A model generated the notes under the pieces. That model was not told where the DNA came from and did not search any database. It saw only the letters and a program-made list of their open reading frames with translations. From NCBI RefSeq assembly GCF_030028105.1, contig NC_092382.1, positions 6,152,215 through 6,216,214 of the forward strand: a stretch of DNA of 64,000 nt, written 5' to 3'. Each line of letters opens with the position of its first letter. Positions within the stretch are counted from its first letter, which is position 1. Positions 1 to 64,000 of the stretch are shown one piece after another. The translations under genes were made by a program, and so were the position numbers. Source of the stretch: Mobula birostris (lineage: Eukaryota).

Positions 1-258
1 CGGTTGTCCCGCCGTGACGGAAAGTTCGGGAGACGGTGTCAGCGGGGGTAACGCCCTCTCGGTTGGTCCACCTCCGCTATTGGCTGGAAGCAATGATTGA
101 CATCACTTCGGACCAATGGGAACAGCGCATCGCGTGACTCCTCTGTTGACAGCGGTGGGGGAGGGGCTGGTCACGTGATCAGTAGCCCGGCCGTTAAACC
201 GACCAAGCTCGAGCTCACCAGCGCGCGGGGCACAAAAGGCCCCGGATGATCGGTTGAG
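1..258 (+). promoter_or_regulatory. CpG-rich promoter and putative non-coding exon 1 of ZNF gene 1
   Basis: CpG-dense; ATTGG at 79-83, CCAAT at 113-117, GC-box-like GGGGAGGGG at ~158-166, E-box GGTCACGTGA at 169-178; candidate donor GAG|GTGAGA at 259; an inverted homolog lies at ~19820-20030. Confidence 0.6.
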
Positions 259-572
259 GTGAGAAGGGATCTCCGGGTTGGGGGTCTCACCGGGCGGCGT
301 TTTCAACACCGACTTCGGGTAGTTGCTGTGACTCCGGACTCCGTGACCCGCAATCCCGGGACAGTCCTGCTCTCTTCCCTCTCTCTCAGCCCCACCATCC
401 GTACACGGGCCCCGGGGAGCTTCCGGCTGATGAGGGAATGGGAACCGATGGGTCTCTCAGACAGAGCTGAGCTCCAGCTGTCTAAATGCAAGGATCGGGA
501 ACTCGGAGAAAGGGAACAAAATCTTTTACATCAGCTGTTGTGAAAATCACCTTTGTTCTGCCTCCAGTCACA

Positions 573-705
573 AACAAGAGAAAATCTGCAGATGCTGGAA
601 ATCCGAGCAACACACACAAATTGCTGGAGGAACTCAGCATTAGTACTCTTTTCCATAGATGCTGCCTGGCCTGCTGAGTTCCTCCAGCATTTTGTGTCTG
701 TTGCT
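573..705. repeat. Penelope-like-derived inverted repeat (34-bp arms 606-639 and 672-705)
   Basis: Arms pair at 32 of 34 positions; same repeat family as 11005-11250; a copy lies at ~40367-40499. Confidence 0.6.
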
Positions 706-919
706 GGTTCTACCTCCTCTTGTTCTGGACTTTTCTACCCGTGAGAACATGTTTTGTCCCACTCTCTCTGGGTACATAATGATATCAAACACCTTTGCCC
801 TGGGCAACAAGTAGCTTTCACATCACAAATGTGCCAGACTCCAATGAGACAGACTACTGCCCTTCCCTTCATATTCATTGGCATTGCCATCACTGAGTTC
901 ACCACCGTCAGTCACCTGG

Positions 920-1210
920 GGGAGGGTTCAGGGGAAATATTTATGTACAATACAGAAACTGGTGTTACCTGTGTGTATTGTGGTGATGCAAAAGTTGCTG
1001 GAGAATTTACAAGTGGGAAGAAGTGGAGTGATATTTGGAAATCTGACTTTTTTAAGCGTCATTTAGCAAGCAAACCACGTTTCCTGTTACAGGCCTGCAA
1101 CATAGGTTGTGTGAGAGTGCAGGTGAACTCCATCAAACCCAGAGGAGATCAAAGTTCTTACTGACAGTGATATGCCAGCTGTTAAAATAAATACCTCTCT
1201 ATATAAAATT
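920..1210 (+). mobile_element. hAT-family (ZNF862-like) transposase N-terminal fragment, decayed
   Basis: FMYNTETGVTCVYC...FTSGKKWSDIWKSDFFKRHLASK resembles the zinc-binding N-terminus of hAT transposases; second copy at ~43200-43530. Confidence 0.45.
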
Positions 1211-1254
1211 CACTGTGCACATGTTGTCACTGGGTAAAAAGAAATGTACAGTAC

Positions 1255-1770
1255 AAGATTTATGTGCACACTGGTCATTACAAATTAGAGAGGACATTGG
1301 TGAGAAGGTGGGGAGACCCCCAGTGTCTCTGATGCTCTCACCGACAAGATGTACATCCAGCTGCAGCTTGTAACCCTGCACTTTACGGAGTTGGAACTTG
1401 AAATGGGTGAATTCTGGATCATCCAGGAGTTGGAGGGGGTGATAGATATGACATGAAGAGAGGTGAGGTACACCCGAGTGCGGGACACAGGAAACTGGGT
1501 GAGAGTCAGGAAGGGGAATGAGGTGAAATCGCTATCGCAGAGTAATCTTGTGTCCATCCCACACAACAACAGGTGGATCCACTTTAGAAACTGTTGGGGG
1601 GATTACCTGGCAGAGGAAAGTCAAAGGGGTGATAGGGGATTCGTTAATGAGGGGAACAGAACAAGAGGGGACTAAGCTTGCTAGTGCTAGTGCGGGGAGA
1701 GAGGGTGATGTGGTTAAAATAAGTTGTAGGGGGAATGGGAGCTAGAATGACAGAACAGATAGTGGAGAGG
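1255..1770 (+). mobile_element. CR1 LINE ORF1 fragment (Cys motif plus SGNH esterase start)
   Basis: RCTSSCSL/CIQLQL-type motif, GNWVRVRKG, VIGDSLMRG; homologous to ORF 50619..51080. Confidence 0.7.
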
Positions 1771-1771
1771 G

Positions 1772-2520
1772 TGAATTGAATTGAATTGACTTTATTACAT
1801 GCATCCTTCATATACATGAAGAGTAGAAATCTTTATGTTATGTCTCTAAGTGTGCAATTTGTAATTTACAGTAATTTATAATAAATAGTTTGTACATAGG
1901 ACAGTCAATATAACATAGAAATGCAGTTGTATCAGCATGAATTAATCAGTCTGATGGCCTGGTGGAAGATGATGTCCCAGAGCCTGTTGGTCCTTTTGCT
2001 GTGGTACTGTTTCCTGGATGGTAGCAGCAGGAACAGTTTGTGGTTGTGCTGAATTGGGTCCCCAATATCCTTTGGGCCCTTTTCACACACCTGTCTCTGT
2101 AAATGTCCTGAATAGTAGGAAGTTCACATCTACAGATGCGCTGGGCTGTCCGCACCACTCTCTGCAGGGTCCTGCGATTAAGGGAAGTACAGTTCCCATA
2201 CCAGGCAGTGATGCAGCCAGTCAGGATGCTCTCAGTTGTGTTCCTGTAGATAGTTCTTAGGATTTGGGGCCCCATTACCAAATTCTTCAACCATCTGAGG
2301 TGCAAGAGATACTGTTGTGCTTTTTTCACAACACAGCTTGTATGTACAGACCATGTGAGATCCTCGGTGATGTTTATGCCGAGGAACTTAAAGCTGTTCA
2401 CCCTCTCAACCCCAGATCCACTGATGTCAATAGGGGTTAGCCGGTCTCCATTCCTCCTGTCATCCACAATCAGCTTTGTTTTTGCTATAATGAGGGAGAG
2501 TTTGTTTTCTTGACACCAGT
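1772..2520 (-). mobile_element. Rex-Babar/L2-group LINE 3' end inserted in CR1
   Basis: ORF 1946..2467 VERVNSFKFLGINITEDLTWS...ESILTGCITAWYG; (TTCAA)n-type tail at ~1775; copy at ~44075-44828. Confidence 0.75.
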
Positions 2521-4148
2521 CAGATGTTGTTCAGACCTCAGACAGAGTCAGCAATCAAATGGTTGAGCATGGTGTGATGAATGTGCTGAGCTGTGTATAT
2601 CACAATGCAAGAAGCATCGTAGGAAAGCCAAATGAGCTCAGGACAGGGAATTATGATACTGTAGCCATTATTGGGACATGGTTGCACCTAACAGTCTGAG
2701 GGATTTAGAGGAACAAATTTGTAGAGAGATGGTAGACCACGCCAAGAAACAAAGGTTGATTCAGTAAGTGATGTTAACTTTCCCTATTTTGACTGGGACT
2801 CCCATACTGTAAAAGGACTAGATGGGGTAGAGTTTGTCAAATGTGCCCTTAATCAGTTCATAGAATTCCCAACGTAGAAGTGTGCAATAAGCTGTTAGGA
2901 AATGATCCAGGGCTGGTGCCAGAAAGTAGTGATCATAATTCCATGAGATTCAAAGTAAATATGGAAAAAGAGAGATCTGGACCATGGGTTGAGATTCTAA
3001 ATTGGAGAAAGGTCAATTTTGATGGTATCATAAAGGATATGACAGGTGTGGTTTGGGGCAAGCTGTTTTCTGGCAAAGGAGTATTTGTAAGTGGGAGGCC
3101 TTCAGAAGTGAAATTTTGAAGGTGTCTAGTTTGTATGTGCCTGCCAAAATAAAAGTTGAAAGGTAACTGGTGCAGGGAACTTTGGTTTTCAAGAGATATT
3201 GAGGCCCTGGACATTTTGTTCCTCAAAATGCCTCACACTGTTGGGTGCTACCAAGACTCAATAACGACTGCAATATCATAATTCCACCCCCGTGCTCTTC
3301 TGACTTTTTTTTTAAGTCGTCTTCTGTTGGTTTCTAAAAGCTTCCCAATAGCTTTTGCTCTTTTGTTTGCCTTCTCTTTGGCTTCTCATTTCAGCCATGG
3401 TTGTGTCCTCCTGCCTTTCCAATGCTCCCACTTCTTTGGGATGTATCGATCACTCAGCTCTGGAATTGCTCCCAGAAACTACAGCCATTGTTGCTCTGTT
3501 GTCACTCCTACCTTTTCCCTTCCAAACAAGTTTGGCCAGCTGCTCTGTCATAGAAACATGGGGATGTTCAGTGCAGAAACAGGCTATTTGGCCCATCTAG
3601 TCAATGCTGAAAAAACATTTAAGGTCTCTACTGCAACTACCTGCACTGGGACTTTCGCCTTCAGACCCCTACCATCCAGGCTCCCATCCAAATTTCTTCT
3701 AAATAGTGAAACCAAGCTCATATTCTTCACTTGTGCTGGCATCTCATTCCACACTCTCATGACCATTTCAGGAAAGAGCTTTTCCAAATGTTCCTGTAAA
3801 ATTTTCACCTTCCCCATTTACCCATGACCTCTGGTTGTCATTCCACCCAACCTCAGTGGAAAAAGCTGCTTGCATTTACCCTATCTATACTGTCATAATT
3901 TTGTATACAGTATTTCTGGCAAATCCCCACAGCAATGTATAATTTCCTTGTTTATGTTTAGAGCCTTTTTTAGATATATATGATGATGAGGGGCATTGAT
4001 CATGTGGATAGCCAGAAGCTCTTCCCAGGGCTGAAATGGCTAACACGAGGGGGCATAGTTTTAAGGTGCTTGGAAACAGATACCGAGGGGATGTCAGGGG
4101 TAAGTTTTTTACACAGAGAGTGGTGGGTGCGTGGAATGCACTGCCGGT
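2521..4148. mobile_element. Mosaic of decayed CR1 ORF2 fragments on both strands
   Basis: SDHNSMRF and LNWRKVNF endonuclease motifs (+), RVWNEMP (-), MRGIDHVD 3' end (+). Confidence 0.75.
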
Positions 4149-4169
4149 TATTGTGTGAGAGTGTTTCAG

Positions 4170-4246
4170 TTACTGTGGGGCCAGGAACCCATGCAGCTCA
4201 GTGGGAACAGGGAATAATACCAATGGAGAGAGGCAAACTGAGTCAG
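4170..4246 (+). other. Putative small internal exon of ZNF gene 1 with upstream ATG (MERGKLSQ)
   Basis: TTTCAG acceptor at 4169 is conserved in all three + strand genes; CAG|GTCACA is a weak donor; not recognisably TE-derived. Confidence 0.35.
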
Positions 4247-4470
4247 GTCACAGATTGGAGATGGCAGAAATGCCCCATTCTTATAGAGACAGGAAGAGCA
4301 TCAGAGAGTTTGATGATCATTCCAGATACCAGCACTGTACCCAGTTAGAAAATGATTTCTCTCTCTAACTTGGGTTGAACCTCACTGTAACAGAGTGATG
4401 CCAGATCACACCTTGACAGCTCAAGTGATCTCATCTGAAAGGTTGTCCTACACCCATTGATGGATTTTGT

Positions 4471-4484
4471 AAATCTTTTTACAG
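4471..4484 (+). promoter_or_regulatory. Splice acceptor of the zinc-finger exon, gene 1
   Basis: TCTTTTTACAG|G; homologous acceptors end at 26838 and 46609. Confidence 0.7.
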
Positions 4485-5031
4485 GTTAAACACGACAAGG
4501 AATTTGTCTACGGGGATCTAGAACACAACACATCAGTTTTGCTGTCTCTGTCGAGGTATTTAATATTTGATATCACTCAATCATCCTTCCCGCTCAGACT
4601 GTGGGGAGGTATTCACTCGATCATCGGACCGACTGGCATGCCCGTAATTTTAAACGGGATCCAATTAATCTGCTCAGACAGTGGGAGTGGATTCATGCGG
4701 TCATCTCAACTGAAGGTACATCAGCAAGTTCACACTGGGACAAGGCCATTCACCGTTTCTTGGTGTGACAAGGGATTCAGTCAGTCATCCCACCTGTGGA
4801 CACACCAGTCAGTTCACATTGGGCAGAGGATAGTCATTTGCTCAGTTTGTGGGGAAATTTCACTTGGTTATCTGACCAAGTTCACACTGGAGAGAGGCCG
4901 TTCACCTGCTCGGTGTGTGCAAAGGGATTCACTCAGTCACCCACATACAAGCACACTGGTCAGTTCACACTGGGGAGTGGCCATTCACCTGCTCGTACTG
5001 TGGGAAGGGATTCACTTAGTCATCCACCCTA

Positions 5032-6087
5032 ATGTCTCACCAGCGAGTTCACACCGGGGAATGGTCATTCACCTGCTTGGACTGCGAGAAGGGATTCACT
5101 TGCTCATCTAAACTGAAGGTACATCAGCGAGTTCACACTGGGGAGAGGCCGTTCACCTGCTCAGACTGTGGGAAGGGATTCACTCAGTCATCTGAACTGA
5201 AGGTACATCAGAGAGTTCACACTGGAGAGAGGCCGTTCACCTGCACAGACTGTGGGAAGGGATTCACTCAGTCATTTAAACTAAAGGTACATCAGCGAGT
5301 TCACAGTGGAGAGAGGCCATTCACCTGCTCAGACTGTGGGAAGGGATTCACTCAGTCAGCCCACCTACAAGCCCACAGGTCAGTTCACACTGGGGAGAGG
5401 CCGTTTACCTGCTCGTACTGTGCAGAGGGATTCACATTGTCATCTCAGCTATTGAGACACCAGTCAGTTCACACCAGGGAGTGGCCATTCAACTGCTCAG
5501 TCTGTGGGAAGGGATTCACTCGGTCATCCCACCTACTGAGACACCAGTCAATTCACACTGGGGAGCGGCCATTCACCTGCTCAGACTGTGGGAAGGGATT
5601 CACTTGCTCATCTCAACTGAAGGTACATCAGCGAGTTCACACAGGGGAGAGGCCGTTCACCTGCTCAGTCTGTGGGAAGGGATTCACTCAGTCATCTGAA
5701 CTGAATATACATCAAGGAGTTCACACTGTGGAGAGGCCGTTTACCTGCTCAGACTGTGGGAAGGGATTCACACGGTCATCTGAACTGAAGGTACATCAGA
5801 GAGTTCACACTGGGGAGTGGCCATTCACCTGTTCAGACTGTGGGAAGGGATTCACTCGATCATCCCACTTACAAACACACCAGCGAGTTCACACTGGAGA
5901 AAGGCCGTTTACCTGCTCAGTCTGTGGGAAGAGATTCAGTCAGTCATACAACCTACAGAGTCACCAACGAGTTCACACTGGGGAGCGGCCGTTCATCTGC
6001 TCAGAATGTGGGAAGGGATTCACTCGGTCATCCCACCTACAAGCACACCAGCGAGTTCATTCTGGGGAGAGGCCGTTCACCTGCTGA
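5032..6087 (+). CDS. C2H2 zinc-finger protein (gene 1), 12 complete fingers, no effector domain
   Basis: 351-aa ORF of CxxC...HxxxH repeats with TGERP linkers; ends at FTC* beside a transposon insertion. Confidence 0.9.
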
Positions 6088-6719
6088 AGCCTGAGTTATA
6101 CCTCTGCATAGGTTCTACAGTGTAGCCTACCCATGCAAGTGGCCTATGCCATTGTGAGCATTTCTACTTATGCATTCGTGTGTCTTCGTCGCTCTGCCAA
6201 AATGCTAGTTGGCTTTGGGCTTTCTATCCCACTGTTTTGAATTGACTCGTGTTGAGCTGGAAATGATGGCGACTGCTGAGTATATCTTGTTGGAGTCGGA
6301 GCTAATAGACGTTGAACAGAAGTTACTTTTATTGAATTTACTGCAACGCGGAGTTTTTCCATTGTGCATTCCACGACGTCCAAACCGGTTTGTCAAAATT
6401 TCTTTCCACGAATTTGATGCCATTTGCAAGTCTTCATAGTCTGCCGACAAAGCGTGGTACAAATGTACATATTTTCTGACTTCCTCACTTAACCTCTCCT
6501 CGATTAGGTCCATTTTCCAACGTCGAAGCAACAGGAAATGCACTGCTACCAAGCGGACCGATCACAGATCCTGCAGTCTGCATCGCCGTGACACGTAGTT
6601 ACATTTTTGGGAAGGTGCATGTTAGGCTACGGCGTATGTTACGGCCCAGCATGCCACGTCAAGTATGCGTCTACGCGGAGCCTGCGACGTAGCTTCGAAG
6701 GAGAAGTACAATTCAGGCT
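6088..6719 (-). mobile_element. Non-autonomous PIF/Harbinger DNA transposon with MADF-domain remnant
   Basis: TIRs AGCCTGAGTTATACCTCT / AGAAGTACAATTCAGGCT; 3-bp TSD TGA/TCA; minus ORF MDLIEERLSEEVRKYVHLY...YEDLQMASNSWKEI is MADF-like. Confidence 0.8.
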
Positions 6720-6927
6720 TCAGTATGTTGGAAGGGATTGACTTGGACATCTCAACTACAGAGACACCAGCGAGTTCACACTGGGTAGAGGCTGATCGCT
6801 TGCTCAGACTTTGGGAAAAGATTCTCTCAGCAAAATCAACTTAATATACATCTTTGAGTTCACACTGGAGAGAGGCCGTTCACCTGATGTGAATGTGGGA
6901 AGCGATTCACGCAGTCATCTAACCTTA

Positions 6928-7687
6928 TGTAACTCTCGCTTCGGCTAGCAGCTTAATATAGGGGTTCATAGCCCCCCAGCCCGGCCAAACTTAAGAAATC
7001 TTGTTTGGGTGGAGGCTGTGTGATGTGTCCCCTGTTACAAATCAGTACTGTACCCTGAAATAAGAAACAGTCCACAATATGTGATAAAACGATTGAACTT
7101 TATAATTGTGACTTTGACTATGTGGTTAGTGAAGTAAACAAAAAAAAAGGAAAAACAGTCCACTCTCTCCATTCGCATCTTCTCATCTGTTCCCAGCAAA
7201 AAACCATGAAAATCTCTCTTCCAGACTTACAAGGAAGAATGTTTCTGTCATTGGATAGCCCCTCCCCTGAAAACCCTGTTATCTCTAGTTGTAACCTAAA
7301 CATTTCCCTTTTTGTGTTTGCTCTGTTCATGACATCCTCGTTAGATATTCATTTTGTCCATAATATTCTTTGCATCATATCGGACATGCGATTAGGAAAG
7401 AGGAGTCGGAATGCACGGTAATTATGGGAAAGATTGAAGGGAAGAAAGCAAGAGGAAGACAAATGATGATGGAGACAGCAGCCAGAGAACTGGAAATGAA
7501 TACCAATGAATTGATCCACTTGACCCGAAACAGGAGTGTGTGGGCCATGGCAGTCAAAGCTCAAACCGGGCACGGCACCTGATGATGATGATAATGAACC
7601 TAAACATTGCTGCTACAGACAAACCTCAGCAGTGAAACATTACAGAGAGGCCATTACGTTAGCAGTGAAACCTTACAGCATGTTACA
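6928..7687 (-). mobile_element. Solo LTR (Gypsy-type) in the 3' UTR of gene 1
   Basis: TGTAAC...GTTACA termini; splits a decayed finger; same insertion in genes 2 and 3; orientation inferred. Confidence 0.7.
7305..7596 (+). mobile_element. RTE-clade LINE 3' end with inverted 5' segment
   Basis: GHAIRKEE...MGKIEGKKARGRQ; (TGA)n tail; 12-bp TSD AACCTAAACATT at 7293-7304 and 7597-7608. Confidence 0.85.
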
Positions 7688-7896
7688 CTTCTGACACACT
7701 ACGGGGTTCACACTGGGAAGAAAGTTTCAGTAAGCTGCATGCCAGATGTTGCTGAATGCAATTTCGAGAGTGACTGTCGGTGCTGAACTCTGCAATTATT
7801 GCTGCTGCTCACCACACCCAGTTCTGCACCCTGGTCACTGGGCATGGGAGGAGTTTCTTCTACATACTCACCTTTAATGGTACTAGTTCTGTGACA

Positions 7897-7902
7897 AATA
7901 AA
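7897..7902 (+). promoter_or_regulatory. Probable polyadenylation signal of gene 1
   Basis: AATAAA in a context conserved at 29606-29611. Confidence 0.55.
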
Positions 7903-8569
7903 TCAGTTCTATCTTAAACACCGTCTCCAGTACTTAGTGAATTTATAACACACCTAGTGTACAGTAGAGAGTCAACTCAGGCCGGCTGGACCCTGCCAGT
8001 GATCCTGTTCCACGACAGTCCTTTCAAATCCTCCCCTGTTGTTCACCCCTGGTTTTCCCTGTGGATGAGTTCCAAATAGTCACCACTCTGTGGGTGAAGA
8101 GGTTTCCGTTGAATTTTCTGCGGTCTGAAAAAGTCGAGCTGACTGCAGTTCTTTCTGAGATGTTCTTCACCCCTCAAATCTCTGGGCTGAGGAAGAATGA
8201 TATTGGGAGTTAACCTCCTTATTCAGGGCTCATTTCCACATTGTGGGTCATTTCCCCTGCTTCTAAACGGTTGTTAGAAAACACCACTGTCCTCTAAAGA
8301 CTGAAAACAGAATGGGAAACCATTAGTTGGATGTTCAACGGAGCAGGGTCAGAAACCAGAGTCGGGTCCGCACAGGACAGAGTTTGGGGCTCTGGACGAT
8401 GGTTGGGGTAAGAATGTATGATGAGGAGGGAATCAGCAGTGGGGCGTGGCAACAAATGATATTAGAGTAGCAACATTTGGAAGCTGATTGACAGGGAAAA
8501 TAATTCAGTTGTCAGACTGATGACACAAACAAAACCTGTGGTGAGGTGCCCCATTGGTCAGGGAACATG

Positions 8570-9625
8570 TGTGTGTGTTTGGAATGGTTATAGCTATTGA
8601 GGAAGTTGTTCCTGCTTGTTTATCCTGTAATATTATATCTGGTTGGTTATTATGGATTGTCCTATCTGAAAAAATGTATTGCTTTTCATATAATTTGTAA
8701 TATTTTAACTGTAAAACTGGATCAGGCTTGAATTTATGGTGCCTTTATGAAGTGATCGAGGGCATTCATGAGTTTGTATTTTAAAGCAAGATTTTTGTGA
8801 ATGATATTTGCCACTCGATTGTAACTTTGTCAGTAATCAGATTGAGTTAAACTGCTGCAGGATCCTGGAATGTGTTGGATTGTGTCTTGTTCCTTTTGGC
8901 ATTTTCTGCATTTATTGCCTTGTTTGTTTGTATTTTATGTATTTTTGATTTTTGAATTCTTTTTATTAACCACCTTGTCCTGTATTTCTGCAAGGAACCC
9001 CTCTGTTTCTAGGAAGAGGTCTCCAAAACTCAGTCAGGTGCTCGATGCTTCCTTGTCACCTCCTCTGCTCAGATCGTTGGGATGTCTCCCATGGAGGGTC
9101 ATACTCATTCCACTGGTTAATGTTTTCATCCATAGTGATGATTCGTTTTTCTGTTTTGGCCTCTCATTTATGTTTTCTGGTCTGTATTTCTTATCACTAT
9201 TGCAGATATACACACATGGAGTGCTGAACCCTGTTCAGTTTTGATGAAAATATATACTTAGAAGTTTTATCTGACTGTTATCTGATTTTTTTTTTCATGT
9301 ATGTTATTTCTCTTCCTCCTTCTGTCCAAGATAGTGTTAATCTAAGTGGGTCTGAGTGTATGTACTCTTTTTTAAAGTTTTCTAAATTTCTTAGTTACCT
9401 TTGTAGATTTTACTGATTGAAATGTCACCAAGACATTTTTTTATTTTAAAAACGTCAGTGTCGGTATTGATGAAAGTGTTTATTGCCTTTGTTGTATTTG
9501 CTAACTATTGTGCTCTGTTTGGCAGGTTTTTTTTTAACCCTTGAACTAAATTTTGTCAAAGGTTTTCCTTATTTCACACTACTTTCTATTGTTTTTGACT
9601 GTTGATATTCCAGATACGTGGGTAT
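8570..9625 (-). mobile_element. R4/Dong-clade non-LTR retrotransposon relic (RT end, CCHC, restriction-like endonuclease)
   Basis: Manual minus-strand translation: GDLFLETEGFLAEIQDKV, KCRKCQKEQDTIQHIPGSC, VANIIHKNLA, DRTIHNNQPDIILQDK; copy at ~30270-31130. Confidence 0.75.
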
Positions 9626-9628
9626 CAA

Positions 9629-9760
9629 GATTCCCGATGAAGGGTCTTCACCTGAAATGTTGATTCCCATCCATAGATGCTGCCTGACACGCTGAGCTCC
9701 TCCAGCACTTTGTGTGTATTTCTCTAGATTTCTAGCATCTGCAGGTCCTCTTGTTCCCAG
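9629..9760 (+). repeat. Penelope-like 3' repeat with decayed hammerhead core
   Basis: CCGATGAAGGGTCTTCACCTGAAATGTTGA followed by ATAGATGCTGCCTGA... Confidence 0.6.
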
Positions 9761-9784
9761 ATACTTATATATTTGTTGAAAGAA

Positions 9785-10980
9785 CAAGCTAGTAGTGGGG
9801 TTGTGTGGCTCTGTTGCTAAAAAAATTAAATAAGATCATTAGAAAGAGGTGGCATAGGGTTGGAAGCTGTAGAATCTCTGTGGGTAGAATTAAGGAAGAG
9901 CAAATGTAAAAAAAAATCCCTGATGGGAATTGTATAGAGACCTCCAAACAGCAGTAAGTCTGTGGTCCACAAATGACAATGGGAGATAGAAAATGCGTGC
10001 CAAAAGGGCAATCTTACAATCGTCATGGGGGATTGTCATGCAGATGATTCAGAAAATTAGGATGGTGTTGGTCTCAAGAGGAGGAATTCCTAGAATGCCT
10101 ACAGGATGCTTTTTTAGAACAGCTCGTGGTTTAGCCCACTTGGGGATCAGCTCTTCTGGATTGAGTGTTGTAATGAACTGGAATTAATTAGGTCACTAAA
10201 TTCAAAGAACACTTAGGGGCAAGTGATCTGAATATGATCACATTCACCCTGACATTAGAGAAGCAGAAGCTAAAGTCAGATGTGGAATAATTCGAGAGGC
10301 ATGAGAGAAAAAAAATGGTCAAAATTGGTTTGAAAAGAACACAGGCAGGGATGAAAACAGAGCAGCAATGGCTGGAATTTCTGGAAGCAATTCGGAAGGC
10401 AGAGAGTGAACACGTCACAAAGAGGAAGTAGTATTCTGAAGGTAAGGGGACAAAACCGTGGCTGATAAGAGAAACCAAAGACAACATAAAAACCAAAGAG
10501 AGGGCATAGAGCGAAGTTAGAGGATTGGGAAGTGTTTAAAAACCAACACAATGCAGTTAAAGTACTTAAGAAGGAAAAGATGGAACACATAGGTGAGCTA
10601 GCCAGTAATATTAAAGAGGATACCAATTTTTTCTTCAGGCACATATAGTGTAAAAGAGAGGCGGAAGTGGATATCAAACCACTGGAAAATGATGCTGGAG
10701 AGGGAGTAATGGGGTGGGGGTGCAAGGTGATGGCAGATGAACTGAATAAGTATTGTATATCACTCTTATCTGTCGAAGACACTGGCAGGAATATGGAATT
10801 CCCAGATGTCAGTGGTCAGAATGTATAAAGTTACGTTACTCGGGAGAAGGTTCTTGGGAAACAGAGATGGTCTGAAGATAAATAGGTCACCTGCACCAGA
10901 TGGTGCTCACCCCAGAGATCTGAAAGAGGTGGCTGAAGAGATGTGGAGGCATTAGCATTGATCTTTCGAGAATCGTTAAG
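9785..10980 (+). mobile_element. CR1 ORF2 (endonuclease region), decayed
   Basis: SLWVELRK, GIVYRPPNS and LGASDLNM-type motifs interrupted by stops and frameshifts. Confidence 0.75.
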
Positions 10981-11004
10981 GAAATTATATCCTAAGAAGT
11001 TTTT

Positions 11005-11250
11005 TTTCCTTCACTTCACCCCCCTCCCAGTTTCACCTATCACCTACCACTTCTTCCACCCCTTTCACCCCCACACTTCTTCCTCTGACGTCTCATCTTT
11101 TTCCTCCCAGTCCTGATGAAGGGTCTCGGCCCAAAATGTCGACTGTTTACTATTTCCCATATGTGCTGCCCAGCCTCCCGGGTTCCTCCAGTACTTGTTG
11201 TATGTGTTGCTTGGATTTCCAGCATCCACAGATTTTCTCCTGTTTTTGAT
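11005..11250 (+). mobile_element. Penelope-like element 3' terminal region
   Basis: Pyrimidine-rich lead-in, hammerhead motif and conserved family tail GGATTTCCAGCATC..GATTTTCTC. Confidence 0.6.
11108..11145 (+). ncRNA. Minimal type I hammerhead ribozyme motif (probably inactivated)
   Basis: CAGTC-CTGATGA-A-GGGT(CTCG)GCCC-AAAAT-GTC-GACTG; stems I and II pair; the GAAAC core is changed to AAAAT. Confidence 0.65.
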
Positions 11251-11810
11251 AAAAGCAAAAGTGGGGTCATATAATATAGCAAGAAAACAGTGGGAAGTTA
11301 GAGAATTGGAAAGCTTTTGTATAACAAACAGGAGACCACTGGGAAAAAAAAAGTCACTCTGGGGAGACAAGATGAAAAATTGAGTTAAGTGAGCCAATAA
11401 TATCAAGTATCAAAAGTTTTTCAGATATATAAACAGTAAAAGAGAGGCAAGAGTTGATATTGTACTGCTGGAAGATGATGCTGCGAGTTAGTAACAGAGC
11501 AAAGAAATAGCAGCAGAATGTAATAGTATTTTGTGTCAATCTTCACTGTGTAAGACACTGGCAGTATAAGACCATAAGACATAGGAGCAGAATTAGGCCA
11601 TTCAGCCCCATCGAGTCTGCTCCGCCGTTCTATCATGGCTGATCCCGGTTCTCACTCAACCCCCTGCACCTGCCTCCTCGCCATATGCCCTGACTGATCC
11701 GCAAACTATTAGCTTCTGCCTTAAATGTACCCACAGACTTGGCCCCCACCGCCGTCTGTGTCAGAGAATTCCACAGATTCACTGCTCTCTGACTAAATAA
11801 AATCCCCCTG
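11250..11810. mobile_element. CR1 fragments (+ strand ORF2 piece; - strand 3' end)
   Basis: CR1 tail ATAAGACCATAAGACATAGGAGCAG at ~11566. Confidence 0.65.
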
Positions 11811-11817
11811 AACTACT

Positions 11818-12535
11818 TGTATAGGTAAGCATATGATGTATGAAAATTGGCACGGCAGAGAAATGGTTAACAATTACGAATCTGTGGGTCTGTTATGTTG
11901 TTGGGCGGATTGACCCTTGATACTAGATAAGGGGAGAACAATATATGTGACTCTGGTCTACCGATCATATGCCTCAGAGCAAGCTGAAAGTGCTGATTTG
12001 TGTAAAAGTAATTAATCACTTTGTCTCCAAAGAATGTTTTTTTTAACATTGTTTGTTTGTAAGATTAATAGGATGTATTGTCCCTGAAGGAGGCAACGGC
12101 CGATTGTTGCCTGTCACCCGACCATCGACTGGAGGGGGGGGGGGGCGATACAGGTATAAAGGTGGGAGAGTCCGTTCTTGGGCCGACCACTCGCCTGGGC
12201 CCCAGCTTCGGGCTGAGCAGCCGAACCGGCGCCAAGGACCTCCACCCCAGCCAGTCCACGGTCGATCGCCTGCCTCAGGGACCACGCAGGCGTTGCTAAG
12301 TATACTCGGAGGTGTAGACTACCAGGGGTTGCTTAAGTTAGCCCTACCTGTTTGTGGTGTAGGTATGTATAATAAAAAGCATTTCTCACAACTCTCTATT
12401 TCCTTCTCTGTATTAACAATGAAGCGAGTACTCGGAGGAACTACTGAGTCTGGGTTCATTTGTTCATGCGAAACCAAATAGTCGCAGCATCCACCCGTCA
12501 CGGTTATTCTTATTGGGTATCAGTTCTGTGAAACA
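11818..12535 (+). mobile_element. 5' LTR of the endogenous retrovirus
   Basis: TGT...ACA termini, TATAAA at 12155-12160, AATAAA at 12371-12376, followed by AT-TGG (PBS); 5' limit uncertain. Confidence 0.65.
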
Positions 12536-12537
12536 AT

Positions 12538-12557
12538 TGGCAGCGTGGCAGCAGGAT
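12538..12557 (+). promoter_or_regulatory. Primer-binding site, degenerate, most like tRNA-Ser
   Basis: TGGCAGCGTGGCAGCAGGAT two nt after the LTR end; resembles TGGCG...GCAGGAT tRNA-Ser PBS. Confidence 0.45.
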
Positions 12558-12573
12558 ACGTGGATTGCCGAAA

Positions 12574-15500
12574 ATGTTTCGCTGGAACAAAGAGGTTTCC
12601 CCGGAACAATATCGCATACCTGGCAATGAACACGCTGGTAAAATCTGCAGAGCCGGAGTGTCGAGGTCCGAAATGAAGATCTGGGATCCGCCAACCACCA
12701 ATACGAGCCTTCGTGGATGATCTGACCATCACTACGGAGCCAGTGCCCGGTGCTGTGTGGATTCTGAAGGGGCTGGAAAGGGTGATGAGGTGGGCAAGGA
12801 TGTCCTTTAAGCCTGTAAAATCAGGATCTGTAGTGCTGGAGAAGGGGGAGAGCACAGGAGAAATTTCTCTATTGAGGACATTCCAACCCCTACCATCACA
12901 GAGAATCCTGTTAAAAGTCTTGGGAGGAGGTTTGATGCAACACTCAGAGACAAGGCAGCAATAAGAAATACCTGTGGGGAGTTTGAACAATGGCTGCAAG
13001 AGGTTGACAGGACTGGCCTTCCAGGGCGGATTAAGACATGGATTTACCAGCACGGTATACGACCCAGAATCCTCTGGCCACTGCTTCTCTGAGTTTCCAA
13101 TTCCCACTGTTGCTGAATTAGAGAGGGCAGTCAGCCGGTTCCTGCGAAGATGGCTGGGTTTACCAAGGAACATCAGCAGCATCGCTCTGTACAGGAGTAA
13201 CTGCAAACCAAGGCTCCTCCTGAAATCCATCGAGGAGGAGTTCAAGGTTTTGTGAGCAAGAGAGGTGCTGCAGTTTCGGGAATCTTCAGATCCACAGGTT
13301 GCCGGAGCAAGAGTGGTGGTGAGAACTGGAAGAGAGTGGAGAACGGAAGCTGCGGTGGAAGAAGCTGAGGCGCGACTGTGTCACAAAGTGCTGGTGGGGG
13401 CAGTCGCCAAGGGAAGAGTTGGACTCGGAGGCCTTGAAGTCCCCCAGTTTGACAAAGTACAAGGGAAAGAGTGACGAGAACTGGTCCAGAATGAAGTAAG
13501 GGCAGCTGTGGAGGAGGAGAGGACCAGCAGAGCGGTGGCAATGAAACAACAAGGAGCCTGGACCAAATGGGAGCGGGTGATCGAGCGAAAGATCACGTGG
13601 AATGATCTCTGGAAGGTGGGTTCACACCGCATCAGGTTCCTTATCCAGGCTGTTTCTGCCGTCCTTCCTAGCCTGTCCAACCTGCACTGCTGGGGCCCTG
13701 CAGAACGACCAGCTTGCCCCCTCTGTGAGAAGACCGGTACGCTAGAGCACATTCTGAGCTGCTGCCCCAGAGCTCTTGCCGATGGCCGTTATCGGTGGCG
13801 GCATGACCAGGTTCTCCGGACAATTGCGGAGACAATCTGCAGCACCCTTAACATCTGCCGGAAAACAAGTCTGGTCAAGAATACCATCTGCTTTGTCAAA
13901 GAGGGGGAAAGACCAACAGAACACCAGAAAGCAACCGGGTTGCTCTTCACTGCGCAGGACTGGAGCTAAAAGCAGACCTGGGAAAACAGCTGCAGTTTCC
14001 TCCCCACATCACAGAGATTACACTGCGGCCCGACACTGTGTTGTGGTCCGACTCATTGAAGCACGTCCCTATGCTGGGGCTAACCGTGCCGCGGGAAGAA
14101 CGCATGGAGGGGGTCTACGAGCAGAAAAGAGCCAAGTATGAAGATCTGAAGAACAACTTGCAGAGAAGAGGCTGGAGAGCAGGAGTGCTGGCCCGTGGAG
14201 GTCGGGTATCGTGGCTTTGCAGGCCAGTCGCTCTGCAAAGTACACACTGCACTTGGAGTCACGGGAGAGAGAAGAAGGAGAGCCATTTCTACCACCATAG
14301 ATGCGGCAGAGAAAGCGTCAAGATGGCTCTGGATAAAGAGGGCAGATCCGTGGGTAGCTGCTAGGACACAGGCCGGGGTCTGATCAACCCCGGCTGGGTC
14401 ACCTGGGCGAGAGTGTATGATGTTGAAAGACCTGAAACACCTGACGACCCCAGGTAACGTCACTGATGATGTGTCCCAGCTTAGCATCAGTCAGATGTTT
14501 CTGTAAGAAGAAGGTGGACAGATAATACTGATGGTTTTGGTGTACTTGCTAACACCCTTGCTGAGCTGGGACCTCCCATAAGCTGGGATGATCGCCTAGA
14601 TAATACTGGCAAGAAACTGCGAAGTAAGATGGCTAGACTGTTGCGAGAAATAAATTTTCCATCAAAACAAGGTTCTCATACCGATGGCTATTGGCTGCTG
14701 GCCACAGCCTTGTGCCAACAGTTGGAAAGGACCCGTGAGGTGGAACAAGAAAGAGATACGTCGAGGGATGAAGGAATGCTGTGAAGGAGAGGTGCTCAGT
14801 CATGATTGAGGTGGTGAGGACCAGTCAGAATAGGGCACAGGAAGCTGAGGAGAAGGGAATTAAGATGACATGTAGACTAGTGCAAATTAAACATCAGGAG
14901 GCGCTCACCGCCAGAATTATACCCCCGATGCCATGAAGATAAGATCAATGTTGTTATCCAAGGGAGATCCAGATACTTGGGATGGGGATATATGGTATGA
15001 TGATAATGGGTCCTTTGGTGAGGGGGAAACTGCTTTTCCCTCAGAACCATTGCAGGCTCGGCCTGCTGTGATGAATTCTCAAAAGACTGTACCTGGGCAG
15101 CCGGGAGTACAGACTCTCGAGTATAATGATAAGGAGCTATCTGAGATGGCTGTCCGTTTTAAGCAAAGGTCTGGGGAGTCGCTAGCGGAATGGTTACTCC
15201 GCTTGTGGGATGATAGAGGTGCTGGTATAACCTTTCACAGGTACAGTGGGACTGGGAGACTGCCGCTGAAGGCATTCACCGCTGAAGACAACAGGCCCTG
15301 GTCAATAGGATGTCTGGGGACTGGGACGCACAGTGGCGGCAGGGTCGAGATCCCGACCAAGAGGAATTCACCGGAGGGATGTACACGAGATTGGTGCGGT
15401 CAGCCGCCCCATCCATTCGGGCTGTGGCTCTTGCATTGTTGGGGCCCTCAGTTCAGGAGGATGTGGAGGACGTGACTAGTGCTTCGGCGAACCTTTCGGA

Positions 15501-15844
15501 CTGCAGGTGGTTAAACCCCGAGTCCGTTCGACACGGCTAACGAATATTGGAGGGGAAGGTACTAACGGTACCAATGGGACTAGGAAACCCGCCCTGACGC
15601 GCAGGGGAGATGTTCGCTACTCTTTTGAAAGCAGGCGTCGGTAAGGAGAAGATTGACGAGGTGCCGACTAGTGTGTTGTATGCTATGTATCGTGAGCACA
15701 TGGAAGCTGGGAAGACGCCGGTGGACCCTCCTGCTCCTCCTGCCTTCTCAGTACCCATCGTCAGCTGGATTGCAGGACGTAATGAAAAAGGCCATACAGG
15801 AGGAGACCGGGAAATGGCGGCCTCCTAAACCCTCCCGGACCTAG
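12574..15844 (+). pseudogene. gag: ERV gag (class III, ERV-L/Fv1-related), split by a Hero insertion and frameshifted
   Basis: MFRWNKEVSPEQYRIPG (12574-12623) rejoins WTDNTDG... at 14514; DPDTWDGDIW and KQRSGESLAEWLLRLWD motifs. Confidence 0.8.
12620..14512 (+). mobile_element. Hero (R2-superfamily, restriction-like endonuclease) non-LTR retrotransposon, 5'-truncated
   Basis: RQPPIRAFVDDLT RT motif, CPLC...LEHILSCC...YRWRHDQVL, TLRPD...LTVP.EE, EVGYRGF, ASRWLWIKR. Confidence 0.85.
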
Positions 15845-18670
15845 TGGGATGACCGGGTTCCCCCGACATATGAGATCCATTCGATGTGGACCCGAGGGCA
15901 CCGTAGGCGTTATATACCATTATGTCCATTGGGCTAAGGGAAATAATCAACGGACTGTTGCTCTGGTCGATACTGGGGCAGAACATACTGTGATCCCGGG
16001 AGACCCCAACAAGTGGAGGGGACCCGAGTATAATATTGAAGTGATGGGGGGGCGGGGGTGCCCTTACTAGGGCCCAGGAAGTAACGGTACGAGTAACGAT
16101 TGACAAAAACGTCCCCCCGTTCTGTGTCTGTCCTAATTGCTGTAACCACCGAGCGTATCTTCGGAATGAATGCGTTACGGGGAGTGCAATTGAAGACATC
16201 GTTAGGAACCTTTAGTTTTGGGATCCGGAGCATGCGAGTGGTAGTCGGAAGGGCAAAGTGGGAGCCCCTGTTTATCCCTCCACCGACGCAGATAGTGTCG
16301 GTTCCACAATACCGGATCCCAGGAGGTCACAAGGAAATGACTGAAACTATTGCCTCCTTGAAGCAAGCTGGGGTTATTCGACCCGCCACGTCCCCGTACA
16401 ATAGCCCGGTCTGGCTGATAAAGAAGCCAGACAGGTCCTGGCAAATGACTGTTGACTATCGACAATTGAATCGATACTCTTCCCCGTTGAGTTCTGCTGT
16501 GCCCGACATAGTGACGCTGGTGGATGATATTCCGGATGATGCAGATGGTCGATGGTATGTTGTTATTGATCTGGCCAGCGCCTTCTGTTCGATTCCCTTG
16601 GAGGAGGAATCACAGGAGCAGTTGGCTTTCACCTGGAACGGTCGGCAATATCCCTTCACTCGTTTGCCACAGGGACCTGTCCATAGTCCGACCTCATGCC
16701 GCGGGATAGTGGCAGGTGATCTGGAGACCTGCGCACTGCCCCCTAACGTCGGAGTTCACCACTACATCGATGATGTCATGTTACAGGGACCGGACGGGGA
16801 GGGTGTCGCAGAGGCGCTGCCGTCCCTGTTACAGTGTGTGCGAGAGAGGGGATGGGCTGTGAATGAAGATAAGGTGCAAGGTCCCAGTCAATCCCTGACG
16901 TTTCTGGGGATCCACTGGCATGCTGGGGAGAGGATTATACCGGAAAAGGTACGAAATAAAATACAAACCACAGCTACTCCCGCTAATAAGCAAGAAGCTC
17001 GGCGCTTTATGTGGTTATTGGTATATTGGAGAAGACATATTCCCGAATTGACTCTCCTACTGAAACCACTGTACGCGGTCACTCGTAAGAAGAGCAAACT
17101 CACATGGGGAGATGAGCAAAAGGAGGCATTCGAGCAGTCCAAAATGGCAGCTGAACGGGCTCATTCCCCTTTCACCTCGGGTCCCGGGGGCCCCGTATGA
17201 ATTACGGGTGTCTGTTCATGATAACGTGGCCGTGTAGAGTCTGTGGCAGCTGCAGAATGGGAGGAGGGTGCCCCTCGGGTTCTGATCACGCACTATGCCG
17301 GAGGCTGCCGGACGATATACCCCGTTAGAACGACAGCTCCTGGCTTGTTATTGGGCCCTGGTGGAAATGGAGTCCATCACGGGATCAGACTCCACGGTGT
17401 TGCGACCTGATTTGCCTATTATGTCCTGGGTGCTCGCCCCAGATACAAAGGTGAGGCAGGGGCGTGCACAGCAGTCATCCATATCGAATTGGAAATGGTA
17501 TATACAGGACCGGGCCGCTAAAGTATCCGAAGGAGTCAGCCGTCTTCAGGAACAAGTAGCCAGATGACCTATGACAGCGGGAACCGAGGAAGAGAAGGCG
17601 GCTCCCCCTCTCGAACCCTCCCCCATTCGATGGGGCCCGCCGTACGAGGAATTGACATCGGGTGAAAAGGCTGGTGCCTGGTTTACGGACGGCTGGAACC
17701 GTTGGGTGTGAGAGGGCCAACCGTGGAAGGCCGCTGCCCTGCGACCCTCGGACGATTCTCAGTTAATACAAGAAGGAGAGGACGGATCCAGTCAGCTGCC
17801 GGAACTTGTGGCGGTTACCCTGCCCTCTTCCCTCCCCACCAAGGAAATTAGAATATATACCGACTCGTTGGCGGTGGCTAATGGAATGGCTGTCTGTATG
17901 GTGAGCTGGCAGATGCACCAGTGGGCAGTTCATAATAAACCTATCTGGGGCAAGGAATATTGGCAGCAGGTATGACAAGAGGTGCGGAGGCGCGATATTT
18001 ATGTGTATCATGTGAATGCCCACCAGGAGGACATTACGACGCTCCACAATAGTCACGTAGACGGCTTGGCTGCGGTATCTGCTATTACAGTGCCTCTGGT
18101 TAGATGGGCCCACGAACAGTCCGGCCGTCCCGCGGAGAAGGGGACGTGAGAGAGGGACGAGACCATGGGATATCTTTGACGGTGGATGACTGTCGGACTA
18201 CTGTGTCGGAGTGTCCGATTTGTCAGCAAGTCAAGTCTCGCTCTGTCTCGCGTGGACCTTTTGGCCATATTAAGAGAGGCTCCGTACCCGGCGAAAGTAT
18301 GGCAGATTGATTACATTGGACTCCTGCCCCCACATAAGAATGATAAATATGTCTTGACAAAGGTGGACACTTATTCTGGATTCCTGTTGGCCAGACCCTT
18401 TCCTAGTACCAGTCAGGAGTCCACTATTCCGGGGTGGAATACCTGTTGTTACATTATGGCACATCCGAGGAAATACAGTCAGATAATGGATCCCACTTTA
18501 CAGGGCAACAGATCCAGGATTGGGAGAAAGAGCAAGGTATTTATTGGGTCTACCATATATTTAATTACCCCCAAGCAGCTGGCTTGATTGAACGATTTAA
18601 TGGACTTCTGAAGCAGCAGATTCAATTGATGACCCCCACCCACACTATGAAGGGGCAATGTATGTGTTGA
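15845..18670 (+). pseudogene. pol: ERV pro-pol (protease, RT, tether, RNase H, integrase), decayed
   Basis: ALVDTGAE; KKPDRSWQMTVDYRQLN; RLPQG; HYIDD; LERQLLACYWAL; WFTDG; CPIC, WQIDYIG, IQSDNGSHF, GLIERFNGLLK. Confidence 0.92.
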
Positions 18671-19699
18671 CAATGGTGAACATTCATTCTGGATTCCTGT
18701 TGGCCAGACCCTTTTCCAGTGCCAGTCAGCAGTCCACTATTCATGTTCATGCCATCAGGTTGGGGAGGGGGTACTCAGCCGGAATATAAGGTGCTGATCC
18801 TGGACCCTGAGGGTAGCCTCATCTTAGCACAAGAGGAAGTGATGGGTTGACAGGTCGGAACAGGAATGGGAATCAGAATGAAAATGTTTGGACAGCGGGA
18901 AGTTCCGCTCGGAGCGGATAGTTCAGAGATTAATTTATTATTAAAGCGGTATCCATGAACATCACCACGAAACAAAGAAAGAACATGAAAGTCGTTCAGA
19001 GAGAAAAATCAAACTCCCACCTCACCCCCTACATCAAAAAGAACGGCATCCCGATCATCAACCCCCAAAACCCACCCCTCCCGCACAAAAGGGAACAATA
19101 ACATCGACCCCCGCCCCCACCAATAAAAACAACCCGACCCCGCACAACTGCGGAGGGTCTGGTGTCACCAGTGTCGAGGCGGCCGCATCGGGAGCAGCGG
19201 ACACAACGGGCGACCCCGGAAGATTCACAGGTGAAGTGTCGCCTCACCTGGAAGGATGTTTGGACAACGGAGAGAGTTCGGCCGTCCGGCCCTTTCACTG
19301 TGACACCCCGAACTCCACATCAAATCCGTCCAAACCAATCTGGGTGAACTTTAATGACCAATAAATATAATTCCTCTCAGCGATCAGCTGTCTGAGTGAT
19401 CCCCTGACTCTGAGAGGAAGGGGTGTCTCTGGTCCACATTGTCAGGGTGTTGAGTTTACCAGGAGACAGAGACTGCAGGGACGAGAGGTTTTCTGTTGAC
19501 TAATACACTGTGTGTGGACCCCGCTGGCAATTCTGGTGTTGTGACCCGAATCGAGACAAACACCAGGCTGCCCACTCCACCAACAACACGGCACAGCCGG
19601 ACACATAACAGGGGACTTTACATCTCACAACACTGGATTCAGTGATGAAACCCGTGATTAATGTTGTTGTCCCACCGAAATCATCAGAAACGTCCATTC

Positions 19700-20156
19700 A
19701 GGTGTTTCTAAATACGAGCGCTCCCCCACAGGTGACGTCACACAGGTGCACGCACACGCCTGATGTCACACATGGGTTCCCGACACCAGGATCTGCCCTC
19801 ACGGTGTCTTACGTCACCCACGCGCTGGTGAGCTCGAGCTTTATCGGTTAAACGGCTGGGCTACTAATCACGTGACCAGCCCCTCCCCCATCGTTGTCAA
19901 CAGAGGATTCAGGAGCTGCGCTATAACCATTGGTGCGAAGCGATGTCAATCACTGGTTACAACCAATAGCCGAGGCGGACAAGGCGAGTGGGTGTTACCC
20001 CGCTGAATCCGTCGCCCGATCAAGTGACGACTCATCAGAGCGGAACAAATCCCAAAGTAAATGTCCGCTTTCTGATTTATTTCCATTTCCCTCCGAGGGA
20101 AGTTGGGGCGTTTGTGAAGCGTCTCCTGCGGCCGGAGTCTGATGTGTCGCTGAGAG
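19700..20156. promoter_or_regulatory. CpG-island promoter, likely bidirectional; putative exon 1 of ZNF gene 2
   Basis: ~19820-20030 is a reverse-complement homolog of ~20-230 (TCACGTGACC, two CCAAT boxes); TGACGTCA at ~19733; donor GAG|GTAGGA at 20157 (+) and GTAAGA at 19812 (-). Confidence 0.6.
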
Positions 20157-20459
20157 GTAGGAGGAGACCGCTCGGCCCGTCGGTTTGATGCCGGTTCCCC
20201 GGGGAGGGAGAGGATGAAGACGGTGAGAGAGGGGGCGGACAGGATGTTTGTCCCGGTGGGGACAGGAGGGGCTCATCTGTGGAAATGTCTGAGCCCACGG
20301 TGGTGGCGATTCACCACATTGGGGGGCAAACACCGGCAGACTGTTGCCCTGCAAGCGGGGCCAATGGTCCGGGCAAAGTGACAATTATTTGTGTTTTGTT
20401 GAGACTGTACCGGGAATATGGTGTAAAATCCCGCTCCCCACACTAACACGGGTTATATA

Positions 20460-22950
20460 TGTTGTGTTCTTTAATACACACCGTGGGTTTCTAATAAAGA
20501 ACCATATTCTGGAAAAAACTTATCAACACTTTACTTATCAACAACCACAAGTATCTTGCAAAGCCATGTTTTCTGGATCTTTCTATCATTCCTGCGCATG
20601 CTCAGAACTCTCTGCAATCACGTTCCTACACGTCATATCACCAGATCTTCCTTTCCTTAAAAAGAAAAACAATTAGCAACATTGACCAGAGCAAATGCAT
20701 AATTTAACATGTCTCCATCATTTTCTCTGGGGGTCTGCAAACACCAGTAGATCTTCTAAGTAGTTCACACAGTTTCTTGTGTTTTGTTGTCATTTCCATG
20801 TTTTGTCCAGTCTGAAACTGAAACTATGAAGTTGGCTCTTTATTGAAGTCTTTGCGATGCCTTCTTAACACTGCTCCTTCCTCTGTTTGGACCATGTATC
20901 ATCTGGGTTGTACTTCGTCAAGTACTGTAGCTTTCTGTGTCCATGTGTTCATTTTGTCTTGTATCCTTACTTCATCTTCTTGGTGAAGTTCAGGGAATGG
21001 CGGAGAACATCTGTCAAAGTATGTTTTCTTGTTTGGTTTCTGTTCATCTTTCCATCTTTTCACTTGTTCACCTCCCTCTGTTCTCAGGAGGCTCTCATTT
21101 TTTGGCAGATTGGATCTCAAACGGCATCCCATCAAGAGCTGAGCAGGTGAACATTGACTTTCAAGCAGAGTACTACAATAGGCTAACAAAGCTTTATAAA
21201 AATCACCTCCACTATATTTTGCTTTGTGCATCAGTTTCCTGATAATTCCTACCAAATTCTCAACTAATCCATTGGACTGAGGGAAAAATGGTCTGGATGT
21301 TGTATGAACAAAGCCCCATTCATGAGCAAAATGTCTCATGCATTCACCATTGAATTGTGGACCATTGTCTGTGAAAACTTCATCAGGTACACCATATCTG
21401 GAAAAAAAAACTGATTTCATGCATGTAATTACATTCTCTGTTGTTGTTCTGCTTAAACCTTCACACACTTCAGGATACAATGAGTAGTAATCTGTCATTA
21501 ATAGATAATCTTTGTCGTCAGATACAAAAAAGATCAACACCTATCTTCTGATAAGGTCTCTAAGGACTAGGACGTGGATGCAGTGGCTCCTTAGGGTTGC
21601 TGGGTCGGTATTTAAGGCATATTTGACAAGAAGACACCAATTCTGCAATTTCTTGATTCATCCTGGGCCAAAACATCACTTCTCGCACCCCCCCCCCTTA
21701 CATTTTTCAATACCTCTGACGCCTTTATGAATTTTCCCAATCATTTCTTTTCCGAGACTCTTAGGAATCACGATTCTGCTACCTTTGTACAATGTCCCGT
21801 CGACAACAGAAAGTTCTGTTCTGTGGTTCCAATATTCTTGTACTTCTGAGGTACAGTCATGCTTATTATCTGGCCATCCATCCATCGCCACTTGTATTAC
21901 CTGACTGACAATTTTGTCCTTCTCTGTCGCAAGACGCAGCATTTCCAACTATACAGGAACAACAGGTACAGTCTCTATGATCACACCAACAAATGCCTGA
22001 ACATCAACAGCGTCCCTGTGACTGCCTTTTGTTGTTGGATCCACAGCTCTGGAAAGTGTGTCAGCCGTGTACATAAATTTTCCAGGTGTGTATGACACAT
22101 TCAACACATACCTTTGCAATTTGGTCATCATTCGCTGAATTCGCAAAGGACAGTCGCTTAAAGGTTTGTGAAACAAGCTTATGATCAGTTTCAACATCAT
22201 TAGATTGCCCTGACACAAACTGATGAAATCTCTCACAAGCAAACATAATGCTGAGCAATTCTTTTTCAATTTGGGTATACCTTGTTTCTGGATCAGATAA
22301 TGAATGAGATGCAAATGCCACTGGTAGCCATTCCTTATCATGTTTCTGGAGTAACACTGCCCCTAAACCTGCTTGAGATGCATCACACGAAATTTTGATG
22401 GCTATCTCAGCATCACAGCATTTCAACACAGGTTCCTTAGTGAGCACTTTCTTGAGATTTTGCCATGCCTTCTCCTGTTCATGATTCCAGCTCCATTTGT
22501 TTTTCCTTTTCCGTTACCTGTTTCAATGGAGCAAGCTGTTCCAAAAGATTGGGTATGAATTTTCCCATGTAGTTGACCATTCCCATAAACCTTTGAAAAT
22601 CCTTTTTACATTGCGGACTTGGCATGTTCTCAATAGCAGAAACCTTCAATGGATCAGGACGCACACCCGCATTGCTGATGATATCACACACAAAGGTAAG
22701 TTCAGTCACTCCTAGCTGACATTTGTCTTTATTCAACTTTAGGTTTGCCTTGCGTGTTGCCTCTAAGACTTGTCTGAGCCTGCCGTCATGCTCTTGTTTA
22801 GATGATCCGCAAACAATAATATCGTCCTTGGAAGTATCTATGCCCTCAATGTGCTCATATAGCATGTAAATAGTTTTATGGTACACTTCAGGAACTGATG
22901 CAATTCCAAATGGAAACCTAAGAAAATGGTATCTGGCAAAAGCAGTGCTC
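20460..22950 (-). mobile_element. Ty3/Gypsy LTR retrotransposon, 5'-truncated (RT, RNase H, IN, PPT, short 3' LTR ~20460-20644)
   Basis: DDIIV, CDASQAGLGAVL, YTQIEKELL, TDNGPQF, PQSNGLVE; PPT AAGGAAAGGAAGA at ~20647-20659. Confidence 0.9.
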
Positions 22951-23500
22951 TCAATCTATCTCTAGAATCCCTAAGGGTTATCCTTCTTTTCTGCGAGGGC
23001 AATGTCATGCCTTCTTTTAGCCATCCTGATTTATTTGATATGTATTCTCTTGCATTTCTTGTACTCCATAAGAATCTACCTGCCTATCCCTGTTAATGCA
23101 ACTCCATTTTGTGCCTCACCAGGGTCTCAATATCTCCTGAAATCCAAAAGATACAGTTTCCATCTTTACCTTTTATTCTGACAAGCACATACCACTTTGT
23201 ACTTTCAAAATTTCGCTTTGAAGGCCTCCCACTTACCAAGCACACCTTTGCCATAAAGCAGTCTGTCCCAGTCCACAGTTGCCAGATCCTTGTGTCATAA
23301 TTCCATTGTTGTTCCGTGCAGTGAACACATCCACCTTTCCTACACTGCTGTTTGTATTAAAATACACAGGACTGAGCATACTCACTGCACCATGCTCAAC
23401 TTTTTCATTCCTGACTTTGTCTGACTTTGAACAACATCTGTCTTCACAACCCCTCCACTACCTGTTCTGTTATTCATGCTTCCATTCCCCCTGAAACTTT
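22950..23500 (-). mobile_element. CR1 fragments
   Basis: Reverse-complement similarity to the CR1 ORF2 pieces at 2900-3200. Confidence 0.55.
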
Positions 23501-23599
23501 AGTTTAACTCCCTCTACCCCCACCTCCCACTATACAGTTCCATCACCCCTTTGTGCTTCATCTCCCAGGTCAATAAAAAGAAGGTGCATTCCAGGAACA

Positions 23600-25480
23600 G
23601 GCAGATAGGAACAAATAGAAATAGAGGAATTTCAAGTGAACACTTATGAAAGAAATAAAAGAAGGCATGAGGTTGCCCAGGCAGACATGGTGAAGGAGAA
23701 TCCTCAGAGATTCTGCCAATATTTTAAGAGCAAAAAGATTGCAAGGGAAAAAAATAATCCTCTGGAAGATCAGAATGGTAATCCATATGAGGAGACAAAA
23801 TATATGGGGAGATTTTAAATCCTATCTTTGCATCTGTATTTACTCGGGAGATGGTTACAAGGTCTATGGAAGTGAGGCAAAGCAGCATCAACTTCATGGA
23901 CCCTGTACAGATTACAGAGATGGAAGAGTTCATTGTCTTAAGGCAAATTAGCGTGGATAAACCCCCAGGGCCTGACAAGTTGTTCCCTGGGACTCTGCGG
24001 AAGACAAGTGCAGAAATTGTCGGGGCACATGCAGAGATTCTTAAATCATCCTTAGTGACAGGTGAGGTACTGGAGGATTGGAGGACAGCCAATGTTCTTC
24101 CGCTGTTCCAGAAAGGCTCTAAAAATAAACTAAGAAATTGTACGTTGGTGAACTTGACATCAGAGGTGGGAAAAGTTACTGGAGGGTTATGTGCAGGAAC
24201 CGGATATATAAATATTTGGACAGATGTTGACTGATGAAGGATAGGCAGCATGGCTTTGTGCATGCTAGGTCATGTCTCACCAAAGTCTCTCGAGGAAGTT
24301 ATCAGGAAAGTGGATGAAGGCAAGGCAGTGGATGTTGTCCACATGGACTTTAGTAAGGCACTTGACAAAGTCTCATATGGGAGGTTGTTCAAGAAGGTTC
24401 GGTCATTCAGCATTCAAGATGAGATAGTAAATTGAATGAAACACTGTCTTTGGGAGAAACCAGAGTGTGGTAGCAGATGGTTGCCTCTCTGACTGGAGGT
24501 CTGTGACTAGTGTGCAATAGGGATCGGTGCTGGATCTGTTGTTGTTTGTCATCTATATCAGTAATCTGGATGACAGTGTGGTTAACTGGATCAGCAAAGT
24601 TGTGGATGATACCAAGTTTGGTGGTGTAGTGGACAGCGAGGAAGATAACCATGGCTTGCAGTGCGATCTGGACCCGCTGGAAAAACGTGTTGAGAAATGG
24701 AAAATGGAATTTAATGCAGACAGGTGCGAAGTGTTGCACTTTGGTGGGACCTACCAGGGTTGGTCTTACACAGTGACTGGTCGGGCACCGAGAAGTGTTG
24801 TAGAAGAAATGAATCTGAGAATACAGGTCTATATTTCACCGAAAGTGGTGTCACAGTTCGATAGGGATGGAAAGAAAGATTTTGGCACATTGGCCTTCAT
24901 AAACCAAATTAATGAGTACTGGAGAGGGATGTTATGTTGACTTTGTACAAGATATTGGTGAGGCCTAATTTTGAGTGTTGTGTGCAGTTTTGGTCACCAA
25001 CCTACAGGAAGATGTAAAAGAGGTTGAAAGAGTTCAGAGAAAATTTGCAAGGATGTTGCCAGGTCTGGAGGACTCAGGTTATAAGGAGAGATTGAACAGG
25101 ACAGGGCCTTATTCCTTGGAATGCAGAAGATTGAGGGGAGATTTGTTGGAGGTGTACAAAATTTATGATGGTTATACGTAGATGGGGTAAAAGCAAGCTG
25201 GCTTTTTGCACTAAGATTTGGTGGGATTACAACCAGAGGCCCTGGATTAAGGGTGAAAGGTGAAACATGAAGGGGAACATGAGGGGAATCTTCTTCGCAC
25301 AGACAGTCACCCGTGTGTGGAATGAGCAGAGAGCCCAACTGGTGCATGCGAGCTCAAGTTCAGCATTGAAGAGGTACCTGGATGGTTGGGGTAAATGGGG
25401 TAGACAGTTTAAATAGATCAGCACAAACTAGATGGGCCAAAGGGCCCTTTTCTGTGTTGTACTTTTCTATGACTCTGTGA
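23600..25480 (+). mobile_element. CR1 ORF2 RT region with 3' end, decayed
   Basis: DKPPGPD, EDWRTANV, DFSKALDKV, SKVVDDTKFGG, RRLRGDLLEVYK. Confidence 0.9.
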
Positions 25481-25692
25481 CAAGAACATGAAATAAAACT
25501 GATATTCATTTAATTCCTTTTAACAACTGTGCGGACCAACCATTCTTCTGGGCAGGTAATATTTACATGGCTTTAAAACTGTGGCACTTTGAATTGACTG
25601 TAGATAAAACAAAAACAGAGTTGCACGTCAACAAAGGCTATTTGCGTGAGAGTTTTTCAGTTACTGTGGGGCCAGGCACCCATGCAGCTCAA

Positions 25693-26532
25693 TGGACAAT
25701 AGACAATAGGTGCAGGAGTAGGCCATTCGGCCCTTCAAGCCAGCACCGCCATTCACTGTGATCATAGCTGATCATCCACAATCAATATTCAGTTCCTGCT
25801 TTATCCCCATAACCTTTGATTCCACTATCTTTAAGAGCTCTATCCATCTCTTTCTTGAAAGCATCCAGAGACTTGGCCTCCACTGCCTGCGGGGGCAGAG
25901 CATTCCACATATCCATCACTCTGTTCTAAATGGCCTATCCCTTATTCTTAAACTGTGGCCTCTGGTTCTGGACTCACCCATCAGTGGGAACATGCTTCCT
26001 GCCTCCAGCGTGTGCAATCCCTTAATAATCTTATATGTTTCAATCTGATCCCCTATCATCCTTCTAAATTCCTGTGTATACAAGCCAAGTCGCTCCAATC
26101 TTCCAACATATGACAGTCCCATCATCCCGGGAATTAATCTTGTGAACCTACGCTGCACTCCCTCAACAGCAAGAATGTCCTTCCTCAAATTTGGAAACCA
26201 AAACTGCACGCAATACTCCAGGTGTGGTCTCACCAGGGCCCTGTACAGCTGCAGAAGGACCTCTTTGTTCCAATACTCAATTCCCCTTGTTATGAAAGCC
26301 AGAATACCATTAGCTTTCTTCAGTGCCTGCTGTACCTGCATGCTTACTTTCAGTGACTGATGAACAAGAACACCTAGATCTCGTTGTACTTCCCCTTTTC
26401 CTAACTTGACTCCATTTAGATAATAATCTGCCTTCCTGTTCTTGCCACCAAAGTGGATAACCTCACATTTATCCACATTCAACTGCATCTGCCATGCATC
26501 CGCCCACTCACCCAACCTGTCCAAGTCACCAT
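25693..26532 (-). mobile_element. CR1 3' end inserted into the putative small exon of gene 2
   Basis: ORF 25916..26575 LYRALVRPHLEYCVQFW; CAATAGACAATAGG tail; same subfamily as 49090-50265. Confidence 0.9.
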
Positions 26533-27237
26533 GTACAAGCTGTCCAAGCACAGTGGGAACAGGGAATAATACCAAAGGATAGTATCAGACTGAGCCAGGT
26601 CACAGATTGGAGACGGCCAGAATGCCCCATTCTCACAGAGACAGGAAAAGCATCAGCGAGTTTGATGGTCATTACAGATACCAGTACCGTGCTCAGTTAG
26701 AAGATGACTTCTCTCTCCAACTTGTGTTGAACCTCACTTTAACAGTGTGAGGCCAGATCACACCTTGGCAACTCAAGTGATCTCATCTGAAATGTTGTCC
26801 TTCACTCACTGATGGATTTTGTAACTTTTTTTTTTCAGGTTGAAAAGGACAAGGGACTTATCTACGGGAATCTTGAACACAACAAGCCAGCTTTGCTGTC
26901 TCTGTCCACGTGTATAAGAAGTGGAGCAAGAGATTCACTCGATCATCCTTCCTACTCAGACAGTGGGGAGGATTCACTCGATCATCTGACCGACTGGCAT
27001 GCCTGTCAGTTTACACAGGGGAGAGGCCGTTCACCTTTTCAGACTGTGGGGATTCAAGGTCATCTCATTAAGGTACACCTGCAAGTTCACACTGGGACAA
27101 GGCCATTCCCCTATTCTGTGGGTGAGAGGTGATTCAGTCGGTCATCCCACCTGTGGACACACCAGTCAGTTTGCACTGGGCAGAGGCTGGTCATCTGCTG
27201 AATTTGTGGGGAAGGATTCACTCAGTCATCTGACCTA

Positions 27238-28695
27238 ATGGCTCACCAGCGAGTTCACATCGGGGAGCGGCCGTTCAGCTGCTCGGACTGTGGGGAAGGA
27301 TTCACTCAGTCATCTGACCTAATGGCTCACCAGCGAGTTCACATCGGGGAGCGGCCGTTCAGCTGCTTGGACTGTGGGAAGGGATTCACTTGTTCATCTA
27401 AGCTAAAGGTACATCAGCGAGTTCACACTGGGGAGAGGCCGTTCACCTGCTCAGACTGTGGGAAGGGATTCATTCAGTCATCCGATCTGAAGGTACATCA
27501 GCGAGTTCACACTGGGGTGAGGCTGTTCAACTGCTCAGACTGTGGGAAACGATTCACTTCGTCATCTCAACTTAAGGTACATCGGCGTGTTCACACTGGG
27601 GAGAGGCCGTTCAACTGCTCAGACTGTGGGAAAGGATTCACTTCATCATCTCAACTTAAGGTACATCAGCGAGTTCACACTGGGGAGAGGCCGTTCACCT
27701 GCTCAGACTGTGGGAAGGGATTCATTTCGACATCCAATCTGAAGGTACATCAGCGAGTTCACACAGGGGAGCGGCCGTTCACCTGTTCAGACTGTGGGAA
27801 GGGATTCACTTTGTTATCTCAAATACTGAGACACCAGTCAGTTCATACCGGGAAGTGGCCAATCACCTGCTCAGTCTGTGGGAAAGGATTCGTTAATTCA
27901 TCTCAACTGAAGGTACATCAGCGAGTCCACACTGGGGAGAGGCCGTTCACCTGCTCAGTCTGCGGGAAGGGATTCAATCAGTCATTTCACCTACTGACAC
28001 ACCGCGCAGCCCACACAGGGAAATGGCCGTTCACCTGCTCAGTCTGTGGGAAAGGATACATTAAGTCATCTGAACTGAAGGTACATGAACGAGTCCACAC
28101 TGGGGAGAGACCGTTCACCTGCTCAGTCTGTGGGAAGGGATTCATTTCTTCATCCCACCTGAACGTACATCAGCGAGTTCATACTGGGGAGAGACCGTTC
28201 ACCTGCTCAGTCTGTGGGAAGGGATTCATTTCGTCATCCAATCTGAAGGTACATCAGCGAGTTCACACAGGGGAGCGGCCGTTCACCTGCTCGGACTGTG
28301 GGAAGGGATTCAGTTTGTCTTCTCAACTACTGAGACACCAGTCAGTTCATACCGGGGAGTGGCCATTAACCTGCTCAGTCTGTGGGAAGGGATTCAATCA
28401 GTCACTTCACCTACTGACACACCACGCAGCCCACACAGGGAATTGGCCATTCACCTGCTCAGTCTGTGGGAAAGGATTCATTAAATTATCTCAACTGAAG
28501 GAACATCAGCGAGTTCACACTGGGGAGAGGCCATTTACCTGCTCAGTCTGTGGGAAGGGATTCATTTCGTCATCCAATCTGAAAGTACATCAGCGAGTTC
28601 ATACTGGGGAGACACCGTCCACCTGCTCAGACTGTGGGAAAGGATTCATTCAGTCATCCAACCTACAAGGACACTGGTCAGTTCACACAGGGTAG
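27238..28695 (+). CDS. C2H2 zinc-finger protein (gene 2), 17 fingers, no effector domain
   Basis: 485-aa uninterrupted finger array; acceptor at 26838. Confidence 0.92.
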   Translation: MAHQRVHIGERPFSCSDCGEGFTQSSDLMAHQRVHIGERPFSCLDCGKGFTCSSKLKVHQRVHTGERPFTCSDCGKGFIQSSDLKVHQRVHTGVRLFNCSDCGKRFTSSSQLKVHRRVHTGERPFNCSDCGKGFTSSSQLKVHQRVHTGERPFTCSDCGKGFISTSNLKVHQRVHTGERPFTCSDCGKGFTLLSQILRHQSVHTGKWPITCSVCGKGFVNSSQLKVHQRVHTGERPFTCSVCGKGFNQSFHLLTHRAAHTGKWPFTCSVCGKGYIKSSELKVHERVHTGERPFTCSVCGKGFISSSHLNVHQRVHTGERPFTCSVCGKGFISSSNLKVHQRVHTGERPFTCSDCGKGFSLSSQLLRHQSVHTGEWPLTCSVCGKGFNQSLHLLTHHAAHTGNWPFTCSVCGKGFIKLSQLKEHQRVHTGERPFTCSVCGKGFISSSNLKVHQRVHTGETPSTCSDCGKGFIQSSNLQGHWSVHTG

Positions 28696-28764
28696 AGGCT
28701 GATCACCTGCTTAGACTTTGGGAAGAGATTCTCTCAGCCAAATGAGCCAAATGTGCATCATTGA

Positions 28765-29375
<611 letters not shown>

Positions 29376-29605
29376 CTGGGATACATTACCGGGTTCACAC
29401 TGGAGAGAAAGTTTGAATAAGCTGCATGCTGGATATTTGTCCATCACCGTTGCTGAATGCAATTTCGACAATGACAGTCAGTGCTGAACTCTGCAATTAT
29501 CACCACATCCAGTTCTGCACCCTGGTCACTGGGCATGGGAGGAGTTTCTTCTGCTGCACAATCACCTTTAATGGGACTGGAGTTTAATATTCTGTATCGG
29601 AGACA

Positions 29606-29611
29606 AATAAA
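29606..29611 (+). promoter_or_regulatory. Probable polyadenylation signal of gene 2
   Basis: AATAAA homologous to 7897-7902. Confidence 0.55.
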
Positions 29612-30269
29612 TCAGTTCTATTTTAAACTCTGTCTCTGGTACTTAGTAAATTTATAACACAACCAGTGTACAATAGAGAGTCAACTCGGGCCGTCTGGAC
29701 CCTGCCAGTAATTCAGTTTCACGATAGTCCTTTTTAAATCCTCCCCTGTTGTTCATCTCTCGCTCCCCCTGTGGAGATGGGTTCCAAACAGTCACCACTG
29801 TGGGTGAAGAGGTTTCCCTTGAATTTTCTGCAGACTGAAGAAGTCGAGCTGACTGCAGTTCTGTCTGACATGTTCATCGCCCCTCTAATCTCTGGGCTGA
29901 GAAAGAATGACATTGGGAGTTAACCTCCTTATTCAGGGCTCATTTCCACATGTGGGTCATTTTCCCTGCTTCTGAAGGGTTGTTAGAAAACACCACTGTC
30001 CTCTAAAGACTGAAAGCAGAATGGGAAACCATCAGTTGGATATTCAACGGAGCAGGGTCAGAAACCAGAGGCGGGTCCGCACAGGGCAGAGTTTGGGGCT
30101 TTGGACGATGGTCGGGGTAAGAACATATGATGAGGAGAAGGAAATCAGCAGCGGGGTGTGGCAACGAATGACAGAGTAGCAACATTTGGAAGCTGATTGA
30201 CAGAGAAAATAATTCCGTTGTCTGACTGATGACACAAACAATGCCTGTGGTGAGGTGCTCCATTGATCG

Positions 30270-31130
30270 AGGCACATGTGTGTTTTGAAATGGTTTTATC
30301 AATTGAGGGAGTTGTTCCTGCTTGTTTATCCTGTAACATCCCGATGGTTTTAAGGATTGTCTTATCTGCAAAAGTGTATTGATTATCTGTGTTCCTGTGC
30401 CTACTCCTAGTCTGCGTCCTGTCCCGTCATTTAGTTTTGTCCATTCCTGTTCCCTCATACTTCAGTGCCTGTGTCATGCTTTTGGGACCGTTCCCAGCGT
30501 CCCCCATTATGACACTTGAAGCAAGATTTTGGTGAATGATATTTGCCACTTGATTGTACCTTTGTAAGTAATCAGATTGAGTTAAACTGCTGCAGGATCC
30601 TGGAAAGTGTCGGACTGTGTCTGGTATGTCTTGGCATTTTCTGCATTCATCACCTTGTTTGTTACTCTTTTATGTATCTTTGTTAATTTTTACATTAACC
30701 ACTCTGTCCTGTATTTCTGCAAGGTACCTCTCTTTCTGTGAAGACGTCTTCCACTCAGAGTCGGGCGTTCGATGCTTCCTTGACGAACATCTTATCTGCT
30801 CAGATCATTGGGGTGTCTTCCATGGAGGGTCATAATCATTCCACTGGTTAACATTTTCTTCAATACTGGTGATTCATTTTTCTGAGTAGGCCTCTCATTT
30901 AAGTTTTCTGGTGTGTACTTCCATCACAATTGCTTATGCTTGCATGGAGTGCTGAATCCTGCTTATTTTAGAAGAAAATATATATTTAGGAGTTTTATCT
31001 GACTGTTGTGTAAGTTTTTAATGTCTGTAATTCCTTGTCCTCCTTCTGTCCTAGGTAGTGTTGATCCAAGTCTGTTTCAGTGCAGATACTGTTTTCTAAA
31101 TTTGTCTTTTCCGCTCTTATTTTTCTTTGT
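30270..31130 (-). mobile_element. R4/Dong-clade relic, duplicate of 8570-9625
   Basis: Colinear similarity to the first copy; LQDKQAGTT in ORF 30145..30339. Confidence 0.7.
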
Positions 31131-31844
31131 AAAGTTCCATTTCAGAATGGGACCAAGATATTTTTCCGAAATAATTAGTTTCGTTAAGGAAAATATTTTG
31201 ATCCCCGATTCGATTTTGAGAGAAAGTGGGGCTCCTTTGCCAAATATTATCATTTAATATGAATTTATTTATATAGTTTCCTTCCAATTTTATGTTATAT
31301 AAATGTGATTTGGCAGTTGTTGTTGTTGTTTTAAAAAGAATCTTTTATATATAATTGCAAGACGTAATGCTCCGGGTGTTGGTTCCTAATGTTTTTTTAG
31401 TAGTTCGTGGGTATTTTTTTCATTAGTTGGGGTTCTCTTTTTCCCTTTTTCTAAGTTTTTTTTCATTAGCATATACAAGCTTTTTTCTTCAGCTTTATTA
31501 ATTATATATACTAATTTGTTGAACTTTTGCATTTTATAGTTGTAGAAGATTATATATCAATAAAAAGATTTTAAAAATGAAATGAAAAGAAAATATGTTC
31601 TTAGGAGATATTTTGCTTAATTCCCCATCCTGCTTACATTTGTTTCTCTCACTTCATCTCCACCCCCCAAATGCCAATACTTCAAGTGTATCGGGGTAGA
31701 AGTGGATATATATACTATTACTAAGGAGAAAATTTGCTTTGGAAGCTGAAAGGCCTGGAGGTAGGTAAAACTCCTGGACCAGACAATGTACACCCCAGTG
31801 TTCAGAAAATGGTAGGTGAAGAGATTGTGAAGACATTAAAGTCA

Positions 31845-32740
31845 TAGAACATGACAATCTAGTCTGTGCCAAAGTATTCATCCAGCAACCTCCATTCCCT
31901 TCCATCCATGCACCCATCCAAACTTTGCTTAAATGTTGAAATCGCCCCTGCCACTTGCTCTGGCAGCCCGTTCCACATTCTCACCAGCTCTGAGGGAAGA
32001 AGTCCCCCCTCGTGTTTATCTTAAAGAATGGGTCATGACCTTTCAAGTATCACTAGACTTGGGAATAGTTCTGGCGAGCTAGAAAGTTGCAAATGTCATT
32101 CCATTCTTTAAGAAGGGAGGGAAGCAGAAGAAAGGATATTATATGACAGTTTCTGACGTCAGTGGTTGGAGTCCATTAAGGATGATTTTTCGGGGTACGT
32201 GGCACACGATAAAGTAGGCCAAATTCCTCATGGTTTCCTGGAGGGAAAATCTTGTCTCGGAAATCTGTTGGAACTCTTTGATGAAATAACAGGCAGGATA
32301 GACAAAGGAGAGGCAGTGGATGTTGTTTGCTTGGATTTCCAGATGGTCTTTAACAAGGTCTTGCTCCCATGAGCCTGCTGAACAAGGTCACAGCTCATGG
32401 TATTACAGGAAAGATACTACAATCAATCGAAGAGTGGTTTACTGGCAGCAGGCAAAGACTCAGAACAATGCGAGCCTATTCTGTTTGCTGCTAGTAAACA
32501 ATGACATTCCGCTGGGATCAGTATTGAGACCGCTTTTTTTCGTGTTAGATATCAATGATCTGGATGACAGAATTGATGGCTTGGTGACCAGCTTTGCAGT
32601 TAATACGAAGATAGGTGCCGGGCAAAGCTGGTCACCAAACCATCAATTCTACCTTAGAGTAAAGCGGGTGTCTAATGAAGGACTCGGACAGGTTTGGAGA
32701 ACAGACAATGAAGTGGCAGATGGAATGCAGTGTTGGGACT
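31845..32740. mobile_element. CR1 fragments
   Basis: HGFLEGKSCLGNL, DVVCLDFQ and INDLDD motifs (+); minus-strand tail at ~31845. Confidence 0.75.
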
Positions 32741-32929
32741 GCGGTCTACAGCCAGGGACTCAGGTTCATGTAGCATAGTGATGCACGAACATTGTTAGCA
32801 AAACACTCTGATACAATACGGGTTTCGTTTGTCACAGACAACAATGCCATTTTGGTACTACCAGTAAAGAACATTTCCAGAGTGGTCAAGAAGCTTCCAA
32901 ACAGCCCGGGCCATCTGTGAAAACCCTTC

Positions 32930-34215
32930 CACATAGATGGAATCTTAGCCCCTTTTTAAGTTTAAATTCAAGGATAATTACCATAAAAATGAATATTCTC
33001 CCTCGCTTACTTTACCTTTTCCGGACTTTACCTGTGGAGGTAGACGATAATCAATTCAGGAAATGGGACAAAAGGATTTCCCGCCTTATTTCACAAGGAA
33101 AGAAACCTAGAATCGGATTTAACACCTTCCAGTTAGGAAAGGAAGGAGGAGGTATAGCACTTCCTTGCTTGAGAAATTATTTTTATGCTTCACAGATAAC
33201 CCCTCTGTTATATTGGTGTAATAAGGGATAGAAGGCTAGGTGGAAGGAAATAGAATTTGGATTGATTGACAGTTTTCCTCTACAGGACTCAATTGCGAAC
33301 AAAGGATTGATGACCCAATTGGAAAAGTTAAAAATAGCTGGATAAATGTCACACTAAAAGTATGGCAGAAGGTGGCTAATTCATGTGGAATCTATAACAT
33401 GTTAACACTTTTCAGATGGTGTGCTGATGATACCACATTCCTTCCCAGCAGAGGAGATAAAAGATTTGAACTATGGATAGAGAAAGGTCTTACAACCTAC
33501 ATCTCATTCACACACTAAAGTATTACGAAGTTCTCAATCCCTGTAGGACAAACATGGCCTGGAACACAATCACTTTTTTAGGTACCTTCAAAAAGAATTC
33601 AAAAAGAAAATAATTATCATATTTGGAATAAATGGATTGAATTTATAACCCCAAAGCGAGCAGACTTTTAGATGACTCTCCTAATGGTTTAGACTGCCTT
33701 CCCTATCAACATAGTAATAGTGTTAACGTAAGCTCCCTTGGTTCGAATGTTCACTGTTCTATTTCTGGAAAATGAGGAATTAACACAAGCAAAGAAAAAG
33801 ATTTGAGAAAAAATATGATGAAATGAAGTAAATAAGTACACAGAGATTGGATAAGTATGTTTGTGGGTAGGAACAAACATTAACACCTACGAAGGAAGCT
33901 ACATGGGGTTACACACAATATTTTGAACCAGAAAGAAATGGACCAGAAGAGATACATGGAGATTATTATTCATACACTATTATTACTATTTTAACAACTA
34001 TTATTATTATTTAGTTTAATAGAGTGGAATTACAACTGCACGTAAATATCTATTTAAGTGCCTAATTATTTTTATATCATCTCAGTGTGTACTTGTGAAT
34101 ATATAAATATATATAGATTTATATATATATAAACATGGAAAAGGTTTTATATGTAAAAACAAGTTTGTGTAATACTTAAAATACCTTATCCAAATAAAAA
34201 ATAACATTAAATAAA
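32930..34215 (+). mobile_element. L1-clade LINE 3' portion
   Basis: IKMNILPRLLYLF...KEGGGIALP; AATAAA and A-rich tail at ~34193-34218. Confidence 0.8.
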
Positions 34216-34613
34216 GAAAACCCTCCCAACCCCTACATCACTCCCCATTTCTGTAAACCTCTCCAACCCCGACAGCACTCGCCATCTCTGTAAAACCCTC
34301 CACCATCCACCCTGGAGCTGACCCGAGAAAGACACTGTCCATGACGCATGGCAGGGCTCATAAAACACCCTGTTGTCCAGAGGAAACTACAGTCTGATCA
34401 AGGTCAGGGGAAGCAGACAAACCAGTTCTCTCTGTCTCCCCCCATTTTGTGGACTCTGAATTGACTCTTGCTCTTGGATAATCTAATCAGAGCATCCACC
34501 CTGGAGCATTCAGACGACAGCTAACCCGAGAAAGACACAGGGTGAATGTAGACACAGGAAGCTTCAGGTGATCATCTGCTAATCCTGAGACCATTCCTAA
34601 ACAAGCATACGTT

Positions 34614-35252
34614 TGTTATGTAAAGGGCGTGGACTCTGTACTGACTCCTGACTCCGGGACAATCTAATCAGAACAATAGACCTGAGACCGTTCTCAGAGG
34701 AGTGGATACTGATTATGCAAAATGCCGGACCTACCAAACAAGCAATCTGTAGCCTCGTTTGGTTGCCTCTGTCTGCCTGGGCTGCCTCATTAAACTGGAT
34801 GTAAAGACCCAAATACACAAGGCTGGGGTGGGCGGAGCCATGAAACAACGTTGGCTGTTGCCCTGTACAATGAGCAGTGAGAAGGTGACCCAGGTAGGTC
34901 AGGACAGAGATCCAGTGGTTCAGTTTGTGAGGGGCAGTATAAGACTCAGGAGCTCCAAATAGACAGGGGCGATAACTCTCCAGCAGCCAGAGACCAACCA
35001 TCCTGAATAGGGAGGACCCCACGGACACGTGGAGATCGGGATCACGAGGCCAGCCGTAGAATCCTTTCCCGGGTGATACCTTTTCTCTTCATTGACTGCT
35101 CATGGAGTGTCAGGGGTTCTAGTAGAATGCACACAGGTAGATAGCGTGTGAACCTACGTGCTTTATAGTTGAAATAATAAAATTTACTTGTTGGTAAATA
35201 CAGATTCTCTGTACCTCTCTGATCATTATTACAAGGGATGATCCTTGTAACA
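34614..35252 (+). mobile_element. LTR-like element
   Basis: TGTTA...TAACA termini, TATAAG at ~34938, AATAAA at ~35176; no TSD found and 5' limit uncertain. Confidence 0.35.
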
Positions 35253-35499
35253 GGGGCGTCCATCATTCAAGTTGCCCACCAATAGGACATGCGCGCTGCA
35301 CAGTGTTACCATCGGGAGGGAGCTCACGCTCAGCGATTCAGGAACAGCTTCTTTCCCTCCGCCACCTGTAACTCAGTTTTTTTCCCCTCTATATTTATTT
35401 ATCCTGTATTTCATTTTACTGCTACCGAAAAGTTAACAAATTTCACGACAAATGTCTGTGATATGAAACCTGGTTCTGATTCGGATGCAGGAGGGTTGT

Positions 35500-36582
35500 G
35501 TTAGATTGAATTTAAATTGGTTGAAAGATAATGAGAGGCATTGATCATGTGGACAGTCAGAGGCTTTTTCCCAGGACTGAACACGAGAGGGCATTATTTT
35601 AAGGGGCTTGGAAGTAGGTACAAAGGAGATATCAGGGGTAAGATTCTTTTCCGCAGAGGGTGGTGAGCGCGTGGAATTGGCTGCCGGCAGCTGTGGTGGA
35701 GGCGGAAATGATAGGGACTCCTGGATGGATACATGGAGCTCAGAAGAATAGATGACTATGGGTAAGCCTAGGTAATTCTCAGGTAGGGACATGTTCGTTA
35801 CAGCCTTGTGGGCCGAAGGGCCTGAATTGTGCTGTATGATTTCTATGTTTCTATGTTACTAAGGCGATAAGAAGTGAGGTTTATCTAATTCCGAATGGGA
35901 AAAGGGAGAGAAAGAGAGGTGATCACACTTTGGTCAGCCCTGACATCAGTGAATTGACTCAGTTAACGATACAGGAAGAGGTCACTGATCCACCTAGTTT
36001 AATGCCGAGACTTTCCGCAGCACTGGAAAGGCCTCAGTTGGAGTATTGCGAGCAGTTTTGGGCACATTACCCTGAAAAGACGTGTTGAAGCTAAAAAGGG
36101 TTTCATTCACGAAAATGATTCCAGGATTGAACGTCTTGTCCTATGACAAGCATTGGACGGCTCTGAGCCTGTACTGACTGGAATTCAGAAGAATAAGGGT
36201 GACCTCATTGAAACCTATCGAATGGTGAAAGGCCTTGACAGAGTGGATGCGGAAAGGATGTTTTCTCCGGGGAGAGAGTCCAGGATCAGAGGACACAACC
36301 TCAGAATAGAGGACCGCCCTTCAAGTCCGGTAAAGAGGATGGATTTTTTTTAGATAGAGAGCGGTGCGTTTGTGGAAATCTTTGCCAGTCACCACTGCGG
36401 AGGCCATGTTTTTAGGGATATTCAAGGCAGCAAGTGATAGATTTTTCATAGTTCGGGGCAGGAAGGGATACGGGGAGAAGGCAAGAGATTGGTGCTGAAA
36501 GGAAAATTGGATCAGCCATGATGAAATGGTGGAGCAGACTCGATGGCCAAATGGAGTAACTCTGCGCCTGTATCTCATGGTC
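35500..36582 (+). mobile_element. Two CR1 3'-end fragments
   Basis: GDLIETYRMVKGLDRVD; tails TTCTATGTTTCTATG and ATCTCATGGTCTTA. Confidence 0.75.
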
Positions 36583-37249
36583 TTACCTTCTTCGTGCTGA
36601 CTATCACTTGGACCATCTCGTTAACTTTGTTTCTTGTATCGTTTCGATATATACACATAAATCGCCCGTCACCTGTGTACGCAGTTACCTTTGTAGGGTC
36701 CTGGTAAACCCATCTCCATCAGAGTATGAGAGAGCTCCATCCAAATCACAGCCACTGGTTCTCTGTGAGACATGTCCTGATGTTCCGGTCACCGTCAGTC
36801 TCTCCCTCTCAGACCACAAAGCCTCCACCAGCAGGTCGTCTTATTTACACCAACTCAAATGTTTTAAGTTGTTGGTAAAATCAGACCTGAACTGTGTTTG
36901 TACTCAGGGTAAACTCCGCTTCTCAAGTATCCACGCTGACTTCCGTGTACTTCCTAAAGTACTGGACCTGCTGCCGGACGCAACATCCAGGCAAATGCCA
37001 AGATTTCTATAGCAGCTGACATCTCTTGGAGGACTGGGTCAGGCATAATCTGAAAGGAAAAACAATTTGTCAACGTTTCTGAACGAAACCATCCGGGCCT
37101 GGTAAATGCAGGGGGTTTTGGGATGAGCCGAGTTTCTCTACAAGATCTACCCATATCTTCACTCCGCGGTCTCACCATTCTGTAGATATCATTATCTGCC
37201 TGTCCCCATCACATTCCTTTACCACTATTTTAGTTGTGTTCTATAAGTT

Positions 37250-38110
37250 CTTCAAGGCCTGTAGATACATTCTTCGAAATAAACTCCCATTCTCCTGATA
37301 GACGCACGACTTCTCACAGACAAGTTTTCATATGAAGGTTTTCGCACAGATGTTGTTTTGGACCGAGGTCCTGATTCACCTCCAATCTCCGTCAAGCACA
37401 TTGCAGGCTGCTTGGGGCTACCTCCTGTCATTCCTCAGGCTTCTACCCTCACACTAATGGACAGGCTGAGAAGACGAACCAAGACCTGGAGCAGGTTCTT
37501 CTCTGCCTCTCTCCTCTCGGAGTAACCATTTAATCTTGGCCGAGTTCGCCCACAGCACCCTTCAGCATTCATCACTGGGTATGACCCCTTTCGAGTGTCA
37601 AATTGAGTTTCTGCCTCGCTCTGTCTCCTGATCAGGAATTAGAGGTCGGGTTGCCCTCCGCAGAATAATTTGTTTAAAGGTGTCTCAAGGGCAAAGGATT
37701 CTGAAAGAAAGTTCAGCCCGGCAGCAGGCCAAGGCCAACAGACAAAGGCGGTTTGGCCCCTCTTTCAATATTGATTAGCGGGTCTCTGTTCGTCCACTCA
37801 AACCTGAATCGCGAAAACTAGCCCCTCGCTTTATCGGCCTCTTTAAAGTCACAAGGAAAACTGTCCCGGCAACATATATATCACATCCTCCTTCTTCTCT
37901 AAAAATTCACCCCGCCTATCGGGATTTAAACTTTTACCTTGTCCCTATTTGGCCCCGAATCGGAAGACTCACATGCCTTTCCCTCCGCGCCACCACACCG
38001 CCACCGCCCCCCCCCACCCCCCCCCGCCCCTCACTACCGAGGATCATCTTGCTAGTTCGGGAGGAATATTTTGGATCCTGTCCTTAATTCAGAATTCCAA
38101 AGGACATTCC
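37250..38110 (+). mobile_element. Old Gypsy integrase fragment
   Basis: Manual translation: VVLDRGP, SSGFYPHTNGQAEKTNQDLEQ, RKLAPRFIGLFKV. Confidence 0.7.
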
Positions 38111-38509
38111 GGACAGTACTGGGCCATCAGATGCGGCCATGGTGGGACGGGATTTGTCGCACCCTCGTGTCGGAGGTAGAGTATTCTCAGGTCTCTTTTT
38201 TTTTCTTTGCTGTTTTGTTTGTCAGTTCTCTGAGTTTTATGAATTGTAACTCAAATGTGTTGTTGCGCTTTGGGGATTTTTATATGTTAGAGTTGTGTCT
38301 TCTATAGTTGACAATCACGGTGCAATTATCCATGGATGCTTCTAATTAATTCTCCCTGAGACTTTGCAGGTATCTAAGTAAATATCCATGAACCTTTGTT
38401 CCTCTTCAGATTGGTTACCTGTAAACTTGTCCCGAGTCTGGGCACGGCTTCCTTCGTGCCCTGGAGTATATCTAAAGGGGCAGTGCGAATTCCTGGGGCT
38501 CGGTCGGCC

Positions 38510-39520
38510 TGATCCCTGCCTAGTGGTCACTGAGCATTGATGGAGTCTGTTCTGCTGATGTTAGCCTTAAACTAGACTGGTGTTTAATATTGTGGATCTG
38601 TGAAAGATAAATCAGTTCTCTATCAAATTCCGTGTCCTAGGTGCTTACTGTCTCTACCACACTCACATTGTACACTAGAGAGGCCACTCGGCCCATCTGA
38701 TCCCTGCCCATGTTTCTGTTCCATATCAGTATTTTATTAATCCATTCCTGCCGTCCCCCTCTCACTCTCTCTGTGATGACAGATTGCAACTAGTCACCAG
38801 TCCATGGGAGAAGAGATTTCCCTTGAATGTCATAGAACCATAGAAACCTACAGGACATTACAGACCCTTCGGCCCACAATGTTGTGCCGACCATGTAACC
38901 TACTCTAGAAAACGCCTAGAATTACCCTACCTCATAGCTCTCTATTTTCCTGAGCTCCATGTACCTATCTGAGGTTCTCTTAAAGGACCCTATTGTATCC
39001 GCCTCTACCACTGTCACCGGCAGTGCATTCCACACACCCACCACTCTTTGTGTAAAAAAATCTTACCACTGACATCTCCCTTGCAACTACTTACTTTAAA
39101 CTTACCCCTTGTGTTAGCAATTTCCGTCCTGGGAAAAAGCCTCTGGCTATTCGCACAACCAATGGCTCTCATCACCTTCTCCACCTGCATGAATTTCCTG
39201 CATGTTTTTCTCCAGACTGAATAAGATGATGAGCTCCCTGTGGTTTTGACGTTCCCCAGTGGTCCGGCCGAAGGTGGTTAAACTCCTTCTTCCCTGATCT
39301 TTTGAACGTTTTGGGACATTTTCACTCGTTTCAAAGGACTGTGCCTCAGACAGCTGGGCTGTTGCAATGCGCCTCTAAAGTCTGACAGCAGACTAGTGAG
39401 TGAATCTTCGATGGAGCAGAGTCGGAAACCAAAGTGTTGCCAGCATGAGTCAGTGCTTTGGGGCTCCAGAGAGATATGGAGTCTAGAGTTTACGAGGAGG
39501 AGTAGGAAGAGGAATCAGGC
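38510..39520 (+). pseudogene. Orphan, diverged 3' end and flank of a lost ZNF paralog (with CR1 insert ~38830-39190)
   Basis: Colinear with 29510-30150, e.g. TGGTCACTG.GCAT, GACTGG.GTTTAATATT, ATAAATCAGTTCT, CCTCTAAAG; no finger exon upstream. Confidence 0.65.
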
Positions 39521-39574
39521 CAAAAAGATGTGCCTGCAGATGAAAGAACAGAAACATTTGGAAACTGATTTTTT

Positions 39575-39780
39575 AAAAAATGCAAAACACTGGAGGAAAT
39601 CAGCAGATCAGGCAGCAAATGTGGAGAGGAATAAACAGACAACGTGTAGGCCGAGCTCCTTCAGAATTCCTAGACTATGTGCTCCTCTGCTGAGCTGCTG
39701 CCTGGACAGCAGAGTTCGTCCAGCATTTTGTGTGTGTGCGTCTCTGTATTTCCAGCAACTGCAGAATCTCTTGTGTTTTA
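39575..39780. repeat. Decayed Penelope-like inverted repeat
   Basis: Two opposed copies of the same family tail as 573-705. Confidence 0.55.
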
Positions 39781-39969
39781 TACCTGCCTTTGTAAGAGGG
39801 TTGTACTTTGGCATTAGATACACTTCGATATTGAGTATATTGTTTATTGGAGCCGTTTTCTGCGTTAAAACAGCTGCTGAGTTTTCTATACAGACACTAA
39901 AAAACTGAGATATGGACATGGAACCAGTGTTTGAAAAAACTGTTAATGGCACCGAGATTACCCATAAAG

Positions 39970-40095
39970 CATTGCGTTATAAATTTCGCCGGCGCTGAAG
40001 CATCGATCATATGCGCAGGCGTGAAGGTTGGTGAATATCAGGCATGCGCGCAGTACACAAAGGCCTCGGGATCACGGCTGCAGGTTCGGCTGCAG
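39970..40095 (+). promoter_or_regulatory. Promoter and putative non-coding exon 1 of ZNF gene 3
   Basis: CpG cluster with NRF1-like TGCGCAGGCG and GCATGCGC; consensus donor CAG|GTAAGT at 40096. Confidence 0.6.
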
Positions 40096-40544
40096 GTAAG
40101 TGAGAATCTCGGGACGATGCTGTGACTCCGGACTCCGTGACCCGCAATCCCGGGACAGTCCTGCTCTCTTCCCTCTCTCTCAGCCCCACCATCCGTACAC
40201 GGGCCCCGGGGAGCTTCCGGCTGATGAGGGAATGGGAACCGATGGGTCTCTCAGACAGAGCTGAGCTCCAGCTGTCTAAATGCAAGGATCGGGAACTCGG
40301 AGAAAGGGAACAAAATCTTTTACATCAGCTGTTGTGAAAATCACCTTTGTTCTGCCTCCAGTCACAAACAAGAGAAAATCTGCAGATGCTGGAAATCCGA
40401 GCAACACACACAAATTGCTGGAGGAACTCAGCATTAGTACTCTTTTCCATAGATGCTGCCTGGCCTGCTGAGTTCCCCCAGCATTTTGTGTCTGTTGCTT
40501 GTTCCACCCCCTCTTGTTCTGGACTTTTCTACCCGTGAGGTCAT

Positions 40545-41013
40545 GATTTTTTAATTTTTTTTTAAGTTTTCTACAAACTACAGTGTCGAAGAAAAAAATC
40601 AATAGTGTAAATAGAAGGATCATTGCAATACAGACAAAAATAGCAATAATACACATCTTAACAAATGAGCAAGTCACCCATATTAAAAATGAAAAGTTAG
40701 AAAGGAAAGCACCCAACCCTCCCACGATCCAACTCCAAGCCAACCATTACATTATAAGTATAAATATTTAAAAGGACATTTGAGATAAACTTTTATCACC
40801 CCAGATCTATATATTGTAGGAAAAAGAGAAATGAATAATAAAAAAAGCAGCCTGCTAACTAAACAAAGAATCAAAGAAAGCTGGAAATGCAGGATCTGAC
40901 TATCAAGGGAAGAAAAAAATACACCTGTCAATCTAGGTGAGAATTATGAAAATATCCAAGAAAAGGTCCCCACACCTTATGGAATTTTATATCTGAATTA
41001 AAAAGTGAATAGT
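40545..41013 (-). mobile_element. Probable L1 3' end
   Basis: T-rich start on the + strand (poly-A tail on -) and L1-like composition. Confidence 0.5.
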
Positions 41014-42820
41014 AACCGTATACGCTTATAACAATTACAGCACGGAATCAGGCCATCTCGGCCCTTCTAGTCCGTGCTGAACTCTTATTCTCACCTCGTC
41101 CCGCTGACCTGCACTCAGCCCTTAACCCTCCATTTTTTTCCTGTCCATATAGCTGTCCAATTTTACTTTAAATGACAACATCGAACCTGCCTCAACCACT
41201 TCTGCTGGAAGCTCGTTCCACACAGCTACCACTCTCTGAGTAAAGAAGTTCCCCCTCATGTTACCCCTAAACTTTTGCCCTTTAACTCTCAACTCATGTC
41301 CTCTTGTTTGAATCTCCTCCAATCTCAATGGAAAAAGCCTATCCACATCAACTCTATCTATTCCCCTCATAATTTTAAACACCTCTATCAAGTCCCCGCT
41401 CAACCTTCTACGTTCCAAAGAATAAAGACCTAACTTGTTCAACCTTTCTCTGTAACTTAGGAGATGAAACCCAGGCAACATTTTAGTAAATCTTCTCTTT
41501 ACTCTCTCAATTTCATTGACACCTTTCCCATAATTCGGTGACCAGAACTGTACACAATACTCTAAATTTGGCCTTAGCAATGCCTTATACAATTTCAACA
41601 TTACATCCCAACTCCTATACTCAATGCTCTGATTTATAAAGGCCAGCATACCAAAAGCTTTCTTCACCACCCTATCCACATGAGATTCCACCTTCAGGGA
41701 ACTATGCACCATTATTCCCAGATCCCTCTGTTCTACTGCATTCTTCAATGCCCTACCATTTACCATGTATGTCCTATTTTGATTAGTCCTACCAAAATGT
41801 AACACCTTACATTTATCAGCATTAAATTCCATCTGCCATCTTTCAGCCCAATCTTCTAACTGGCCTAAATCTCTCTGCAAGCTTTGAAAACCTTCTTCAT
41901 GATCCACAACTCCACCTATCTTAGTATCATCTGCATACTTACTAATCCAATTTACCTCCTCACCATCCAGATCATTAATATATATGACAAACAACATTGG
42001 ACCCAGCACAGATCCCTGAGGCACATCACTAGTCACCATCCTCCTATCTGACACGCAGTTATCGTCTCTGGCGTCTCCCATCCAGCCACTGCTGAATCCA
42101 TTTTACTACTTCGATATTAATGCCTAACGATTGAATCTTCTTAACTAACCTTCCATGTGCAACGTTGTCAAAGGCCTTACTGAAGTACATATAGACAACA
42201 TCCACCGCTTTATCCTCATCAACTTTCCTAGTAACCTCATCAAAAAGTTCAATAAGATTTGTCGAACATGACCTTCCACGCACAAATCCATGTTACCTGT
42301 TCCTAATCAGACCCTGTCTATCCAGATAATTATATATACCATCTCTAAGAATACTTTCCATCAATTTCCCCACCACTAACGTCAAACTCACAGGCGGATA
42401 ATTGCTAGGTTTACTCTTAGAACCCTTTTTAAACAATGGAACAACATGAGCAATAAGCCAATCCTCCAGCACCATTCTCATTTCCAATGACATTTGAAAT
42501 ATTTCTGTCAGAGCCCCTGTCATTTCCACACTAACTTCCCTCAAGGATTCTAGGGAATATCCTGTCTGGACCCAGAAACTTATCCAGTTCTATATTCCTT
42601 AAAAGCACCAGTACCTCCTCTTCTTTAATCATCATACTTTCCATAACTACCCTTCTTGTTTCCTTTACCTTACACAATTCAATATCCTTCTCCTTGGTGA
42701 ATACCGAAGAAAAGAAATTGTTCAAAATTTCCCCCATCTCTTTCGGCTCCGCACATACCCATCCACTCTGATTCTCTAAGGGATCAATTTTATCCCACAC
42801 TATCCTTTTGCTATTAATAT
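41014..42820 (-). mobile_element. CR1 ORF2 RT and 3' end
   Basis: VPQGSVLGP, SKYADDTK, RPNLEYCVQFWSP; same subfamily as 62115-62812. Confidence 0.92.
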
Positions 42821-45800
42821 CTTTTCAAGATCCAAACAAGACATAATATCCCTGAGCCATCGAACATGGGTAGGGGGAACTACATCTCTCCACTTAAGGA
42901 GTACTGCACGTCCAGCTGAAAGAGAGAGAAAAGACAATGTTCATCGTTTAGCCAGGATCAAATGCTTGTCAGAGTCTCGAGAAATACCGAAAAGAGCGAT
43001 CAAAGGATCAGGTTCCAAATGACAGGGACGTGTTTTGACCCATTCTCTCTGGGTACATAATGATATCAAACACCTTTGTCCTGGGCAACAAGTAGCTTTC
43101 ACATCACAAACGTGCCAGACTCCAATGAGACAGACTACTGCCCTTCCCTTCATGTTCATTGGCATTGCCATCACTGAGTTCACCACCGTCAGTCACCTGG
43201 GGGAGGGTTCAGGGGAAATATTTGTGTACAATACAGAAACTGGTGTCACCTGTGTGTATTGTGGTGATGAAAAAGTTGCTGGAGAATTCGCAAGTGGGAA
43301 GAAGTGGAGTGATATTTGGAAATCTTGACTTTTTAAAGCATAATTTAGCAAGCAAGTGACATATGGATGATGTGCAAAAGCTCTGGTGAGAAAATCCTTC
43401 ATTACCCGTTACAGGCCTGCTGCATAGGTTGTGTGAGAGTGCAGATGAACTCGATCAAACCCAGAGGACATCAAAGTTCTTATCGACAGTGATTTGCTAG
43501 CTGTTAAAATGACTGTCTCTCTATATAAAATTCACTGTGCACATGTTGTCACTGTGTAAAAAAAATGGACAGTACAAGATTTATATGCACACTGGTCATT
43601 ACAAATTAGAGGGGACATTGGTGGGAAGGTGGGAAGACATCCGGTGTCCCTGATGCCCTCACCTACAAGATGTGCATCCAGCTGCAGCTTGTAACCCTGC
43701 ACTTTACAGAATTGGAACTTGAAATGGGAGAATTCTGGATCATCCAGGAGTTGGAGGACGTAATAGATATGACATGAAGAGAGGTGAGTTACACCCAAAG
43801 TGCAGGACACAGGAAACTGGGTGAGAGGCAGGAAGGGGAATGAGTTTAAATAGCAATCACAGAGTACTGTTATTGCTATCCAACACAACAACGGGTGGAC
43901 CACTTTAGAAACTTGCGGGGGATTACCTGGCAGAGGAAAGTCAAGGGGGTGATAGGAGATTCGTTAGTTAGGGGAACAGAACAAGAGGGGACGAATATCC
44001 TAGTGGTAAGACTTGCTCATGCGAGTTGTAGGGGGAATGGGAGCCAGCATTAACAGAACAGATAGTGGAGAGGGTGAATTGAATTGACTTTATTACTTAC
44101 GTCCTTCATATACATGAGGAGTAGAGATCGTTATGTTATGTCTCCGTCTAAGTGTGCAATTTGTAATTTATAGTAATTTATAATAAATAGTTTGTACATA
44201 GGACAGTCAATATAACATAGAAATGCAATTGTATCAGCATAAATTAATCAGTCTGATGGCCTGGTGGAAGATGATGTCCCGGAGCCTGTTGGTCCTTTTG
44301 CTGTGGTACCGTTTCCTGGATGGTAGCAGCAGGAACAGTTTGTGGTTGTGGTGAATTGGGTCCCCAATATCGTTTGGGCCCGTTTTACATCCGTGTCTCT
44401 GTAAATGTCCTGATTAGTGGGAAGTTCACATCTACAGATGCGCTGGGCTGTCCGCACCACACTCTGCAGGTTCCTGCGATTAAGGGAAGTACAGTTCCCA
44501 TACCAGGCAGTGATGCAGCCAGTCAGGATGCTCTCAATTGTGTCCCTGCAGAAAGTTCTTAGGATTTGGGGCCCCATCCCCAACTTCTTCAACCGTTTTG
44601 AGGTGAAAGAAGTGCTGCTGTGCTCTTTTCATAACACAGCCGGTATGTACAGACCATGTGAGATCCTTGGTGATGTTTATGCTGAGGAATTTAAAGCTGT
44701 TCACCCTCTCAACCCCAGATCCATTGATGTCAATAGGGGTTAGCCTGTCTCCATTCCTCCCGTCGTCCACTATCAGCTCCTTTGTTTTTGTGACAATGAG
44801 GGAGCGTCTGTTTTCTTGTCACCAGTCAGATGTTGTTCAGACCTCAGAGTCAGCAATCAAATGGTTGAGCATGGTGCGATGAATGTGCTGAGCTGTGTAT
44901 ATCACAATGCAAGAGGCATCATAGGAAATCCAGATGAGCTCAGGACAGGGAATTATGATATTGTAGCCATTATTGGGACTTGGTTGCACCCAACAGTCTG
45001 AGGGATTTAGGGGAACAAATTTGTAGAGAGATTGCAGACCATGCCAAGAAACAAAGGTGTGATTTTAACTTTCCATATATTGACTGGGACTCCCATACTG
45101 TAAAAGATGTCAAGGGGGTAGAGGTTGCCAAATGTGCCCTTTATCAGTTCGTAGAATTCCCGACATAGAAGTGTGCAATGAGCTGTTAGGAAATGTTCCA
45201 GGGCTGGTGACAGAAATTAGTGATCATAATGCCATGGGAATCAAAGTAAATACGGAAAACGAGAGGTGTGCACCACAGGTTGAGATTCTAAATTGGAGAA
45301 AGGTCAATTTTGATGGTATCAGACAGGATCTGACAAGTGTGGTTTGGGACAGGCTGTTTTCTGGCAAAGGAGTACTTGGTAAGTGGGAGGCCTACAGAAG
45401 TGAAATTTTGAGGGTGTCTAGTTTGTATGTACCTGTCAAAATAAAAGTTGAAAGGTAACTGGTGCAGAGAACCTTGGATTTGAAGAGATATTGAGACCCC
45501 AGATATTTTGTTCCTCCAAATGCCTCAGACTGTTGGGCGCTACCAAGACTAATTAATGACTACAATATCAAAATTCCACACCTGAGCTCATCCAACTTTT
45601 TTTTAGTCGTCTTCTGTTGGTTTCTAAAAGCTTCCCAATAGCTTTTGCTCTTTTGTTTGCCCTCTCTTTAGCTTTTATGTTGGCTTTGGCTTCTCATTTC
45701 ATCCACAGTTGTGGCCTCCTGCGTTTCCAATGCTTCCACTTCTTTGGGATGTATCGATCACTCAACCTCCTGCACCGGGACCATCGCCATCCATAACCTT

Positions 45801-46934
45801 CCCATCCAGGCTCCCATACAAATTTCTTTTAAATGGTGAAACTGAGCTCATATTCACCACTTGTGCTGACATCTCATTCCACACTCTCACGACCATTTCA
45901 GTAAAGAGCTTTTCCAAATGTTCCCGTTAAATTTTCACCTTTCCCACTTACCCATGACATCTGGTTGTCATCTCACCCAACCTCAGTGGAAAAAAATGCT
46001 TGCATTTACCCTATCTGTACCCTCATAATTTTGTATACTTCCAACAAATCCTCAAAGCAATGTATAATTTCTTGTTTATGTTTGGAGCCTTTTTTGGTGT
46101 ATAAGATGATGAGGGGCATTGATCATGTGGATAACCAGAGGCTTTTTTTCCCAGGGCTGAAATGGCTAACACGAGGGGGCATAGTTTTAAGGTGCTTGGA
46201 AACAGATACTGAGGGGAAGTCAGGGGTAAGTTTTTTACCCAGAGAGTGGTGGGTGCGTGGAATGCACTGCCGGCTATTTGTGTGAGTATTTCAGTTCCTG
46301 TGGGGCCAGTCGCCCATGCAGCTAAGTGCGAACAGGGAATAATACCAATGGAGAGAGTCAAACTGAGCCAGGTCACAGATTGGAGATGGCAGAAATGCCC
46401 CATTCTTATAGAGACAGGAAGAGCATCAGAGAGTTTGATGGTCATTCCAGATACCAGCACTGTGCCCAGTTAGAAGATGATTTCTCTCTCCACCTTGTGT
46501 GGAACTTCACTGTAACAGAGTGATGCCAGATCACACCTTGACAACTCAAGTGATCTCATCTGAAATATTGTCCTACACCCATTGATGGATTTTGTAAATA
46601 TTTTTACAGGTTAAAAATGACAAGGAATTTGTCTACGGGAATCTCGAACACAACACGACAGTTTTGCTGTCTCTGTCCAGATACTTAAGAAGTGGAGCAA
46701 GGGATTCACTCGATCATCCTTCCTGCTGAGACTGTGGGGAGGGACTCACTCGGTCATCTCAACTGAAGGTACATCAGCAAGTTCACACCGGGACAAGGTC
46801 ATTCACCTGTTCTGTGTGTGAGAAGGGATTCAGTCAGTCTTCCAACCTGTGGACACACCAGTTAGTTCTCACTGGGCAGATTGCTAGTCATCTGCTGAAT
46901 TTGTAAGGAAGGATTCACTCGGTCATCTAACCTA

Positions 46935-48476
46935 ATGGCTCACCAGCGAGTTCACACTGGACACCGGCTGTTCACCTGCTTGGACTGTGGGAAGGGATTC
47001 ACTGAATCATATAAGCTACTGAGACACTGGTCAGTTCACACTGGGGAGCAGCCGTTCACGTGCTCAGACTGTGGGAAGGGATTCCCTTGTTTCTCTAAAC
47101 TGAAGGTACATCAGCGAGTTCACACCGGGGAGCGGCCGTTCACCTGCTCGGACTGTGGGAAGGGATTCACTGAATCATTTAACCTGCAGATACACCGGTC
47201 AATTCACACCGGTGAGAGGGCATTCACGTGCTCAGACTGCGGGAAGGGATTCGCTTGCTCATCCCAACTGAAAGTGCATCAGCGAGTTCACACTGGGGAG
47301 AGGCCGTTCACCTGCTCAGACTGTGGGAAGGGATTCACTTCGTACTCTGTTTTACAGAGACACAGGCAAGTTCACACTGGGGAGAGGCCGTTCACCTGCT
47401 CAGTGTGTGGGAAGGGATTCACTCGATCATCCTACCTACAAGCACACAGGTCTGTTCACACTGGGGAGAGGCCGTTCACCTGCTCCGACTGTGGGAAAAG
47501 ATTCACTCGATCAGCCCAACTGAAGGTACATCAGCGAGTTCACACTGGGGAGAGGCCGTTCACCTGCTCAGACTGTGGGGAGGGATTCACTCAGTCATCT
47601 GAACTGAAGAAACACCAGCGAGTTCACACTGGAGAGAGGCCGTTCACTTGCTCAGTGTGTGGGAAGGGATTCACTCGGTCATCCCACCTACTGACACATC
47701 AGTCAGTTCACACTGGAGAGAGGCCGTTCACCTGCTCAGACTGTGGGAAGGCATTCACTCGGTCATCTGTCCTAGAGAGACACTGGCGAATTCATGCTGG
47801 GGAGTGGCCATTCACCTGCTCAGTCTGTGGGAAGGGATTCACTTGCTCATCCCTACTGAAGATACATCAGCGAGTTCACACTGGAGAGAGGCCGTTCATC
47901 TGCTCAGACTGTGGGAAGGGATTCATTCAGTCATCTGAACTGAAGGTACATCAGCGAGTTCACACTGGAGAGAGGCCTTTCACCTGCTCAGACTGTGGAA
48001 AGGGATTCACTTCGTCCTCTCAACTTAAGATACATCAGCGAGTTCACACTGGAGAGAGGCCTTTCACCTGCTCAGTCTGTGGGAAGGGATTCACCTCGTC
48101 ATCTCAACTTAAGGTACATCAGAGAGTTCACACTGGAGAGAGGCCGTTCACCTGCTCAGACTGTGGGAAGGGATTCACTTGCTCATCTCAACTGAAGGTA
48201 CATCAGCGAGTTCACACTGGGGAGAGGCCGTTCACCTGCACAGACTGTGGAAAGGGATTCACTTCGTCCTCTCAACTACTGAGTCACCAGCGAGTTCACA
48301 CTGGAGAAAGGCCATTCACCTGCTCAGACTGTGGGAAGGGATTCACTCAGTTGTCTCATCTACAGAGACACCAGCGTGTTCACACTGGGGAGAGGTCGTT
48401 CACCTGCTCAGTGTGTGGGAAGAGATTCACTCGGTCATCCAACCTACAGAAACACCAGCGAGTTCATACTGGGTAG
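46935..48476 (+). CDS. C2H2 zinc-finger protein (gene 3), 18 fingers, no effector domain
   Basis: 513-aa uninterrupted finger array; acceptor at 46609. Confidence 0.92.
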
Positions 48477-48615
48477 AGGCCGATCTGCTGCTCAGACTTT
48501 GGGAAGAGATTCTCTCAGCCATCGCCACCAAATGTCCATCATTGAGTTCACACTGGGGAGAGGCCGTTCACCTGCTATGAACTTGTGAAGCAATTCGCTC
48601 AGGCATCTAACCTTA

Positions 48616-49067
48616 TGTAACTCTCGCTTCGGCTAGCAGCTTAATATAGGGGGTGATAGCCCCCCAGCCCGGCCAAACTTAAGAAATCTCGTTTGGGTGG
48701 ATGCTGCGCTTGGGTTGATGTTACAAATCAGTACCCTGAAATAACAAACGGTACACAATATGTGATTAAACGATTGGGCTTTGTAGTTCTTACTTTGACT
48801 ATAGGGTTAGTAACGAAAAAATAAAGGAAAATGGCCCACTCTCTCCATTCATGTCTTTTATCTCTCCCCAGCAAAAGACCACAAAAATCTCTCTTCCAGA
48901 CTCACAAGAAAGAACAACATTTCTCTCATTGGATAGCCCCGCACTCCAAAACCCTGTTGTCTCTAGTCATAACATAAACATTGCTGCTACAGAGAAACCA
49001 TTACCTCAGCAGTGAAACATTACAGAGAGGCCATTACATTAACAGTGAAACCTCACAGCATGTTGCA
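48616..49067 (-). mobile_element. Solo LTR in the 3' UTR of gene 3
   Basis: TGTAAC...GTTGCA termini; same position as in genes 1 and 2. Confidence 0.7.
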
Positions 49068-49089
49068 GTTCTGACACACTACCGGGTTC

Positions 49090-50265
49090 ACAATAGACAA
49101 TAGGTGCAGGAGTAGGCCACTTGGCCCTTCGAGCCAGCACTGCCATTCACTGTGATCATGGCTGATCATCCACAATCAGTACCTCGTTCCTGCTTTATCC
49201 CCATAACCTTTGATTCCACTATCTTTAAGAGCCCTATCCATCTCTTTCTTGAAAACATCCAGAGACTTGGCCTCCACAGCCTTATGGGGCAGAGCATTCG
49301 ATATATCCACCACTATCTGGGTGAAAAAATTCCTTAATTCCAATTCCTTAATAATCTTATATGTTTCAATAAGATCCCCTCTCAGCCTTCTAAATTCCAG
49401 TGTATGCAAGCTCAGTCGCTCCAATCTTTCGACACATGACAGTCCCACCATCTTGGGAATTAAATTTGTGAACCTACGCTGCACTCCCTCAATAGCAAGA
49501 ATGTCCTTCCTCAAATTTGGAGACCAAAACTGCACACAATACTCCAGGTGTGGTCTCACCAGGGCCCTGTACAACTGCAGAAGGACCTCTTTGCTCCTAT
49601 ACTCAATTCCCCTTGTTATGAAGGCCAGCATGCCATTAGCTTTCTTCACTGCCTGCTGTACCTGCATGCTTGCTTTCAGTGACTGATGTACGAGAACACC
49701 TGGATCTCGTTGTACTTCCCCTTTTCTTAAATTGATTCCATTTAGATAATAATCTGCCTTCCTGTTCTTACCACCAACATGGATAACCTCACATTTATCC
49801 ACATTAAACTGCATCTGCCATGCATCCACCCACTCACCCAGCCTGTCAAAGTCACCCTGCATTCTCATAACACCCTCCTCACATTTCGCACTGCCACCCA
49901 GCTTTGTGTCATCGGCAAATTTGCTAATGTTACTTTTAATCCTTTCATCTGAATCATTAATATATATTGTAAACAGCCGCGGTCCCAGCTCTGAACCCTG
50001 TGGTACCTCACTGGTCACCGCCTGCCTTTCCGAAAGGGACCTGTTAATCGCTGCTCTTTGTTTTTTTGTCAGCCAGCCAATTTTCAATCCATGTCAGTAC
50101 TCTGCCCCCAATACCATGTGCCCTAATTTTGTCCACTAATCTCCTATCTGGGACTTTATCAAAGGCTTTCTGAAAGTCCAGGTGCACTATATCCACTGGC
50201 ACTCCCTCATCCATTTTCATACTTACATCCTCAAAAAATTTCAGAAGATTAGTCAAGCATGATTT
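49090..50265 (-). mobile_element. CR1 RT 3' portion inserted in the gene 3 3' UTR
   Basis: VPQGSELGP, SKFADDTKLGG; interrupts GTTCACA|CTGGGGAG. Confidence 0.9.
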
Positions 50266-50469
50266 CTGCACTGGGGAGAAAGTTTCAACGAGCTGCATGC
50301 TGGATATTTGTCCATCACCGTTGCTGAATGCAATTTCGAGAGTGACTGTCGGTGCTGAACTCTACAATTATTGCTGATGCTCACCACACCCAGTTCTGCA
50401 CACTGGTCACTGAGCATGGGAGGAGGTTCTTCTGCTGCATATTCACCTTTATTGGGACTGGAGTTTAAC

Positions 50470-52595
50470 GTGGACTGGAGTGGAGAGCGGCCAGTGAAGG
50501 AGTGGAGCTTTGAGGCTTTGGCTCGAGAGATTTCAGCGAGCAGAGGCAGAGGATGAGCTTGCTCCCAGTCAGGTAAGGCTGGGAAAGTTTATTTAATTAA
50601 TTAACTTAGGAGTTAGTAATGGAGGCAGTAGATAGGGCAGTCCAGTGCTCCGATTGTAGGATGTGGGAAGTCAGAGACAGCACAATTGTCTCCGATGTCT
50701 ACACCTGCCAGAGGTGCATCCAGCTGCAGCTCCTGTCAAATTGGATCATTCGGGGGGCAGAGGCAGTAATAGATCAGAGTTTCAGGGAGACGGTCACCTC
50801 TAAAAGTCAGGAGACAGGTAGCTGGGTGACTGTCAGGAGAGGGAAGGGGAATAGACAGAAAGAGCAGAGCACCCCTGTGGCCGTTCCCATCAACAATATG
50901 TATACTGTTTTGGATACTGTTGGTGGGGACGACCTACCAGGGACAAGTTGCAGTGGTCGCGTCTCTGGCACCGAGACTGGACCCTCAGCTCAGAAAGGAA
51001 GGAGTGAAAAGAGGAGAGCAGTAGAGATAGGGGATTTGATAGTTAAGGGGACAGTTAAGAGGTTCTGTGGGAAAGATTGAGAATCCCAGTCTGTTCCCTC
51101 CCTGGTGCCAGGGTCCATGATACCTCGGATGGAGTTCTCGGTATTCTCAGGAGAGAGGGTGAGCAGGCAGATGTCGTGGTCCACGTGGGGACCAATGACA
51201 TAGATAGGAGTAGGGATCAGGTCCTGAAGAAGGAATATAGGGAGTTAGGGGAAAAAAGTTAAAAAGCAGGACCTCAAAGGTGGTAAACTCAGGATTGCTT
51301 CCTGTGCCGTGAGACAGAGAGGGTAGGAACAGGAAGTCATGGCAGTTGAATGTGTGGCTGAAGAGTTGGTGCTGGGGGCAGGGGTTCAGATTTCTGGAGC
51401 ATTGGGATCTCCTCTGGGGAAGGTCTGACCTGTACAACAAGGACGGGCTGCACCTGAACTGGAAAGGGACCAATATCCTGGTGGGCAGGTTTGTTAGAGC
51501 TGTTGGGGAGGGTTTAAACTAGTTTGTCAGGGTGGTGGGAATCAGAATGTGAGTGCAGAGATGAGGGTAGAAGGACAAGGGCATGATGCTGTGTGTTCTG
51601 AGTTGCTGAGGAAGGACAGGCAGGGGACAAAACATACATGTAGCCAGATCGAGGGGTTGAAATGTGTCTATTCCAACGCTAGGAGTATTAGGAATAAAGA
51701 GCATGAACTTAGAGAATCGATCAGTACATGGAACAATGACGTTGTGGCCGTTACTGAAACTTGGCTGGAGGAAGGGCAGGATTGGCTGATGCAGGTACCG
51801 GGGTTTAGGTGTTTAAAAGGAATAGGATGGGAGGTAGAATGGGGGGGGGGGGGCGGAGTAGCATTACTAGTCAGGGATTGTATCAGGGCTGTAGAAAGGG
51901 AGGACGCTGCACAGGGAGTGTCCACTGTGGTTGGAAGTCAGAAAGAGGAAGGGATCAATCACTGTGCCGGGAGTAGTCTATCGGCCCCCAAATAGCCCTC
52001 GGGACACCGAGGAGCAGATAAGCAGGCAGATTTTAGAATGGTGCAGGAAATACAGGGTTATAGTTATGGGTGATTTCAACTTCCCTCATATTGACTGGCA
52101 CCTCCTGACTGCAAGGGGGATAGACGGGGCTGAATTAGTCAAGTGTGTTCAAGAAGGATTCCTGACACAGCATGTGGACCGGCGGACGAGAGGAGAGGCC
52201 ATACTGGATCTAGTTCTGGGTAAAGAACCTGGTCAGGTGGCAGACCTCTTGGTGGGGGAGCATTTTGGTGAGAGTTACCACAACTCCCTTAGCTTTAGCA
52301 TAGCTATGGAAAAGGATAAAAACAGACAAAATGGGAAAGTGCTTAACTGGGGAAGGGCTAACTATGAAGGGATGAGGCAGGAACTAGTGAGTCTAAATTG
52401 GAAACAGGTGTTGAAAGCTGAAAGCACAGAAGTAATGTGGAGGAAGTTTAGGGACCACTTGTAATGGGTTCAGGATAGGTTTGTCCCACTGAGGCAAGGA
52501 AAAAAATGGTCGGAAAAGGGAACCGTGGCTGACGAAACACGCGAGGCAACTCGTCAAGCGGAAGAAGGAAGCATATGTTAGGTATAAGAAGCAGT
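50470..52595 (+). mobile_element. CR1 5' half (5' UTR, ORF1 with esterase, ORF2 endonuclease)
   Basis: VQCSDCRMWEV...TCQRCIQLQL; VVHVGTND; YSNARSIRNK; VAVTETWL; VYRPPNS; MGDFNFP. Confidence 0.9.
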
Positions 52596-53903
52596 CAGAG
52601 CCCTGTTGGTTGCTTTTCGATTGCTCCTACCCTGTTTACTTAATTGTCTCCTACCAGTCTTTTTTTTTGAAATCTTATTATAATACTTCAATACTGCTTT
52701 ACTCTGGCTGAGAAAAGAACCAAAGCATTTGCAAAAGAAAGAGAAACAGAAGATGAATCCCCAGTCACTTTGGATTCAATCAGTGACTTCCTTAAACAGC
52801 AAAAGTAGGAATTCTCTGACGAGTTTCAACAACTTAACGGCAAATTGGATACAATTCAACAAACTTTATTTGAGCATGAGAACCAAATTCAGGAGAATAC
52901 TGTGAAGCTAATGACACTTGAAAAGGACATTGAAGATACAATTAAACTCTGCAAAGAGTTCTCTTTATCCAATGATAAAATGCTGAATATGATCATCAGT
53001 CCCGAGAATAGAAACAGGAGAAATAACTTGTGAATCGTGGGTCTTGAAGAATCAATTGAAGGCGCTGACCCTACAAAGTCTTTGCAAACTTTCTGAAGCA
53101 GCTTTTTCCTGCTTTATTCACTTCCGATCCGAAGCTCGATCGAGCTTTTCGCTCTCTGACTTTGAAGCCATTGTCCTCGGCGGCGAAACCCAGATCGATC
53201 GAACTAACCTTTCAGGAGTTTCGTATTAAGGACCTTTTAATTCGCCACACCCAGAGACAAGGAATGATTGATTTCCAAAATTACATGGTTAGATTTGTGG
53301 AAGAATATTCACCTGATATTTTGACTGATTATATGAAATATAAAGAAGATATCTCGGAATTTTATAATGAAGGATATAAACCATCCCTTCGGTTCCCTGC
53401 CCGTCTAAGTATTGTTTTGAAGAACGGATTGCGAAAAAGAATAAATGCAGTTGAAGATGCAAAAGAGTTTCTGAAGGATGAAGTCTAAAACTGTTGTATT
53501 TCTTATTTGATCAAGTTTCTTCTTCTGTTAATATGAATTTAAAATAAGGTTTCATTAAGCTTACATTTTGTGTGTTCATATATTGTCTTTTGTTTTTTTT
53601 TGCTACTTTATTTTATCCCTTTTTGAGGCTTTATTTTAATACAGCTTTCTTTGAATTTGTTTAAAGTGATCTTTTCATATTTTTGAATACTGAGTTGTTT
53701 TGCTTTTTATGTTGTGTCTTGATAGGGACATAATGACCTTGCAGGACTGGAGTTTTTTTTCTGTCAACAGGACTTTTTTGGGGCTGGTACTTAGTTCTTA
53801 GCTCACTGACTGTCTATTGGTCAGCTTTCTCGCTTTGGATGGGGGAGGGTGTAGGGCCTATTTCTCTCTGGGAGCTGTGTTGGGTTGAATATATGATTGT
53901 TTG

Positions 53904-56900
53904 AGATTTCTACACCCTAAGGACAAAGAGTTTTCATTCTTCTCACATGTTTATCATTCTTATTCTTGAATTGATTACTTTTTTATTAACTCTTCTAACT
54001 CCATCTGTAATCAACTGCAATTATGACATTATCGCCATTTCGGATCATGCTCCAATGAAACTTTCTATCAAGTTAATGGATACCACTTGTACTAATAGGC
54101 AATGGCGATTTAATTCCAATTTGCTTCAAGACCTGTACTTTGTTAAATTTATGAAGGAACAGATTGATTTCTTTTTTTCCAACTAACATTACGGAAGAAA
54201 TTTCCAAAGGCACAGTTTGGGATGCTTTTAAAGCTTATATCTGCGGACAGATTATTTCTTTTTCTGTTGGTTTAAACAAACGTATTAAGAATGAAACATT
54301 TTTGTTGGTTGATAAAATTAAAGGAATTGATAAGAAATATTCTATTGCTCCTAGTAAGGAGCTCTACAAACAGAGAGTCGAACTTCAAATGGAACATAAC
54401 TTATTATTAACATCCTCAATTGAAAATCAATTAATGAAAACTAGAAGTGAGTTCTATATTCATAGTGATAAATCGGGTAAATTATTAGCTAATCAATTGA
54501 AAACTACTTCGGTTAAACGTCAAATTATCAAAATTCGTAAACATGATGACACTTTGACAGTTGATCATGACGAGATAAAACTTTTCAAGAATATTATGTT
54601 TCTTTATATCTTTCTGATTTTCCTCATGACCCTAACACTATGCATGATATTTTAAGGAAATTGAACTGTCTGAAATTATCACACAAAGAATGTTCAACAT
54701 TAGAAACTCCTATTACAGATGAAGAAATAACAATGAACTCTGGCAAAATACCTGGTCCTGATGGTTTTACAGTGGAATTTTTAAAGTTTTTCCTCTATTC
54801 TCTCTCCTTGGTCGTCTAGAATATTTAAAGAAGCAATCAGATTAGGTAAATTACCACAATCATTTTATGAAGCTTCTATTTCTTTAATTCTTAAAAAGAA
54901 TAAAGATCCTACTGATTGTGCATCATACAGACCGATATCGCTTTTGAATGTAGACGCCAATTTTTTTTCTAAAATATTAGTGACTAGGTTAGAAAAGGTA
55001 CTACCTCAAATTATCTCTGTGGACCAAGCAGGATTTATTTAAAATCATTATTCATTTTCTTAATATTAGGAGGTTAATGAATATTGCTTATACTCCTTCA
55101 TTTAACACCCAGGAATGTATTATTTCATTAGATGCTGAGAAAGCTTTCGACAGAGTTGAATGGCCATATTTAGTTACTGAGTTTGAGAAATGTAATTTTA
55201 GTCTGATATTTATATCTTGGATTAAATTGATATATCATTCTCCTGTAGCTTCCGATTGTAGTAACAATCAAAGATCTTCCTTTTTTCGTCTATCTCGGGG
55301 TACTAGGCAGGGATGTTCATTATTATTTGATATTGCCCTTGAACCTTTAGCAATTGCCATCCGAGACTCACCTAACATTTTTGATATTACCCGTGGAAAT
55401 GAAATACAGGAGTTATCATTATATGCAGATGATTTGTTATTATATATCTCTCATCCTGGGAAATCTATTCCCGTTGTTTTATCCTTGTTGGCTCAGTTTA
55501 GTAATTTCTCTGATTACAAATTGAACCTTAATAAGAGTGAACTATTTCCCCTAAATATTCAGGTTTCTATTGATGGATGTTTACCGTTTAAATTGGTTAC
55601 TGACTCTTTTACATATTTAGGGGATAAAATTACGAAAAAGCATAAAGATTTATTGAAAGCTAATTTTTTACCTTTAATCCATTACATTAAATTTTTGTTT
55701 ACTAAATGGTCACCAATATCTTTATCATTGATTGGTCAGATCAATACTATCAAGATGATTATTTTGCCTAAATTTTTATATGTATTTCAGGTGGTGCCAA
55801 TTTTCATTCCAAAATTCTTTTTTGATAATGTTGATTCCAAAATCTCCTCATATATATGACAGAACAAAAATCCTAGGTTAGGTAAAAGACATTTACAGAA
55901 ACCTAAAAAGGAGGTGAGGTTTAGCTTTGCTGAATTTTAGATTTTACTATTGGGCAATTAACATTTGATGTTTAAAATTTTGGTTGTGAGACTTGGATAC
56001 AACTTCAAGTCCACATTGGGTAAATCTTGAACGTAATTCTTTACAAGGGTTTTCAATGGGTTCTATTCTAGGGACTTTGCTTCCCTTTACTCTTTCTAAA
56101 TTGTATAAACAACTGGATAACCGAATAGTTAAATATACTTAACATACATGGTTTCAATTTTGAAAATTGTTTGGGTTGAATAAATTTATTTTAGCACGTC
56201 CTACTATATCTAATTTCTTTTTTCAACCCTCTACTATGGATCAAGCATATTTGGCTTGAAAAATTAAAGGTATAGTATGATTTTGTGATTTATTTTCGGA
56301 TAATTGTTTCATGTCTTTTGAACAACTATCTAATAAATATAATTTGCCTAGATTTCACTTTGTTAGATATTTACAGGTTAGATACTGTTTCTCTTACCTT
56401 CCTGAATTTACAAACGTTTGCATATTCAATGGATATTTAGGAAAAAATGTGAGATTTAAAGCCTCTTCAGAAAGGTGTAATACCAATTATTTATAATGTA
56501 ATTATGAAAATATGTCCAGTTGTATCTAATAACATTAAGACTGATTGGGAAAGGGAACTTAAGATTATTGTACCAATTGAAAATGGGAAAAAAATTCTTC
56601 AGTTAGTTAATTCATCCTCTATATGTGCTAAACATGTGTTGATACAGTTTAAGGTAGTACATAGGGCTCATATGTCTAAAGATAAATTACCTCGTTATTA
56701 TTCTCATATAAATCCTATGTGTGATAGATGTCATTCTGAGATAGCTTCTCTAACTCAAATGTTTTGGTCATGTCCTTTGTTGAAAAAGTATTGGAAAGAT
56801 ATTTTTGATATTATCTCAACTGTTTTGAATATTGATCTACAACCTCACTCTATTACTGCCATTTTTGGGTTACCAATGATAGAATCAAGTCATTGAACCC

Positions 56901-57497
56901 CTTCAGCTCGTCGGATGATTGCATTTCTTACATTAATGGTTAGAAGATCCATTTTCCTGAATTGGAAAGAGATTAACCCTCCCACCACATTCCATTGGTT
57001 TTCTCAAACTATGTTGTGTTTAAATTTGGAAAAAATTAGAAGTGTTGTTTCTGATCCCTCTATTAAATTCGAAAAGACTTGGAGGCCATTTATTAAACAT
57101 TTTCACATGATGTAACTTGACCTTTTCCAAACTTATTTTATTTCTTTGTAATACATGGTGAGAGGAACGGAGTCAACGACACTAATGGTTCCCTTTTTTT
57201 TAACGACGTTACTAAACAGCCCGTGCCTTTTTTTTAAGTTTAGTTGATTAACATTGTTCAGGTCAGTTTTTTTGCGGGGGTATATTTTTGTTTTTTTTTT
57301 CTTTTTCATGGTTTTTAATAGATGTTTTTGTTTTATATTGTTCATCTGTATCATGTATGATAGGGAGATTTAATACTCATGTGTCAGCTGGGCTTATTTA
57401 ACTATGAAAATTACAATGCTGTATTCCCAATAATTTTGTATCAATACTGTGGTATGTTTATTATTATTATAGCAATAAAGATTGAAAAAGAAAAAAA
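53904..57497 (+). mobile_element. Inner 5'-truncated L1 inserted between ORF1 and ORF2 of the outer L1
   Basis: SLDAEKAFDRVEW, RGTRQGC, LYADD, CDRC...MFWSC; A-rich tail; TSD GAATATATGATTGTTTG at 53887-53903 and 57498-57514. Confidence 0.9.
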
Positions 57498-58675
57498 GAA
57501 TATATGATTGTTTGTTTGAATATCTTACTTTACAGTTTGCTTTCTAGTTTTAATAACTTATGGCTAGATTTTTTAATTACATGTTGATTGGTATTTAAAA
57601 TGGTTTGAAATATTAACCTATTTAGTTTGAATGTGAAAGGGCTGAATCACCCCATCAAAAGGAACAAAGTGTTTGCTTATATTAAAAAATTAAAAGCACC
57701 CTTTTTTTTTACAAGAAACACACATACGCAGCTGTGATAGCTTACATTTTTTTTACTCGGTGGAAGGATATGCAATTCCACTCTTCGTTTAATGCAAAAT
57801 CACATGGAGTTTCAATTTTTGTAGGTAATACAGCTTCCTTTATTCAGCATAAACTTGTTTCGGACCCTAATAGTCGAGTTGTTATTGTATTAGGGAGTTT
57901 AGACAGTAACTTGATTGTTTTTGCTAATGTATATGGCCCCCAATGTAGATGATCCAGGATTTTTTTGAATGTCTATTTTCATTTTTACCAGATTTGTGTA
58001 CTTACTCCCTTGTGACGGGAGGAGATTTTAACTGCTGGTTAGATCCAATATTAGATCGCTCATCTATTAAACCAGCCACACTTAATAAATCAGCTTTATT
58101 TATCCAATCTTTTCTAACTATATGTGGTAGAGTTGATGCTTGGCGTTTACTTTATCCGACGGACAGGGAGTATTTTTTCTCTCATGTCCATCATTCTTAT
58201 ACCGGGATTGACTTCTTTTATTGATAGTCAAACGATTCCATTAGTTTGAAAAAAATGAATATAAAGAGATTGCTATTTCTGACCACTCTCCTGTAATTCT
58301 ATCTTTAAATCTTCCTGGTCCTATTCCCATGAGTAGATTTTGGCGATTTAACTCTGTTATCCAATGAGGATTTTTAAAAAAATTATGGAGAATCAAATTA
58401 CTTTTTTTTTTGAAGAAAATACGTTGGAAGAGAAGTCTAGCCTTATTATATGGGATACTTTTAAAGCCTACATCCGGGGTCAAATTATTTCTTTTACTGC
58501 AAACATCATTAAAAAAGCTAACAAAGAAAGAAATGAATTAGCCAATCAGTTAAAGCAACTGGACCATAAATATGCTTCGGTACCTGATCCTGAAACATAT
58601 AAGAGACGTATTGAAACTAAAACTAAATATGACCTTCTTTTAATGTATCCAATTGAAAGCCAACTTTTAAAAGAT

Positions 58676-59332
58676 AGATTAGATTATGAGGACACTCAGT
58701 CCTCGTTTGTCATTTAGTAATGCATGCATTAAGAAATGATACAATGTTCCTCCAGTATGATATTACAGAAACACAAGACAGAACAAGACTAAAACTGACA
58801 AAAACCATATAATTATAACATAGTTACAACAGTGCAAAACAATACTGTAATTTGATAAAGAGCAGACCATGGGCACGGTAAAAAAAAGTCTCAAAGTCCC
58901 GATAGCCCCATCATTTCACGCAGACGGTAGAAGGAAGAAACTCTAACTGCCATGAACTTCCAGCACCGCAAACTTGCCAATGCAGCGCCCTGGAAGCACC
59001 CGACCACAGCCGACTGACTCCGTTCGAAAACGTCGAGCCTCCGACCAGCCCTCCGACATCGAGCACCATCTCTGCTGAGTGCTTCGACCCTGGCCCCGGC
59101 CGCCAAGCAACAGGCAAAGCCAAGGATTCGGGGCCTTGCCCTCCGGAGATTCTGGATCGCACAGTAGCAGTGGCAGCGAAACAGGCATTTCAGAAGTTAC
59201 ACCAGATGTTCCTCTGCGCTTCTCACATCTGTCTCCATCAAATCAGGATTGTGCACAGCATCCTACTTGACAAATAACAATATTCATCACTGGAGTGGCC
59301 GCTGCGTGCTTCGTCGTGCCACCATCTTCTCT
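58676..59332 (-). mobile_element. Short non-autonomous LINE-mobilised element inserted in outer L1 ORF2
   Basis: GC-rich head starting AAGATGGTGGC on -, (TAATC)n tail; the L1 reading frame (QLLKD...YIYGDKTGKLLA) resumes after it. Confidence 0.6.
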
Positions 59333-59911
59333 CAGTCAACTTTATATTTATGGAGATAAAACTGGTAAGCTACTGGCTAATCAATTGAAGCCATTTTCAG
59401 CCAAGCGGCAAATTAAAGAAATACATAAAATTAATGGGGACATGACAACTGACCACCTTGAAATTAATGACACTTTTAGGGAATTTTATTCTAAATTGTA
59501 TAGTTCTGACTCTGTTAATGATAATATTGCAATGAATAATTTTTAGATCAATTAAATATCCCTAATCTTTCGTTAGATGATCGTAGGCAATTGGATCAAC
59601 CTATTTCCCAGGAGGAAATTGCTCAGGCTATTTGAGAATTGCATGCTGGGAAATCCCCTGGACCCGTGGATTCTCTGAAGAGTTTAATAAGACTTTTTCC
59701 TCCTTGCTTATACCACACTTATGTTCTACCCTTACAGATTCCTTTAAGGCAGGGAGACTACCGCAGTCTTTTTACGAAGCTTCCATTTCGCTCATTCTCA
59801 AAAAGAATAAGAATCCAACTGAATGTTCTTCATATAGACCTATCTCTTTACTCAATTTCCATACTAAAATTTTATCCAAAGTATTGGCTAGCAGACTCAA
59901 AAATATTATAT

Positions 59912-62010
59912 TGTAGCTGTGTGCTACACACAACACTAAAAATAACCACACGTAGTCGGTGAGTTAGAGTTGTGATAAAAGAGATTTATTCAAACTTCGT
60001 AGCCTGCTTTAAAGCCTTCCCGTTCCCGCCCTTCTTGGGCGGGACTGCTGTGGGGAATGCATAACGGCAGACCCTTTCCGCGCATGGGATTTCCCCCCTG
60101 CTGCTGAAGATGGCCTGGCGCCCTTTTTGGGGCCGGCCTCTCTGCCGGCGCGTGCTGGTTCATGTGTGCTAGAAAGTGGGTCGCCACATAACCACGCCCC
60201 CCAGAACCGGTGATACATCCCCCAATGTCCAGAGTCTGGATCGGCCTCTGTTTGGGAGGTCTGCCCCTGCGCCGCGGTGCCTGAGCCTGGACCGGCTGCG
60301 CCAAGTCCACATGGGCCGGTTTGAGTCGGTCCACCGTGAAAACCTCCTCTCCCCCCCCCCCCCGATGTCCAGCACGAACGTGGACCCGTTGTTCCTGATC
60401 ACCTTAAAAGGCCCCTCGTAGGGCCGCTGTAGCGGTGCCCGGTGTCCGCCCCGTCATACAAAAAGAAACTTACAGTTCTGCAGGTCTTTGGGTACGCAGG
60501 TCGGGCTCTGTCCGTGCTGTGAAGTGGGGATGGGGGCCAGGTTACTGAGACGCTCCCGTAGTCTGTCCAGGACTGCTGCGGGTTCTTCCTCTTGCCCCCT
60601 TGGGGCTGGTATGAACTCTCCTGGGACTACCAGGGGTGCGCCGTACACCAACTCAGCCAACGAGGTGTGCAGATCCTCCTCGGGCGCTGAGCGAATTCTG
60701 AGCAGGACCCAGGGAAGTTCGTCCACCCAGTTAGGCCCCTCCAGGCCGGCCATGAGAGCCGACTTCAGGTGACAGTGGTAGGTATTTGTGTGGTGTAGCT
60801 GTGATCCTAAAAGGTTGGCCATAGTTGACCACAGGCAGGAGGTGAACTGGGCTCCCCTGTCGGAGGTAATGTGGGCTGGTACCCCAAAGCGTGCTACCCA
60901 GGTTGCGATCAGTGCTCGGGCGCAGGATTCGGAGGTGGTGTTGCTGAGCGAGACTGCCTCTGGCCATCTGGTGCACCAGTCTATCATAGTTAGGAGGTAC
61001 CATGCTCCTCGTGACACTGGCAGGGGCCCCACGATATCCACATGGATGTGGTCGAACCTCTGGTGGGTGGGCTCGAACCGCTGCGGCGGAGCCTTGGTGT
61101 GCCACTGCACCTTGGCCGTTTGGCACTGCATGCACGTTTTGGCCCATTCACTGACCTGTTTACGCAGTCCATGCCACACGAACCTGTTGGCGACCAGCCG
61201 GACGGTTGTCCTGATGGAGGGATGCGCTAAGTTGTGAATGGATTCGGAAACCTGCCGGCGCCAGGCTGCTGGGACGATGGGGCGGGGTTGGCCGGTAGCT
61301 ACGTAACACAGTAGGGTCCTCTCACCTGGGCCTACGGGGAGGTCTTGGAGCTGCAAACCGGAGACTGCAGTCCTGTAACTGGGGATCTCAGCGTCTGCCT
61401 GCTGTGCCTCTGCCAGCGCTGCATAGTCCACCCCCTGGGACAGGGCCTGTATGGTAGGTCTGGATAGTGTGTCCGCCATGACGTTGTCCTTTCCCGAGAC
61501 ATGCCGGATGTCCGTCGTATATTCGGAGATGTTGGACAGATGTTGCTGCTGGTGGGAAGACCAGGGGTCGGACACCTCAGTGAACGCAAAGGTAAGCGGT
61601 TTGTGGCCTGTGAACGCAGTGAAGGGCCTATCTTCTAAGAAATATCTGAAATGCCGGATTGCCAGGTATAGTGTCAATAGCTCCCGGTTGAAAGCACTGT
61701 ATTTGAGTTCGGGTAGTCGTAGGTGTTTGCTGAAGAATGCCAGGGGTTGCCAGCGACTCTCGATGAGTTGTTCCAGCACTCCACCAACTGCTGTGTTGGA
61801 TGCGTCCACCGTGAGGGCAGTAGGAACGCCCATTCTGGGGTGCACTAGCATCGCGGCGTTTGCTAAGGGTTCTTTGGTTTTAACAAAAGCGGCTGCGGCC
61901 TCTTTATCCCAGGTAATGTCCTTGCCCTTACCCGACATCAGGGTGAACAGGGGGCGCATGATTCGGGCTGCTGAGGGGAGGAAACAGTGGTAGAAATCCA
62001 CCATACCCAT
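59912..62010 (-). mobile_element. Ty3/Gypsy element 3' half (RNase H, integrase, 3' LTR 59912-60188)
   Basis: 518-aa ORF with VDASNTAVG, HIHVDIVGP, TSDRGAQF; LTR TGTGGC...GCTACA with AATAAA. Confidence 0.92.
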
Positions 62011-62112
62011 GAAACGTCAACTGTACTTCTTCCTTGAGATGCTGCCTGGCCTGCTGCGTTCACCAGCAACTTTGATGTGTGTTGCTTGAATTTCCAGCAT
62101 CTGCAGAATTCC
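62011..62112 (+). repeat. Penelope-like fragment with the 3' half of a hammerhead core
   Basis: GAAACGTCAACTG followed by the family tail. Confidence 0.55.
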
Positions 62113-62114
62113 TC

Positions 62115-62812
62115 ATGTTTAGGAATGATGGTGCTTAGTTCTCTGAAGGTGGAATCTCATGTGGATAGGGTGGTGAAGAAAGCTTTTGGTTTGCTGACCT
62201 TTATAAATCAGAGCATTGAGTATAGGAGTTGGGATGTAATGTTAAAATTGTACAAGGCATTGGTAAGGCCAAATTTGGAGTATTGTGTACAGCTCTGGTC
62301 ACTGAGTTACAGGAAAGATGTCAACAAAATAGAGAGAATACAGAGGAGATTTACTAGAATGTTACCTGGGTTTCAGCACCTGAGTTACAGAGAAAGGTTG
62401 AACAAGTTCGATCTTTATTCTTTGGAGCGTAGAAGATTGAGGGGGGACTTGATAGAGGTATTTAAAATTATGAAGGGGATAGATAGACTTGACGTGGATA
62501 GGCTTTTTCCTTTGAGAGTAGGGGAGATTCAAACAACTGGACATTAGTTGAGAGTTAAGGGGCAAAAGTTCAGGGGTAACACGAGGGGGAACTTCTTTAC
62601 TCAGAGAGTGGTAGCTGTGTGGAACGAGCTTCCAGTAGAAGTGGTAGAGGCGGGTTCGATTTTGTCATTTAAAAAAAATTCGATCGGTATATGGACAGGA
62701 AAGGAACGGAGGGTAGAGGCAGGTAGATGTGACTAAGTGAGAGTAAGCATTCAGCATGGACTAGAAGGGCCAAGATGGCCTATTTCCATGCTGTAATTGT
62801 TATATGGTTATA
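62115..62812 (+). mobile_element. CR1 3' end
   Basis: ORF 62077..62547; tail TGTTATATGGTTATATG. Confidence 0.9.
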
Positions 62813-62968
62813 TGAACTTGCGGGTGTCTCTGTAGGTTGGACAACTGAGTGACTTCCTTCTCAGACTGAGCAGGTGAACGGCCTCTCCCCAGTGTGAACT
62901 GACTGGTGTGCTTGTAGGCTAGCCAGCTGTGTGAATCCCTGCCCACAGACTGAGCAGGCGAATGGCCG

Positions 62969-64000
62969 CTATGCAGTGTGAACTGACTGGTGTCTCCGTA
63001 GGTGAGATGCCTGAGTGAATCCCTTCCCACAGTCTGAGCAGGTGAACGGCCTCTCCCCAGTGTGAACTCTCCGATGCACCTTCAATTGGGATGACTGAGT
63101 GAATCCCTTCCCACAGTCTGAGCAGGTGAACGGCCTCTCCCCAGTGTGAACTTGCTGGTGTCTCTGTAGATCAGATGATCGAGTGAATCCCTTCCCACAG
63201 ACTGAGCAGGTGAACGGCCTCTCCCCAGTGTGAAATCGCTGGTGTTTCAGTAGGTCAGATGACTGAGTGAATCCCTTCCCACAGACTGAGCAGGTGAATG
63301 GCCTCTCCCCAGTGTGAACTCGCTGATGTACCTTCAGTTTAGATGAGGAAGTGAATCCCTTCCCACAGACTGAGCAGGTGAATGGCCACTCCCCAGTGTG
63401 AACTGACTGGTGTTCTTGTAGGTGAGCTGACTGTGTGAATCCCTTCCCACAGTCTGAGCAGGTGAACGGCCTCTGCCCTGTGTGAACTTGCTGATGTATC
63501 TGCAGATGAGATGACTGAGTAAATCCCTTCCTACAGACTGAGCAGGTGAATGGCCTCTCCCCAGTGTGAACTCGCTGATGTATCTGCAGATCAGGTGATC
63601 GAGTGAATCCCTTCCCACAGTCTGAGCAGGTGAACGGTCTCTCCCCCGTGTGAAGTCTCTGATGCACTGTCAGTTGAGATGACGAAGTGAATCCGTTCCC
63701 ACAGTCTGAGCAGGTGAACGGCCTCTCCCCAGTGTGAACTCTCTGATGTTCCTTCAGTTGAGATGACGAAGTGAATCCCTTCCCACAGTCTGAGCAGGTG
63801 AACGGCCTCTCCCCAGTGTGAACTCGCTGATGTATCTGTAGATCAGATGATCGAGCAAATCCCTTCCCACAGTCTGAGCAGGTGAACGGCTTCTCCCCAG
63901 TGTGAACTCGCTGATGTGCTTGTAGGTTAGCTAACTGTGTGAATCCCTTCCCACAGTCTGAGCAGGTGAATGGCCTCTCCCCAGTGTGAATTCGCTGATG
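62969..64000 (-). CDS. C2H2 zinc-finger protein (gene 4), 5'-partial, at least 12 fingers
   Basis: Frame is open from the window edge (344 codons) to TAG; same [15 protein letters not shown] backbone. Confidence 0.9.

Follow-up and report, generated by a model that had tools for sequence, protein, structure and literature searches.

A 64,000-nucleotide stretch of the Mobula birostris genome (contig NC_092382.1, positions 6,152,215 to 6,216,214; hereafter the window) carries tandem arrays of C2H2 zinc fingers among retroelements. It raises the question of whether such fingers are kept as proteins of their own, with no effector domain attached, and what those proteins would bind.

Finger arrays and gene models in the window

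Four C2H2 arrays with a period of 84 bp, totalling 65 CxxC-12-HxxxH matches, were found in the window, in agreement with the original prediction. Arrays 1 (gene A1; 4990-6060, 13 matches), 2 (A2; 27196-28854, 19 matches) and 3 (A3; 46724-48467, 20 matches) lie on the + strand, and array 4 (A4; 62894-63964, 13 matches), which is cut by the window edge, on the - strand. With a 28-aa finger spacing, TGE(K/R)P linkers and matches to PF00096 and PF13465, they are classical (Kruppel-type) tandem ZNFs.

Variation was concentrated in the recognition helix, as had been predicted. Among 408 distinct fingers, amino-acid entropy peaked at helix sites -1 (2.7 bits), +3 (3.0), +6 (2.6) and +5 (2.0), against 0.02-0.6 bits for F, L and the majority of linker positions. 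With +2 almost fixed (Ser in 85% of fingers), -1, +3 and +6 are left as the variable contacts; this Ser, together with Val, Ser or Ala at +6 in 69% of fingers, suggests loose specificity. The description of the backbone as nearly invariant was overstated: window fingers differed by 19% overall, and their backbones by 12-13%, which is close to the 12.5% of the non-coding leaders. The same helices did recur between genes (seven-residue CSSKLKV, QSSELKV, LSSQLLR, CSSQLKV and SSSQLKV across the four genes; RSSHL in arrays 1 and 3). Fingers were hardly closer within than between window genes (difference 0.194 vs 0.196), identity within a gene was about 83% (median 0.83), and first intact fingers were as variable as middle fingers (0.29 vs 0.27; 24 genes), so that no conserved lead finger that might serve as a recruiter was seen.

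The CpG island at 1..450 (+; CpG o/e 0.84-0.99) is the likely promoter and non-coding exon 1 of A1, and forms half of a head-to-head pair whose partner promoter lies directly left of the window. The A1 terminal exon begins with a leader of decayed, frameshifted fingers (4485..5031, +; acceptor 4484|4485), out of frame with the array and with an in-frame stop just 5' of the ATG. The 351-aa ORF (5032..6087, +), with 12 intact fingers, opens at an ATG within a helix; position 5032, where the original prediction began, is this ATG, and the terminal exon starts at 4485. A second CpG island (19800..20300) is a head-to-head promoter pair serving both strands, its + side being the likely A2 exon 1; no array for its - side was found within the window. 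Candidate donors were predicted from sequence for A1 (258|259) and A2 (20156|20157 and 20222|20223). The A2 leader of decayed fingers (26839..27237, +; acceptor 26838|26839) includes a TGA at 27199-27201 in the start finger, and the ORF (27238..28695, +; 485 aa) holds 17 intact fingers after a half start finger and ends in HTG-stop, after which dead fingers run to about 28915.

A3 has a CpG island at 39950..40250 (+; likely promoter and exon 1, candidate donor 40095|40096), a leader of decayed fingers (46610..46934, +; acceptor 46609|46610) and an ORF of 513 aa (46935..48476, +) with 18 intact fingers, likewise ending in HTG-stop. For A4 the window holds the 3' part of the ORF (62969..64000, -; 12 of 14 fingers), the ATG, acceptor and promoter lying 174 bp, 581 bp and about 8.5 kb beyond the edge. 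A 168-bp upstream exon seen in relatives had 0 matches in the window, so exon 1 stays putative in all four genes.

A 230-bp block in intron 1 was found to be homogenised across unrelated gene lineages, with 387 exact genome copies of a 99-mer. The window contains two + strand copies, at 349..592 and at 40143..40386, the latter joining one promoter type to an A1-type intron. Among local copies, 9/12 were 100% identical over 205 bp, and distant copies were 83-97% identical. The block was rejected as a structured RNA (no Rfam match over the gathering score; z -0.09) and as a coding exon (ATG frame of 37 aa; frameshifting indels in distant copies).

The predicted retroelement ORFs were present (RVT_1, rve, RNase H and endonuclease). 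A broken ERV-like element at 14891..18760 (+; RVT_1 E 1e-20; rve E 2e-4, below cut-off) has its RT and integrase pieces in separate frames, and an LTR retrotransposon pol fragment, presumably Gypsy-type, lies at 59990..62016 (-; RT_RNaseH, Integrase_H2C2 and rve). Both are neighbours of the arrays only. RT-like coverage, measured with queries from the window, was 16% in the vicinity of the window, compared with 13% for the contig as a whole and 10% for other contigs; as this density is only modestly above that of other contigs, the neighbouring retroelements are no evidence for TE surveillance.

Family size, finger turnover and selection

Exact acceptor motifs numbered 942 genome-wide and 0 in the control. 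The family comprises at least 942 genes, apparently concentrated on a 112-Mb contig, and its size is put at roughly 1,000-1,400 ray genes. Many NLR genes lie on the same contig, which held 87/95 scored NACHT matches. Generic ZNFs dominated the protein searches, and the matches listed included no close ray relatives of the arrays; the best identities among these matches were 70-75% (Heterodontus, Mustelus), to automatic 'zinc finger protein 271/850-like' models. These shark and ray entries are no more than names, the fingers in the models being joined to unrelated or TE-derived sequence. The leader sequence matched a Hypanus gene model, and literature searches found no published description of a ray finger-only family.

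Both the number and the order of fingers vary among recent gene copies. Twelve A3 copies with flanks 0.5% apart carried eight helix strings of 18-22 fingers, and eight sister copies 0.4% apart carried eight strings of 15-30 fingers. The proposal that the repertoire is diversified by recombination therefore holds for whole-finger gain and loss inside single genes, seen in these recent copies, and for ectopic exchange near promoters. It found no support for the swapping of fingers across genes, as the smallest finger distance between two genes grows with their divergence (3, 5, 6 and 7 differences). Between-gene exchange was also rejected, as unsupported, for the main source of shared helices: only 3/106 gene pairs at 10-14% divergence shared a finger within one base. 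Fingers would be kept intact by purifying selection and gained or lost as whole units, probably by unequal crossing-over between 84-bp units, while ectopic recombination focused near promoters may copy, invert and recombine whole genes along the chromosome.

All contact-site selection ratios are to be read with the caveat that conversion violates the tree assumption. Uncorrected pN/pS at contacts was 1.26-1.8. Omega pooled over -1, +3 and +6 was 0.89-1.08 after CpG correction, and 1.28-1.40 when multi-base codon changes were counted; the CpG-corrected pooled value makes the case for an arms race a weak one. The excess of change expected at contact positions was found, after CpG correction, at helix +3 (1.6-1.9) and not at the other contacts. 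Omega was about 0.1 at the core F and L and about 0.35 in the linker, and contact sites held a median 0.37 (four sites) or 0.33 (three sites) of the diversity (range 0.26-0.45). CpG mutation together with relaxed constraint would account for most helix variation, selection for change being apparent at +3.

Finger-only reading frames and competing explanations

The genes consist of a CpG-island promoter, often head-to-head, a terminal exon opening with decayed fingers, an ATG within a broken finger and 8-31 intact fingers, the last of them usually followed at once by a stop. A single terminal exon holds each array, and its opening 190-550 bases are decayed fingers with no fixed frame; over 28 sampled genes the array frame relative to the acceptor was distributed 11/8/9 over frames 0/1/2, and the frame was open from the acceptor in two. 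In 25 of the 28 the start codon lay within a broken finger, ORFs beginning seven residues before the first linker, and in 24 this ORF kept at least 70% of the fingers. N/S (19 genes) was 0.83-0.87 over the 20 codons that precede the ATG and 0.36-0.49 over the 20 that follow it. Translation may be poor, as leaders contain 0-6 upstream ATGs and most genes have a C at -3 of the start context.

Use of the acceptor was seen in runs from other species that are only guessed to be RNA, as depth steps of 53x, 13x and 4x (none in the control run) and as spliced loose ends at the A3-type acceptor (46609|46610) in 3/3 runs and none in the control. The 168-bp upstream exon spliced to it was rejected as an effector exon: a stop occurred in the entering frame in 26/26 rows and frameshifts in 3/26, N/S was 0.7-0.9, and there was no Pfam match. 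Effector domains had no match in acceptor-proximal frames or scanned ORFs; the latter hold fingers only, and the KRAB-SSXRD-SET front end of PRDM9 is absent from them. SCAN, BTB and ZAD gave no Pfam match in the A1 and A2 acceptor frames or among the best 25 of 33 families for A3, and a FiNZ or KRAB-like N-terminal domain was not found, as judged by the ORF start and by the upstream-exon stops with N/S near 1. The claim that the genes are effector-less and KRAB-independent is supported by the decayed leaders, which keep no fixed frame, and by the in-helix ATG.

Under one alternative, an unsampled tissue splices in a hidden exon in frame (KRAB-like, FiNZ-like or SET), making these ordinary effector-ZNF or PRDM9-like genes. 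Of 56 acceptors with arrays, 3 were open into the fingers, an in-frame Met followed the stop in 3/26 upstream-exon rows, cryptic acceptors may lie near the ATG, and N/S of 0.53-0.55 over the first 24 leader codons in the entering frame hints at a formerly coding front end. We nevertheless regard a hidden effector exon as highly improbable, since the entering frame is closed or shifted in all four window genes, unlike in a KRAB-ZNF layout, intron comparisons contained no conserved coding-like block, 14 shark and ray protein models had no common non-finger domain, and KRAB (PF01352) was found in 0/58 genome candidates, a search whose sensitivity the control genomes did not confirm. It is unlikely that the family arose mostly as a side effect of a chromosome arm prone to duplication, with neutral minisatellite behaviour, a working minority and the rest decaying. 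Recombination occurs in any 84-bp repeat, the contact sites taken together evolve close to neutrally, the contig has also amplified NLR genes, and broken copies occur (2/12 A3 copies, 4/28 sampled genes, and 4/62 acceptors without an array despite enough sequence); yet 24/28 diverged genes keep long open arrays though their leaders have lost frame, internal units in the sampled genes are 6 degenerate vs 416 intact, and F and L are strongly constrained.

Functional finger-only proteins binding other nucleic acids, such as host promoters, satellites, their own gene clusters or RNA, are a rather doubtful explanation. Purifying selection and a finger-only layout are compatible with any target, the residues at +2 and +6 are loose, the shared intron-1 core (975 places) could serve self-regulation, and satellites, promoters and other KZNF genes are frequent targets of KZNFs (PMC10547256). 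Fixed host promoters fit worse than changing targets, given the fast string turnover in recent copies and the excess change at +3. We tentatively favour, at a probability a little short of even, a finger-only family of about 1,000-1,400 genes, under purifying selection and with whole-finger turnover, that likely binds repeated DNA without a separate silencing domain. Repeats such as retroelements would be likely targets by analogy: zebrafish FiNZ-ZNFs repress young TEs (PMC10547256), and the finger-only ZNF146 binds LINE-1, although its loss in HEK293 did not activate L1 (PMC8896011). In this finger-only family the proteins would be made, read DNA and damp repeat transcription or recombination, either by occupancy or via partners that the fingers themselves bind. 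A fuller version, in which more than 1,000 ray proteins that lost their front end and restart in a dead finger would silence or shield retroelements without a KRAB-like domain, and would be renewed by finger slippage and a recombination hot spot in the first intron, is rather unlikely.

Known systems and significance

Tetrapod KRAB-ZNF clusters have all fingers in one terminal exon and undergo clustered birth and death. The ray fingers share their conserved TGE(K/R)P linkers, whereas no KRAB exon was found in the ray genes, whose acceptor frame is closed. The cyprinid FiNZ-ZNFs of the zebrafish chromosome 4 long arm are alike in forming hundreds of lineage-specific tandem ZNF genes that lie among NLR genes in a single chromosome region, lack KRAB and have some excess contact-residue change (PMC10547256; PMC5690287). 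They differ in having an N-terminal domain, where ray ORFs start in a broken finger, and in that genome-activation expression and TE repression have been demonstrated in zebrafish and are conjectural in the ray family. ZNF146/OZF is also a C2H2-fingers-only protein and binds LINE-1, but it comes from one conserved gene and has 10 fingers, unlike a fast-changing family of about a thousand (PMC8896011). The ray genes share with PRDM9 an 84-bp finger minisatellite, whole-finger turnover and helix-concentrated diversity (PMC5519329), and differ in lacking KRAB, SSXRD and SET and in their within-gene finger identity. The likeness to PRDM9 originally proposed is therefore partial: the median ray contact-site share is below that of most complete PRDM9s, which span 0.33-1.0 in Table 1 of PMC5519329, where the site set may differ.

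Cartilaginous fishes, the outgroup to bony vertebrates, carry 315-3,586 ZNF ORFs per genome according to the PMC10547256 supplement, and the same paper leaves open how ZNF families of this kind, when large, can function in the absence of KRAB and TRIM28. The defined gene model, with its start codon, exons and shared 5' sequence, allows pooled knock-down and tagged-protein ChIP to be designed, and the homogenised intron block provides a natural experiment on the sites at which ectopic recombination is focused in a ray. If such proteins do repress repeats, an effector domain would not be required for it, which would bear on the origins of KRAB and FiNZ.

Finger-only genes behind a conserved acceptor

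A six-frame scan of the window gave 65 C2H2 matches in four arrays with an 84-bp step, which was also the tandem period. Each array carries an intact ORF: A1 at 5032-6087 (12 fingers), A2 at 27238-28695 (17 fingers), A3 on the plus strand at 46935-48476 (18 fingers) and, on the minus strand, A4 (14 fingers), which starts 174 bp past the window edge and has its end at 62969. Dead fingers follow the stop codon at 28696-28915 and 48477-48580, so that each ORF has decayed fingers on either side.

Every array occupies a single terminal exon that is preceded by a conserved acceptor, and of 62 acceptors in fetched DNA, 56 were followed by an array, two were cut by the locus edge and four had no array. 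This acceptor is spliced in relatives: in the contigs of three runs that come from other species and are presumed to be RNA, depth stepped up 53-, 13- and 4-fold at 46609 and spliced loose ends occurred there, with no rise in a control run.

Gene structure was compared in 28 complete genes that passed a redundancy filter, one or two near-duplicate pairs still among them. The leader, the decayed-finger stretch between acceptor and ATG, is closed. The array frame relative to the acceptor was split 11/8/9, reading was open from the acceptor in two genes, and the ORF began at an ATG within a broken finger in 25, the start finger containing a stop codon in 19. At least 70% of fingers were retained in the ORF in 24 genes, and the ORF stopped at most 5 residues past the last finger in 18. 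The ratio of nonsynonymous to synonymous change (N/S) went from 0.83-0.87 upstream of the ATG to 0.36-0.49 downstream (19 genes). The leader's first 24 codons, read in the entering frame, gave 0.53-0.55, which may be a remnant of an older coding front end and counts against a purely non-coding leader. The introns of 10 genes had no coding-like block in common, and for the window's genes exon 1 is placed provisionally, from CpG islands and donor motifs. The arrays had been described as effector-less; this is borne out by the closed leader and the start inside a broken finger, and the genes are very probably finger-only.

In some of the genes a 168-bp non-coding exon, identified from one spliced loose end, precedes the finger exon (L042:8967-9226 and 228 further matches, 229 genome matches followed by GT in all), with no match within the window. 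Its entering frame has a stop in 26/26 rows (25 loci, with 7 further loci left out) and its N/S is 0.7-0.9; a public stingray gene model translates part of it.

Family size and chromosomal setting

The finger-only ZNF family is real. The sole protein match of the A1 leader was a stingray model, which points to a ray genome. Fourteen arrays lie in 264 kb spanning the window and its surroundings, many of them paired head to head. Across the 4.0 Gb genome the acceptor motif had 942 exact matches (control 0); since it recovers 9 of 13 acceptors within the 264 kb, the scaled family size is roughly 1,400 genes. Among the first 100 matches listed, 85 were on C17, the 112 Mb contig with the window at 6152215-6216214, and 15 on contigs C4-C6, so judged among these the family is apparently concentrated on C17. 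Of 20 samples of 10 kb taken at even intervals along C17, 5 had at least 9 fingers, and 0/6 past 82 Mb did. On C17 also lay 87 of 95 scored NACHT matches, spread over 0.1-97 Mb; zebrafish chromosome 4 likewise carries an NLR (NACHT) and a ZNF family together.

Finger turnover, exchange and selection

Variation was highest at helix positions -1, +3, +5 and +6, in the recognition helix as first reported, with Ser at +2 in 85% of fingers. A conserved lead finger was looked for and not seen. The backbone, described as nearly invariant, is conserved as protein; as DNA it is 12-13% apart, against 12.5% in the non-coding leaders. Purifying selection is strong at F/L and linker sites (omega 0.07-0.10 and 0.33-0.44, at sites left free by the search pattern). 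At the contacts (-1, +3, +6), pN/pS was 1.26-1.8 uncorrected and 0.89-1.08 with CpG rates fitted (1.28-1.40 counting multi-base changes), by rough methods that ignore conversion. The fitted ratios came from nearest-neighbour finger pairs, with CpGs lost at about 7.7 times the rate of other transitions; CpG was involved in about half of single-base changes at -1 (30/58). The anticipated excess of contact change was seen at +3 (CpG-fitted, 35 changes where 18 were expected, and 92 where 59 were) and not, unless multi-base changes are counted, over the pooled contacts. The contact-site portion of diversity was 0.26-0.45 (median 0.37).

Whole-finger turnover is fast among recent copies as assembled. 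Twelve A3 copies with flanks on average 0.5% apart (maximum 1.3%) had 8 helix strings of 18-22 fingers, two copies being broken, and a sister gene, whose eight copies differed by 0.4%, had 8 strings of 15-30 fingers. These differences may instead reflect assembly error in repeats, and turnover by itself is no demonstration of selection. Helices recur between window genes, as first reported; five do so, and this is mostly attributable to shared descent, as nearest cross-gene finger distance follows gene divergence. Fingers within one gene are only slightly closer than fingers across genes (0.194 vs 0.196 in the window, reached by 70/500 permutations; 0.171 vs 0.191 in 26 genes, reached by 0/500).

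Near the start of intron 1 lies a block of 230 bp (349-592 in A1, 40143-40386 in A3). Nine of its 12 local copies showed no difference across 205 bp, in host genes that differ in promoters and introns. A 99-mer of it had 387 exact copies, the first 100 listed all on C17 at 0.4-8.5 Mb; a 31-mer core had 975 matches, C4 and C5 among them. Distant copies are 83-97% identical and have alleles in common that the 387-copy type is without, and relatives' contigs mostly have the older base at 40290. Between-lineage identity stops at insertion boundaries, and A3 changes lineage within the block. Selection alone is the rival explanation of the identity; we favour a recent, local ectopic conversion sweep over a constrained core, as these sequence comparisons suggest. 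Nothing in Rfam matched the block above gathering score, and a folding analysis gave no signal.

A3 (39950-46609) is a mosaic, one promoter type being joined inside the block to an A1-type intron. A second promoter type (20031-20300) is 97.7-99.6% identical in 5 of 7 nearby copies. At 600-710 and 40394-40504, two fragments of a common repeat, in inverted orientation, form a long hairpin, with weak microRNA-family scores far under gathering. In one gene subfamily (L080-L084, L088, L091) the introns carry long minisatellites whose open frames span 170-415 aa.

Known systems and possible targets

Layout and turnover resemble those of FiNZ-ZNF and KRAB-ZNF clusters, but the domain that marks each of these classes was not seen here. 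Other comparison literature comprises PMC5519329 (PRDM9), PMC8896011 (ZNF146), PMC5690287, PMC11603059 and PMC8455134. ZNF ORFs number 315-3,586 in eight cartilaginous genomes (PMC10547256, supplement), and 'shark' and 'cartilaginous' had no match in its main text. No published description of the ray finger-only family was found in literature outside subscription journals. The finger-only layout of the family is well supported.

The arrays sit among retroelements, as proposed: retroelement ORFs were confirmed among 18 profile-scanned proteins, 12 of them non-finger frames chosen among 77 listed. RT-like coverage reached 16% in the flanks, 13% over C17 and, for 14 samples of other contigs, 10%, so these neighbours carry little weight for TE targeting. 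A broken ERV-like element (14891-18760) has RT and integrase in separate frames, and a window self-comparison showed no LTR pair for it; its motifs resemble those of class III (ERV-L-like) elements.

Translation would start at the in-helix ATG, and the proteins would bind DNA, as the conserved linkers suggest. Tandem fingers are reported to stall ribosomes in zebrafish (PMC11620358), which could limit the ray finger-only proteins. Most family members are probably functional. Their targets may be repeats, with repression through occupancy or through partners bound by the fingers; that repeats or TEs are the main targets is a tentative reading, slightly short of even, and on it the family is hypothesised to act in TE surveillance.
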